Source: Leucoraja ocellata (Eukaryota). Taken from it: a stretch of DNA of 64,000 nucleotides. The DNA is taken from contig JAWMAR010000253.1 of the NCBI GenBank assembly GCA_036785375.1, positions 2,170,001-2,234,000 of the forward strand. The letters are read 5' to 3'. The translations under genes and the position numbers were made by a program. This document shows, in pieces, positions 1-64,000 of the stretch; positions within the stretch are counted from its first letter, which is position 1, and the number at the start of each line of letters is the position of its first letter. The notes under the pieces were generated by a model. That model saw only the letters and a list, made by a program, of their open reading frames with translations, was not told the DNA's origin and searched no databases.

Positions 1-534
1 GTTAGTCGAGTGTAATTTTCCGTTTGTAAATGTGTTTACTCTGCTCAAGCATATTCCATGATGTCCTAATATATCATTATAAACTGCATTTCGTTGTCTC
101 CACTGCATTTCGTTGTCTCTGTACTGTACACTGACAATGACAATTAAAGTTGAATCTGAATCTAAATCCTTGCAATTTTTCAGCTATTAACACCAAGGTG
201 GTCAGTTTCTCTCTCCTTTCTTAAATAATGGATTCATAATCAGCAGGATTCAATTTGCAGAAAATCGCAATCTATAGAATTTAGAAAAGCGGTAAGTGGA
301 GCATCCGCTATTTATAGGTCACCTATTTCAAAACTTTGTGGCTCAGATTCTTAGAATTTATTGGTGGTCAGGCACGTCTAAAAGGACGGACCTACAGGAA
401 GAGATGAGAAAGAATTACTTTAGTCAGAGGATGATGAATCTGTAATTCATTGCTGCAGAAGACATGGAGGCCACGTCAATGGATGTGTTTAAGCTGGAGA
501 TTGATAGGTTGATTAGTATGGGTGTCGGGTTATA

Positions 535-2330
535 AACCATATAAACATATAACAATTACAGCACGGAAACAGGCCATCTCGACCCTTCTAGTCCGTGCCG
601 AACACATAATCTCCCCTAGTCCCATATACCTGCGCTCAGACCATAACCCTCCATTCCCTTCCCATCCATATAACTATCCAATTTATTTTTAAATCATAAA
701 AACGAACCTGCCTCCACCACCTTCACTGGAAGCTCATTCCACACAGCCACCACTCTCTGAGTAAAGAAGTTCCCCCTCATGTTACCCCTAAACTTCAGTC
801 CCTTCATTCTCATGTCATGTCCCCTTGTTTGAATCTTCCCTACTCTCAGTGGGAAAAGCTTTTCCACGTCAACTCTGTCTATCCCTCTCATCATTTTAAA
901 AACCTCTATCAAGTCCCCCCTTAACCTTCTGCGCTCCAAAGAATAAAGCCCTAACTTGTTCAACCTTTCTCTGTAACTTAGTTGCTGAAACCCAGGCAAC
1001 ATTCTAGTAAATCTCCTCTGTACTCTCTCTATTTTGTTGACATCCTTCCTATAATTAGGCGACCAAAATTGTACACCATACTCCAGAATTGGCCTCACCA
1101 ATGCCTTGTACAATTTTAACATTACATCCCAACTTCTATACTCAATGCTCTGATTTATAAAGGCCAGCACACCAAAAGCTTTCTTTACCACCCTATCTAC
1201 ATGAGATTCCACTTTCAGGGAACTGTGCACAGTTATTCCCAGATCCCTCTTTTCACCTACATTCTTCAATTCCCTACCATTTACCATGTACATCCTATTT
1301 TGATTTGTCCTGCCAAGATGTAGCACCTCACACTTATCAGCATTAAACTCCATCTGCCATCTTTCAGCCCACTCTTCCAACTGGCATAAATCTCTCTGTA
1401 GACTTTGAAACTCTACTTCATTACCCGCAACCCCACCTATCTTAGTATCATCTGCATACTTACTAATCCAATTTACCACACCATCATCCAGATCATTGAT
1501 GTACATGACAAACAACAGTGGACCCAACACAGATCCCTGTGGCACCCCACTCGTCACTGGCCTCCAACCTGACAAACAACCATCCACCATTACTATCTGG
1601 CATCTCCCATTCAGCCACTGTTGAATCCATCTTGCTACTCCACCATTAATACCCAACCATTGAACCTTCTTAACCAACCTTCCATGAGGAACCTTGTCAA
1701 AGGCCTTACTGAAGTCCATATACACAACATCCACTGCTTTACCCTCATCAATTTCCCGAGTAACATCTTCAAAAAATTCAAGAAGATTAGTTAAACATGA
1801 CCTTCCAGGCACAAATCCATGTTGACTGTTCCTAATCAGACCCTGTTTATCCAGATGCTTATATATATTATCTCTAAGTATTCTTTCCATTAATTTGCCC
1901 ACCACTGACGTCAAACTAACAGGTCTATAATTGCTAGGTTTACTCTTAGACCCCTTTTTAAACAATGGAACAACATGCGCAGTACGCCAATCCTCCGGCA
2001 CTATTCCCGTTTCTAATGACATTTGAAATATTTCTGCCATAGCCCCTGCTATTTCTACACTAACTTCCTTCAATGTCCTAGGGAATATCCTGTCCGGACC
2101 TGGAGACTTATCCACTTTTATATTTCTCAAAAGTGTCAGTACTTCCTCTTCTTTGATCCTCATAGTTTCCATAGCTACTCTACTTGTTTCCCTTACCTCA
2201 CATAATTCAATATCCTTCTCCTTGGTGAATACCGAAGAAAAGAAACTGTTCAATATCTCCCCCATCTCTTTTGGCTCTGCAGATAGTTGTCCACTCTGAC
2301 TCTCTAATGGACCAATTTTATCCCTCGTTA
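535..2330 (-). mobile_element. CR1 LINE family A, 5'-truncated, open RT region
   Basis: KSPGPD, NYRPVSLTS, DFSKAFDKVPH, GVPQGSVLGP, YADD; 3' tail (ATATGGTT)n at about 535-550. Confidence 0.95.
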
Positions 2331-3917
2331 TGGTAGAGAAGGCAGGAGAATGGTGTTGAGAGTGAAAGAAAGATCCGCCACGATTGGATGGCAGAGTAGT
2401 CCCGAATGGCCTAATTATGCTCCTATGCCTAATGAACACTCCTTCGGTATATGATTTTATGAACACAATATCCTCCTTTCTCACTTGACGTGGTTCGTTG
2501 GTATTACTAGCATGCTTACCTCCGCGATAGGATTCGCAATGTATTTGCTTTATTTCACTCAATAAATTCCACTCTCGGCCTGTGTGAGGGGACCCTATCT
2601 ACCTTGACCTTTCTTTACACAAGAGCAGAAGACAGAAGAAGATCGTTGAGAGGCATTGTGATGCATGGTTGCCACTTCTTTCTGCATTTGAGTTGAGTTT
2701 ATTGTCACGTGTACAATGAAAAGCTATTTTGCGTGCTACCAGCCAGCGAATAGACCACATTAAGATAATCAAGCCATTCACAGTATACAGATACATGATA
2801 TAAAGGGGATAACATTTAGTGCAACATAAATCTGATTAAAGATAGTTCATGGGTCTTCAATGAAGTAGATGGTAGCTCAGGATCGCCTGTTGGGAGGATA
2901 GTTCGGTTGCCTGATAACATTTCTTTAATCCATGGCTAACAATGCAGATGCCTAAAACTTTTTTCATTGTTCCATGATTTTTTTTAAATATATATATTTT
3001 TGTAATTGTATTGTTATATATACAGTTGCTGTATTTTGATATTAAATCATGCCAATGCTGACATTTGATGAGGTTGTACCATTCAAGATTTAGCCTCACA
3101 GACCCAATTTGATTTGGGGAATATGTATGATGATATAATTTCCTGTGCATTGTGTAGAGTTGCTCTGAAGACAATTTGGTGCTGGGAGAGCCTCCTTCTC
3201 CAAATCTGAAGGCTCAAATTTGCTACCATGGCTTTGGCTCTAAGTCGCAGACAAAATTTGACCAAACACTAAATTTGACCAAACAGTCTGAAGAAGGATG
3301 TCGACCCGAAACATCACGGATTCCTTCTCTCCAGTGAAGCTGCATGTCCTGTTGAGTTACTCCAGCATTTTGTCCAAACAGTAGTTGTTCCACTGGTATT
3401 CCATCACTCCAGAGCAGTATACCGTGAAGAATTCCCAGAACAGTGTTGTTTCTGGGTGCTCTTTGTACAATCGACTGAGGCACATTTTATTGAAAGCCAC
3501 ACTGAACTAAAATGCTTTGTTGAATGAGAACACATTTGGGTTGGCAAAGAAATAGCCTTGCACAGATAAATAGCTTTGTTTAAAAAAAAGTTTACTTCGA
3601 AATTAAATAAAATCTAACTTCATGCACATAGGCACAATAGTTGAAACAAACAGGAAATGGTGGAAATACACAGCAGTTGACAGCTTTTAATCAACAAAAC
3701 CACAATCTGTAGCAGTGGTTTGCTTCACGGTGCTGTTGCTTGCTCGGTGTTCAGTAAGATCATGGCCCATCTGAATTCACCTTTACCCCTACTCTCCTTA
3801 GTTTGGAGATACAGCATGGAAACTATTCCTTCAGCCCACTGAGTTTGAATTCAAGTTCAAGTTCCCATTTATTCTCACATGCACTAATTAAGGTGCAGTG
3901 ATATTTGACTTACCCTA

Positions 3918-4905
3918 CATAGAAACATAGAAAATAGGTGCAGGAGGAGTCCATTCGGCCCTTCGAGCCAGCACCGCCATTCATTGTGATCATGGCTAAT
4001 CGTCCCCTATCAATAACCCGTGCCTGCCTTCTCCCCATATCCCTTGACTCCGCTAGCCCCTAGATCTCTATCTAACTCTCTCTTAAATCCATCCAGTGAC
4101 TTGGCCTCCACTGCCCTCTGTGGCAGGGAATTCCATAAATTCACAACTCTCTGGGTGAAAAAGCTTTTTCTCACCTCAACCTTAAATGACCTCCCCTTTA
4201 TTCTAAGACTGTGGCCCCTGGTTCTGGACTCGCCCAACATTGGGAATTTTTTTTTCCTGCATCTAGCTTGTCCAGTTCTTTTATAATTTTATATGTTTCT
4301 ATAAGGTAACCCCCTCATCCTTCTAAACTCCAGTGAATACAAGCCTAGTCTTTTCAATCTTTCCTCATATGACAGTCCCTCAATCCCAGGGATGAATCTC
4401 GTGAACCTACGCTGCACTGCCTCAATCACAAGGATGTCCTTCCTCAAATTAGGAGACCAAAACTGGACACAATACTCTAGATGTGGTCTCACCAGAGCCC
4501 TATACAACTGCAGAAGAACCTCTTTACTCCTATACTGAAATTCTCTTGTATGAAGGCCAACATTCCATTAGCTTTCTTCACTGCCTGCTGCACCTGTAAG
4601 CCAACTTTCAGTGACCGGTGTACAAGGACGCCTAGGTCTCGCTGCACCTCCCCATTACCTAACCTAACCCCATTGAGATAATAATCTGCCCCCTTGTTTT
4701 TGCCGTCAAAGTGGATAACCTCACATTTATCTATATTATACTGCATCTGCCACGCATCTGCCCACTCACTCAACCTGTCCTGGTCACCCTGCAACCTCCT
4801 AACATCCTCTTCACAGTTCGCACTGCCACCCAGCTTTGTGTCAGCCGCAAACTTGCTAGTGTTGCTCTTAATTCCCTCTTCCAAATCTTAATTCCCTCTT
4901 CCAAT
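3918..4905 (-). mobile_element. CR1 family B 3' fragment (frameshifted)
   Basis: SKFAADTKLGG...[13 protein letters not shown]...VVNLWNSLP; (TTTCTATG)n tail; ttaattccctcttccaa duplicated at the 5' junction. Confidence 0.9.
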
Positions 4906-5566
4906 ACAGCCATACCAAGTGAAAAGCAACAATACACACAGTGACATAAAATAAAATTGAACATAATCATCCACCACAGCATAATCCACATTCCTCACTG
5001 TGATGGAAGGTAATAAAGTGCAATCATCTTCCTCCTTTCTTCACCCGTGGTCGGGGTTGAACCCTCCGCACTCGCCACTGCCGACGGTCTGATGTCCGAA
5101 CCCCTCGCGTTGGGATGATCGAAACTCCGGGGTCGGCACGGATTGGAACACTCCACGGCGTGCTGCTCCCGTGTCGGCCTCTGCTTACTGGAGACCGCAG
5201 GCTTCATGGTGTTAAGGTCCACAGGCCTCGTGGTTGGAGCTCCTTCACAGGCGATCCTCAGCAGTGGATCGCAGGCTCCTTTGATGTTAAAGTCCACGAC
5301 GGAAACCACGGCATCACCTCCATGTCTCTATTTCACCGAGTTCCCTCCTTAGAAATTATGGTCTTGCTGTGTATTCCCAACATTTCCTACTTGAATTTCT
5401 CCCATTTGCCTTGGCCTGGTAAACAATGATCCAGTTGTAAACAAGTTCCAGGTCTCTGCCCCCAACAAACAAGCCATTCGGGTCGGTTATTAGTATTGCA
5501 GCAAGCAGTTTCAACGCAAAACGCAGACGTGCAATTCAAGGCGTAATTCAAGCTGGGGGTTAAATT

Positions 5567-5731
5567 TCATGTATCAGATGATAAACGGTGGGCAGAGAGC
5601 GCCTTTCCCTCATTCGGTCTTGCCCCCGCAGGGTCCAGATTGGGGTTGAATTTTATCTCATCGTATATCGTGGTAAGCTGTGCCTTTCGATTTTGCTCTC
5701 CTCCACTGGCATCCAGTTCACGTAAATGTCT
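5567..5731 (-). CDS. Terminal coding exon with ITSM (TTIYDEI)
   Basis: Acceptor ctttcctttcaagccacag|AGA, phase 0; RHLRELDASGGEQNRKAQLTTIYDEIKFNPNLDPAGARPNEGKALSAHRLSSDT*. Confidence 0.75.
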   Translation of the reverse strand, partial: RHLRELDASGGEQNRKAQLTTIYDEIKFNPNLDPAGARPNEGKALSAHRLSSDT

Positions 5732-8700
5732 CTGTGGCTTGAAAGGAAAGATTGTCAATGGACCGTGTGTTTAGATCTGGTGTTTATGTGACTCGGGCTT
5801 GTAATGCATGGTGCAGGGAATAGTGCAGAGGATAGTTTTAGAGTACAAGGCAGTTTACAGACATGAAGAGAGATCTTGGCACTGGGAGATATAGTTTTGT
5901 GCGGTTATAAATTCTGAAATGCCTGGTGAAAGAGATGATGTGTTCTGAAGTAACATAGAAGGAATTTTCTCATGTTTAGAAACATAGAAAATAGATGCAG
6001 GAGTAGGCCATTCGGCCCTTCGAGCCTGCCCCGCCATTCAATATGATCATGGCTTTAGTGGCTTTTGTACCACAAGACATGCAGAGCAAGGGCTGCAGAC
6101 TTCTGAGTGTTATGGTCATCTCTGTCTTGTGAACTCTGCAGGGAGTGTACTTTACGGTAATACAGAGTTCGCTATCATGGATGAAGCTTTGTGCTGGAGG
6201 ACTAGCTATGGGAAGGCTGCTGTCTCAGGGTCATCGACAGCAACTACCGTCTGGTAAAACTGGCTGCTCTATACAATGTTTTGGTTAAATTTCTGAGAAT
6301 CACTTGCGCACATTTTTATTCACACCAAGTGTCGCATGGAACCGCAGTGGACACAAAATGCTACCGCATCTACAGTCAGGGTCCAAACCACATTGAGTTG
6401 AACGATCTAAACCTCGCCTCGCTAAATGGACAAAGTATTTTGAACATTTTTTTAAATACTTTTATGTTCCATGACGACTTAGCCCCTGCTTGCCTGCAGT
6501 TTCTATTAGCCCTATAATCCCTCCAAAAACCGTCATCCTTGGCCTTGCGAACACCCACAATTTAATCTTTATTCTTGGCACATTCTATCCACTGTGAAAG
6601 CAACAACTTCTGGAATTCCTTCCCTCCCTTATTGAAACACTCGCTAAAATCTAACCATCTAAGCTTTTGTTATCTTTCAGTGACACAGTGACAGTTTTAG
6701 GTTATTAACACTATGATATTTCTTTGGACATTTCGCTACATTTTGGTTTTTAATTTTCCATACTCCATTCATCTTTTAACGGTCTTTCTGGTAACTCTTT
6801 CATTCAGCTTGGGTAATAAAGCCTCGTATTCAGAAGGTACACAAAAAAGCTGGAGAAACTCAGCGGGTGCAGCAGCATCTATGGAGCGAAGGAAATAGGC
6901 AACGTTTCGGGCCAAAACCCTTCTTCAGACTGATCGGGAGCGGGGACAAGAAAGGACAAAGGAGGAGGCGCCCGAAGGCTGGGGGATGGGAGGAGACAGC
7001 AGGGGGACTGAGGAAGGGGAGGAGACAGCAAGGACTAACAAAATTGGGAGAATTCGATGTTCCTGCCCCAGGATGCAGACTCCCCAAACGGAATATGAGG
7101 TGCTGTTCCTCCAATTTCCGGTGCTGCTCGCTGTGGCCATGGAGGAGACCCAGGACAGAGAGGTCGGAGACGGAGTGGGAGGGGGAGTTGAAGTGCTGAG
7201 CCACCGGGAGGTCAGCTTGGTTATTGCGGACCGAGCGGAGGTGTTCGGCGAAACGATCGCCCAACCTCCGCTTGGTCTCACCGATATAGATCTGCTGACA
7301 TCTAGAGCAGCGGACGCAATAGATGAGGTTGGAAGAGATGCAGGTAAACCTCTGTCGCACCTGGAACGATTGCTTGGGTCCTTGAACGGAGTCGAGGGGG
7401 GAGGTAAAGGGACAAGTGTTGCATCTCTTGCGGTTGCAAAGGAAAGTGCCCAGGGAGATGGTGGTACGAGAGGGAAGGGAAGAATTGACAAGGGAGTTAT
7501 GGAGGGAGCGGTCTTTGCAGAAGGCAGATATGGGGGGAGATGGGAAGATGTGGCGAGTGGTGGGGTCACGTTGGAGGTGGCGAAACTGACGGAGGATTAC
7601 TTTTTGTATGTGACGGCTGGTGGGGTGAAAGGTGAGGACTAGGGGGACTCGGCCCTTGTTGCGAGTGGGGGGATGGGGAGAGAGAGCAGTGTTGCGGGGT
7701 ATGGAAGAGACCCTGGTGCGAGCCTCATTTATGGTGGAGGAGGGGAACCCCCGTTCCCTGAATAATGAGGACATTTCAGATGTCCTGGTGTGGAACGCCT
7801 CATCCGTGGAGCAGATGCGGCGTAGACGGAGGAATTGGGAGTAGGGGATAGAGTCCTTACAGGAAGCAGGGTGGGAAGAAGTGTAGTCCAGATTCAGATC
7901 GTATTCAGATGTTAGTGCGGTAGTAGTAATGCCCAAATAATTAGATGAGATTGAAACGGGCGCGGTTAGATTCATGAGATCATGAACGCAGCCGAAACAC
8001 TTAACGTGCAACAGAGAGAGAGAGAGAACTATGAGAGAACAATTCCCAGGGAAGCAGAAGCAGAACTAGGAGCAAACTGTCAGAAAAGTTTAACTGCAAC
8101 AGAAGCTAAATGAGGAAGTGAGAAAACACATAAAAACAAATGTGGAAAGCCACAGAAATACAAATAGTATTACAACAAGGGTTAAACATTTGTGAAATGT
8201 GAGAACAATGGAGACAAAGGTAGAGCCACAAGGAATTGCGGATGTTGGAATCTTGAACAAAACACAAAAGTACTGAAGGAACTGGAGTGACAAAGGCATA
8301 TATGCAGCAATCTCATGGGATTGGATGGAATTTTTTCTGCTGATCATAATGACGAGCAGAATCAAACTGTATAAGAGTATCTCTGGAGAAGAGTCTCAAC
8401 CCGAAACGTCACCTATTCCTTTTCTCTACAGATGCTGCTTGACCCGCTGAGTTACTCCAGCATTTTGTATCCATCTTCAATATAAAGCCTCTCTTGCACC
8501 CCATCTAATCTGGCCTCCAGGGATTTGTGAAATTGCCCATAATGAGGCTCTTAGTGAATCAGGGATGAAACAACCCTTAATGACTTAATCACCCAAAAAC
8601 TCAACAACAAAAAAATGCCTTATTGGCTCAATCAATGGGTTCTGGGATTACATCATTTTTTTCAGTTATTTTTTCTGAATCTGGGCCTCACTGACAAAGC

Positions 8701-11700
8701 CCATCGTTAATTGCCCTTGAGAAGGTAGTGGAGAACTGCGTTCTTGTACAACAAATTGTCATTCCGAAACCTGCTTAAAAATTATCCACGTAAAGTGAGT
8801 CAGGAATCACAGATTGTTGGGACCAGAGAAGGGCAGGAGATTTCCATCTCAACAGGGTTTTTTTGGACCAGAATGTTTTTTTTATGACAATCATTACCAG
8901 AATTCGTTTTTTTTTAATATAAATTCCAGAATTTGTTCTTCCTTCTGGCACAATAATTAATTGAAAGAAAGGCAATAATCATTTTATGTCCCAACTATGT
9001 AAACTGGTTACCCTGGTTTGCCTGTGTAGCACAATGGTTATCAATTAGTATGAAGGCAATGGNNNNNNNNNNNNNNNNNNNNNNNNNNNNNNNNNNNNNN
9101 NNNNNNNNNNNNNNNNNNNNNNNNNNNNNNNNNNNNNNNNNNNNNNNNNNNNNNNNNNNNNNNNNNNNNNNNNNNNNNNNNNNNNNNNNNNNNNNNNNNN
9201 NNNNNNNNNNNNNNNNNNNNNNNNNNNNNNNNNNNNNNNNNNNNNNNNNNNNNNNNNNNNNNGTGGTGAATCTGTGGAACTCATTGCCACAGAGAGCTGT
9301 GGAGGCCAAGTCAGTGGATATTTTTAAGGCAGAGATAGATCATTTTTTGATTAGAATGGGTGTCATGGGTTGTGAGAAGGTAGGAAAATGGGATTAGGAG
9401 GCACAGATCAGCCACGATTGAATGGCGGAGTAGTCTCGATGGGCCGAATGGCCTAATTCTACTCCTAAAACGTGTGAAAAGTCTGACTGACGAGACAGCC
9501 ACAATGGGCATCCCTGCCAAGGTTCACCATATCCTCAGGCAATCATTCCCCCACCCATTGGTATTGTCACCTCGGTGCATCCATAGACCACCAGGGGAGA
9601 GGTATCCAGTTTCTGTCATTACAATCAAAGTTGCACATTGGATATTGGACAGACAGAGAATCATTTTCTCTCAAGAGTGTTTATTTGTCATATGAATCAG
9701 AAGCAACAAAATTCTTAAGCTGCAGCTTGACAAACACATTAGATGTAACAACACAAATAAATACCGGTATATAAAAAAATATTATTTACTTTAAGTAAAC
9801 TAATAAAAGCCTGTCTGAAACACATGTCTGAAGAAGGGTCTCGATTCAAAATGTCATCTATTCCTTTTCTCTATAGATGCTCTCTGACCACTTAATTACT
9901 CCAGCTTTTTGCGTCTAACTTTAGTAAAAAAATTAAGTATGTCGAGGGTCCATAGTAGTGCAAATTCCTGGTGTCGGGTGCTGAGGTCGGGTCATGCAAG
10001 GTGGTTCCTGTTCTTGTTTTCTTGGTTCTTGGTTTCTTGGTCCTCCAAAATATTCCAAATGGAATTTAAACTGGAGGTGGTGAAGGGAGGGATGAAAGGG
10101 TTGAAAGGGTGATGAGAAGAAGCTGTCCTTGAAACTGGAGGTAATGGTTCCCAGTCCTCTGCACCTCATATCATCAGAAATAAGCTAAGCATGGCGGAGT
10201 TCTGTTAGTCAAGGGAAAACAAAAGTGGGATTACTCTTTGCACCAGAGTCACCTCTGGGCAACATGCCAACCCAATCTAGTGAATTGACATTACGCTATT
10301 TGGTTTGAAACTCCAGAATCTTCGCTCCAAAGGATTTGTTCATCATCCAAAAATGTTGGAGTAACTCAGCGGGCAGGGAGAATCTCCGGTAAGAAGGAAT
10401 AGGTGATGTTTCAGGTCAAGACCCTTCTTGGGCTTGTACACGCTAGAATTTAGAAGATTGAAGGGGGGATCTTATAGAAACGTACAAAATTCTTAAGGGG
10501 TTGGACAGGCTAGATGCAGAAAGATTATTCCCGATGTTGGGGAAGTCCAGAACAAGGAGTCACAGTTTAAGGATAAGGGGGAAATCTTTTAGGACCGAGA
10601 TGAGAAAATCATTTTTTACACAGAGAGTGGTGAATCTCTGGAATTCTCTGCCACAGAAGGTAGTTGAGGCCAGTTCATTGACTATATTTGAGAGGGAGTT
10701 AGATGTGGCCCTTGTGGCTAAAGGGATCAGGGGGTATGGAGAGAAGGCAGGTACAGGATACTGAGTTAAATGATCAGCCATGATCATATTGAATGGCGGT
10801 GCAGGCTCGAAGGGCCGAATGGCCTACTCCTGCACCTATTTTCTATGTTTCTATGTTCACTGTGAAGAGGGACCTTGACCAAAACATCACCTATTCCTTT
10901 TCTCCAGAGATGCTGCCTGGCCCGCTGAGTTACTCAAGCATTTTGTGTCCATCTCCGTTGTCACCTAGCATCTGCAGTTCCTTCCTACACACCAGTGAAT
11001 TATCTGTGCTGGATGTAGAGGGAGAGTTACAGCAGCGTTGTAGCAGAGAAACTAGATCTAGCATCACACCTTTCAGCTTAGACAGCAAGAACAACAGAGA
11101 TGAGAGCAGATTTGATCAGTTGTAAAAGTTACATTCTGTTAGTGTCAACTATTGCAGAAAGAGCAGGAGATAAAACATGAAAGAGTTACTCTGAGCGTGG
11201 GAAAGAATGGTTTCACAGACTACGCGTTGAGTCTTTATACAATTTCACCCATGCTACCATGAGACAATAGGCAGAAAATGCTGGAGAAACTCAGCGGGAC
11301 AGGCAGCATCTCTGGACAAAAGGAACCAGTCTGAAGAAAGACCTCAACCCATTCCTTCTCTCCAGAGATGCTGCCTGTCCCGCTGAGTTACTTCAGCATT
11401 TTGTGCCTCTCTTTGGTTTAAACCAGCAGCTGCAGTTCCTTCCTACACAAGAGAGCATCTCTGGAGAAAAAGGATAGATGACATTTCGAATTAGGGTCCT
11501 ATCCCGAAACATCACCCATCTGTTCTCTCCAGAGATGCTGCCTGACCCACTGAGTTACCTCAGCATTTTATGTCTATCGGCAGCAGCTTACCTGGGCTTG
11601 CATTGGGTGGTACATAATTGAATAATCTTTTCTCATGTCCTATCCAACACGTGGGATGTAGATTTTCCCGCTGAGTTGCTCCAGCACTTTGTGACTATCT

Positions 11701-14700
11701 TTGGTATAAACCAGCATCTGCAGTTCCTTCCTACACACTAATGCCCCTGTCCCACTTAGGAAACCTGAACGGAGACCTCTGGAGACTTTGTGCCCCACCC
11801 AAGATTTCCGTGCGGTTCCCGGAGGTTTTTGTCAGTCTCCCTACTTGCTTCCACTACCTGCAACCACCTGAAACCTCCGGGAACCGCACGGAAACCTTGG
11901 GTGGGACGCAAAGTCTCCAGTGGTTTCCGTTCAGGTTTCCTAAGTGGGACAGGGGCATTAGGCTGCTGTTGATATGTGTGGAGCAGGGCATTTGGGATCA
12001 CTCAGTGGGAGAGAGGGTGCAGGGTCGGGAGATCGATGGGTAACTCAAGTAAGGTGGGGGGTAGAGAGCTTGTTCAGTGTTCAGGGTTGGTACCTGGAGA
12101 ATAAAGGGGGTGAGTTGCAAGGTGAAGAAGAGGCTGAATATCAGCACCTGACAGGGGCCCCACCTGCGTCTGAACCTATACAGGAAGGTATAGTTGAAGT
12201 CAATCAGAAGAAAGACGGACAGGTACTGTGAAAGCCTCTTGAAATGCAGCTGAAGATAGACTGGTGAAGCTGAATTCTGAAGGAGATCTCAAAGACTGCA
12301 AACCATTCTAAAGTGAGTCAACATGCCAGGAATGGTGTACGTTGGACGCCATAGGTATGCACATACCTGAGGTTCTTTGTGCATCCCACTGAAGATCGCC
12401 TAAGGAACTGGAAGAAGAAGCACAAACTTTGCAAAGCACCATTTTGAGGTCACAGAATAACATGAAAAACACAGCACACAGGATGGAACGTAGGCGTCTC
12501 CCTTCAAAGGCTTTCTTTGAAGATTTGTTCTGCAGAGAAGGTTGGTCGGTCTCTCCGTTTGTGTTTACCAGCAGACAAGGAGCTAAAGCCAAAATACGGT
12601 GACTAACATGAGCCGCCTTGTTGTGAAGGGCCATAACCTGGGATTAGACTGCATGGTTTAAGAAGAAGAATAGTCGAGTACCTGCCTTCATCGTGGTTTG
12701 GTTTTTTCTTCCAGTACATGCAGCCAATGCTAGCTAAGATGATAGCTCCCACCACAATTCCCGCAGTAATCAAGCCAATATGGAGTGCTTCCTGTTGCTT
12801 GACACCTGAAAAAGGATCAACATTCAACTGTGATTGCATTAGTGCGTTAATGCAGAAAAATATAAAATGTACTTTGCTCAAAAATGAGAAATGAAGCTGA
12901 ATGCACTGGTGTGCCGTCTTTTCATCTTTCATTTTATTATTTTTAATGTGTTTTCAAAGTATGTGTTAATGTTCTCTGGTTTGTTTTTTATGTGCGGGTG
13001 AGGGAGGGGGTCGGGGGGAACTTTTTTTCAGTCTCTTACCTTGCCGGAGATGCGGTTGTTTTCCGGATCGTATCTCCAGTCGCTCTGCGGCCCAACATCA
13101 TGGAGCTGGCGGCCTTGCTCGAGTGACTTTGACTTTGAGCCCCAACGTGGGGCCGTGGACTTACCATCGGAGCCTGTGATCCCTTGTGTGGAGGAGCATC
13201 GAGGAGCTCGCAGTCTCGGGTAGAGCCTGATGTCGGGAAGCTCCAAAGTCGCAGGAGGTTCGACCAGCCCCGACCCGGGGTCCGATCGCCCGGCACGGGG
13301 AAGCTGAGATCCCCCCGATGCGCGAGCTTGATCGTCCCTACGCGGAGGGCCGGCTGCCAGCTACGGGAGCCAAGATCGTCCCGACAACGGAAGGCTCGAG
13401 GCCCCCGATCGCAGGAGAACAAAGAATAGAAGAGATTGAACTTTTTTACACCTTCCATCACAGTGAGGAATGTGGAGGAGTCACTGTGGTGGATGTTTAT
13501 GTTCAGATGGATTTTGTATGTTTTGTTGCTTTTTATTTATATGACTGTACGGCAAATCAAATTCCTCGTATGTTGCAAAACATACTTGGCTAATAAAGTA
13601 TGATTATGATGATTACTATGAAGAAACTGTTCTTAAGGAGACCTGCAAGATCAAAATTGCAGCCTGAAGGGTCCCCACACTAAAAGTCACCTATCTATGT
13701 TCTACAGGGATGCTGCCTGACCCACTGGGTTTAGTTTAGTTTAGACCTACAGCGGGGAAACAGGCCCTTCGACCCAATGAGTCCGCACTGACCAGCGACC
13801 CCCCGCACACTAACGCTATGCCACACACAAGTTACAATTATACCAAGCCAAGTAACCTACAAACAAACCAATGCATCTTTGGAATGTGGGAGGAAACCAG
13901 AGATCCTGGAGAAAACGCACTCAGGTCACAGGGAGAACATACAAACTGTGTACAGATAAGCACCCGTAGTCAGGATCGAACCTGGGTCTCTGGCGCTGTG
14001 AGGCAGCAACTCTGCTGCTAGGCCACCATGCCACCCACTGTGCCGTTCCATCACCGTATCTTTTGTTAACCAGAATCTGCAGCTCTTTGCTTCTACATTT
14101 TGTCTGTCAAATTATAACTGGTTTAAACAGTGTATTGAACAATTCCATATCAAAGATTCGGCAACATTTTTACTAATTCACACTCCGGCTTACTAAATCC
14201 AAAAGTTTGAATTTCATTAGACTTTAGACATACAGCGTGGAAACAGGCCCTTCGGCCCAGCAAATCAACGGCAACCCATACACTAGCACGATCCTACAAA
14301 CTAAGGGCAATTTACAATTGCCATAGAGGGAGTACAGAGAAGGTTCACCAGACGGATTCCTGGGATGTCAGGACTTTCTTATGAAGAAAGACTGGATAGA
14401 CTCGGCTTGTACTAGCTAGAATTTAGAAGATTGAGGAGGGATCTTATAGAAACTTACAAAATTCTTAAGGGGTTGGTTGGACAGGCTAGATGCAGGAAGA
14501 TTGTTCCCGATGTTGGGGAAGTCCAGGACAAGGGATCACAGTTTAAGGATAAGGGGGAAATCTTTTAGGACCGAGATGAGAAAAATCATTTTTCACACAG
14601 AGAGTGGTGAATCTCTGGAATTCTCTGCCACAGAGGGCAGTTGAGGCCAGTTCATTGGCTATATTTAAGAGGGAGTTAGATGTGGGCCTTGTGGCTAAAG

Positions 14701-17301
14701 GGATCAGGGGGTATGGAGAGAAGGCAGGTACAGGATACTGAGTTGGATGATCAGCCATGATCATATTGAATGGCGGTGCAGGCTCGAAGGGCCGAATGGC
14801 CTCCTCCTGCACCTATTTTCTATGTTACTAGCATGATCCTACACACGAGGGACAATTTACAATTAACTTAAGCCATTTAACCTATAAACTTGCACGTCTT
14901 GGGAGTGTGGGAGGAAACCAGATCACCCAATGAAAACCCAGGCGGTCACAGTGAGAACGTGCAAACTCCATACAGACAGCACTATAGTCAGGATTGAATC
15001 CGGCTCTCTGGCGCTGTAAGGCAGCAACTCTACCGCTGCGCCACTGTGCCGCCATCTTTGTCCTCTTAGTTAATTTCACATTAGTTTTTTTGGTCGAGTT
15101 CAAGGCAATTGAAATTCTGCATTTGAAGATGCACGCATTGGAAAAAGTCAGTTGGCGAATTACAGAGATACTATTTCAACCCCAGCACTGAACCCAGGAA
15201 ATGATAAAGTCACTAATTTGAAAGCATGAAGTCAGTAAAAAGCAGTTATTGATAAGGGAAACTATCCTGTAAGCTAGTGTGAAAGATTCTCATTTCCAGA
15301 TCTCTGAGTCTGATTGTGATATAGTCAATCCAGTGTCACCAACAATTCACCCTTCTCAGAAGCAAGACCAGGGATCGCTGGTCGATACGGACACCGTGGG
15401 CCGAAGGGCCTTTTCCGTGCTGTATCTCTAAACTAAATTAAATTAAAAATTTATTAGTTCCAAATGATAATAATTTTGTACAAAAAAATGTTCTCTCCCA
15501 TCACTTGTGCCTTATGCCCAGTATCTATCCTCTAGCCCTGGAAACATCTGCCAATGGAAAAATCATCTTAAAGGCTGCTGACATTTTGCCCAGTGGCATA
15601 AAATATTCAGTGTTCTTCCCAACAACACTTTGAACTTCATGTGCATTAGAGAAATTTAGTTTAGAGATACAGTGCCCTTCGGCGCACCGAGTCTGAGCCA
15701 ACCAATAATCTCCGTACACTAGCACTATCCTACACTCCAGGGAAAATTTCCAATTTTTACCAAAGTCAAATTAACATACGAACAGGCTTTGCAGTATGAG
15801 AGGAAACTAGAGTACCCCGGGAAAAGATACACGGTCACGGAGAAAATGTACAAACTCCGTACAGACAATACTCGTAGTCAGGACCGAACCTGAGCCTCTA
15901 GCACTGTTAGGCAACAACTCTTCCGCTGTGGCACCATGCCACCCTGGTTGCACCAGGTTGTGAGAATTAGTTTATTTAAACATTCAACAATGGTACAATC
16001 AAGAGAGAACGGTGGAAAAAAGATTTCTGATAGTGTGCTTAGTGTGAAAAGATAAAGCCACAAACCTTCATGGGCAGGACAGAGCTGTGTTAGATCCACG
16101 CTCCGCGTCTCCTCACTAACAGGGTTCCCCACGGTGCAGTTGTACACACTGTTGTTGTTGGGTAGAGGTATGGAGAGTGCCAGCCTTCTCCCTTCGTCAG
16201 TCAGTATGTGCAACCCATCTGCCGTGACCTTGCCATCTCCTGACCACCAAGTGTAGACTGGCTCGGTGCCGTGCTCCAGTGAACACACCAAGCTAACGTT
16301 ACACACCCCTTCGGTGAAGGCTTCACTGATATCTATTACTGGTAATGACACTCGTTCTGTTTTAAAGAAAAACACAAATACAAGCCATGGAATAATAACA
16401 ATCAGAAGGTGCTAGCCATGAGTTTCCCACAAGAACATTAAGAGTAGAAGATTCTTTAGTTTAGTTTAGAGATGCAGTGTAGAAACAAGCCCTTCGACCC
16501 ACAGACTCCGCGCCCATCCCCGCACACGAGCACTATCCTACACACACTACGGACAATTCTCAAACTCTGTACAGACAAGTACCTGTAGTTTTAGTGCAAA
16601 CTCCTTCTCGTGATTTTACAAAATGAATTGTCCAGGTTACACTTTGCCACCAAAACTAGATCACAAGTAAACTCGTTATTAGCAGAGAAAGTTTAATGAC
16701 AGGTGGCCCTATCATCTTACAGAGAAGTCAGATGGCTTGGAGAACCCATCCTAATGCTCTGCCATTAATATTCAAACAGCAAATACTGGGGATGGGTTCC
16801 TAAATAAGCAAGGACTCCAACCCATGTAATGTTTCAGTACTCACCCTGCCCGTATAACCCACACACTTGGGCTCACATCGAAAGCCTTATCTTGATTTCC
16901 CCTTATATCTTTAAGTTCTTAATGATTGTTAGATTGGAAAATACACTGTTTTTTAAACTGAAATAGATTACCATAAATCTTCAGTTCTGTCACTTGTACG
17001 TGGACAGCCAGAGTCGTCCTTAAGTTCATTTCATATAGACCTTGATCATGTTCTGTTAGGTTCTGTATTTCCAGACTACAGTCCTTCAGGTTTAACCTGA
17101 TTCGCTGTTTGTTACAATGTATTGGATTGTTTTGAGTTTTCGTACATAATTGAACCTTTCCTGTTGTTGGTGAACTTTGGTAATCCCAAGTGAGGATTGA
17201 AATGTTTTCTCCTGAGATATATCCTGGTAACGTGACTGACTGTCCCAGTATCCCATTCACCAAGCGACGAGTGCCTGGTTTCCCAGCAGTCTGTCCCAGA
17301 C
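5567..17301 (-). CDS. CD2/SLAM-family immunoglobulin-superfamily receptor, spliced model of 7 exons (leader exon not located)
   Basis: IgV + IgC2 + TM + Tyr-motif tail; all six introns are GT-AG and junction phases 1,1,2,1,1,0 join into one open frame ending TGA at 5569-5567. Confidence 0.85.
6835..7890 (-). mobile_element. Penelope-like element 3' part (RT thumb plus GIY-YIG endonuclease) with terminal hammerhead motif
   Basis: SIPYSQFLRLRRICS; CNRKRCNTC; NLIYCVRCSRCQQIYIGETKRRLGDRFAEH; CTGAAGA-stem-GAAACGTT at 6928-6901. Confidence 0.92.
8898..8944 (-). CDS. Cytoplasmic micro-exon 3 (EGRTNSGIYIKKKRIL)
   Basis: Acceptor ctttctttcaattaattattgtgccag|AA, donor CTG|gtaatg, 47 bp, phase 1-0 bridging to the terminal exon; spans an A9 run. 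Confidence 0.6.
9063..9262. other. Assembly gap (200 N) inside the receptor gene; further gaps at 61579-61761 and 61842-61981
   Basis: Runs of N. Confidence 1.
10430..10856 (+). mobile_element. CR1 family B 3' fragment (representative; similar copies at about 14318-14827, 17465-17835, 18840-19338, 21815-22505, 30275-30700, 31667-31903, 32138-32403, 32855-33470, 36898-37270, 37580-38045, 38697-39255, 44875-45312, 47901-48287, 53228-53605, 53784-54308, 57995-58220, 59588-60060)
   Basis: Near-identical LDAGRLFPMLGKSRTRGHSLRIRG...GYGEKAGTGY coding end, 3' stem ggccgaatggcc and ttctatgt tail. Confidence 0.9.
11592..11639 (-). CDS. Cytoplasmic micro-exon 2 (GHEKRLFNYVPPNASP)
   Basis: Donor CAG|gtaagc, weaker acceptor gtgttggatag|GA, 48 bp, phase 1-1; unique island between repeats. 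Confidence 0.68.
11742..11957. mobile_element. PIF/Harbinger-like MITE family 1 (copies: 21988-22211; 33518-34663 split; 51460-51680; partial 48665-48727 and 54308-54436)
   Basis: Long terminal inverted repeats TGCCCCTGTCCCACTTAGGAAACCTGAACGG...; TWA flanks. Confidence 0.8.
12367..12407 (-). CDS. Cytoplasmic micro-exon 1 (SSLGDLQWDAQRTS)
   Basis: Strong acceptor cttcttcttccag|T, strong donor CAG|gtatgt, 41 bp, phase 2-1 as required by the TM exon. Confidence 0.82.
12682..12805 (-). CDS. Exon: transmembrane helix and basic stop-transfer
   Basis: Acceptor gatcctttttcag|GT, donor GCAG|gtactc, 124 bp, phase 1-2; IGLITAGIVVGAIILASIGCMYW-KKK. Confidence 0.9.
14880..15057 (-). mobile_element. tRNA-derived HE1-like SINE (copies or fragments at about 13730-14045, 15655-15945, 26412-26650, 28945-29152, 49003-49085, 53610-53785, 58395-58645, 63815-63960)
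   Basis: Pol III A box gtggcgcagcgg, B box gg(a/g)ttc(a/g)atcc; full copies end in a CR1-like gggcctgtttccgtgctgta plus (taaac)n tail. Confidence 0.8.
16066..16356 (-). CDS. Exon: IgC2 domain with four cysteines (CD2/SLAM type)
   Basis: Acceptor tttctttaaaacag|AA, donor GAAG|gtttgt, 291 bp, phase 1-1; ERVSLPVI...CNVSLVC...YTW...YNCTVGNPVS...LTQLC. Confidence 0.93.
16972..17301 (-). CDS. Exon: N-terminal IgV domain lacking the canonical B/F-strand disulfide
   Basis: Acceptor cttgtccttgtgtttcag|GT, donor TATG|gtaatc, 330 bp, phase 1-1; VNGILGQSVTLP...LTW...SLEIQNLTEHDQGLYEM...ELKIY. Confidence 0.93.
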
Positions 17302-20086
17302 CTGAAACACAAGGACAAGATATTAGTGCCATCAGCTCTGGGGTGTTGGTGTTCATAGTTTTCCAGCCCAGCAGTGAGTTGTCCCAACCCAAATGGACAA
17401 GGGCAACAGGCACATGAGTATTCCACCACCCATACAGATGAGGTTCTGAATGAATAATCTTAAAAACACAGAAAGTAGCTGCAGAAGTAGGCCATTCGGC
17501 CCTTCGAGCCAGCATCGGCATTCAATGTGATCATGGCTGATCATCCAGAATCATTACCCTGTTCCTGCTTTTCCCCCATATCCCTTGATTCCGTTAGCCC
17601 TAAGAGCTGTCTCTTAACTACCTCTTGAATACAGCCATTGAATTTGACTCCACTGCCTTCTGTGGCAGAGAAATCCACTGTTTTACAACTCTCTGTGTGA
17701 AAAGGTCTTTCCTTATCTCAGTCCTAAATGGCCCACCCCTTATTCTTAAACTGTGACCCCTACTTCTGGACTCCCCCAACATCAGGAACATTTTTCGTAC
17801 AGCTCACCTGTCTAATCCTTTAAGAATTTTATAAGTATCTTGCATTTATCTTGCAAGGGAGAAAGCAGGCTGTCATTTCACTCTTGCCCATTCTACATTA
17901 TCAAAGGGACCCCAGTTTACAGCAGACCAGTCTGGTTGGAGTGGTGGTAGATATGATAGTGGCATCTAAGGAGCTTTGAGATAGGCACATTGATATGCAG
18001 GAAATGGGGGAATATGGATTACGTGCAGGCAGTTGAGATTGGTTTTAACTTGGCATCAGTTCAGTATTCACATTGTCGCTGAAGGGTCTGTTCCTGCTCT
18101 GCACCGTTCCATGTGGAATGATGGAGCATCCCGCATATTTCCTACCCTCTGTAGCCCTTGTAACAAGTCATTTCTTTATCCAGATCAGAGGCAATGAAGG
18201 GCTAAGTATAAGCAGACTGGGGCCAGTGCGGAGGAAGGAACTCCAGATGCTGGTTTATACCCAAGAGACACAACATACTGGAAGAACTCAGCGGGTCAGG
18301 CAGCATCTCTGGAGAAAAGGAATAGGTGATGTTTCGGGTCAAGACTCTTCTTCAGACTGAGAGTCGGGGAGAGGCAAACTAGAGATTTGAAATGATACAA
18401 AGAATATGTGAATGAATGAAAGATATGAAAAGAACAGATTAAAGCCATCAACGATGATCAAGGAATGGTGGAGCCCACAATGGTCCATTGTTGGCTGTGG
18501 AAAAGATGATAATGAGTGGATGCAAACAGTGTAACTAGTAAGGGGATGAGGTTGGGGGAGGGATGGAAATAGGGAATGCAAGGGTTACATGAAATTGGAG
18601 AAATCAATATTGATACAGCTGGAATGTAAGCTGCCTAAGCGAAATACAGAGTACTTTGCCCGGAAGGATGTGTGTGTTTAATCTTTATTTATTGATGATC
18701 TGAATATAGATTTCCCAGTAGCTGGGGCGGGCTTTTTATTCCCATCTCCGGATGCTAATATTAGTTTTAGAATGATAAATCACACTGCACAATCAAAAGC
18801 ATATGTGTAGAACACAGGGAGAGATAAAGGATAGGCTTTAGGGAGTACAGAGAAGGTTCACCAGACTGATTCCTGGGATGGCAGGACTTTCATATGAAGA
18901 AAGACTGGATAGACTCGGCTTGTACTCGCTGGAATTTAGAAGATTGAGGGGGGATCTCATAGAAACTTACAAAATTCTTAAGGGGTTGGACAGGTTAGAT
19001 GCAGGAAGATTATTCCCGATGTTGGGGAAGTCCAGAAGTAGGGGTCACAGTTTAAGGATAAGAGGGAAGTCTTTTAGGACCGAGATGAGAAAATCATTTT
19101 TTACGCAGAGAGTGGTGAATCTGTGGAATTCCCTGCCACAGAAGGTAGTTGAGGCCACAGTTCATTGACTATATTTAAGAGGGAGTTAGATGTGGCCCTT
19201 GTGGCTAAAGGGATCAGGGGGTATGGATAGAAGGCAGGTAAAGGATACTGAGTTGGATGATCAGCCATGATCATATTGAATGGCTGTGCAGGCTCGAAGG
19301 GCCGAATGGCCTACTCCTGCACCTATTTTCTATGTTTCTGTTTCATGACGTGGCTTCTGTTAGCCCAAAAAACATGAAGAGGTTTTATCCAAGTTTGCTC
19401 TTGTCATCAATCCCAGGTCCTGTCAGTTTCCTTAGACTTTGGATAGATGCAAAATGCTGGAATAATTCAGCGGGACAGGCAGCATCCCTGGAGAGAAGGA
19501 ATGGGTGACATTTCGGGTCAATTCTACATTTTCCATGATCTCCATTCCCTTTGACCTGTTTTCACACCTTCCCGATTCCTTATCTATGTATCTCCTTCCC
19601 CTCTGACGTCAGACTGAAGAAGGGTCTCAATCCGAAATGTCACCCATTCCTTCGCTCCAGGGATGCTGCCTGTCCTGCTGAGTTACTCCAGCATTTTGTG
19701 TCTGTCTTCAGTCTAAACCAGTATCTGCAGTTCCTTCCTACAACTTTAGACTTTACTTCAGACTTTAGGGATACAATGTCGAAACAAGCCCTTCTGCCCA
19801 CCGAGTCCATGCCAACCAGCAATCACCCCATACACTTGCACTATCCTGCACACTAGAGACAATTTACAAATGCCAATTAACCTACAGACACATCTTTGGC
19901 ATGTGGGAGGGAACTGGAGCACCTGGAGAAGACCCACACGGTCACAGGAAGAACGTACAAACTCTGTAGATTTTTTAGATTCAAAACTTTATTGTCATTA
20001 TGCAGTGTACAAGTACAGAGACAACGAAATGCAGTTAGCGTCTCACCCAGAAGTACGAACACAGAATAATGGAACAGTAATATATA

Positions 20087-20830
20087 TAACCTGGCCCTTA
20101 ACTCCAAGAAGACCAAGGAGCTCATTGTAGACTTCAGGAAGTCCAGAGGTGGCACGCACACCCCCATCCACATTAACGGGACGGAGGTGGAACGTGTTTC
20201 TAGCTTCAGGTTCCTGGGGGTCAACATCTCCGATGACCTCTCTTGGACCCACAATACCTCTACTCTGATCAAGAAGGCTCATCAGCGTCTCTTCTTCCTG
20301 AGGAGACTGAAGAAGGTCCATCTGTCCCCTCAGATCCTGGTGAACTTCTACCGCTGCACCATCGAGAGCATCCTTACCAACTGCATCACAGTATGGTATG
20401 GCAACTGCTCTGTCTCCGACCGGAAGGCATTGCAGAGGGTGGTGAAAATTGCCCAACGCATCACCGGTTCCTTGCTCCCCTCCATTGAGTCTGTCCAAAG
20501 CAAGCGCTGTCTGCGGAGGGCGCTCAGCATCGCCAAGGACTGCTCTCACCCCAACCACCGACTGTTTACCCACCTACCATCCTGGAGGCGCTACAGGTTC
20601 TCCGTTGCCGAACCAGCAGGTCGAGGAACAGCTTCTTTCTGGCAGCTGTCGCTCTATTCAACAAAGTACCTCGGTGACTGCCAATCACCACCCCCCCTCC
20701 CGGACACTTATTATTATTTATTCAAATCGTTTGCTATGTCGCTCTTCCAGGGAGATGCTAAATGCATTTTGTTGTCTCTGTACTGTACACTGACAATGAC
20801 AATTAAAATTGAATCTGAATCTGAATCTGA
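20087..20830 (+). mobile_element. Rex1/Babar LINE 3' fragment
   Basis: KTKELIVDFRK...FRFLGVNISDDLSW...NFYRCTIESILTNCITVWYG; (GAATCT)n tail. Confidence 0.9.
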
Positions 20831-20999
20831 ATATACAGTAGCAGTAGTACAAATTTCTGTGGGGGTGAGTGAGATTAGTGACTGGGGGAAGGAGTGTCCG
20901 GGGGGGAGGGGGGGGGGGGGGGGGGGGTGACTGGCAATCAGCAAGGTACAGAGTTAAGTAGGGTAACAGCTGCAGGGAAGAAGCTGTTCCTGAACCTGA

Positions 21000-21250
21000 T
21001 CTCCTAGACTGTGGAACAGCATCCCCCTTCCCATCAGAACTGCCCCCGCCCTCGACTCCTTTAAGTCAAGGCTAAAATCTTATCTATACTCACAAGCCTT
21101 TCCTGACGTCCACTGTGCGAGGGCTACATGTATATATGTATGTAGTCTGTTTTGTTGTGCTATTCTTATAACAAATGTAAAGCACTTTGGCCAATGAGAG
21201 TTATTTTTTAAATGTGCTATATGAATAAACGTGACTTGACTTGACTTGAA
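21000..21250 (+). mobile_element. L2-like LINE 3' end
   Basis: Degenerate LWNS.P..IR...L.SFKS.LK.YLY coding end, gtaaagcacttt...aatgtgctata stem region, (GACTT)n tail. Confidence 0.6.
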
Positions 21251-22504
21251 CCTGCTGGTCCAGCAACGGGGAGACCTGTAGCGACTCCCGGATGGGAGGA
21301 GGGTAAACAGACTGTGGCTGGGGTGAGAGCAGTCCTTGACGATGCTGAGCGCCCTTCGCAGACAATGCTTGCTCTGGGCAGACTCACTGGACGGGAGTGA
21401 GGAACCGGTGATGCGTTGGGCAGTTTTCACCACCCTCTGCAGTGCTTTCCGGTCAGAGACAAAGCAGTTGCGATACCATACTGTGATACAGTACAGTACA
21501 GTACATACTGTATAGGGAGCACCCTGATCAACATTGTGAGGCAGCAGCTCTACCACCGTGCCAGATTTGCCTAGACGGGGAATAACATGTGAAAAGTACA
21601 GATGGGTGCTTGATGAGTCAGCGGGGACTTTGTGGGTCAAATGGCCTGTTTCCAAACTGCGTGACACTATAATGAGGAAGTGCCACGGTGGTTTCTTGAG
21701 TAAACACCCTCAATGAATAGACATTGACTAATGCAGTAAAACTGCTCCAGATGGCGAAACACTCAGCAGGGAGAGGGATAATAAGAATGTAGTTGTATAG
21801 TTACGAAACAGGCCTTTAGAAAACGTAGACATAGAAAACATAGAAATAGGTGCAGGAGGAGGCCATTTGGCCCTTCAAGCTAGCACCGCCATTCATTGTG
21901 ATCATTGCTGATCATCCACAATCAGTAACCCATGCCTGCCTTCTCCCCATATCCCTTGATTCCACCAGCCCCTAGAGCTCTATCTTATGCCCCTGTCCCA
22001 CTTAGGAAACCTGAACGGAAACCTCTGGAGACTTTGCACCCCACCCAAGGTTTCCGTGCGGTTCCCGGAGGTTTTTGTCAGTCTCCCTACCTGCTTCCAC
22101 TACCTGCAACCTCCGGCAACCACCCGCAACCTCCGGGAACCGCAGGTGGGGCGCAAAGTCCCCAGAGGTTTCCGTTCAGGTTTCCTAAGTTTCCTAAGTG
22201 GGACAGGGGCATAAAACTCTCTTTTAAATTCATCCAGTGTATTGGGTCTCTAAGAGAATTCCCCCGATTCACAAATCTCTGAGTGAAGATTTTTCATCTC
22301 GGGTTTAAACGGCCTCCACTTTATTCTTAGACTGTGGCCCCCTGGTTCTGGACTCCCCCAACATTGGGAACATTTTTCCTGCATCTAGCTTGTCCAGTCC
22401 TTTTATAATTTGATATGTTTCTAAAAGAACCCCTCTCATCCTTCTGAATTCCAGTGAATACAAGCCTAGTCTTTCCAATCTTTCCTCATATGACAGTCCC
22501 GCCA

Positions 22505-23380
22505 TCAGATTCAGATTCAATTTTAACTGTCATTGTCAGTGTACAGTACAGAGACAACGAAATGCATTTAGCATCTCCCTTGAAGAGCGACATAGCAAAC
22601 GATTTGAATAAAAAATAAATAACAAGTGTCCGGGGGGGGGGTGATTGGCAGTCACCGAGGTACGTTTAGTAGAGTGACAGCCGCCGGAAAGAAGCTGTTC
22701 CTCGACCTGCTGGTTCGGCAACGGAGAGACCTGTAGCGCCTCCCGGATGGTAGGAGGGTAAACAGTCCATGGTTGGGGTGAGAGCAGTCCTTGGCGATGC
22801 TGAGCGCCCTCCGCAGACAGCGCTTGCTTTGGACAGACTCAATGGAGGGGAGCGTGGAACCGGTGATGCATTGGGCAATTTTCACCACCCTCTGCAGTGC
22901 CTTCCGGTCGGAGACAGAGCAGTTGCCATACCATACTGTGATGCAGTTGGTAAGGATGCTCTCGATGGTGCAGCGGTAGAAGTTCACCAGGATCTGAGGA
23001 GACAGATGGACCTTCTTCAGTCTCCTCAGGAAGAAGAGACGCTGATGAGCCTTCTTGATCAGAGTAGAGGTATTGTGGGTCCAAGAGAGGTCATCGGAGA
23101 TGTTGACTCCCAGGAACCTGAAGCTAGAAACACGTTCCACCTCCGTCCCGTTAATGTGGATGGGGGTGTGCGTGCCACCTCTGGACTTCCTGAAGTCTAC
23201 AATGAGCTCCTTGGTCTTCTTGGAGTTAAGGGCCAGGTTGTTGTCAGCGCACCATGCTGCTAAGTGCTGGACCTCCTCCCTGTAGGCCAGCTCATCGTTG
23301 TTGCTGATGAGGCCAATCACCGTTGTATCATCTGCATACTTGATGATGGTGTTAGTACCATGTACAGGTGTGCAGTCATA
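22505..23380 (-). mobile_element. Rex1/Babar LINE 3' fragment (same family as 20087-20830)
   Basis: YADDT region to RNSFFPAAVTLL; (GAATCT)n tail. Confidence 0.9.
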
Positions 23381-23901
23381 GGTGAAGAGATCCCGGGGAT
23401 TAACCTCGTGAATCTACGCTGCACTGCCTCAATCACAAGGATGTCCTTCCTCAAATTAGGGGACCAAAACTGCACACAATACTCCAGATGTGGTCCCATC
23501 AGGGCCCTGTACAATTGCACAATTACCTCTTTACTACAATATACAAATCCTCTCGTTGTGAAGGCCAACATGCCATTAGCTTTCTTCACTGCAACCCTTA
23601 GGTCCAACTCATCCATGCCGATCAAGATACCGCATCTAAGCCAGTTCCCTTGGCCCATGTCGATAGAGTTATAGAGTGATACAGCGTGGAAACAGGACCT
23701 TCGACCAACTTGCCCACACCGGCCAGCGTGCCCCAGCTGCATTAGTTCCATCTGCCCGCGTTTGGCCTGTATACCTCCAAGTGTCTTTTAAATAATGTAA
23801 ATAGTACCTGCCTCCTCTGGCAGCTCATTCCATCCACCCTCCACCTTCTGAGTGACAATATTGCTTGTGATGCACCTATTAAATCTTTCCCCTCTCTCCT
23901 T

Positions 23902-25252
23902 AGAAACATAGAAATTAGGTGCAGGATTAGGCCATTCGGCCCTTCGAGCCCGCACCGCCATTCAATATGATCATGGCTGATCATCCAACTCAGTATCCCG
24001 TACCTGCCTTCTCTCCATACCCTCTGATCCCCTTAGCCACAAGGGCCACATCTAACTCCCTCTTAAATATAGCCAAGGAACTGGCCTTGACTACCCTCTG
24101 CGGCAGAGAGTTCCAGAGATCTGTGTGAAAAAAGTTCTTCTCATCTCGGTTTTAAAGGATTTCCCCCTTATCCTTAAGCTGTGTCCCCTTGTCCTGGACT
24201 TCCCCAACATCGGGAGCAATCTTCCTGCATCTAGCCTGTCCAACCCCTTAAGAATTTTGTAAGTTTCTATAAGATCCCCTCTCAATCTCCTAAATTCTAG
24301 AGAGTATAAACCAAGTCTACCCAGTCTTTCTTCATAAGACAGTCCTGACATCCCAGGAATCAGTCTGGTGAACCTTCTCTGCACTCCCTTTATGGCAATA
24401 ATGTCCTTCCTCAGATTTGGCGACCAAAACTGTACGCAATACTCCAGGTGTGGTCTCACCAAGACCCTGTACAACTGCAGTAGAACCTCCCTGCTCCTAT
24501 ACTCAAATCCTTTTGCTATGAAAGCCAACATACCATTCGCTTTCTTTACTGCCTGCTGCACCTGCATGCCTATCTTCAATGACTGGTGTACCATCACACC
24601 CAGGTCTCGCTGCATCTCCCCCTTTCCCAATCGGCCACCATTTAGATAATAGTCTGCTTTCCCGTTTTTGCCACCAAAATGGATAACCTCACATTTATCC
24701 ACATTATACTGCATCTGCCAAACATTTGCCCACTCACCCAGCCTATCCAAGTCACCTTCAGTCTCCTAGCATCTTCCTCACAGCTAACATTGCCCCCCAG
24801 CTTAGTGTCATCTGCAAACTTGGAGATATTGCCTTCAATTCCCTCTTTCTTTAAGTTCAGAACCATTGTTTCTGAATTAACAATGTCACTCTCCATCCTA
24901 ATGAAGAACTCAACCATATTATGGTCACTCTTGCCCAAGGGGGCACGTACAACAAGATTGCTAACTAACCCTTCCTCATTACTCAATACCCAGTCTAAAA
25001 TAGCCTGCTCTCTCGTTGGTTCCTCTACATGTTGATTTAGATAACTATCCCGCATACATTCCAAGAAATCCTCTTCCTCAGCACCCCTGCCAATTTGATT
25101 CACCCAATCTATATGTAGATTGAAGTCACCCATTATAACTGTTTTGCCTTTGTCGCACGCATTTCTAATTTCCTGTTTGATACCATCTCCAACTTCACTA
25201 CTACTGTTAGGTGGCCTGTACACAACACCCACCAGCGTTTTCTGCCCCTTAG
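23902..25252 (-). mobile_element. CR1 family B with in-frame internal deletion (endonuclease fused to the RT C-terminal part)
   Basis: GVVYRPP...MGDFN...SDHN...VLNLKK joined directly to EGIEGNISKFADDTK at about 24845. Confidence 0.85.
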
Positions 25253-26019
25253 TGCCCCTTAAACCTGCATCCCCTGGTTCTCGATTCCCCTGGCATGGTC
25301 AGTCACAGCTTTCTCCCTCCATTCACTGCACATGAAGAGGAAAGGTTTAGAGGGCCATGAGCCAAACCCAACCAGGTGGGACTAGTTTAGAGGGGGCATC
25401 TTGCTAGGAATTGGCTGGGTGGGCAGAAGGGCCTGCTTCCTCGCTGGATGGGGAAATGGCTCCCAGGCTCTAAGCAGTTCATGTTTCAGTTGGTAGACTG
25501 ACAGACAGTATTGCAAGCATTTTGTGCAACTGTCGATCTGTCCGTTAGTGAAGCTTTGCAGCCAAACACTTGTTTATTTTGGTCTCAGAGGCAGAGCACA
25601 CAGCACGGTGACTGGAGGGAGGAAACCGTGACTGACCACCCCCTGGTCAAGAACCAGAGGAGATAGGTTTTGCAGGTGGACAAAGAAGGGAGAGATTGAA
25701 CGTTTTGATGCCTTCCATCACAGTGAGGAATGTGGAGGAGTCACTGTGGTGGATGTTTATGTTGAAATGTATTTTGTGTGTTCTGTTGCTTCTTATTGGT
25801 ATGACTATGGCTAATCAAATTCCTCGTATGTTGCAAATAAAATATGATTATGATTATGATCGTGATTAGATCAGAGGGGCATGATTTGACAGAAACCTGT
25901 ACTAGACGAGCAACATTTTCACTCAGAGACGGAGGGTGTAAGAAATTTAGATGAGAGGGTGCAACTACTGTAGTGAAACTAACGTGGGAGTTAAAATCAG
26001 ATTACATTTCTTGGTATGG

Positions 26020-26069
26020 TTAAATTTTGACTAACGTTGTATATTCTGTGTCCTTTTGTATAGTCTGAC
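26020..26069 (-). CDS. Candidate orphan terminal exon with ITIM/ITSM-like TEYTTL
   Basis: Acceptor tttatgtcttcactcctgtag|GT; phase 1 reads (G)QTIQKDTEYTTLVKI*; no upstream exons found. Confidence 0.3.
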
Positions 26070-27498
26070 CTACAGGAGTGAAGACATAAACAGATTGCAG
26101 GCAAAAATATCAAGTTCTAACACAAGCAGTAACTTATCTTACTTAGAGTCCAGGCATCAAGTTTAGTCTAGATTACAGACACTACGTGGACACAGACCCT
26201 TCGGCCCACGGAGTCTGTGCCGACCAGCGATCACCCGTACGCTGGTTCTATCCTACACACCATATAACCATATAACACTTGGAACAATTTTTTTACGGAA
26301 TGTCACCCATTCCTTCGCTCCAGGGATGCTGCCTGTCCTGCCGAGTTTTTTTCCAAGCAACCTATAAACATCCTCTCCACTCACCCTATCCTGGTCAAAT
26401 TAGTTGAGGATGGCACAGTGGCGCAGCGGTAGAGTAGCTGCCTCACACACCGCCAGAGACCCGAGTTCGATCCTGACTACGGCTGCTGTCTGTGGGGAGT
26501 TTGCACGTTCTCCCAGTGACCGTGTGGGCTTTGTCCGGGTGCTCTGGTTTCCTCCCATATTCCAAAGAGCTGAATTGTAGCTGAATTGGCTCTATAAATT
26601 GTCCATAGTTTGTTGCATAGAACTCATGTGAACTGGTTGGTGTGAACTCAGAGTGCAATAATGTTTAGTCATCCCTATAAAGGATATAAATTCTCATGCT
26701 TACAGATCATTTTCATTAGTCATTTTAAAAATATGTACCCTAGTCATATTGTTAACCAGCAGATTTTCCAAAGTAGGTTCTCAGCAAGGCCGTTCTCAGG
26801 CTCTCAGCCCTGCCATAGCGAACTTATGAAACTTGTAATATGCTGAACTTTGAATGCTGTTTTTTCTCTTCACCTCATTACGATAGTGCTAACCACTCTC
26901 CCCGTCCCACTCAAAAACACGTACTCCCACAATCCCATTAAACCCAGGGGTATTATGTTACTTAGCATGCTTGCTCGGAGCTGCCTAAGTCACAGAAGGG
27001 TAGGATTTCACGTTCCTTACGGGTTTGAATTAATATCAAGTTTCTTCCTGGAAATTATAGATACATTTGGGCAGCACAGTGGCGCAGTTGCTGCCAGAGG
27101 CCCGGGTTCAATCTTGGGCAGAGACAGGTTGGGTGAGTGACTTGGACAGGTTGGGTGAGTGCATGGCAGATGCAATTCAATGTGGATAAATGTGAGGCTA
27201 TCCACTTTGGTAGCAAAAACAGGAAGGCAGATTATTATCTAAATGGTGTCAAGTGGGGAAAAGGGGATCGGGGGTCCTTGTTCATCAGTCAATGAAAGTA
27301 AGCATGCGGGTACAGCAGGCAGTGAAGAAAGCGAATGGCATGTTGGCTTTCATAACAAGAGCAGTTGAGTATAGGAGCAAAGAGGTCCTTCTGCAGTTGT
27401 ATAGGGTCCTAGTGGGACAATACCTGGAGTCTTGTGTGCAGTTTTGGTCCCCTAATTTGAGGAAGGACATTCTTGCTATTGAGGGAGTGCAGCATAGG

Positions 27499-28940
27499 TG
27501 TAAAGGTTTTCTGTCAGAGGCAAGGCTCTGTTGTGACTAGCACAAGAGGACACGTCCACACCGAGCTCGTATATTCTGCAATCACTGCCTTTTATCTTGA
27601 AGGTCAATTGACCTCAGTCACGAGGCTCAGGCACAAGTTTATGTTACATATATTACATTACAAAGACATCACATCCCTCCCTCTTTACTTTTTAGACTTT
27701 ACAGGCACTGGTATTTACACTATATACATATTACATGTATTGCATAAAGGCATCACATATAACCATATAACAATTACAGCACGGAAACAGGCCATCTCGG
27801 CCCTACATGTCCATGCCGAACAGATTGAAGTCACCCATTATAACTGCTTTGCCTTTGTCGCACGCATTTCTAATTTCCTGTTTGATACCATCTCCAACTT
27901 CACTACTGCTGTTAGGTGGCCTGTACACAACACCCACCAGCGTTTTCTGCCCCTTAGTGTTTCGCAGCTCTACCCATACCGATTCCACATCCTCCAAACT
28001 AATGTCCTTCCTTTCCATTGCGTTAATCCCCTCTCTAATCAGCAACGCTACCCCACCTCCTTTTCCTTTCTCTCTATCCCTCCTGAATATTGAATATCCC
28101 TGGATGTTCAGTTCCCAGCCTTGGTCACCCTGGAGCCATGTCTCCGTGATCCCAACTATATCATAATCATTAATGGCTATCTGCACGATAATCATTAATG
28201 GCTATCTGCACGATAGTCGCTTAGAGAAGTTCCCCCTCATGTTACCCCTAAACTTCTGTCCCTTAATTCTGAAGTCATGTCCTCTTGTTTGAATCTTCCC
28301 TACTCTCAAAGGGAAAAGCTTGTCCACGTCAACTCTGTCTATCCCTCTCATCATTTTAAAGACCTCTATCAAGTCCCCCCTTAACATTCCGCGCTCCAGA
28401 GAATGAAGACCTAACTTGTTCAACCTTTCTCTGTAACTTAGTTGGTGAAACCCAGGCAACTTTCTAGTAAATCTCCTCTGTACGCTCTCTATTTGTTGAC
28501 ATCTCCCTCTTTTACGTTATATCTCCCTCTTCATTTTACAGATCTTACTTGTGCCCCTTTTCACTTTGTTTATCATCTCCCCTGATATCCATTTTAAACT
28601 TAAACCCCAGCAAAGGGCCTCTCTCAATTGCCTTCCGCTGCGACTGGGAGACTGTCTCCCACCTCTCGTTCCAGCTAGGCTACTGGGGACTTATTCTGGC
28701 TTCTGGGAGACGGGCTCCTCTGGCCATTTCTCACCCCCGGGAGACTGGCTCCTCTGAGAAGGTTTCTCCTACTTAAAGACCCTTCTGGAAGACTACTACT
28801 GGCTTCTGGAATACGGGCTCCTCTGTCCAGGTTTCTCCCATCTGGCCGTCTGACTACAGATGGTCCATCCACGGCTATCCAGGGGTCTTTCACGCTGCTA
28901 CACGGGGGCCCACAGGTCTCTATCCTGGATCAGATGCTTC
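27499..28940 (-). mobile_element. Ty3/gypsy-like 3' LTR remnant with polypurine tracts, disrupted by CR1 pieces (27750-28500)
   Basis: Minus strand AAAGAGGGAGGGA|TGTGATG...CCTTTACA; a second PPT AAAAGAGGGAGA|TGTGATG can be rebuilt across the CR1 insertion. Confidence 0.5.
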
Positions 28941-29424
28941 GACCTTTGTACGTTCTCCCCGTGACTGTGTGGGTTTTCTCCGAGATCTTTAGTTTCCTCC
29001 CACACTCCAGGTATGTAGGTAAATTGGCTTGGTAAATGTAAAAAATGTCCCTAGTGTGTGTAGGATAGTGTTAATATGTGGGGATCACTGCTCGGTGTGG
29101 ACCCGGTGGGCCGAAGGGCCTGTTTCCGGGCTGTATCTCTTAACTAAACTAAAAAGACCCCCGTACTAATCAAGAACCTGTCAACCTCCTCTTTAAATAC
29201 ACCCAATTATTTGGCCTCCACAGCCACCTGTGGCAAAGAATTCCACAGATTCACTACCCTCTGACTGAAGAATTTCCTCCTCATCCCAACAGTTGTGCAA
29301 TCTAAAGTACATAGTTTAAAAGGCACGGATAGGAAACGTTTAGAGGGAGATGGGTCACATGCAGGAAATGGGACGAGCTTAGCAGGTTGGACAGGTCTGT
29401 TTCCATGCAGTATAACTCTGACCA

Positions 29425-29868
29425 TCTATATAATATTAAAACTCTGTGTGTGTGTGTGTGTGTGTGTTTCTGCCTGACGTGGGTGCCAGCCTTTGATTCG
29501 TTGCTACGCCAACACCAGAAGCAGAAACGCCGAGATTGTTTCCATTTCGGTAGAGATTTCACTTTTCATTCCAAGTATCCACTCCTGATCAAATTTCATC
29601 GTGTTTACGTACACATTTTTAATAAAATCCTTCCCCCCCCCCCCCCCCCCCCCACTCACACATTTTGTCGCTTCCTGCTGGCCAGCGACCATAACGGCTG
29701 CTGGCGCCCGCCTCTCGCCTCAAAGACGCCATTGAAAAACAGCCGCACTGCTGAGTGCTGGAATCTTATGTTCGGGAACGGCTTGAGTTGGAGGACCACG
29801 TCTCCCGTGGGGGCTACGGGTAGAGAACGGCTGCTTTGGGGGACCCAACGGGTCTGCACTTGGTCTAG
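29425..29868 (+). mobile_element. Non-autonomous Helitron, family 1
   Basis: A|TCTATATAAT... start, gacccaacgggtc hairpin at 29842-29854, CTAG|T end, no TSD, internal (TG)n. Confidence 0.8.
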
Positions 29869-31239
29869 TTCTCTGTAAAACTCCACACAGAAATCGCCTG
29901 TGGTCAGCATGGAACCTGGGTATTTGGAGCTTTGAAGCAGCAGCTGTAGCTGTGGTGCTGCCACTTCATAATTAACCACTGGTCATGAATGCAGAAGGAA
30001 CGAGACAGACAGCTGCCTGGGTTGTGTTTCAGCCCCAGAGCACGTCAATTCTAATCTCCTAGAGCCTGTTTTACTTCAAACTGTGCTTGATCTGCTTCCC
30101 AAACAGGAAAGGCTTTGATGTGATTAACTTTTAATTAAAACCAGTCTCCTGTGAAAGTGGGAGGAAGGAACTGCAGCTGCTGATTTAACCGGAATATTGA
30201 CATAAAATGGTGGCGATGCTTTGGGGCGAGACCATCAATCTGAAGAAGGGTCTCGAGCCGACACGTCACCCATTCATAGAAACATAGACAATAGGTGCAG
30301 GAGGAGGCCATTCGGCCCTCCGAGCCTGCACCTCCATTCAATATGATCGTGGCTGATCATCCAACTCAGTATCCTGTACCTGCCTTCTCTCCATACCCCC
30401 TGATCCCTTTAGCCACAAGGGCCACATCTAACTCCCTCTTAAATATAGCCAATGAACTGTGGCCTCAACTACATTCTGTGGCAGAGAATTCCACAGATTC
30501 ACCACTCTCTGTGTGAAAAATGTTTTTCTCATCTCGGTCCTAAAAGACTTCCCCCTTATCCTTAAACTGTGACCCCTTGTTCTGGACTTCCCCAACATCG
30601 GGAACAATCTTCCTGCATCTAGCCTATCCAACCCCTTAAGAATTTTGTAAGTTTCTATAAGATCCCCCCTCAATCTTCTAAATTCTAGCGAGTACAAGCC
30701 AATTCCTTCTCTCCGGAGATACTGCCTGTCCTGCTGAGATACTCCAGCATTTTGTGTCTATCTTCGGATTAAGCCAGCATCTGCAGTTGCTTCCGACCAA
30801 TTTCTCAGGAGACAGGTTTCACACACTACACACGAGAGACAAACGGGAATGTGGTTCAGACACTTTGAAATGTCTCTCAATATAGCTGCTTCAATTAAAA
30901 ATGAGGCCCTGCAAAGCACAAGCACAATTGTTCTCATCAGTTTTCCATCCATCAATAATTCAAAACTCAGAAGCTAACAACACAAAAGGAGGCCCTTCGG
31001 CCCATCGTGCCACTGTGGATTATAAATGGATCTTAGGTTGATCCACTTCGCAGCTCCCTGGGTGTAGCCCTGTCAAAGACATGCAAAAAGTGATAAGGAT
31101 TTCTGCTCCTCTGCCTTTTTACAGATACTGCAACTCGTTGAATTAATCTAGCTCTGGTAGAACTAGTTGAGTTAAGATAGTTAATTGGCTTCAATCTAAT
31201 TAGACAGTAGCACAGAGATAGGCACAAAATCACGCCATG

Positions 31240-32137
31240 TCAAGAGAGTTTATTCTCATGTGTCCCAGATAGGACAATTAAATTCTTGCTTGCTGCAGCA
31301 CAACAGAATGTTGTAGGCATAATACAGAACAGTTCATTGTGTCTATATACCATAGAATATATATATACACATAAATAAACAGATAAAGTGCAATAGGCTG
31401 TTCTTGTACAGAGTTTGTTTGATGTTGTATTTAATAGCCTGATGGTTGTGGGGCGTAGCTGTTCCTGAACCTGGATGAACCAGATTTCAAGCTCCTGTAC
31501 CTTCTACCAGATGGCAACGGAGAATTGAGTGTGTGGCCAGGATGGTGTGGGTCTTTGATGATGTTGCCAGCCTTTTTGAAGCAGCGACTGCGATAGATCC
31601 CTTCAATGGTGAGGAGATCAGAGCCGATGACGGACCGGGCAGTGGTCACAACTTTCTGCATTCTTTTAGAAACATAGAAACATAGAAATTAGGTGCAGGA
31701 GTAGGCCATTCGGCCCTTCGAGCCTGCACCGCCATTCAATATGATCATGGCTGATCATCCAACTCAGTATCCCGTACCTGCCTTCTCTCCATACCCCCTG
31801 ATCCCCTTAGCCAGAAGGGCCACATCTAACTCCCTCTTAAATATAGCCAATGAACTGGCCTCAACTACCCTCTGTGGCAGAGAGTTCCAGAGATTCACCA
31901 CTCTTTTCCGCTCCTGGACATTCAAGTTGCCACGATGCAACCGGTCAGCATGCTCTCTACTGTGCACCTGTAGAAGTTCGAGAGAGTCCTCCTTGACATA
32001 CCGACTCTCTGTAATCTTCTCAGGAAGTAGAGGCGCTGATGTGCTTTCTTTATAATTGCATTAGTGTGCTGGGACCAGGAAAGATCTTCAGAGATATGCA
32101 TGCCCAGGAATTTGAAGTTCTTGACCCACTCCACCAT
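31240..32137 (-). mobile_element. Older Rex1-like fragment split by a CR1 insertion (further Rex1-like relics at about 21245-21490, 36555-36895, 38280-38530, 49750-50410)
   Basis: FKFLGMHISEDLSW...KKAHQRLYFLRRL; DPHHPGH...PSGRRYRS. Confidence 0.8.
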
Positions 32138-33635
32138 CTATAAGATTTCTATAAGATCCCCCCTCAATCTTCTAAATTCTAGCGCGTACAAGCCGAGTCT
32201 ATCCAGTCTTTCTTCATATGAAAATCCTGACATCCCACGAATCAGTCTGGTGAACCTTCTCTGTACTCCCTCTATGGCAAGAATGTATTTCCCCAGATTA
32301 GGAGACCAAAACTGTACGCAATACTCCAGGTGTGGTCTCACCAAGACCGTGTACAACTGCAGTAGAACCTCCCTGCTCCTATACACAAATCCTTTTGCTA
32401 TGAAGTACACAATGTCCATGCTGAACATGATGCCATGTCAATCTAATCTCTGGTTTCACGTGATGCATATCCCACGGTCAACTTGTGGCTTCTTTAACGC
32501 ATCTGACTCCACCATCACCCCCAGCAGTGTCCACAACAATTTTCAATAAGGCACCTCTCAGAAGTAAATCTATCTTGGTTCTTGATTGCAACCCTAAATC
32601 TTCTGCACTCCTTGAGCCACAATAGTTTGATTCAGTCTCAATGCAAGTTCATGTCCAAACATAAAGTGCTGGAAGAACTCAGCGGGTCAGGCAGCATCTG
32701 CGAAGGAAGAGGACAGGTGACGTTTTGGGTCAGGAATTAAGTTTCTCTTGGCCATTCCCTCTGCAGATGTTGTCTGACTTGCTGAGTTCTTCCAACATTT
32801 TGTGTTTTGCGCAAGATTTGGGTGACAGTTGAATTGACACGTTGCAGCGCCAGAGACATAGAAACATAGACACATAGAACATAGGTGCATTCGGCCCTTC
32901 GAGCCAGCACCGCCATTCTATCATGGCTGATCGTTCCCAATCAATAACCCGTGCCTGCCTTCGCCCCATATCCCTTGACTCCACTAGCCCCTAGAGCTCT
33001 ATCTAACTCTCTCTTAAACCCATCCAGTGACATGGCCTCCACTGCCCTCTGTGGCAGGGAATTCCATAAATTCACAACTCTCTGGGTGAAAAAGTTTTTT
33101 CTCACCTCAACCTTACATGACCTCCCCTTTATTCTAAGACTGTGGCCCCTGGTTCTGGACTCGCCCAACATTGGGAACATTTTTACTGCATCTAGCTTGT
33201 CCAGTCCTTTTATAATTTTATATGTTTCTATAAGATACCCCCCTCATCCTTCTAAACTCAAGCGAACACAAGTCTAGTCTTTTCAATCTTTCCTCATATG
33301 ACAGTCCCGCCATCTCAGGGATCAATCTCGTGAACCTACGCTGCACTGCCTCAATCACAAGGATGTCCTTCCTCAAGTTAGGAGACCAAAACTGTACACA
33401 ATCCTCCAGATGCGGTCTTACCAGAGCCCTGTACAGAAGAACCTCTTTACTCCTCTACTGAAATCCTCTTGTAACGACCTACGTATGGTCCTGTCTACGG
33501 AGCTGTTGAAAGAGTTATGCCCCTGTCCCACTTAGGAAACCTGAACGGAAACCCCTGGAGACTTTGTGCCCCACCCAAGGTTTCCGTGCGGTTCCCGGAG
33601 GGTTTTGTCAGTCTCCCTACTTGCTTCCATTACCT

Positions 33636-34545
33636 ATTGTATTGTATTGTATTGTATTCAAATTTATTGTCATTGTCTCAATTTGAGACAACGAAATGAA
33701 TTTCCCTTACAGGCAGTATCATATAAAAATCACAAAAAAATAATAAAAATAAATAATAAATAAATAATAAAACATATTAAAAATAAAATTGAAATTGAAT
33801 TAAAATTTTTTAAAAAGCACAAACACAGAAAGTCCACGACACAACATAACATAAATGGCACCCAGGTGAGGAAGGCACCATAGTCCAGCCAGCCTCCCCT
33901 CCGTGTTCATCCGTGGTCGGGGCCTTCCGAGCACCCGCAGTCGCCGCCCCGGGTGGCCCGATGTTCAGGCCCTCACGCCGGGCTGGTGGAACGCCGACGC
34001 CGAACCCCGACGGTGAGCATCCTCCTCCTCAGCGGCCCGGACCTCCCGATCAGCCGCCCTCCGCTGCCCGAGTCTGCAGCTCCCGAGTCTGCAGGCTGAG
34101 CCGGGCAGTGTCGCAGGACCCCGCGCTGTCCATCAGCGCCGCCCGCGTTGGGAGCTCCGCAAACCGCAGCTCCAGGATGTTGGTGCAGCAGGTCCAGCAC
34201 TCCGGGCTCCAGACGGCGACCCCCGGTAAGGCATCGCCAGCCCCGCGATGTTTCAGCGCTGTCCCGCCGCTGCTGGAGCTCCGGTCGATCCCGGCAGGAA
34301 GGCCGCGCCAATCCAGGTAGGTAGCCCGCTGTGGGGGGAGGGGGGGGGGAGCGAGGACGCGACTCGAATAATAGTCGCGTCCTCACCAGGAAGCGGCTGA
34401 AGGACGGTATCCCCCGCACCGTGCCCTCTTCCCCCACATAAAAACACAAAAAAACCACAAAAAAACACACTTTAACATAACTAAATAAACAAAAAGATAC
34501 CGGGCTGTAGGTGGAGGCTGCTGGCACCAGCGCCACCGGAAGTAC
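33636..34545 (-). mobile_element. GC-rich non-coding retro-element with a Rex1-like 3' end, inserted into a MITE (related elements at about 4905-5330, 12933-13615, 39810-40425, 41352-41990)
   Basis: 5' ACTTCCGGTGGCG start; 3' catttcgttgtctc...acaatgacaataaa plus (AATAC)n tail; tacct duplicated at the flanks. Confidence 0.65.
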
Positions 34546-35604
34546 AATACTACCTACAACCTCCGGCAACCACTTGCAACCTCCGGGAACCGCACGGAAA
34601 CCTTGGGTGGGGCGCAAAGTCTCCAGAGGTTTCCGTTCAGGTTTCCTAAGTGGGACAGGGGCATTAGTTATTAATTGTTTGTTGTCATATTTAAGCTTTC
34701 TTGTTGTAAAAGGCCAATTGTAATGCATGATGAGATTTGGACAACTGCCATCGTGACAAGGGTTTGTTTAACTTAATTTGAATAGTTGACAGCTCTCTTT
34801 TTTTTAATGTAAGTTGAAGAGGTTAATTAGATAAGAAGGGGCCCAGAGGAGGCCATTGGGATGACTGGCTTTTGGCAAAGAGTGAAAAACAACTCCATAT
34901 TGGGAGGTGGATGATAGGTTTTGTACATTACATCATGCAATTGGTTTTAGATCTCTACGTATATAAACTCGGGGTTTCTGGTATGTCTTTGGGTGTACTG
35001 CTGGAGATTCAGACGTGATACTGTTGCCTCTGTGTCTAAGCCCACACCCGTCAGACGTTAAATTAAAGCTTTGTATGGCCTTAAGAATTTGTACTTTATA
35101 TTTTTAAGTCAGCTTTTTCATTGTCTGTACATGGTTTACAGAATTAACTTATATAAATTGTTCCTAGTGTGTAGGATAGAACGTACAGATGTGTAAGGAT
35201 GATCGCTGGTTGGCACGGACATGGTTGGCAGAAGTGCCAGTTTCCATGCTGTCCGTCTAAACTAAAAAGTCTAGTATCTGCAGTTCCTTGCATCTGTAAG
35301 TGAAGGTCACTTCTGTGCAGTCACCAACCACTCCCATGCTCTTTAACCACATTACGACTAACATGGAAATCATCAGGCATTCATTTGCACATTGATTTGC
35401 ATTTGAGAATAGGGGGGTTGCACGTAAGCTCACTGGGTCACAGGGCTTGGCGCACGGAGCCACTCAATCCATCTGGAGGACATCCGTAACTTCCGGTATA
35501 TAATAATAATAATAATACATTTTATTTATGGGCGCCTTTCAAGAGTCTCAAGGACACCTTACAAAAATTTAGCAAGTAGAGGAAAAACATGTAAGCGGAA
35601 TTTA

Positions 35605-36032
35605 GCTTTATTCTTTATTCTTTGGAGCGCAGAAGGTTAAGGGGGGACCTGATAGAGGTCTTTAAAATGATGAGAGGGATAGACAGAGTTGATGTGGACA
35701 AGCTTTTCCCTTTGAGAATACGGAAGATTCAAACAAGAGGACATGACTTCACAATTAAGGGACAGAAGTTTAGGGGTAATATGAGGGGGAACTTCTTTAC
35801 GCAGAGAGTGGTGGCGGTGTAGAATGAGCTCCCAGTGGAAGTGGTGGAGGCAGGTTCATTGGTATCATTTAAAAATAAATTGGATAGGCATATAGATGAG
35901 AAGGGAATGGAGGGTTATGGTACGAGTGCAGGCAGGTGGGACTAAGGGGAAAAATATTTGTTCGGCATGGACTTGTAGGGCCGAGATGGCCTGTTTCCGT
36001 GCTGTAATTGTTATATGGTTATATGGTTATAT
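35605..36032 (+). mobile_element. CR1 family A 3' fragment
   Basis: [14 protein letters not shown]; (ttatatgg)n tail. Confidence 0.9.
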
Positions 36033-39000
36033 GGAATGAAATAAATAGTAGAGACATGACTAGTACACAAATTAAAGACTGAATTCAATTCAAAACACAA
36101 TATGAGGCAATTCAAGCACAGATGAAAAGGGAGGTGGACGTGGGGCTAAGGATAGGCAGAGGTGAAGAGATGGGTCTTGAGGCGGGACTGGAAGATGGTG
36201 AGGGACACGGAATTGCGGATCAGTTGGGGGAGGGAGAGCCTGGGAGCTGCCCTGGAGAAGGCTCTGTCCCCAAAACTGCGGAGGTTGGACTTGTGGATGG
36301 AGAGCCATCTTGGTTGGCATGGGCAGGTTAGGCCAAAGGGTCTGTTTCCATGCTGTGAGACTAAGCGGCTTGTTTAAGATTGAAACAATGACGCACTTGT
36401 ACCAATAATAAAACTTGTTGCAAAAACATATCCTGCTCTGCATTCTGCGGAAGTATTTTACAAATACAGCTTGTTTTGAAGTAAATAAAGGATCGGGAAA
36501 CAGCTGCTGAATACTCAAACCCAACTTCAGGGCTGAATCTCTACTTCCTTAGTTGGGCATGTCCCCTACAACTCTCACCAACTTCTACAGGAGAATCATC
36601 AAAGGCAATGTATCAGGATGCATCACAGCTTGGTTTGGCAACAGCCCCATCCAAGACGGCAAGAAATTGCAGCGAATTGTGGACGCAGCCCAGACCATCA
36701 CACAAACCAACCTCCCTTCCATTAACTGCATTTATACCTCACGCTGCCTCAGCAAGGCCAGCAGCATAATCTAGGACAACTCGCACCCTGTCCACTCCCT
36801 CCTCCCCTCTCCCATCAGGTAAAAGGTACAGAAGTGTTAAAACGTACACCTCCAGATTCAGGGACAGTTCCTTCCCAGTTGTCATCAGGCAACTGAATGA
36901 TAAAATTATAAAAGGACTGGAAAAGCAAGATGTGGGAAAAATGTTCCCAATGTTGGGCGATTCCAGAACCAGGGGCCACACAGTCTTCGAATAAAGGGGA
37001 GGTAATTTAAGACTGAGGTGAGAAAAAACTTTTTCGCCCAGAGAGTTGTGAATTTATGGAATTCCCTGCCACAGAGGGCAGTGAAGGCCAAGTCACTGGA
37101 TGGATTTAAGAGAGAGTTAGATAGAGCTCTAGGGGCTAGTGGAGTCAAGGGATATGGGGAGAAGGCAGGCACGGGTTATTGATAGGGGACGATCAGCCAT
37201 GATCACAATGAATGGCGGTGCTGGCTCGAAGGGCCGAATGGCCTCCTCCTGCACCTATTCTCTACGTTTCCATCCTAGCACAACTAGAGAGCAGTGCTGA
37301 ACTAGTATTTTACTCTGCTCTGGTATTTTATTTAATTCACATGTTTAATCAATAATGTTTTATTATTAATGTTTAATGTTTTACATGTCATTCCTAACTG
37401 TCACTGTATGTCACTGTCACTTGCGGGCGGATCACTAGGACAAATTCCTTGTATGTGAATACTTGGCCAATAAACGTATTCATTCATTCATTCAGTCCTG
37501 AACTACTATCTACCTCATTGGTGACCCTGGGACTATCCATGAGTGGACTTTGCTGGTTTTACCTTACACTAGATGTTATACCAGACTGATTCCTGGGATG
37601 GCAGGACTTTCATATGAAGAAAGATTGGATAGTCTCGGTTAGAAGATTGAGGAGGGATCATATAGAAACTTTAAAAATTCTTAAGGGGTTCGACCGGCTA
37701 AATGCAGGAAGATTATTCCCGATGTTGGGGAAGTCCAGGATAAGGGGTCACAGTTTAAGGATAAGAGGAAAGTCTTTTAGGACCGAGATGAGAAAATCAT
37801 TTTTTACACAGAGAGTGGTGAATCTGTGGAATTCTCTGCCACAGAAGGTAGTTGAGGCCAGTTCATTGGCTATATTTAAGAGGGAGTTAGATGTGGCCCT
37901 TGTGGCTAAAGGGATCAGGGGGTATGGAGAGAAGGCAGGTACAGGATACTGAGTTGGATGATCAGCCATGATCATATCGAATGGCGGTGCAGGCTCGAAG
38001 GGCTGAAAGGCCTACTCCTGCAACTATTTTGTATGTTTTGTATGTATCCATACACTCTAACTGGCTCGATTGTAATCATGTATTATCATTCACTGCCTGG
38101 ATAGCACCCAAACAAAAGCTTTTCTCTGTACTTTGGTACACGTGACAATAAACTAAACTAAACCACATTTCTCCCCTTCCAGCACTGCCTGCTGTACACC
38201 AAATGCCCTCTCTCCAGCTGGCCATTAACATCTGCCAATAATGTCAATGCTGCCTCTGTATATCATATCCCAGTCCACCCAGGAACAAAGGAGATTGTAA
38301 AAAGTGGTGGTCACCACCCAGACCAGAACATGGTCATACGGCCCTCCCCACCATGGGAAGGATCTATGCAAAGTGCTGCTTCATGAACACAGCTAATTTC
38401 AAGGACCCACAACACCCTGGCCATGCTCTCACTTCACTCCTGCCATCAGGAAGAAGGTGCACGAGTCTGAAAGCCGTGACCTGGAGGATCAAGAACAGCC
38501 ACTTCCCAACAACCATCAGGCTCTTGAATACAACAAATACTAATTAAACTATAAACTATCAGCTGCCTTGCTTGCTCTGAGGATTTTGGCCTTTTTGCAC
38601 TAATAGTCTTTAAATGTGGTTTGAGAAGTTTGTTTCGTTAGGAAGAAAATGTTCAGAGGCCACATTCCTTAACATTTCATGCCCAAGTATTGTATTGCGT
38701 ATTGGAGTATTGCGTACAGTTTTTGTTTCCTAATCTGAGGAAAGACATTCTTGCCATAGAGGGAGTACACAGAACGTTCACCAGACTGATTCCTGGGATG
38801 TCTGGACTTTCATATGAAGAAAGATTGGATAAACGTGGCTTGTACTCGCTGGAATTTAGAAGATTGAGGGGGGATCTAATAGAAACGTACAAAATTGTTA
38901 ACGAGTTGGACAGGCTACATGCAGGAAGATTGGTCCTGATGTTGGGGAAGTCCAGAACAAGAGGTCACAGTTTGAGGATAAGGGGGAAGTCTTTTAGGAC

Positions 39001-39815
39001 CGAGATGAGAAATACATTTTTCACACAGAGAGTGGTGAATCTGTGGAATTCTCTGCCACTGAGGGTGGTTGAGGCCAGTTCATTGGCTATATTTAAGAGG
39101 GAGTTGGATGTGGCCCTTGTGGCTAAAAGGATCGGGGGTATGGAGAGAAGGCAGGTACAGGATACTGAGTTGGATGATCAGCCATGATCATATTGAATGG
39201 TGCTGCAGGCTCGAAGGGCCGAATGACCTACTCCTGCACCTATTTTCTATGTTTCTAAGTGGATACATTTAAGGTAGAGAAAGATAGATTTGTGATTAGT
39301 ACAGGTCTCAGAGGATATGGGGAGAATGCTGGATAATGGGGTTAGGAGGGAGAGATAGATCAGCCATGATTGAATGGCAGAGTAGACTTGCGGGACTGGA
39401 TGGCCTTTCTGCTCCTATCACTTATGATCTTATGAAAAATGTGAGTTAATCCTGTGTTGATATTGATATTGAATAACATTCAACAGTCCAGTAAATTGAC
39501 TGATCCACCACCAATGTGTCAGAACGTCAGTTGTTCTGTCCAGAAATAAAAGCAAAGAAACAGCATTCAGCTCCTCATTGAACAATATAGCACAAGAACA
39601 TGCCCATGGGCCCACAATGTCCATGCCGAATATGATCTGCTAACTAATCTCTAAAGGCACGTGATCCATAGCAACTGAATCATCCTCTCATCAACTAGAG
39701 ACTGCCCATCTGCTCCATTGAACTATCTTTAATCAGGCTTTACTAGACTTTATCTTGCAGTAAACATTGTTCCCTTTATCCTCTATCAGTACATTGTTGA
39801 CAGCTTGATTGTGGG

Positions 39816-40025
39816 CGGCCCGGCTCCCGGCTGGAAGCTGCTCCCGTGAGGGCGGCCCGGTGCGGGGCGGAGACGGTGCTCCGGTGGCTGAGGTGGCGTG
39901 AGGGCGGGGCGGAGACGGTGCTCCCGTGTGGACGGCCCGGCTCCCGGCTGGAAGGCGCTCCCGTGAGGGCGGCCCGGTGCGGGGCGGAGACGGTGCTCCG
40001 GTGGCTGAGGTGGCGTGAGGGCGGC
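39816..40025 (+). repeat. GC-rich tandem duplication, period about 117 bp
   Basis: cggcccggctcccggctggaag...gaggtggcgtgagggcgg at 39816 and 39933. Confidence 0.85.
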
Positions 40026-40850
40026 GGCGACCTGAATCCGGGGCTCGGCCGCGGGTCAGTGGATGACATCGTCGGTATCTCGCGGGTCACAGGTTGAAGC
40101 CTGTTTTCCGGAGCTCCCGTGGCAACAACTGCGTCCGCTGGACTGGAGGGCGGCAGCTTCGACCACCCCCGGGCCGCGGAGCTTGAACCGCGGGACTGAC
40201 TTACCATCGCCCGGTGGGGTATCGCCTCAGCGCAGAGGGAGAAGAGGAGGGAAGAGACAGCAACCCTAAGACTTTTGCCTCCATCACAGTGAGGAGGTGC
40301 TTGGTGCTTGGTTAATTTGTGTTTATTGTGTGTTGTTTATTATTACATGTATGGCTGCAGGCAACGACCTTTCGTTCAGGCCAAAAGGTCTGAATGACAA
40401 ATAAAGGATTCAATTCAATTCAATTCGATCATGTACAATCTCCTCTTTGACTGGAGAGCATTCACTTCACATTGGTATACGTGACAACAATAAGAAACAA
40501 AAGTTTGACATCTTGGAAACTAACTCCCGTGAGAAAGGTTAATCAAAGCCAGATCAAATTCCTGGTGCGTGGGAAAGGAAACAAGAAACAAGCAACATTT
40601 GTGAGTGTAATTCAAAAAAGCAAATGGGTCGAAGGCTGTTCTATAGGGGCGACACAGTGCCATAGACGATTAGAGGAGATAGATCAGTCGTGATTGAATG
40701 GCAGAGCAGACTTGATGGGCCGAATGGCTTATTTCTGCTTCCATCACTTATGACCTTTGGACTTCAAGTTCATATTTATTGTCACATGCACCAATTAAGG
40801 TTCAGTGATATTTGAGTCGCCATACAGCCATACAAGTCAAAAGAACACAA

Positions 40851-41351
40851 TCTATATTACTAAAAGTTTGATCTTGACCGCTTTTGGCTCATTGTGCTGT
40901 GATTTCTGAGAGAACGCCGCCACCTACGGCCGTCATTTTTGGCCACCTCGCTCAGAGCCTCCATCCGCCTTCCTGGACCAGAAGACTTTTCCCATTGATG
41001 AAAAATCAGAGAGATAATAATGTTTTTTTTTTTAATGCCATTCTCTCTGCTGCCCCTGCTGGAGGGAGGTGGAGGGACTATAAAACCAGATGTGGTGTGC
41101 CTCACTCAGTCTCTGCCAGATGGAGGAAGCCAGAGGGTCACGTCTCTCTGAGCTCTGAATAACACTGAACACATGTCTACTCAACTGTGAGTGCCCTTAA
41201 TGTGGTTTGAAAATGAAAATATGGTTGATTTGAAGTAAAAAGGCACTGCCTGCAAATGGTTGTTTGGGGGGTTTGGGTTGAAGTAAAAAGGGACTGCAGG
41301 TACCTGCCCTCCTGTGTGAACATGGGACCCAACGGGTCCCACTTAGTCTAG
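40851..41351 (+). mobile_element. Non-autonomous Helitron, family 2
   Basis: A|TCTATATTAC... start, perfect GGGACCC-AAC-GGGTCCC hairpin at 41324-41340, CTAG|T end; host repeat is contiguous across the A|T junction. Confidence 0.85.
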
Positions 41352-42556
41352 TACACAATATAACTTAACATTAACATCCACCACAGGGGAATCAGCATTC
41401 TTCACTGTGATGGAAGACAATATAGTTCAGTCATCTTCTTCCTCCGTTCACCCGTGGTTGGGGCCTTGAATGCTCCGCAGTCGCCGCTAGAGATGTGCAG
41501 GCCTTCTCGTCCGGATGATCGAAACTCCAGCGTTGGGACACACTCCCGAAGTTCCCGAATTGGCTGCTTCGTACCGGAGACCGCGGCTTCACGATGTTAA
41601 TGTCCACAGGCCCCGCGGTCGGAATCCGCGCCACGCCCGCGACTAGAGGCTCCACAATGTTAAAGTCGACAGGCACCCACGGTCAGAGCCCCAACACTAG
41701 TGATCCTCAGCAAAGGATCCCAGGCTCCGCGATGGTAAGTACGCCACGCCTGCTGCGTGAAGCTCTGAGCCGGTCTCCGGGCTGGAAAGGCCGCACTAAA
41801 CCAGTTGTTAGGCCACGAGGGGGCCCAATATGCGACATGGAAAAAAGTCACATCTCTGCCAAGGCAAATAACTTAAAAGGGTTTCCCCCTATGCTCCCCC
41901 ACCCTCCACATTAGACATACCGAGAAACATTAGAACATAGATTTAGACACTCTAAAAATAACAAAAAATTTTGGAACAAAACCACACCAGCTGCTGGTGA
42001 GGTGGCCGCATGCGGTGCCAACCAGTGGAATATGCGAGACCACTTCTGACCTGTCTCACAGTGCCGGAGACCTGGGTTCGATCCTGACTACGGGTGTTGT
42101 CTTTATGCAGTTTGTACATTTGGGACAGGGTGCAGGAAGAATGGGAAAACTGCACACAGACAGCGCCAGATAGGAGTAGGCCATTCGGCCCATCAATTCT
42201 GCTCCGCTATTCTGCTAACCCTATTTCCTGCCTTCTCCTCATAATCTCAGACACCTGTACTGATCAAGATTCTATCTATCTCTGCCTTAAGAAATATCCA
42301 CTCACTTGGCCCCAGTTGAACCCTAGTTCTCTGGAGCTGTGAGGCAGCAACTCTAATCAGCTACACCCCTGTGCCTTCTAGTCAGTCAGCACACCTGAAC
42401 TCCATCCAGCTGCATTGTTTGGGTAACAGGGTGGGAGATTGCAACCCTCACGTGGCCCACCCTCTTTCGACTATTGCAATCAACCCGACGTACACAAACG
42501 GAAGATCAAATAAAACAAGTTGTCTTACAACGTTAGGCTGTGCACCCCATACGTAA

Positions 42557-42954
42557 AGGGCCTGTCCCACGAGCATGCGCGTCCTAACGTTGTCGTTTGA
42601 GCCGTAGGGCCTCGCGGGACCAGTCCCACCGATCGCCGGAGCCGTATGGAGTTGTGAAGAGCTGGTCCCGACTTCGCGCGGCGCTCCGGAAAACTGACAG
42701 TGTTCAAAAATTCCACGCGGCAACGGCCTGCCGGCCCGCAGCCGCATTGAGGCCGTACGCACCGCCTCGACGGGCGTGCGCAGCGTCTCGATGCCGTATG
42801 CAGCGTCTTGATGGCGTACCGCTAGCGCAAACTTCCCGCGGACTTCGTCGAACTTCACGTCAACTCGTACGGGATCACTCGACCTCCGCGCGACCCCCGC
42901 TTCCGGTTTGGTCGCGTTCGCCGCATGCAGTCGCATGCTCGTGGGACAGGGTCT
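42557..42954. mobile_element. PIF/Harbinger-like MITE family 2, CpG-rich
   Basis: TIRs CCTGTCCCACGAGCATGCG / CGCATGCTCGTGGGACAGG; TAA on the left flank. Confidence 0.7.
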
Positions 42955-43874
42955 TCAGAAGAAGAAGTGGAAGGAGAGGTTTGGTCAACAATTAAATTGA
43001 AACTGGGGAAGCTGTGCAGCTGGAGCTAACTCCTCCACATTAGTTCAAGGTGGAGTTATGTGCAAAGTGTGAACACAAGTGAAATTATTGCGCTTACAAT
43101 AGCAGTCGCTTACAAAAGTGTACAACAGTTCTGGAGTAACTCAGCAGGTCAGGCAGCATCTCTGGACAACATGGATAGGAGATCTCTGGAGAAGCGTGGA
43201 CCAAACTGAAGGCCTGTTGGACCACACACTCCTTGGTCGGCTGTAGACGTCGGACATGAGGGGCAAGGGTTGGTAGGAGGGTGAACCTGGGGAATGCCTC
43301 CAGCGCCTTTAAGGTCGACTGCAGGAGGCGCCCACAGGACACAACGATGGCCGGGCGGGGAGAGGGACGTTGGTCCGCGGGGAACAGCTCTGGTACATCG
43401 AGCACCAAAACATGGCAGGGCCGAATTAGCGAGGAGGTTGGGGGAGAGGGTAACGGCAGTGGATGCTGGACAAAGGGCCCAGTAAGAACTGGGGGGTGGG
43501 GGGCGTGGCTTTCCCACGACCTTTTCTCTGAAGAAGGGTCTCGACCCGAAATGTCATCCATTCCTTCACCCCAGAGATGCTGCCTTTCCCGCTGAGTTGC
43601 TCCAGCTTTGTGGCTCCATCTTGGGGGGTCTTTACTTTCCGCAACCTCGAGGTTGGCTGCAGGAGGAGCCTCCCCCCCATGGGGAATTAGGGCTGAAGAG
43701 GGCCAGGCGTGGAGAGGGACGATGGCTGCAACAGGGCCTTTGTGACCAACTGCAGCTGGGATTGTCAAATGGCACCTCTTGTATAGAGACTCAGTGGGCT
43801 TGTTCTGTACTTAGACACAGAATGCTGGAGTAACTCAGCGGGACAAGTAGCAACTCTGGAGAGAAGGAATGGGG

Positions 43875-43902
43875 GACGTTTCGAGTCGAGACCCTTCTTC
43901 AG
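43875..43902 (-). ncRNA. Minimal type I hammerhead ribozyme core (Penelope-type), representative copy with intact core
   Basis: CUGAAGA-A-GGGUC(UC)GACUC-GAAAC-GUC; palindromic ACGU stem III. Confidence 0.65.
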
Positions 43903-46900
43903 ACTAGATGGTACACGCATTCTGTACTGTCCGGGAGTTTGTGCTGAAGTACGGGGATATGTTTGCTGAGCTTTATGCAAAAACTGTATGCCACTGTATC
44001 TGGTACATATGACAATAAGGAGACCATTGAACCATGTGCAATATATGAAGAAAGAATTTCACTGTGCAGTGGCACATGTGACAAATAAAACAACGTTGAA
44101 TCATTGAGGTGATGTTTCGCCTCGAGATCTTTCTTCAGACTGATTGCAGGAAGGGGGGGGGAGGGTGGGGTGGGTGGGAGGAGGAAACTGTCGCTTTAAT
44201 CAACGCTCACATCAGCAAGACAGTAAGTCACTCAACTCTACCCTTACTGCAGAAACATCAACATCCCACTCACCTCCCCACCTCGTTGTCAACTTCCCAA
44301 TCTGTTACAACAAGTCATAGAGTGATACAGTGTGGAAATTGGCCAAACTTGCCCAAACCGGCCAACATGTCCCAGCTACACTAGTCCCCCCTGCCTGCGT
44401 TTGGTCCATATCCCTCCAAACCTGTCCTATCCATGTACCTGTCTAACTGTTTCTTAAACATAGGACAGCCCCAGCCTCAACTACCTCCTCTGGCAGCTCA
44501 GCTCGTTCCATGCACCCACCACCCTTTGATTCCTGTTAAACCTTTTCCTGTTCACCATAAAGCAATGTCCTCTGGTCCTCAGTTTGTTACTCTGTTGAAA
44601 TGTGACTCAGCTCCAACCACCGCATGATCTTTGATCACCATCATTCCCACATCATCTGGCAACCATTGAGCATCACACGCTCCACACATGGGAACCATCA
44701 CATGGGAACCATACACGTATTCTAGCCAAGGGCTTATGAGAGAGAGAGTTGCAAAATGTGGCATGGATCAGTCAGGAGGTAACGGAGTGGAGGACAGCAT
44801 ATTTGAGGAACCACAGATGGTGGGAGGAGAGAGTGAGACAGTGTCGTCTAGGCTTGTATTCAGTGGAATGTGTCAACTGGGCTTGTATTCACTGGAATTT
44901 AGAAGGATGAGAGGAGATCTTAGAGAAACATATAAAATTCTTAAGGGATTGGACAGGCTAGATGCAGGAATAATTCTCCCAATTTTGGGGGAGGGAGGGG
45001 TCAGAACGAGGGGTCACAGCTTAAGTATAAGGAGTAGGCAATTTAGGACTGATATGAGGTAAAACATCTTCCTGCAGAGAGTGGTGAATCTGTGGAATTC
45101 TCTGCCACAGAAGGTAGTTGAGGCCAGTTCATTGGCTACATTTAAGAGGGAGTTAGATGTGGCCCTTGTGGCTAAAGGGATCAGGTGATATGGAGAGAAG
45201 GCAGGTACAGGATACTGAGTTGGATGATCAGCCATGATCATATTGAATGGTGGTGCAGGCTCGAAGGGCCCAATGGCCTACTCCTGCACCTATTTTCTAT
45301 GTTTCTATGTTTCCGGTCGAGATCCTTCAGACCTTATCATTGCCCCTCTTACTACTTTGAACGAGTTGAATTAATTCGGAGAATATCCCCCCTTCCCCCT
45401 CTTCCCTCCCCCAGCTGCCCCAGAATTAAGATAGCGTGTGTATGCGCTGAAAGATTGGGGGGAAGTGCTCTGTTAAGTAAGTTCGAATTACAACGATTCA
45501 CTTCAACACCTGTGCAACATTGTCCCTCGCATGCCAAAAAAGGATTCAGAATGCGAATGTATCTCAGCGAGTCAGGCAGCGTCTCAGGGCAACATGGATA
45601 GGTTACATTTCTGGTCGGCTTACACTATATGAGGGTGTGGGACAGACAGGAGCATGAATAAGAGAGTACTCAGACCTAATGGCTGCTCCATCATTTAGTA
45701 AGATTACTGTCGTTCTGTGTGAGGACCCTTCATGACCCGAAACGTCACCTATCCTTTTTCTCCAGAGATGCTGCCTGACCCACTGACCCAACCGAACACC
45801 TGCTGGGCTTAGTCCTGCCCTCCTCCCTTCTAGTTTCCTTCTCCCCACCCCTCCTCCACAATCAGCATTGGCAGTTCCTCGTTTCTCTAACCCATGCAAA
45901 TAATAGTTTCCGTTTTGCATAAATATAGTTTGCTGATGGAAAGTTTGGTTAAATCAAACATTTTTTTAGTCATACAGCATTGAAACAGGCCCTTCGGCCC
46001 AATTTTCCCCTGCAGAACAACATTCCCCATCTACACTAGCTCCACCTACCAGCATTTGGACCATATCCCTCTAAACCTATCCTATCCATGCTCCTGTCTA
46101 AATGTTTCTTAAACATTGCGATAGTGCCTGCCTCAACTCCCTCCTGCAGCAGCTCGTTCCATACACACACCCCCCTTTGTGTAAAATCATTACTCCTTAG
46201 GTTACTATAAAATCTGGACTTTTTTGGTGCTTTCCCTCCCAGTGAAAAGTGTTGGTTCTGCTATGGGAGGGGGGTGGGGGGGGGAACAGACATTCATGTT
46301 GAATCCTATCGTGTATTGTGTTTTTTTTTCTTTTATATGGATGTATGGTAATCTAATTTCTTCTTTGTAAAGCACTTTGGATTCAACGTGATTTGATTTA
46401 AAAGTGCTGTATAAATAAAAATTGCTTACTTACTTACTAAATCTTTCCCCCTTCACCTTAAACCATGTCCTCTGGTGCTCAATTCCCCTACTCTTGGTAA
46501 AAGACTGTGCGTTTACCCAATCTATTCCTCTCCTGACTTTGTACCCCTCTAGGGGTACAAGATCACCCCTCATCCTCCTGCGCTCCAAGGAATAGAGTCC
46601 CAGCCCACTCGGACACTCGAGTCCTGGCAACATCCTCGTAAATCATCTTTGCACCTTTGCTAGCTTGACCATAATAATAATAATAATATATTTTATTGTC
46701 ATTGCACATAAGTGCAACGAGATTTGGTTTGCAGCTTCCATCCGATGTCATAACTTAAATAACTAATAACATTTAGATTTAGATACCTCGAGAACATGGT
46801 GGCCAAAACTGAAACAATACTCTAAATGTGGCCTCACCAACGTTCTATGTAACTGTAACATGACCTCCCATCTTACACGTGTAAGAACAAGCTGCAGGTG

Positions 46901-49900
46901 GTTTTGCACTGTAGATAGACACATGGTGGAATAAGGCAGCATCTGTGTAGAAAATGAATAGGTGGTGTTTCAGGTCTGATGAAGGGTCTCGACCCGGAAC
47001 GTCACCTATTCCTTTTCTCCAGAGATGCTGCCTGACCCGCTGAGTTACTCCAGAATTTTGTGTTTATCTCCCAACTTCGATACTCACCACTCTGGCTTCC
47101 ACAGAACCAAGACAGTGTTTGGCAGTGCCAAGACACAAGAGTTACACAGCACGCAAACACGCCTACTCATTACAGTGAACTGCCAAAGGCTGTTTTTGCA
47201 TTTCCTTTGAAAAGTTTTATTTAAGGTAATATCATTGTTATAAAATGGAAATGAGCAGTCTAGAAACTGTTTTTCCTGTTCCTGTAATCAGTCAATGTCT
47301 GCTATTCACCATGTATCTGGCATATTGCAAATAGTTCTGTTTTGATGAGGTAAAACTGTGGTAATCCAATCCAAATCACAAAAGGCTGCAGGAACTCAGT
47401 GGGTCAGACAACATTTGTGGAGGGAATGGTCAGACAGGACCATTCTTCAGAGATTGGAATCGGGGAGAGAAAGTTGCCAAAGAGAGGTCGGGTGTAGCAG
47501 AAACTGCCACGTGATAGATCTATGAAGGGCAATCCTGACCCGAAACACCACCCATGCTTTTTCACCAGCCTCACCCACTGACTTACTCCAGCACTTTGTG
47601 TCTATCTGCGGTATAAAGCAGCACCTACAGTTCCTTTCCACACGAGTGATAGGTGGGTACAGGACTTTATTCCTTGGAGTGCAGGAGGATGAGGGGTGAT
47701 CTTATAGAGGTGTGTAAGGTCATGAGGAGAATAGATCGGGTAAATGCACAGTCTTTTACCCAGAGTAGGGGAATCAAGAACCAGCGGACAAAGGTTTAAG
47801 ATGAGAAAGGGGACATTTAACAGGAACGTGAGACAACTTTTTCACACAAAAGGTGGTGGGCGTATGGAACAAGTAGCCAGAGGAGATAGTTGAGGCAGGT
47901 AACATAGAAACATAGAAAATAGGTGCAGGAGTAGACCATTCAACCCTTTGAGCCTGCACCGCCATTCAATATGATCATGGCTGATCATCCAACTCAGTAT
48001 CCTGTACCTGCCTTCTCTCCATACCCCCTGATCCCTTTAGCCACAAGGGCCACATCTAACTCCCTCTTAAATATAGCCAATGAACCGGCCTCAACTACCT
48101 TCTGTAGAAGAGAATTCCACAGATTCACCACTCTCTGTGTGAAAAATGTTTTTCTCATCTCGGTCCTAAAAGATTTCCCCCTTATCCTTAAACTGTGACC
48201 CCTTGTTCTGGACTTCCCCAACATCGGGAACAATCTTCCTGCATCTAGCCTGTCCAACCCCTTAAGAATTTTGTAAGTTTCTATAAGGTACTATCACATT
48301 TAAAAGTTCATAAGTGATAGCAGCAGAATTAGGCCATTCGGCCCATCAAGTCTATTCCGCCATTCCATCATGGCTGATCTATCTCTCCCTCCTAACCCAT
48401 TTTCCTGCCTTCTCCCCATAACCCCTGACACCCGCACTAATCAAGAATTTATCTATCTCTTCCTTGAAAATATCCATTGACTTGGCCTCCACAGCCTTCT
48501 GTGGCAATGATTCACCACATTCATCACTAAATAAATTCCTTACCATTGTGGGCAATTCTGAAAGTCACACACGAGATGAGTAGTTAGTAATTTATTTAAC
48601 CTCAGAGTTGACATACCGGGAAAGCATGATAGGATAATAGGCCAATATAACAGAGGGAAATTAAAGGGAACTTCACGGAAATCTTATGTGGGGCACAAGG
48701 TCTCCAGAAGTTTCCGTTCAGATTTCCCATTATTACTGAGGACGGGATGTTATTACTGAGGCGGGATGTAGACTGCAGACAAGGTGACAACAGGAAACTC
48801 CCCTGGTAGATTACACAGTCAGATATTAATCCCCAGATGCTGCGTCTGGTATTCAAGAATTGAGCAAGCATGCCACATCTAAGCATCACAATTGAGTTAA
48901 TCATCAAGTAAATGCCACTGTCACTTCCTTTTCCGAACATCATCATCCAGTCAATTATGGCTGGAGTTCTGTGTCCGGAGAGGTGAGGGTGAGTCATGTA
49001 GAGGGGCACAGTGGCGCAACGGTAGGGCTGCTGCCTTCCAGTGCATTACAGTGCCACAGACTCGGGTTCGATCCTGACTACGAATGCTTAATATTTGCCT
49101 TAACATAAGAGACAGGCCTCTGTGTGTGTGGATTTCATCATTCAGTTTGTTTGCGGTTTGATCCGATCTTGGCCTCCCGTTCTACTTTATAACCGGGTCT
49201 CTGTAGCCCATGCCACCCCTTTAGATCCAAACCCTGTCTGCCTCCACCTTGGGATTCATGCAATGATTCCACCTTCATGGCTCTCTGCGGGTGAAAATGA
49301 CGAAAGGGTTGACCCTGGGGGAGAGGATGCTCCCAGTAACATCACCCCCTCTTCCATCTCCACCTAAATTGTGTGTCAATGAGCAAGGAGGGCCATCGGA
49401 GAGTTGTTGGGGAAGGGAGGAGGGTGTGCTGAAAATGAAGGGGGGTCCCTGGGGGGGGGGGGGGGAAGAGGGGGCAGCAGGCAGTAGATGGGACTGTTCA
49501 GTGAACTTTGGCAGCTTTCTCGGCACCAAAACGTGGCGACTCTTGTGTGCTGCCCAGGTGTGTATCATTTGCTGGGTTCATTTTACTGGGTTGTATGAAA
49601 AAACAAAGCATTACGCTGCACCTAGGTACACGTGGCAAGGTCGTTGAATCATTGAGGTTCTGGAGTGTCCACAGTAGGACAATTCTCAGGCTCATGCCCC
49701 TCCTCAGCAGCCAGTGTTGCTAGCCCAAGCATTGTAACTCCACGGGGTGTTAGGGACAAACAGGTCTCACTCCCCACCAACATCCGCACGACTTTTTACA
49801 GGGGCACGGTGGAGTCCCCAACTGCAACTGCTCAGACAGGAAGTCTCTGCAGAGGGTAGTGAGGGGAGCAGAGAGGAACATTGGCGTCTCCCTACCCTCG

Positions 49901-50444
49901 GTACAAGAACTGTTCCAGAGCAGCTGCCTGGAAAAAGCACTGAGCATAGCAAAGGACAGACTGCACCCACTCCACACACATCTAGATCTCCTATCATCAG
50001 GAAAGAGATACTGCAACATCAAAGCCCGGACAACCAGACTGCTAAACAACACCCTGCCGCAGGCTGCGAGGCTGCTAAACAGTCACCCCACCTGATTCTG
50101 CTGCTTTTGCACTGACAATTTAATAGCTGGCACTAAGTAATAACTCTGGCACTGGCTCAGGTCACTTATATCAGCTGCCCTGAACATTTTATGGCTGTTT
50201 TTACTTGTATTTTAATTTTGCTGTTTTTATCTGCACTTTTTAAACTATTCGTACTGTTTTATCAGGAAATTGATTTTTTTAATATATTTTTTTAATCGTT
50301 TTTATTTTATGCGTGAAATGTTTTTTATGTGCGATGCTCCGGTATTCCCTGCAAAACGTCTTCTCATTTTGCACTGTACAACTGTTGCTTTGCAAGATGA
50401 CAATATAGGATGATAATACTGATAATCAAATAATGATAATAAAC

Positions 50445-51170
50445 AAGAGGGATCTAGGAATAACTGTGCACAGTTCCCTGAAGGTGGAATCTCATGTAGA
50501 TAGGGTGGTAAAGAAAGCTTTTGGTGTGCTGGCCTTTATAAATCAGAGCATTGAGTAAAGAAGTTGGGATGTAATGTTAAAATTGTACAAGGCATTGGTG
50601 AGGCCAATTCTGGAGTATGGTGTACAATTTTGGTCGCCTAATTATAGGAAGGATGTCAACAGGATGTCAACAAAATAGAGAGAGTACAGAGGAGATTTAA
50701 TAGAATATTGCCTGGGTTTCAGCAACTAAGTTACAGAGAAAGGTTGAACAAGTTAGGGCTTTATTCTTTGGAACGCAGAAGGTTAAGGGGGGACTTGATA
50801 AAGGTCTTTAAAATGATGAGAGGGATAGACAGAGTTGACGTGGATAAGCTTTTCCCACTGGGAGTAGGGAAGATTCAAACAAGAGGACATGACTTGAGAA
50901 TTAAGGGACGGAAGTTTAGGGGTAATATGAGGGGGAACTTCTTTACTCAGGGAGTGGTAGCTGTGTGGAATGAGCTTCCAGTGGAAGTGGTGGAGGCAGA
51001 TTCGATTTTATCATTTAAAAATAAATTGGATGGGTATATGGTCGGGAAAGGAATGGAGGGTTATGGTCTGAGTGCAGGCAGATGGGACTAGGGGAGAATA
51101 CGTGTTCGGCACGAACTAGAAGGGCCGAGATGGCCTATTTCCGTGCTGTAATTGTTATATGGTTATATAA
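50445..51170 (+). mobile_element. CR1 family A 3' fragment
   Basis: LPGFQQLSYRERLNKLGLYSLERRRLRGD; tail gttatatggttata; internal caggatgtcaa duplication. Confidence 0.9.
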
Positions 51171-51799
51171 AAAGGAGGCAGTGATTCCACCAAAGGCACT
51201 GACGTTTTCAGAGTGAAGTTTCTCCTCCCTCTGTGGCACATCATCTCCAACACAGTGCATTTGACCAGCTCTGTCATTGATTGTCATTGCCGGTATGGAA
51301 TGAGGAGGGAGATCTGACAAACCCCCCCGGAACCCTGGGGGCTTCCAGAGTGGGAACAGGGCCATTAGGTTTCCCTTCCACTGTCACGTACGATCCCAAC
51401 ACACTAGGGGGCAATTAACCTACAAACCCGCACCTCTCTCTGATGAGGGAAAAACCTAATGCCCCTGTCCCACTTAGGAAATCTGAACGGAAACCTCTGG
51501 AGACTTTACGCCCCACCCAAGGTTTCCGTGCGGTTCCCGGAGGTTTTTGTCAGTCTCCCTACCTGCTTCCACTACCCGCAACCTCCGGCAACCACCTGCA
51601 ACCTCCGGGAACCGCACGGAAAGCTTGGGTGGGGCGCAAAGTCTCCAGAGGTTTCTGTTCAGGTTTTCTAAGTGGGACAGTGGTTAAGCACCCAGAGAAA
51701 ACCCACGTGGTCACAGCCTACCACAACCAGAGAGCAGTATCGAACTACTATCTACCAATTTGATGACCCTCGGACTATCCTTGATCGGACTTTGCTGGC

Positions 51800-52715
51800 T
51801 TATTTATTTATTTATTTTTGCTTTTTTTATTATTTTTTTAAATTTTTTATTTTATTAGAAGTAAGTACAGTCATATGGCACCAAAGTGCCTAATATATAT
51901 TTTCATAATACATTTTATGTACAACTCCTTTTTTTTTTGTTACATTGAAAAAAGATTAGAATAAGAAAAATAAGTTAGATTGTAAAGGATAGAAAGATGT
52001 GAAATATATAGTGTGTGAAGAAAGAAAACGAGTAAATGAAGAAAGTTGAGAAAGAGAAAATAGAAAAAATAAAATAAAATTAAAAAATAGAAAAAAGAAA
52101 ATAAAATTAAAAAAGGAGATCATCGTTTATAATCTTGACCAACCCTCGTCCAGTCCTGAAACAGTTCTTTTTTACAATTGTGTTGCACCATATGATTCCA
52201 AAAAAACGACGAATGGAGACCAACTCGTTATGAATTGGTCTGATTTATCCATTAGGAGGAATCGCATTTCCTCAAGATGAGCGGTGTCCAACATACTTGC
52301 AATCCACATTTTAAGCATTGGTATTGATGTACCCTTCCAAAATTTAAGTATTAATTTTTTTGCTATTATTAAACCATAGTTAAAGAATAGATTTTGAGAT
52401 GTGTTCAATTTATTCCCATCTTCCATTACGCCAAATATAATCATTTCAGTATTAGGTTCCATTCTTGTCTTGAAAAATTTTGTAAATATTTCAAAAATAT
52501 CATTCCAAAATCTATAAAGTTTTATGCAGGAAACTAAGGAGTGTGTTATAGTTGCATTTTGGGCTAGACATTTATCACAGGTGGCGGATATATTTGGATA
52601 AAATTTGTTCAATCTTGTTTTTGAATAATATAATCTATGTACAATTTTAAATTGGATTAGATTATGTCTTACATTAATTGAACATTTGTGAATATATATC
52701 AAGTATTTTTCCCAT
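51800..52715 (-). mobile_element. L1-clade LINE 3' end (ORF2 CCHC zinc knuckle plus A-rich tail)
   Basis: LIQFKIVHRLYYS...CDKCLAQNATITHSLVSC...FW; (AAAT)n tail near 51800. Confidence 0.85.
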
Positions 52716-54717
52716 GTAACGGACTTTGCTGGCTATACCATGCACTAAACGTTATTCCCTTATCATGCATCTATACACTGTAACTGGATCGATTGTAATC
52801 ATGTATTGTCTTTCTGCTGACTGGTTAGCGCACAACAAAAAGCGTTTCACTGTACCTTGGTACACGTGACAGTAAGTATAATTATATAAGCTGAACTAAA
52901 ACTAAAGGGAGAATGTTAAAAGTCCACACACACACAGCGCCCAAGGTCAGAATCAAACACAGGTCTGTGCCACTGTGAGGCACTGAGCTGCCTTCAACAC
53001 CTTCCCTGGCAGGCCATGCTGTTGCGTGTTTGGAAGGGAGTTGAGGGCAGGATGGGGTGTGTGGGCGAGAAAGACAGCCGTTGATCTATCATTTCATCTG
53101 TTGTTGAAGATGATTGATTATGGAGTGGTTTAGACTTTAGAGATACCACACGAACACAGGTCCGTCGGCCAACCAAGACTGTTCCGACCAGCGATCTCTG
53201 TACATTGGCACGATATCCTACACACTACAAAGGGCCACATCTAATTCCCTCTTAAATATAGCCAATGAACTGGTCTCAACTACCTTCTGTGGCAGAGAAT
53301 TCCACAGATTCACCACTCTCTGTGTGAAAAATGCTTTCCTCATCTCTGTCTTAAAAGATTTCCCCCTTATCCTTAAACTGTGACCCCTTGTTCTGGACTT
53401 CCCCAACATCGGGAACAATCTTCCTGCATCTAGCCTGTCCAACCCCTTAAGAATTTTCTAAGTTTCTATAAGAACCCCCCCTCAATCTTCTAAATTCTAG
53501 CGAGTACAAGCCGAGTCTATCCAGTCTTTCTTCATATGAAAGTCCTGCCATCCCAGGAATCAGTATGGTGAACCTTCTCTGTACTCCCTCTATGGCAAGA
53601 ATGTCTGACATTTTACAATTAACAGAAGCCAATTAACCTACAATCCCGCACGTCTTCGGAGTGTGGGAGGAAACCAGAGCACCCGGAGAAAACCCACGCA
53701 GGTTACAGGGAGAACGTACAAAACGACGTACAGACAGCACCGGTGGTTAGGATCGAACCCGGGTCTCTGGTGTGGTAAAGCAGCATAGCAAAGGGATTTG
53801 AGTATAGGAGCAGGGAGGTTCTACTGCAGTTGTACAGGGTCTTGGTGAGACCACACCTGGAGTATTGCGTACAGTTTTGGTCTCCGAATCTGAGGAAAGA
53901 CATTCTTGCCATAGAGGGAGTACAGAGAAGGTTCACCAGACTGATTCCTGGGATGGCAGGACTGTCTTATGAAGAAAGACTGGATAGACTTGGTTTATAC
54001 TCTCTAGAATTTAGGAGATTGAGAGGGGATCTTATAGAAACGTACAAAATTCTTAAGGGGTTGGACAGGCTAGATGCAGGAAGATTGTTCCCGATGTTGG
54101 GGAAGTCCAGAACAAGGGGTCACAGTTTAAGGATAAGGGGGAAATATTTTAGGACAGAGATGAGGAAAACATTTTTCACACAGAGAGTGGTGAATCTGTG
54201 GAATTCGGTGCCACAGAAGGTAGTTGAGGCCAGTTCATTGGCTATATTTAAGAGGGAGTTAGATGTGGCCCTTGTGGCTAAAGGGATCAGGGGGTATGGA
54301 GAGAAGGCTTTTGTTAGTCTCCCTACCTGCTTCCACTACCTGCAACCTCCGGCAACCACCTGCAACCTCCAGGAACCGCACTGAAACCTTGGGTGGGCCG
54401 CCAAGTCTCCAGAGGTTTCCGTTCAGGTTTCCTAAGCAAAACAGGGGTTTGACTACAGCATTTTGTGTCCAGCCCAGGACAGATTGGGAATATGTAGGTT
54501 TTAAAGAGTTAAAATGGTTAGCAACAGGGAATTCGAGCAGGCAAACTCTGACCGCTGTGTGAGCTACAGTGCATTAGCGACTCCAGTTAAATAGTTATAA
54601 ATCATCTCCAAAGCACTCAAGGCTGCTGTGAGAATCCAATTTAATACCGTTAGCCGCACTTCCCGTCTCTGAAGCTTGCTCACTGTATGAAGTACCCTGC
54701 AGTCTGGCCCGCTCAGT

Positions 54718-55215
54718 TACCATATAACAACCATATAACAATTACAGCACGGAAACAGGCCATCTCGGCCCTACAAGTCCGTGCCGAACAACTTTTTTCC
54801 CTTAGTCCCACCTGCCTGCACTCATACCATAACCCTCCATTCCCTTCTCATCCATATGCCTATCCAATTTATTTTTAAATGTTACCAACGAACCTGCCAC
54901 CACCACTTCCACTGGGAGCTCATTCCACACCGCTACCACTCTCTGAGTAAAGAAGTTCCCCCTCATGTTACCCCTAAACTTCAGTCCCTTAATTCTGAAG
55001 TCATGTCCTCTTGTTTGAATCTTCCCTATTCTCAAAGGGAAAAGCTTGTCCACATCAACTCTGTCTATCCCGCTCATCATTTTAAAGACCTCTATCAAGT
55101 CCCCCCTTAACCTTCTGCGCTCCAGAGAATAAAGACCTAACTTATTCAACCTATCTCTGTAACTTAATTGTTGAAACCCAGGCAACATTCTAGTAAATCT
55201 CCTCTGTACTCTCTC
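54718..55215 (-). mobile_element. CR1 family A 3' fragment
   Basis: ORF 54802-55188 and tail. Confidence 0.9.
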
Positions 55216-56051
55216 TACTCTCTACAAAATTACTCCAGCATTTTGTGTCTATCTTCAGTTTAAACCAACACCCGTAGTTCCTTCCTCGATGCATTGATTA
55301 GTAAGGGTGCCAGGGGTTATGGGGAGAAGGCAGGAGAATGGGGTTGAGAGGGAAAGATAGATCGTGAAATATTGAATGGCGGAGTAGACCTGATGGGCCA
55401 GACAGCCTAATTCTGCTCCTAGGACATAGAAAAATAGAAAACATAGGAAATAGATGCAGGAGGAGGCCACTCGGTCCTTCGAGCCAGCACCGCCTTTCAT
55501 TGTTCAAAGAGGACATGACTTGAGAATTAAGGGACAGAAGTTTAAGGGTAACATGAGGGGGAACTTCTTTACTCAGAGAGTGGTAGCGGTGTGGAATGAG
55601 ATTCCAGTGGAGGTGGTGGAGGCAGGTTCGATTTTATCATATAAAAATAAATTGGATAGTTATATGGACGGGAAAGGAATGGAGGGTTATGGCCTGAATG
55701 CAGGTAGATGGGACTAGGGGAGAATAGAAACATAGAAATTAGGTGCAGGAGTAGGCCATTCGGCCCTTCGAGCCTGCACCGCCATTCAATATGATCATGG
55801 CTGACCATCCAACTCAGTATCCCGTACCTGCCTTCTCTCCATACCCCCTGATCCCCTTAGCCACAAATAAGAATAAGTGTTCGGCACGGACTAGAAGGGC
55901 CGAGATGGTCTGTTTCCGTGCTGTAATTGTTATATGGTTATTGTGATCATGGCTGATCGTCCCCTATCAATAACCCGTGCCTGCCTTCTCCCCATATCCC
56001 TTGACTCCACTAGCCCCTAGAGCTCTATCTAACTCTCTCTTAAATCCATTT

Positions 56052-57516
56052 AACCATATAACCATATAACAATTACAGCACGGAAACAGGCCATCTCGGC
56101 CCTACAAGTCCATGCCGAACAAATTTTGTTCCCCTTAGTCCCACCTGCCTGCACTCGTACCATAACCCTCCATTCCCTTCTCATCCATATGCCTATCCAA
56201 TTTATTTTTAAATGATACCAATGAACCTGCCTCCACCACTTCCACTGGGAGCTCATTCCACACCGCCACCACTCTCTGCATAAAGAAGTTCCCCCTCATA
56301 TTACCCCTAAACTTCTGTCCCTTAATTCTGAAGTCATGTCCTCTTGTTTGAATCTTCCCTATTCTCAAAGGGAAAAGTTTGTCCACATCAACTCTGTCTA
56401 TCCCTCTCATCATTTTAAAGACCTCTATCAGGTCCCCCCTTAACCTTCTGCGCTCCAGAGAATAAAGACCTAACTTATTCAACCTATCTCTGTAACTTAG
56501 TTGTTGAAACCCAGGCAACATTCTAGTAAATCTCCTCTGTACTCTCTCTATTTTGTTGACATCCTTCCTATAATTTGGCGACCAAAATTGTACCCCATAC
56601 TCCAGATTTGGTCTCACCAATGCCTTGTACAATTTTAACATTACATCCCAGCTTCTATACTCAATGCTCTGATTTATAAAGGCTAGCATACCAAAAGCTT
56701 TCTTTACCACCCTATCTATATGAGATTCCACCTTCAAGGAACTATGCACGGTTATACCCAGATCCCTCTGTTCAACTGTATTCTTCAATTCCCTACCATT
56801 TACCATGTACGTCCTATTTTGATTTGTCCTGCCAAGGTGTAGCACCTCACATTTATCAGCATTAAACTCCATCTGCCATCTTTCTGCCCATTTTTCCAAA
56901 TGGCCTAAATCACTCTGTAGCCTTTGGAAATCCTCTTCATTATCCACAACACCCCCTATCTTGGTATCATCTGCATACTTACTAATCCAATTTACCACAC
57001 CTTCATCCAGATCATTGATGTACATGACAAACAACAAAGGACCCAACACAGATCCCTGAGGCACCCCACTAGTCACCTGCCTCCAACCCGATAAACAGCC
57101 ATCCACCATTACCCTCTGGCTTCTCCCATTCAGCCACTGTTGAATCCATCTTGCTATTCCTGCATTTATACCCAACAGTTGAACCTTCTTAACCAACCTT
57201 CCATGAGGAACCTTGTCAAAGGCCTTACTAAAGTCCATATAGACAACATCCACTGCTTTACCCTCGTCAATTTCCCTAGTAACCTCTTCAAAAAATTCGA
57301 GAAGATTAGTCAAACATGACCTTCCAGGCACAAATCCATGTTGACTGTTCCTAATCAGACCCTGTTTATCTAGATGCTTATATATATTGTCTCTAAGTAT
57401 CTTTTCCATTAATTTGCCCACCACTGAAGTCAAACTAACAGGTCTATAATTGCTAGGTTTACTCTTAGAACCCTTTTTAAACAATGGAACAACATGCGCA
57501 GTACGCCAATCCTCGG
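56052..57516 (-). mobile_element. CR1 LINE family A, 5'-truncated, open RT and C-terminus
   Basis: ORF from PEDWRTAHVV to AGRWD*; same tail as the 535-2330 copy. Confidence 0.95.
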
Positions 57517-59454
57517 GGACTGGTGGAGAGAGAGAGTTACATAGAACGTATGAACAAAGACATCTGAATTGCTGAAGGAAAGGAGATACAGCCGGAATTA
57601 CCCAACCTGGTAAAACAAACACCAAACACCATCTGTTCAGTGTGTGTTTACATTGGATTTGTAGAACTCTTTGTACGTTCATGGAGGAGTAACTGACACA
57701 AAACCGACGATAGCCTGTGAGTCTGTTGCAAGGGAAAACATCTGCCCACAAACGGTCAGGATGTTGAGGTGTGGTTTATATGACTGATTATATGACTGAT
57801 TAACAAACGTTCACCAAAGATGCAGTTGGATGGTAGTAACGACCTGCAGTGGGTAAAAACAGGGGCATGAAAGACTGAAAACGCTGGAATTTAAAAAAAG
57901 ATTTCCCTCAGTTGCCAACTATTTTAATTCTCTTCACAATTCCCCAGGTTAGAATCATTCAGTGTGGAAACATGCCCTTCGGCCCAACTCGGCCACAGTT
58001 TAAGAATAAGGGGTCGGCCATTTAGAACGGAGACGAGGAAACACTTCTTCACACGGAGTTGTGAATCTGTCGAATTCTCTGCCTCAGAGGGCTGTGGAGG
58101 CCAGTTCTCTGGATACTTTCAAGAGAGAGCTAGATAGGGCTCTTAAAGATAGCGGAGTCAGGGGACATGGGGAGAAGGCAGGAACGGGGTACTGATTGGG
58201 GATGATCAGCCATGATCACATTCTTGGTTCTTGGTTTCTTGGTCCACCAAAATATTCCAAATGGAATTTAAACTGGAGGTGGTGAAGGGAGGGCTTAAGC
58301 CAGAAAGGGTTATTGGGAAGAAAGAGCTACTTTACATTGAATTGCGGTGTTGGCTCAAATGGCCTACACCTGCACTTATTGTCTATTGTCTATTTAGACT
58401 ATAGAGAGATACAGCATGGAAACAGGCCCTTCGGCACACCGGGTCCGCTCTGACTAGTGATCACCCTGTACACCAGCACTATCCCACACACAAGGGACAA
58501 TGTTACAACTGACCGAATCCAATTAACCGACAAACCTGCTCACCATTGGAGTGTGCGAGGACACCAGAGCACCCGGAGCAAACCCACACGGTGTTGGAGA
58601 GAACGTGCAAACTCCGTACAGACAGCACCCAAGGTCAGGATGGTTTAGAGTCAATTTAATCTCTAGATTATCTACTGTTATTTTTCTTGCTATGAGTTAC
58701 ATCCACCCTGAGACATCATACAAACTGTGAACATTAGAAACTGCAGATGGTTTACAAAGAAAATACACAAAGTGCTGGAGTAACTAGCGGGCCAGGCAGC
58801 ATCTCTGGAGAACATGGATAGGCGATATTTAGGGTCGGGACCCTTCTTCAGACGAATTATGGAGTGGGGTGTGGGGGAACGCAAGCTAGATGGGAGGAAT
58901 CATAGAGTAGGAACAGGCCCTTCGGCCCAACTCGCCCACACCAGCCTCATATCCCATCTAAACTAGTTAAATCTGCATGCGTTTGGCCCATATCCCTCTA
59001 AACCCGTCCTATCCATGTACCTGTCTGTTTCTTAAACATTGCGATAGTACCAGCCTCAACTACCTCCTCCAACAGCGCATTCCATACACCCACCACCCCT
59101 TGTGTAAAAAAGGTACCCTTCAGGTTCCTATTAAATGTTTCTCCCTCACCTTAAAAGGAGGGGCAGGATGAAACAGGGCTGTAAATAGGTGAATGGGGGG
59201 AGGTACGTTTTGATGGGCAGCTGCTTGGACAACGGCCAGACGTGACCAAACAGAAGGTGTGAGACAAAAGGATTGAAGATTGTGAATTATGAAGCTAGAT
59301 GAGGGAATGTAGGTAGAGGGGAAAGGGAGAATAGTTGTGAGTTCAGTGGGGCAGTGGGGGGGTAGGGGAGAAAGGGGAGGGTGGTATGGCAGAGAAAGGG
59401 GATGAGGGTTTTACAGAGGTTACCTAAGATTGGAGAATTCAGTGCTCATACAGA

Positions 59455-60345
59455 ATATGTGGATTTCAAATATGTCGGAAACCTCACATCTTGAAGAAAT
59501 GAGACCCCTCCTAACAGACAAAGCAGACCAATTCTTAATGATTTGGTCTCCATTTATCGACTTCTTACAAGCATATGGTGCAACATAATCCTGGGATGGC
59601 AGGACTTTCATATGAAGAAAAACTGGATAGGCTCGGTTTGTACTCGCTAGAATTTAGAAGATTGAGGGGGGATCTTATAGAAACTTACAAAATTCTTAAG
59701 GGGTTAGATGCAGGAAGCTTGTTCCCGATGTTGGGGAAGTCCAGAACAAGGGGTCACACAGTTTAAGGATAAGTGGGAAATCTTTTAGGACCGAGATGAG
59801 GAAAACATTTTTCACACAGAGAGTGGTGAATCTGTGGAATTCTCTGCCACAGAAGGTAATTGAGGCCAGTTCATTGGCTATATTTAAGAGGGAGTTAGAT
59901 ATGGCCCTTGTGGCTAAAGGGATCAGGGGGTATGGAGAGAAGGCAGGGATGGGATACTGAGTTGGATGATCAGCCACGATCATATTGAATGGCGGTGCAG
60001 GCTCGAAGGGCCGAATGGCCTCTACTCCTGCACCTATTTTCTATGTTTCTATGTTTCTATAACCGTAGAAATTAACTGTGTTAACGGTGGTCAAGAATAA
60101 TAAATAGCTATTTCTCCTTCAGTCTCCTATTTTCTATCTCTTCTTTTTCTCTCTCTATTTTCTCACTTTTCTTCTTTCCCTCACCTCACTGTTTGATATC
60201 ACGCACTTCTACTATTCTCTTTCTTTTCTTCCTTTTATTGCTAAAAAAAAAAAAAAAGTTGACCATAAAATGTAACATGTCAATATATATTTGGTATCTA
60301 CAAGGTATACATTATTGTACTTACTTCTAATATATATATTTTTTT
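59455..60345 (+). mobile_element. Second L1 3' end interrupted by CR1 (59588-60060)
   Basis: 59455-59590 resembles the end of the 52172-52702 ORF (HLEEMR...W SPF...YGAT); pyrimidine/A-rich 3' UTR resumes after 60060. Confidence 0.65.
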
Positions 60346-60546
60346 TTAATACAGAATATGAGATGGTGGTCGTCCAGTTTGCATGTGGCATCACTCTGGT
60401 AATGAAGGAGGGACAGGACAGAAAGGTAGGTAGGGGAATGGGATGGGGAGTTAAAATGGTTAGCAATGGGAGACCCAGGAAGCCTTAGCAGACCGAGCGC
60501 ATTATTCAGAAAAACAGCAACAAGCAGACGCTTGATCTCACTGATG

Positions 60547-61224
60547 TTCTTGGTTCTTGGTTTCTTGGTCCTCCAAAATATTCCAAATGGAATTTAAACT
60601 GGAGGTGGTGAAGGGAGGGCTTAAGGCAGAAATGGTTATTGGGAAGAAAGAGCTACTTTAAATTTAGTTGCATCTGGTTGGGTAACTATAGTTGGGTGGA
60701 GATTATTCCATGCTTTAATTGTGCGGGGGAAGAACGAATTGCTGTACACATCTGTCTTTGTAGCTGGGATCACAAATTGGATCGAATGCCCTCGTCTGCT
60801 CCTAATTGGTTTGGGTTTGGTGTAGGTCTTGTAGTCTATGTCGAGCTGACCATTTAACATTTTGTAAAAACAGGTCAAACGGTGAGCTTCACGTCTGTCT
60901 TGGAGAGGGTTCCACCCCAACCAGAGAATTCAGAATGTTTAAGAAGGAACTGCAGATGCTGGAGAATCGAAGGTACACAAAAAAGCTGGAGAAACTCAGC
61001 GGGTGCAGCAGCATCTATGGAGCGAAGGAAATAGGCAACGTTTCTGAAGAAGGGTTTCGGCCCGAAACGTTGCCTATTTCCTTCGCTCCATAGATGCTGC
61101 TGCACCCGCTGAGTTTCTCCAGCTTTTTTGTGTACCAGAGAATTCAGAAGTTTGGTGACACTCGCTTCTGTCTCATAGGTGTTAGTAACAAATCGAGCTG
61201 CTTGTCTTTGGACACATTCGATGT
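60547..61224 (-). mobile_element. Daphne/L2-group-like LINE 3' fragment, split by the Penelope palindrome (tail-only copies at about 10005-10110 and 58221-58335)
   Basis: IECVQRQAARFVTNTYETEASVTKLLNSL / GWNPLQDRR...RGHS...YSNSFFPRTIKAWNNL; (AAGAACC)n tail; gatgt at both ends. Confidence 0.75.
60936..61136. mobile_element. Palindromic non-autonomous Penelope terminal unit with a 15-bp target-site duplication
   Basis: Perfect 73-bp inverted arms 60972-61044 / 61064-61136; ccagagaattcagaa at 60921-60935 and 61135-61149. Confidence 0.85.
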
Positions 61225-61393
61225 GGCCACAATGGGATCACCGGATGCTGCAGATGAGTTTTCAGGAGGTGCGCGTGAATCTCTGGAATGACTGGTGTCC
61301 CCGGATGAAATGAAAGGGAGGAGGTATGTGTTGCTCATTTCTTTTACAATGGCAGGAACAGGATCCAGGTCCTGTTCAAAATCCACCTCATCA
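61144..61393 (-). CDS. Candidate terminal exon of an unidentified gene; last ~24 codons supplied by an inserted LINE
   Basis: Acceptor ctctgtttcctcccacag|T; open frame DEVDFEQDLDPVPAIVKEMSNTYLLPF...; unique sequence 61393-61225. Confidence 0.4.
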
Positions 61394-61981
61394 CTGTGGG
61401 AGGAAACAGAGGCTGCTATTTTTCCTGGTATTGTTCCTCATTGTTCCTCCAGAGGAGGGTGTAGGAGCCAAAAACAGTGACAATCAGATTCAGGAGCAGA
61501 CATTTTCCTACAACCATCAGGCTATTGCACACTAAACATTCCAATAAGCTCCAAACTATTTAAATTTGGGGGCATTGCNNNNNNNNNNNNNNNNNNNNNN
61601 NNNNNNNNNNNNNNNNNNNNNNNNNNNNNNNNNNNNNNNNNNNNNNNNNNNNNNNNNNNNNNNNNNNNNNNNNNNNNNNNNNNNNNNNNNNNNNNNNNNN
61701 NNNNNNNNNNNNNNNNNNNNNNNNNNNNNNNNNNNNNNNNNNNNNNNNNNNNNNNNNNNNNTAATATGCACAAACATACCATAAATATATATCTATATAT
61801 ATCATAAATGTATATCTATATATATCATAAAGATATGTATTNNNNNNNNNNNNNNNNNNNNNNNNNNNNNNNNNNNNNNNNNNNNNNNNNNNNNNNNNNN
61901 NNNNNNNNNNNNNNNNNNNNNNNNNNNNNNNNNNNNNNNNNNNNNNNNNNNNNNNNNNNNNNNNNNNNNNNNNNNNNNNNN

Positions 61982-62342
61982 CCAATGTCCAACCTCTCTG
62001 TCCTGGGTCTCCTCCATGGCCAGAGCGAGCAACACCGGAAATTGAAGGAACAGCACCTCATATTCCGCTTGGGGAGTCTGCATCCTGGGGGCATGAACCA
62101 AAGATCTTTGGCATGAACATTGAATTCTCCCAATTTTGTTCGTCCTTGCTGTCTCCTCCCCTTCCTCCGCCCTCCTGCTGTCTCCTCCCACTCCCCAGCC
62201 TTCGGGCTCCTCCTCCTTTTTTCCTTTCTTCTCCCCCCCCATCAGTCTGAAGAAGGGTCTCGACACGAAACGTCGCTTATTTCATTCGCTCCATAGATGC
62301 TGCTGCACCCGTTGAGTTTCTCCAGCATTTTTGTGTACCTTA
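61982..62342 (+). mobile_element. Penelope-like element 3' fragment next to a gap
   Basis: LSVLGLLHGQSEQHRKLKEQHLIFRLGSLHP matches the 6835-7890 copy; hammerhead-like core at 62247-62274. Confidence 0.88.
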
Positions 62343-64000
62343 GTGTTGAGCTGCTGGGCTGTGGGCTGGGCTGGGCGCTGTGCTGCAAGTGCTCGTCTAC
62401 AGCAGAGCGGAGGCGAAAAAATAACTGTGTGTCGGGGGATGGCTGGGGGAGGTGGGTGGCGACATGACTCGTGGAAAACTGTGTCACTGCCTGTTGACAG
62501 CAGCTGCTATAATCCAGAGCCGGTGGGAGGGGGGGGGGCACGAGCAACGTCATCACCGGCCAGCGGTTAGATTTGGGGGAAAAAAATCAGATTTGTGAAC
62601 GATTTTTGTAAAAAACTCAGGGAATTATTTAACCAAATTTACAGATGTGTGGATTTTTGAAATCACGATGCAAATATCAACTGGAATGTGTAAAAATGTG
62701 ACTAATTCTGTTATGACAAGTAGAACAGGCAGTGTTATAACCACTGGAGAAAATCCCCTCACCCACCTAGCCTGTAAGCTTGTGACAACCCCACCACACC
62801 CATCAAAGTCAGCACCCTGAAAGTGCTACTGAGTTTATCTCTTTGCTGAAACCTTCCTTGTCAATGAGACAAAAATGAAGGGCAGACACTGTCATCTTGA
62901 GCAATACACAAAGTGCTGGTGGAACTCAGTGGGTCAGGCAGCGTCCGTGGAGAGATGTTTCGAATTTGGACCCGTCTTCAGTCTGATTGTAGTAGGGAGG
63001 AGGGGAAGTGAAAGGTGTATAAATCAGGTGGGGCCAGGACAAAGCCTGGAAGAATTGACAGGTGGATAAACACAAAATGCTGGAGTAACTGAACGGGACT
63101 GGCAGCATCTCTGAAGAGAAGGAATGTGTCTGAAAAAGGGTCTCGATCCGAAACGTCACCCATTCTTTCTCTCCTGAGATGCTGCGGCTCCACTGAGTTA
63201 CTCCAGCATTTTCTGTCTATCTTCAGTATAAACCAGCATCTGCAGTTTCTTCCTACATGAGTGACAGGTGGATACTGGTAAGGGAGGGGTTTCTGTAGGA
63301 AGGAACTGCAGATGTGTAGGAAAGAACTGCAGATGCTGGTTTAAAACGAAGGTAGACATGAAATGCTGGAGTAACTCAGTGGGTCAGGAAGCATCTCTGG
63401 AGAGAAGGGGTGACGTTTTGGGTCGACATCCTTCTTCAGACTGACACCAGGAGAACATCTAACTTCAAATCACCCTTGCTGTCCCTCTCTCTTCATCCCT
63501 CCCCATCCCAGTTCTCTGACCAGCCTTACTGTCTCTGACTCTATTCCTTCTCTCCAGAGATGCTGCCTGTCCCTCTGAGTTACTCCAGCATTTTGTGTCT
63601 TTCTTTGGTTTACACCAGCATCTGCAGTTCCTTCCTACACTAGTGATAGTGGATACAGGTGAAGGTGGGGGTTGATGGGTAGAGGTTACAAGATTAAAAG
63701 GGGGAAAAGTCTGTCAGTTAAGGAGAGAATTTGGGTGAAATGTAAAGCCAGGGTGAGTGGTGTGGGGATGGGAGATGATTGGGGAAGAGATGTGGGGACA
63801 TCAGCCATTCATTTGTGGGCAGCACGGCAACGCAGCAATAGCGTTGCTACCTCACCGCGCCAGAGACCCGGGTCCGATCCTGACCACGGGTGCTGGCTGT
63901 ATGTACGAGTGTGTACTTTCTCCCTGTGACTTGCATGGGTCACCTCCTCCAGAGGTTAATTAGTTTCTGTTTTAAAAAAAAATGTTAATTGTACCTTTAT

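Follow-up and report, generated by a model that had tools for sequence, protein, structure and literature searches.

Dispersed ends of Penelope-like elements carrying a minimal hammerhead motif in a 64-kb window of a skate genome

A receptor gene and scattered ends of Penelope-like elements

The window, by which we mean the whole 64-kb stretch of skate DNA analysed, contains a SLAM-like Ig receptor gene on the minus strand (5570..17302), with V (17302-16973), C2 (16357-16064) and TM (12806-12687) exons and a last exon at about 5739-5570; its signal-peptide exon was not located. Between the TM exon and the last exon lies a 1.1-kb 5'-truncated Penelope-like element (PLE), and the hammerhead copy at 6928 is the end of this element, not a short unit. 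Its intronic position on the sense strand of the gene agrees with the original prediction. The truncated ORF (7061..7980, minus strand) comprises the thumb/C-terminal part of the reverse transcriptase (RT), a CX4CxxC linker (C175-x4-C180-x2-C183) and a GIY-YIG-type endonuclease (EN) with CCHH, and the arrangement of RT followed by a C-terminal GIY-YIG domain with CCHH, as in EN+ PLEs, was established by alignment. A CX2-5CxxC linker between RT and EN is a Neptune feature, common to Nematis and Naiad (PMC8557442). The ORF product was 57-62% identical to shark/ray PLE-like proteins and 44% identical to a sea-cucumber GIY-YIG protein, and its homologues bear PF00078/PF01541. A Pfam search with the ORF gave no match; its RT core has been truncated away, and no full-length PLE or PLE RT core was found in the window. 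The ORF is followed on the same strand by a pyrimidine-rich 3' UTR/pLTR of subfamily A (6929..7060), which ends in an acceptor-like CAG just before the hammerhead core, by the hammerhead itself (6899..6930), and by the 3' part of the pLTR (6832..6898), which stops at the short (tail-less) end.

An HMM search of the window yielded 41 family segments totalling 3,882 nt (6% of the window), and an early version of the HMM found none in the reversed window. Most units were 72-83% identical to the PLE 3' end at 6830-7980, and the copies at 61044/61045 were 99-100% identical to it. A copy of the hammerhead motif was found at all 16 positions cited in the original prediction, with C3 of three copies 1-2 nt away, at 18355, 58851 and 63439. 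The proposed Penelope derivation was borne out by the PLE 3' ends of the units, several of which are joined to GIY-YIG remnants: such remnants lie directly upstream of copies 6928 and 62247, and weaker ones upstream of 18355 and 63449. The location of the hammerhead in a pLTR downstream of the PLE ORF was clear at 6928 and 62247 and weak at 18355.

The truncated subfamily A end at 61985..62341 (plus strand; endonuclease C-terminus, 3' UTR and hammerhead 62247-62274) was 86% identical to the 6928 element over 357 nt, with an endonuclease profile E of 1.5e-10. A truncated end of a different subfamily (18227..18668, minus strand) has a weak endonuclease C-terminus (E 0.05), its own 3' UTR, a tail and a CpG-decayed hammerhead (18355-18328, minus strand) with ACAU and a broken stem II. 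Solo units were seen at 3284..3373 (plus strand; 90 nt, starting at the hammerhead 5' edge, with core 3288-3315 and, on either side, a target duplication of 14 nt with one mismatch) and at 43811..43919 (minus strand; hammerhead 43902-43875, 9-nt target duplication), while the fragment at 44107..44148 (minus strand; C3 44138) has a broken stem II and ends after the cleavage site. Units with changed cores lie at 8377..8486 (plus strand; C3 8383, core A6 -> G, antisense in a SLAM-like intron), 9823..9927 (plus strand; C3 9828, decayed G12 and palindrome) and 58736..58857 (minus strand; C3 58851, changed G12, decayed tail).

Other copies stand head to head. The young inverted pair at 60936..61135, whose left arm has the tail and whose right arm bears hammerhead 61044-61071, is flanked by a 16-nt target duplication at 60920 and 61134, and folds as one long hairpin that buries GAAAC-GUU. 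In the pair at 19438..19742, which has a 9-nt target duplication, the right arm carries a 90-nt UTR, hammerhead 19614-19641 and a tail. The pair at 63066..63259, joined in helix-I register, has a hammerhead (63130-63157) with G8 -> A and a 13-nt target duplication, and is nested in an older PLE 3' UTR; the older PLE end that hosts nested insertions (62874..63062, minus strand; core 62981-62954) has no helix I. At 63312..63640, a minus arm with hammerhead 63439-63412 and tail is paired with a plus arm that holds the PLE ORF end and UTR, its hammerhead deleted. The pair at 46878..47071 (hammerhead 46976-47003, A13 -> G) has a 10-nt duplication with one mismatch, and at 47362..47643 an older minus-strand PLE end holds a plus-strand unit (47522-47643) in its UTR, with a 7-nt duplication. 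Head-to-head segments were also found at 43114..43625 (43185-43114, minus; 43522-43625, plus, core 43528), 10347..10991 (10429-10347, minus; 10856-10991, plus; a LINE fragment between them), 45534..45786 (decayed) and 32656..32811 (core-less). The cluster at 11266..11737 consists of a pair at 11266-11449, with its junction in helix-I register and its core partly deleted, a pair at 11454-11583 and a segment at 11653-11737, and at 30161..30797 an inverted arm (30214-30161) accompanies a unit (C3 30240) that a LINE fragment interrupts at about 30278-30698.

Core, stems and predicted folding of the hammerhead

The published consensus of the PLE minimal hammerhead (min-HHR) is CUGANGAH-G...C-GAAAN-palindrome-UH (PMC4209133 Fig. 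S3). With at most one mismatch, a pattern written from it matched the window 14 times, four of them exactly, while shuffles gave a mean of 0.01 matches and 0/100 shuffles reached 14; scanning bacterial and archaeal genomes for an exact DNA pattern gave no match. An Rfam search of the window returned no hammerhead family at E up to 1, and its miRNA and psbJ matches were rejected as sub-gathering scores lying on inverted pairs or a palindromic element. The long hairpins of inverted PLE ends mimic microRNA precursors, which is a warning for annotation.

The copies have the core CUGANGA...GAAA...UH of the PLE minimal type I hammerhead, and all 11 invariant core bases were kept in 9 of the 16 cited copies and in 10 of the 24 core-spanning copies; N7 is U in copy 46976 only, and A or a variant in the others. 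Helix II contains G10.1-C11.1 and leaves one base unpaired next to A9, on its 3' side; it was paired in 87.5% of cells among 18 window copies, and G10.1-C11.1 was G-C in 12/12 copies (8 from the window and 4 from relative loci). In place of helix III, ACGU is the majority palindrome (15.1-16.1); its A and U are invariant (18/18), while its CpG has decayed in many copies, with 24/38 bases retained. These data upheld the predicted minimal type I hammerhead in which an ACGU palindrome replaces helix III. The full core together with a 4-bp stem II, a 2-bp stem I and ACGU was seen in only one of the 24 core-spanning copies, 6928-6901, for which the sequence predicts a cut between 6901 and 6900. Subfamilies A and B differ by U-G versus U-A in stems I and II and by C17 versus U17, and all these differences keep the fold.

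Among the findings that were to count against the original prediction were a family consensus with no stem I and a core no more conserved than its flanks. In the window both doubts were partly justified: helix I has 2 bp, closed by U-A or U-G, with covariation not above shuffles, and the core was only slightly more conserved than the flanks (175/190 vs 830/969; Fisher p=0.019, column-permutation p=0.07). Across distant PLE relatives, in contrast, both doubts were clearly removed. A hammerhead of the same length was present about 120-150 nt after the ORF match at six of seven related PLE loci, the seventh match having no ORF end. In four scored loci the core was 10-11/11 identical, compared with 13-22/52 in the 3' flanks, and both pairs of helix I, which has 3-6 bp in the relatives, covary against them. 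The alignment of 8 window and 4 locus copies had 14 double-change cells, a number that 0/500 shuffles reached in a test resting on about three to four independent lineages. A same-place hammerhead with covarying stems in distant relatives indicates that, as judged from sequence, the skate motif is a genuine PLE hammerhead at the family level. An extended helix I (2 bp, a 2x2 loop and 2 bp more) was rejected because it brought no energy gain and no covariation, its outer pairs being present in 11/18 and 9/18 copies. A search of elasmobranch proteins reading through the hammerhead gave one zebra-shark protein with a compatible C-terminal peptide, and one from the little skate whose reading agrees with that of 6928; this was set aside as too indirect a source for helix I.

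The motif is closest to the metazoan PLE min-HHR (Cervera and De la Pena 2014, PMC4209133), and in particular to the Neptune motif of Acropora digitifera, with which it shares the CUGANGA core, the extra base between 9 and 10.1, G10.1-C11.1, the GAAAC-GU-H palindrome and a 4-bp stem II with tetraloop. The position in the pLTR after the ORF, and the occurrence mostly as dispersed singles or as opposite-strand pairs 100-700 bp apart, are also alike. However, the skate helix I of 2 bp is shorter than the 3 bp of Acropora and at the lower limit of the published table (2-6), and the host is a skate, whereas the supplement of that paper yielded no entry from a shark or a skate.

It is possible, if on balance doubtful, that cleavage has been lost even in the master elements and that the motif is kept as a splice, promoter or RT-recognition signal, which would be compatible with the origin proposed below. 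Besides the short helix I, the hammerhead fold of the intact copy was predicted at -4.5 kcal/mol against a minimum of -10.0, and its double hammerhead at -7.1 against -30.3, the downstream pyrimidine run competing with the core; moreover, PLE insertion of the anole in vitro was unimpaired by hammerhead mutants. However, these energies take no account of tertiary contacts or of assistance by proteins, the anole ribozyme was active only when its protein was present, 2-bp helix I variants have been published for Drosophila virilis, Culex and Oikopleura, and the fold is kept between subfamilies A and B.

The intact copy lies in the sense strand of the SLAM-like gene and belongs to a young subfamily, but that it cleaves the pre-mRNA and tunes expression is most improbable. 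The other three sense-strand segments between mapped exons have no core and copy 18355 is broken, so the transcript offers no cis partner; published monomers did not cut, and one intact copy in 24 is the expectation for a young insertion. An effect on the receptor gene is unlikely.

Ends and junctions of the copies

The 3' ends of the 41 segments fell into 16 at +84..+100, 15 at +120 or beyond, one between and nine shorter, and the two 3' end sites about 35 nt apart are the PLE 'tail'. There were 13 head-to-head pairs against a null mean of 6.1, in a comparison where the null keeps midpoints and is biased by overlapping arms, and where the greedy rule mis-paired two loci. Target duplications scoring >=8 were found at 6 of 19 loci (0.1 expected), the locus ends having been set by hand following an initial inspection, and one of these positives (6828-8486) joining arms of different subfamilies; the other 13 loci had no strong target duplication. 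The window shows the inverted arms, optional 30-40 nt tail and target duplications of EN+ PLEs (Penelope/Poseidon, Neptune; PMC8557442, PMC3846280, PMC11167929), which likewise have 5' truncation, a tail often on one arm only, duplications of 7-16 nt and junction microhomology. Unlike those insertions, most in the window are shorter than 350 nt, and no direct-repeat (partial tandem) copy or full-length element accompanies them; a direct pLTR pair flanking a full ORF was absent from the window, which has 5'-truncated copies only, as expected for truncated insertions. CpG positions were mismatched in 50/176 cases and other positions in 256/2004; the CpGs of the copies decay as in neutral DNA.

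The labels 'retrozyme-like' and 'non-autonomous family' were not supported, the copies being structured as truncated or inverted PLE ends with no tandem hammerhead repeat. A true non-LTR retrozyme, in which tandem hammerhead repeats yield circular RNA and the dispersed units are monomers, is very improbable here. According to a preprint (bioRxiv 10.64898/2026.07.22.740005), pLTR-related retrozymes with many dispersed monomers occur in vertebrates including one cartilaginous fish, and the skate units resemble metazoan non-LTR retrozymes (that preprint and PMC7229834) in their type I hammerhead, short non-coding form and pLTR kinship, but differ in having no tandem copies and no canonical hammerhead and in having ends set by PLE tail sites. 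A hammerhead core is absent from all 67 tandem-repeat rows of the window, the 64-kb window contains no two consecutive tandem units with a complete hammerhead and no tandem or circular-permutation organisation, and the same-strand neighbours 43902/44138 and 62981/63439 have unrelated spacers. The hammerhead is minimal, with a 2-bp helix I and no helix III, and not of the canonical type I with loop 1-loop 2 contacts.

At the 5' side, 17 of the 41 alignments begin within nine positions before C3, in 11 of these without a visible UTR, and most short copies have no recognisable upstream PLE body. This clustering is sharper than random truncation would suggest. At the abutting inverted junctions, the main arm starts within 5 nt of C3 in 4/4 examined, and the fold-back is exactly in helix-I register in two of the four, both of which have lost an essential part of the core. 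An accumulation of 5' ends at the cleavage site (+28; 6/41 ends at +26..+33) was not established, because an internal deletion and a LINE break account for two of the six.

A dedicated SINE bounded by the hammerhead (about 90-135 nt with an optional inverted arm), dependent on PLEs and copied in trans, is distinctly unlikely to account for most short copies. The 5' ends just before C3, the starts of the abutting main arms and the solo 3288 unit, bounded by its duplication right at the hammerhead 5' edge, are what such a SINE would give; translation from the ATG at +49 runs into TAA in 5/9 translated non-A tail-bearing copies but stays open in subfamily A, and pLTRs can be mobilised in trans (PMC3846280). 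However, no fewer than three unrelated 3' UTRs lead into similar 3' ends, two or three of these UTRs coming after a GIY-YIG C-terminus, and the similarity among short copies does not exceed that among other copies (mean pairwise difference 25%). Since the UTRs upstream vary from one subfamily to another, the halt of alignments at C3 is an ascertainment effect.

Proposed origin and part played by the hammerhead

The repeats are mostly ordinary: broken-off PLE tail ends with the usual minimal hammerhead, nearly always decayed. They are very probably leftovers of several related endonuclease-bearing PLE subfamilies, probably of the Neptune clade, whose pLTR carries a minimal hammerhead of predicted activity. 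In the active element this hammerhead would lie about 130 nt after the ORF, a position seen in the window copies, and in a tandem PLE transcript weak cleavage after GUC/GUU would be expected of it, either in dimeric form or assisted by protein. The RT/endonuclease of the element would nick DNA and prime reverse transcription from either of two internal positions some 35 nt apart, which, by analogy with PMC11167929, may give the two 3' ends. Synthesis would usually stop early, often at the hammerhead, and fold-back on 2-3 nt of microhomology would often produce the head-to-head inverted arm, as the structures suggest. Dispersed copies, whether single, inverted or mutated, would then decay neutrally and almost certainly do not cut. 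Against this origin stand the sharp onset of many alignments just before C3, the short copies with no recognisable PLE body upstream, the absence of a full-length element from the window and the 13 loci with no strong target duplication.

That the hammerhead sets the stop and fold-back point of skate PLE reverse transcription is a tentative and rather unlikely idea. Fold-back in helix-I register would place the start of the inverted arm at the cleavage site or close to it, and this arm would then provide a long helix I. If this held genome-wide, inverted insertions would record ribozyme folding or cleavage in vivo, a hammerhead-bounded SINE-like class would be defined, and stronger ribozymes could be built and then purged by the host from transcribed DNA. 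Since copies are so numerous in skates, junction statistics would offer an inexpensive way of asking whether insertion is shaped by the ribozyme.

Inverted arms, tails and dispersed single min-HHRs have already been described for PLEs, and the hammerhead class has been reported from fishes, coelacanth and frogs. We found no paper on PLE hammerheads in cartilaginous fishes, although one chondrichthyan was screened for retrozymes in the preprint. For annotation, a very common skate repeat is identified as PLE ends with a minimal hammerhead.

The 5' start of many short copies adjoins the conserved acceptor-like CAG, and copies 58851 and 47450 have no CAG in the right register. The pLTR of Drosophila virilis Penelope (PMC2377424, PMC4209133) also has a 2-bp helix I, although it differs from the skate motif in possessing a small helix III and in the bulge of its helix II. 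Its intron ends at the 5' side of helix I, where the skate element has its predicted acceptor-like CAG.

Hammerhead motif and its relatives

The hammerhead motif was recovered in the window by each of three approaches (regular expression, profile HMM, covariance model). The original prediction had placed it at 16 positions, and a copy was present at every one of them, with three positions shifted by 1-2 nt. A pattern based on the published consensus gave 14 matches with at most one mismatch, against 0.01 expected. The extended HMM identified 41 segments (3,882 nt in total), and the first HMM returned none from the reversed window. A further, strongly decayed 3' unit with a tail (8225-8320, minus strand), head-to-head with the 8383 copy, was missed by the HMM. 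Copies are named by the window position of C3 of the core, from which offsets are counted. The subfamily A copies (6928, 61044/61045 and 62247) were 1-11% apart, and the mean difference among the other copies was 25%. Subfamily A is young and tied to the open reading frame of the Penelope-like element (PLE).

The motif opens with GU, the 5' strand of helix I, and continues with CUGAAGA, one additional A, stem II (4 bp, capped by a tetraloop), GAAA, CGU, C/U and AC/GC; this order agrees with the published consensus (PMC4209133, Fig. S3). Covariation in 18 window copies was not above that of shuffles, 342 of 500 of which reached the score. In the 19 copies spanning the core and downstream sequence, non-CpG identity was 175/190 in the core vs 830/969 in the flanks (p = 0.019 by Fisher test, 0.07 by column permutation). 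Support for a hammerhead from the window copies alone is weak, but that from relatives outside the window is stronger. In a scan of genome contigs, relatives with 43-50% identity were found encoded at seven loci (L001-L007); these loci, filed in MAG records, are evidently eukaryotic DNA. These contigs, which carry eukaryotic PLE ORFs and hammerheads in records of bacterial MAGs, are probably host contamination. A hammerhead of the same length lay about 120-150 nt past the ORF match in six of the seven loci; in the seventh, the match stopped short of the ORF end. Four of the six were scored against the skate motif, giving 10-11/11 for the core, 4-5/12 for stem II and loop, and 13-22/52 for the 3' flank. 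When eight window and four locus copies were aligned, double changes were found in 14 cells, a number reached by none of 500 shuffles, in a sample of about three to four lineages with two near-identical loci. Stem II was also predicted independently by RNAalifold from these 12 copies. The motifs of L007 and L002-L005 almost match that of Acropora Neptune (PMC4209133). Helix I has 2 bp in the skate, the lower limit of the range in the published table (PMC4209133), vs 3-6 bp in the relatives. In L002-L005 the core reads CCGA in place of CUGA, and another hammerhead, with a 7-bp stem II, is present in L004 at 499.

No description of a PLE hammerhead in cartilaginous fishes was found in listings from a mostly open-access literature. 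The word Penelope was missing from the main text of the little skate genome paper, and no shark or skate names were present in the two published supplements examined. The skate motif adds to an already known hammerhead class of PLEs, described in two reviews as widespread and of unknown role (PMC6155905, PMC7761336).

Units as probable ends of Penelope-like elements

The original prediction had called the units retrozyme-like. A retrozyme is by definition an array of two or more tandem units that each contain a hammerhead (bioRxiv 10.64898/2026.07.22.740005), and PMC7229834 likewise sets canonical tandem motifs apart from minimal PLE motifs. The hammerhead core was absent from all 67 tandem-repeat rows of the 64-kb window, and the units of this stretch fall outside that definition. 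The units are very probably ordinary PLE ends. At least three pyrimidine-rich UTRs, unrelated to one another, precede similar 3' ends, and endonuclease C-termini accompany them at 61985 (E 1.5e-10), 18668 (E 0.05) and 63449 (by eye). The 3' ends were bimodal, with 16/41 at +84 to +100, 15/41 at +120 or beyond (+120 being the point where the model stops and flanks diverge), one between and nine shorter. These two classes correspond to the optional 30-40 nt tail of PLEs (PMC11167929, PMC8557442, PMC3846280). Head-to-head pairs numbered 13 vs a strand-shuffled mean of 6.1 (0/5000 shuffles reached 13), with a null biased by overlapping arms and two of the 13 pairs mis-assigned. Target duplications scoring at least 8 were found at 6 of 19 loci whose ends were set by hand, one of them doubtful, vs 0.1 expected; two further loci scored 7 and 11 showed none.

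At the 5' edge, 17/41 alignments started at -9 to -1, 11 of them without a recognisable upstream UTR, and this clustering is in part ascertainment. The core 5' boundary was marked independently by the solo 3288 unit and by all four abutting junctions examined. Two of these junctions were in helix-I register (63130 directly, 11331 after correction for its 12-nt deletion) and two showed microhomologies of 2-3 nt; these numbers, like those for the 5' edge, are small and come from windows picked after inspection. In 6/8 longer copies with unrelated UTRs, CAG occupied -4 to -2 after a pyrimidine tract ranking in the top 0.1-4% of 4,140 YAG sites (6929-6932, 18356-18359, 19610-19613, 44139-44142, 62243-62246 and 62982-62985). 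This acceptor-like signal is not independent evidence, because the entire UTR is pyrimidine-rich. The placement of the CAG resembles that in D. virilis Penelope, where an intron ends at helix I (PMC4209133, PMC2377424).

The family's anatomy and position, its covariation with relatives, the inverted arms, both kinds of 3' end, the duplications and the decay were all demonstrated. By analogy with known PLE biology, the element's protein would nick DNA and start synthesis internally, and synthesis would terminate early and then fold back on microhomology. Weak cleavage, assisted by dimerisation or protein, would take place in tandem transcripts only.

In subfamily A the frame from ATG at +49 ran through the tail without a stop, and an in-frame TAA was present in 5/9 other tail-bearing copies (cf. 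19663-19742, 60936-61016). The insertions at 47645, 63260 and 63642 lie in older PLE 3' UTRs or sequence like them, at sites that resemble one another (CCACCT-R-TCACT-like), which suggests possible homing into the family's own terminal repeat (pLTR), comparable with the anole PLE that nicks its own junction (PMC11167929).

Cleavage competence of the copies

All 11 core bases were kept in 10/24 core-spanning segments, and every element was kept in one (6928-6901). In 28 non-A copies, mismatches occurred at 50/176 CpG positions vs 256/2004 other positions, and the palindrome CpG was not spared (24/38 retained); the decay of the copies is therefore neutral. In folding-energy models, which leave out tertiary contacts, intact copy 6928 reached -4.5 kcal/mol in the hammerhead fold, where the minimum was -10.0; for the double hammerhead the corresponding values were -7.1 and -30.3 kcal/mol. 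Of ten folds compared with shuffles, only one was clearly better, and an inverted arm drove it. The near-palindrome TCAG-T-CTGA at the core start dominates dimer folding. In the young pair 60936-61135, GAAAC-GUU was buried in a long helix, and no inverted pair can give rise to a same-sense dimer. No intact sense partner for the 6928 copy was found in the SLAM-like transcript. Monomers of minimal PLE hammerheads were uncut and dimers weakly cut (PMC4209133), and in the anole PLE, cleavage by the hammerhead needed the element's protein, and the hammerhead was not required for insertion in vitro (PMC11167929). Loss of cutting by the master ribozyme is a real, though the less probable, possibility.

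Host gene and neighboring repeats

The Ig V exon of the minus-strand SLAM-like gene (17302-16973) showed 83-93% identity to SLAM-like proteins of three skates. It is followed by C2 (16357-16064), transmembrane (12806-12687) and last (about 5739-5570) exons; a leader exon was looked for and not found. Eleven family segments, four in sense orientation, lie between the mapped exons. Little-skate paralogues use two reading frames in the last exon, one giving a short tail and the other a longer one that includes the tyrosine motif TIYDEI, which suggests possible alternative splicing of the cytoplasmic tail.

The ORF at 7980-7061 encodes the C-terminal part of a PLE RT and a GIY-YIG endonuclease with 57-62% identity to shark and ray proteins, and carries a CCHH motif and a CX4CxxC linker. 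Such a linker is given for Neptune and Nematis in PMC8557442, and the window PLE may belong to the Neptune clade. A GIY-YIG fragment of another PLE (60345-60545, minus strand) ends before any hammerhead.

A separate 200-nt palindromic MITE-like element with terminal inverted repeats occupies 11748-11951, with related pieces near 22100, 34560, 51450-51610 and 54340; this element produced a spurious MIR820 match. LINE fragments dominate the window (694-2598, 56135-57775, 20070-23413 and 52172-52732) and include ORFs with RT, a 511-nt inverted pair (98%) and a zf-RVT remnant. Two LINE fragments split hammerhead units and are therefore younger than those units.

Follow-up and report, generated by a model that had tools for sequence, protein, structure and literature searches.

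A CD2/SLAM-type receptor gene of a skate and the two reading frames of its terminal exon

The receptor gene and its neighbourhood

The window, which is the whole stretch of 64,000 nucleotides analysed here from the skate Leucoraja ocellata, carries a receptor gene on its minus strand, and the V, four-Cys C2, transmembrane (TM) and terminal exons of this gene are all intact. The features are:

16972..17301, minus strand: IgV exon, 330 nt, phase 1-1; no canonical B-F cysteines; Cys52, Cys62 and Cys74
16066..16356, minus strand: IgC2 exon, 291 nt, phase 1-1; four Cys; CxxxNPVS
12682..12805, minus strand: exon for the stalk, uncharged TM and basic juxtamembrane region, with tandem donors
after 12686 (GC, phase 1) and after 12682 (GT, phase 2), minus strand: the two donors of the TM exon, implied by relatives' isoforms
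12367..12407, minus strand: optional cytoplasmic exon, 41 nt, phase 2 to 1, in one Leucoraja RefSeq isoform (P0030)
9063..9262, no strand: run of 200 N, likely an assembly gap
5567..5737, minus strand: terminal coding exon with two reading frames and acceptors at 5737 and 5731
5713..5724, minus strand: frame B motif YVNW (in DIYVNW), of the pYxN Grb2/ITT-like type; frame B stop at 5655-5653
5654..5671, minus strand: frame A ITSM-consensus motif TIYDEI; frame A stop at 5569-5567

The V domain matches the Pfam V-set (E 9e-9) and has no Cys at the B or F positions, Cys52, Cys62 and Cys74 being present instead. An earlier note on this DNA had described the domain as disulfide-less, which is correct for the canonical B-F pair, but these cysteines make another disulfide likely. 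As Cys52 occurs in every one of 16 orthologues and Cys62 in 12 of them, this is likely a non-canonical C'-C'' bond. The C2 exon (16356-16066) does have the four cysteines and the CxxxNPVS motif attributed to it: Cys18, 24, 73 and 92, which align with the four of SLAMF6 (2IF7 alignment), and CTVGNPVS. A membrane-proximal C2 domain with four conserved Cys is a feature of CD2/SLAM proteins. A charged TM residue for pairing with FcR-gamma or DAP12 was seen in neither TM type of the family. The window yielded no signal-peptide exon; the closest of fitting strand and phase lies approximately 3.3 kb beyond the right edge of the window, some 50 kb away from V. At the 3' side, contigs of relatives break at the terminal-exon boundary and continue to 5079 as 3' UTR, and no AATAAA or ATTAAA is present in approximately 1 kb downstream of the stop codon.

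The gene order is RBM4B-like (+), receptor (-), TRIM-PRY/SPRY (-) and then GTF2H4, which is identical in order and strands to the MHC of sawfish chr34. Matches to MHC class I and PBX fall on contigs other than C253, a search for MHC class II beta found nothing, and U1 snRNA gave 0 Rfam hits in 140 kb. The receptor family is likely MHC-linked. The canonical SLAM cluster occupies the nicastrin neighbourhood (human 1q23). Here, nicastrin and a second, divergent SLAM-like cluster are found on C201, separate from the receptor family, which sits on C253, C622 and small contigs; VANGL and calsequestrin are on C85 and C2025, with no link to C253. Because the locus lies away from the nicastrin-linked cluster and is flanked by MHC-region genes, the receptor is not filed as an orthologue of any of SLAMF1-9.

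Family assignment

The best PDB match of the V domain is SLAMF6 (E 1.6e-8), and a family profile also has SLAMF6 as its top PDB match (E 5e-17), with CEA second-best. When C2 was searched alone, titin and CEA came first and no SLAM was present in 54 matches. An AF2 model of the V domain (pLDDT 89.8) has NTB-A as its top Foldseek match, and for the AF2 model of a relative that is 94% identical in V and 98% in C2, the top 7 Foldseek rows are NTB-A, CD48, CD2 and CD58. With this second model, VIA Z is 16.8, 16.6 and 15.9 for CD2/SLAM structures versus 14.8 and 14.1 for CEACAM1, a margin of approximately 2 Z units.

Further evidence came from an ML tree, which left out named CD2, CD58, 2B4 and SLAMF6-8. 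The window falls within a 20-row chondrichthyan clade (98/97) inside the SLAM-like proteins, and these are separate from the HEPACAM and CEACAM-like rows (98/88; 98/92 in a further run). AU tests of the alternative grouping gave p 0.071 for HEPACAM, 0.077 for the CEACAM-like rows and 0.36 for both. Thus, on the choice between CD2/SLAM and CEACAM/HEPACAM that the earlier note had posed, fold and tree favour the CD2/SLAM type, and the AU tests give no formal rejection of the latter. Two specific identities were rejected. The true HEPACAM is a separate gene on contig C69, 99% identical to Amblyraja HEPACAM, and its C2, 37% identical to that of the window, has two Cys versus four here. CEACAM A/B domains also have two Cys versus the four-Cys C2, and CEACAM folds rank lower.

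A separate IgSF lineage nearer to CEACAM/HEPACAM, SLAM-like by convergence and inhibitory in the manner of PD-1 (ITIM+ITSM to SHP-2, no SAP), would be in keeping with the non-significant AU tests, the CEA profile match and a locus different from the nicastrin-linked SLAM cluster; ITSMs occur outside the SLAM family too. Such a lineage is quite improbable, as the two Cys of HEPACAM and CEACAM5-like rows, the fold ranking above CEACAM1 and the ML split all speak against it. Sequence, fold and tree together support a CD2/SLAM-type receptor of a cartilaginous fish, and with a skate as its source the gene does come from an early-diverging jawed-vertebrate lineage, as had been proposed. The proposed SLAMF-type switch receptor is supported in family type, in the TxYxEI motif of frame A, conserved in 20 chondrichthyan species, and in the presence of a SAP-like exon 1 in the genome (E 5.5e-14), but the ITSM form of this copy cannot be assembled from the visible sequence. 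An EAT-2-like candidate is of doubtful identity.

Splicing of the tail and the two frames of the terminal exon

Seven GT-AG exons had been joined to reach the ITSM in the earlier note. In-frame paths of this kind can be built (two were tried and both reach TIYDEI) but need micro-exons of 12-28 nt; these, one of which lies within a repeat, are absent from the relatives' isoform tails examined, and the model was rejected. Among the extra tail exons, only the 41-nt exon (12407-12367) is backed by relatives, in one Leucoraja isoform, and it is also found in 5 type-A (long-tail) copies. Instead, relatives reach the ITSM from the GC donor (12686) by way of a 74-nt exon that contributes an initial tyrosine motif (..LYAVI..; Tyr1), the real long form in relatives thereby having two tyrosine motifs, Tyr1 and the ITSM. 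The motif itself was correctly read, as TIYDEI is present at 5671-5654 in the terminal exon. A Logan contig-derived protein (P0022) joins signal peptide, V, C2, TM, Tyr1 and terminal exon. The skate Tyr1 motif, PLYAVI, departs from the strict ITIM consensus at -2. Frame B is reached by the GT donor 4 nt downstream together with exon skipping, and leads to DIYVNW. The GCAG-GT donor pair is present in 5 of 6 type-A copies, and its GT donor is a weak match to the consensus.

Contigs from relatives' runs bear on the proposed junctions in part. In 3 of 4 runs they are mostly repeats, usable only for the V-C2 junction and the terminal-exon boundary. The V-C2 junction is exactly bridged in 2 of the 3 runs read, the RNA status of the runs being guessed. 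These contigs do not identify the exon before the terminal exon, and no tail junction of the window copy was recovered from reads.

The 74-nt Tyr1 exon is absent from the readable sequence of the window (tblastn of relatives' tails), and a genome search places it at only four other sites, in four paralogues. It is expected approximately 235 nt beyond the upstream edge of the N run (9063..9262), and all four paralogues that have the exon are colinear with the window as far as 9263, then no further. Outside the window, each of the 9 N runs seen has a length of exactly 200. Here, the N run is likely an assembly gap that holds the Tyr1 exon. The visible sequence of the window copy permits only the DIYVNW form, the ITSM form needing the exon that is likely in the gap.

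Alternatively, the window copy could be a scaffolding chimera, or a truncated copy truly without the Tyr1 exon that never makes the ITSM tail, and the terminal exon at 5567 may then derive from another copy or haplotype. The post-gap sequence (9062-6245) matches none of the four complete paralogues, only a truncated copy without the Tyr1 and terminal exons. In addition, the N run taken as a letter-for-letter mask is too short for the exon (approximately 309 nt needed), the assembly has many duplicated haplotigs, and the two flanks of the run may stem from different copies. However, the post-gap segment resembles the pre-insertion state of the same intron, other copies carrying a repeat inserted at 6240-6245, and every coding exon of the window copy is intact and in phase. 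We regard the chimera or truncation as rather unlikely and prefer a gap that holds the exon.

RefSeq gene models give a predicted frame-B isoform for 14 of the 17 species surveyed, among them chimaera. Frame-B Y, N and W are invariant in 15 of 15 gene pairs (YxNW), the sole changes within YVNW being V to I and V to A at the x position. In the YVNW block, frame-A first positions have 5 changes and third positions 1, versus 2 at first/second and 17 at third positions of the TTIYDEI block (Fisher p 0.0008); the 4-codon block was picked after data inspection, and in a window-shuffle test p is 0.068 at a length of 4 codons and 0.002 at 7. Conservation does not extend to the third frame, which has a stop in skates. 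These substitution patterns point to selection on both frames of the terminal exon, and splice-enhancer constraint near the acceptor may be a partial cause of the YVNW conservation.

We think it unlikely that the ITIM+ITSM tail is the only functional one of an otherwise ordinary SLAM-like receptor, with the frame-shifted isoforms arising as by-products of splicing and YVNW kept passively via frame A or a splice enhancer. For 5 of the 17 species a third-frame isoform is annotated as well, which would mean that gene models record whatever gets spliced, and the weak GT donor and non-significant 4-codon shuffle agree with this. Yet frame A tolerates R/C/H, E/Q and L/I at the same codons where frame-B Y, N and W stay fixed. 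Nor is the DNA merely frozen: first positions of the block vary as fast as usual (5 changes in 4 codons versus 1.0 per codon elsewhere), and third positions of the two codons closest to the acceptor have changed 4 and 2 times. A predicted ITSM form and a predicted Grb2-type form from one exon are a new observation for this gene; in the literature searched, with most subscription journals outside the search, no study of its tail or of the skate expansion was found.

The skate cluster, its proposed function and known systems

The assembly has 29 V/C2 copies, a number inflated by haplotigs, of which 6 are long-tail (type A) and approximately 18 tail-less (type B, with V-C2-TM and a short tail without a tyrosine motif). 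At least 3 type-B copies keep a decayed terminal exon in which the ITSM Tyr has turned to a stop, and type B arose inside skates from the same gene. For pN/pS, 7 of 26 listed copies without an ungapped V and 4 without an ungapped C2 were excluded and one exact duplicate of each was removed, leaving 18 V and 21 C2. The ratio is 0.64 overall for V, which does not show positive selection, and 0.51 for C2. The front sheet has a pN of 0.107 versus 0.034 elsewhere (3-fold), with pS also higher (0.156 versus 0.068). An 'outward face' ratio of 1.77 was discounted, its sites having been chosen after the variation was known. The earlier note had missed this multigene cluster, the second reading frame and the MHC-region context.

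Given the exons observed, the two donors, the two conserved frames and the cluster, we consider it fairly probable that this is a long-tail, likely MHC-linked copy of a chondrichthyan V-C2 receptor of the CD2/SLAM type, with a predicted splice switch between a tandem-tyrosine tail and a DIYVNW tail from the two-frame terminal exon. Here, the V domain would bind itself or a paralogue through the front sheet, and a Src kinase would phosphorylate the tail. The GC donor and 74-nt exon would give YAVI...TIYDEI, a likely docking tail for SAP or SHP-1/2 that would activate when SAP is present and inhibit when it is absent. Use of the GT donor, 4 nt further downstream, together with skipping of the exon would shift the frame to DIYVNW, which is likely Grb2-binding and would supply an activating, DNAM-1-like input. 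The approximately 18 tail-less copies may serve as ligands or decoys in the manner of SLAMF8/9 or CD58. More tentatively, and at somewhat under even probability, all cartilaginous fishes keep an MHC-linked SLAM receptor whose last exon is selected in two frames, a GC/GT donor choice with exon skipping toggling the receptor between ITIM+ITSM and DNAM-1-like Grb2 tails, with a paired-receptor-like cluster of signalling and tail-less copies in skates that varies on the ligand-binding face.

If so, one exon with two SH2 docking motifs in overlapping frames would be an unusual switch between SAP/SHP and Grb2. The two-frame tail would have been kept since the chimaera lineage parted from that of sharks and rays, over 400 million years ago. 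The likely MHC-region site, apart from the canonical SLAM cluster, would bear on the descent of CD2/SLAM from a primordial MHC, and the skate cluster of signalling and tail-less copies would resemble pathogen-shaped paired-receptor families.

That a skate has a SLAM-like gene is no surprise, and such genes are already annotated. Chondrichthyan RefSeq proteins named 'signaling lymphocytic activation molecule-like' or 'SLAM family member 9-like' form an orthologous clade with the same exon set and tail motifs (for example Leucoraja XP_055522185, Amblyraja XP_032903545, Pristis XP_051899442 and Callorhinchus XP_007908711), and the skate relatives are 84-94% identical to the window V. These entries, from skates, rays, sharks and a chimaera, are automatic annotation only, and no functional study of them or of a two-frame tail was found in the literature searched. 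Verissimo et al. 2023 (PMC10751288) give an elasmobranch MHC-linked 'slamf' a single mention in a figure legend and list it in supplement tables, apparently without analysing it. The gene was therefore not hidden, as the earlier note had it, near-identical relatives being already SLAM-like in RefSeq and 'slamf' being marked in that source. It shares the order RBM4B-like, SLAM-like, A33-like TRIM on sawfish chr34, and orthologues of the receptor are consistent with sawfish chr34 and white-shark chr19 by synteny, not by accession. In those species 'slamf' is one or two genes, in contrast to the large skate cluster.

Mammalian SLAMF6 (NTB-A), CD84 and SLAMF1 have the same V-C2-TM-ITSM layout and are the top fold matches; the CD84 tail contains RIYDEI, akin to the skate TIYDEI, which fits the ITSM consensus (PMC10213746). 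The skate receptor differs in its approximately 23-28% identity, other locus and lack of one-to-one orthology, in an extra C'-C'' Cys pair and in one ITSM preceded by an ITIM-like motif. DNAM-1 (CD226) has an ITT-like motif, pYVNY, in which Y and N are needed for Grb2 binding and +3 is free (PMC4647266). Its pY-V-N core is common to skate frame B, whose conservation matches these needs, but DNAM-1 belongs to a different receptor family, and the skate motif, of predicted binding, overlaps an ITSM exon in another frame. Type-B skate copies, with no tyrosine motif in the tail, resemble CD58, which is grouped with receptors without an ITSM. They likewise resemble SLAMF8, SLAMF9 and CD48, which have no ITSM (PMC10213746).

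Structure and placement of the receptor gene

The receptor gene is located on the minus strand and is surrounded by repeats. Most introns are filled by LINE fragments and SINEs, and a 546-aa reverse-transcriptase ORF (56135-57775, minus) is presumably CR1/L2-like, with many shorter pieces elsewhere.

Exons of the receptor gene, each with a normal acceptor and matching phase
17301-16972, minus, V exon
16356-16066, minus, C2 exon
from 12805, minus, TM exon
5737-5567, minus, terminal exon

A signal-peptide exon was not found within the window; the closest one in phase lies about 50 kb upstream of V on the same contig, at C253:2237407-2237291, and the sawfish gene at the matching position spans 47 kb.

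The V domain matches the Pfam V-set (E 9e-9) and its top PDB match is SLAMF6 (E 1.6e-8; runner-up 0.002). The C2 domain alone is not diagnostic, with titin and CEA as top matches and no SLAM proteins among its 54 matches. It does carry the four cysteines and the CxxxNPVS motif described in the earlier note, here as CTVGNPVS. That note also called the V domain disulfide-less, which is correct for the canonical cysteines only: three other cysteines are present, and as Cys52 is invariant in orthologues (16/16) and Cys62 is found in 12/16, a C'-C'' disulfide is likely. Residue 27 of V is Tyr in the window copy versus Cys in 17 of the 19 copies listed, and this skate cysteine may pair with Cys74.

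A search with V gave 12 matches, every one from a skate or ray and 11 bearing a SLAM-like name, with identities of 84-94% for the skate matches. A profile search gave 45 matches, reaching sharks and chimaera and then mammalian CD84; this similarity marks the organism as a skate, and the family is already annotated in databases. The top fold matches of the AF2 model of P0036, a relative's protein (pLDDT 86.5), are NTB-A, CD48, CD2 and CD58, and NTB-A is also the top fold match of the window V model. In a tree of 59 rows, built without CD2 and CD58 and with many unnamed rows (10 were given names by look-up), the window gene lies within a 20-row chondrichthyan clade inside the SLAM-like proteins and has no one-to-one mammalian orthologue. 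HEPACAM is a separate gene in this genome. The tree favors CD2/SLAM over CEACAM/HEPACAM, but AU tests on 34 of the 59 rows (25 being left out as long-branched or redundant) rejected none of the joins of the window clade to HEPACAM (p 0.071), to CEACAM-like rows (0.077) or to both (0.36). The gene is genuine and of CD2/SLAM type, a kind already known and annotated; it is orthologous to none of SLAMF1-9, and the exon model of the earlier note is corrected.

Another contig has a different, divergent SLAM-like cluster (C201:44571-501109, L134-L145) with 27-37% identity to this skate family. It lies about 0.4 Mb from nicastrin and probably represents the canonical SLAM locus. A SAP-like first exon (C109:348771-348893, L215; top PDB match SAP) is present twice in the assembly, as is an EAT-2-like exon candidate of doubtful identity (C175:1301663-1301785, L221). 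Tfh-like cells of the nurse shark are marked by a gene called Slamf6, which may or may not be this gene (PMC10529500), and expression of sh2d1a-like is described for a T subset of the bamboo shark (PMC11372145).

The exon path into the tail

In relatives, the long isoform runs from the TM exon through a 74-nt exon with the first tyrosine motif (Tyr1 exon) to the terminal exon; P0022, a protein with this isoform, derives from a 1,850-base Logan contig. The seven-exon GT-AG paths proposed earlier reach TIYDEI (the ITSM, 5671-5654; frame A) in frame, but were rejected as they require micro-exons used in none of the relatives' isoforms read. Relatives' contigs bridge the V-C2 junction in 2 of the 3 runs read and mark the 5' edge of the terminal exon in 2 runs. 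At the end of the TM exon, a GC donor is followed 4 nt further by a GT donor (5/6 long-tail copies). When the GT donor is joined straight to the terminal exon, the tail has 38 residues, carries DIYVNW (frame B) and lacks the ITSM; for this form of the window copy the visible exons suffice.

A tblastn search detects no Tyr1 exon in the window; four other places in the genome have one. These four Tyr1-bearing paralogues are colinear with the window as far as 9263, where a 200-N run interrupts it; the Tyr1 exon of each starts 234-235 nt past the equivalent point. Since each of the nine N runs observed beyond the window measures exactly 200, this one is likely a scaffold gap, although it could conceivably be a mask. 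Beyond it, 9062-6245 matches a truncated copy only, and 6240 onward matches all four paralogues. The Tyr1 exon may lie within this gap, or the sequences flanking the gap may derive from different copies. Compared with the truncated paralogue, the window has an insertion of ~1.06 kb (6834-7898), overlapped by a 401-aa ORF (6860-8065, minus) which is presumably a Penelope-type GIY-YIG element.

Genomic neighborhood and skate copies

Pfam annotation of the longest 142 of 514 candidate flank ORFs placed RRM (an RBM4B-like ORF) and zf-CCHC on one flank, and TRIM-PRY/SPRY and GTF2H4 on the other. According to the supplement of PMC10751288, sawfish MHC chr34 carries RBM4B-like(+), SLAM-like(-), A33-like(-), PBX2 and NOTCH4, with a second SLAM-like gene near TAPBP, and white-shark chr19 has 'SLAMF' between RNF5 and WDR46; the main text names slamf once, in a figure legend. 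The orthologue records reach slightly beyond the last features listed there, with 19,913,265 bases against 19,829,058 in Pristis and 115,848,844 against 115,613,256 in Carcharodon. No search of the assembly linked the window's locus directly to class I, class II or PBX. GTF2H4 exons are found on either strand, in mirrored order and together with TRIM-PRY/SPRY pieces (C253:2517705-2577796, L188-L194), an arrangement that is an inverted duplicate or haplotig.

The stretches read hold 29 V and 29 C2 loci (22 V and 24 C2 whole and stop-free), 6 long-tail and 18 short-tail TM exons, 4 Tyr1 exons and 5 intact terminal exons. These counts are inflated, because a part of C253 recurs at 99.8% on a separate contig, another gap has an inverted 99% duplicate beside it and many SH2 genes are present twice. 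Variation between copies clusters on the C, C', C'', F and G strands, with pN/pS < 1. In the three short-tail copies examined, the terminal exon persists in decayed form, carrying an inserted repeat and a stop at the ITSM Tyr codon; frame-B YVNW is still readable in two.

Decayed terminal exons 3' of short-tail copies
C253:2327887-2328409
C253:2373878-2374399
C253:3362621-3362704
C3022:8987-9510 (another contig)

Separately, C253:3350000-3460000 holds V-C2 units without a TM exon nearby, and RefSeq models read V-C2-V-C2 (Amblyraja) and V-V-C2 (Mobula) (P0035, P0003); these are possibly Ly9-like four-domain forms or model fusions.

The terminal exon in two frames

The new elements are a terminal exon probably constrained in both frames and the expansion in skates; title-level searches found no study of either. 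Of the 17 species whose clusters were read (four ray genera being outside this set), 14 have an annotated DIYVNW isoform; the exceptions are Carcharodon, S. canicula and C. plagiosum, where none is listed. Annotation also gives 5/17 an isoform in the third frame, yet this one is variable in sequence, and a stop closes the third frame in skates; annotation alone is therefore no proof of function.

Codons inferred from 15 isoform pairs are in every case consistent with one DNA sequence. Changes in these and two third-frame pairs were mapped onto a species tree with an assumed topology. Changes at frame-A positions 1/2/3 number 5/1/1 in the YVNW block versus 1/1/17 in the TTIYDEI block (Fisher p 0.0008). 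Third-position changes elsewhere average 2.08, giving P(<=1 in 4 codons) = 0.002; when the block may be placed freely, a stretch of 4 codons reaches p 0.068 and one of 7 codons p 0.002. Frame A tolerates R/C/H, E/Q and L/I at the YVNW codons, and frame-B changes are confined to the x of YxN.

TxYxEI, a form of the TxYxxI/V motif of the earlier note, is conserved in 20 species and fits the ITSM consensus given in PMC10213746. For frame B, the comparison is with DNAM-1, whose pYVNY binds Grb2 via Y and N with the +3 residue free, as described in PMC4647266; this Y and N core is common to DNAM-1 and the frame-B YxN.
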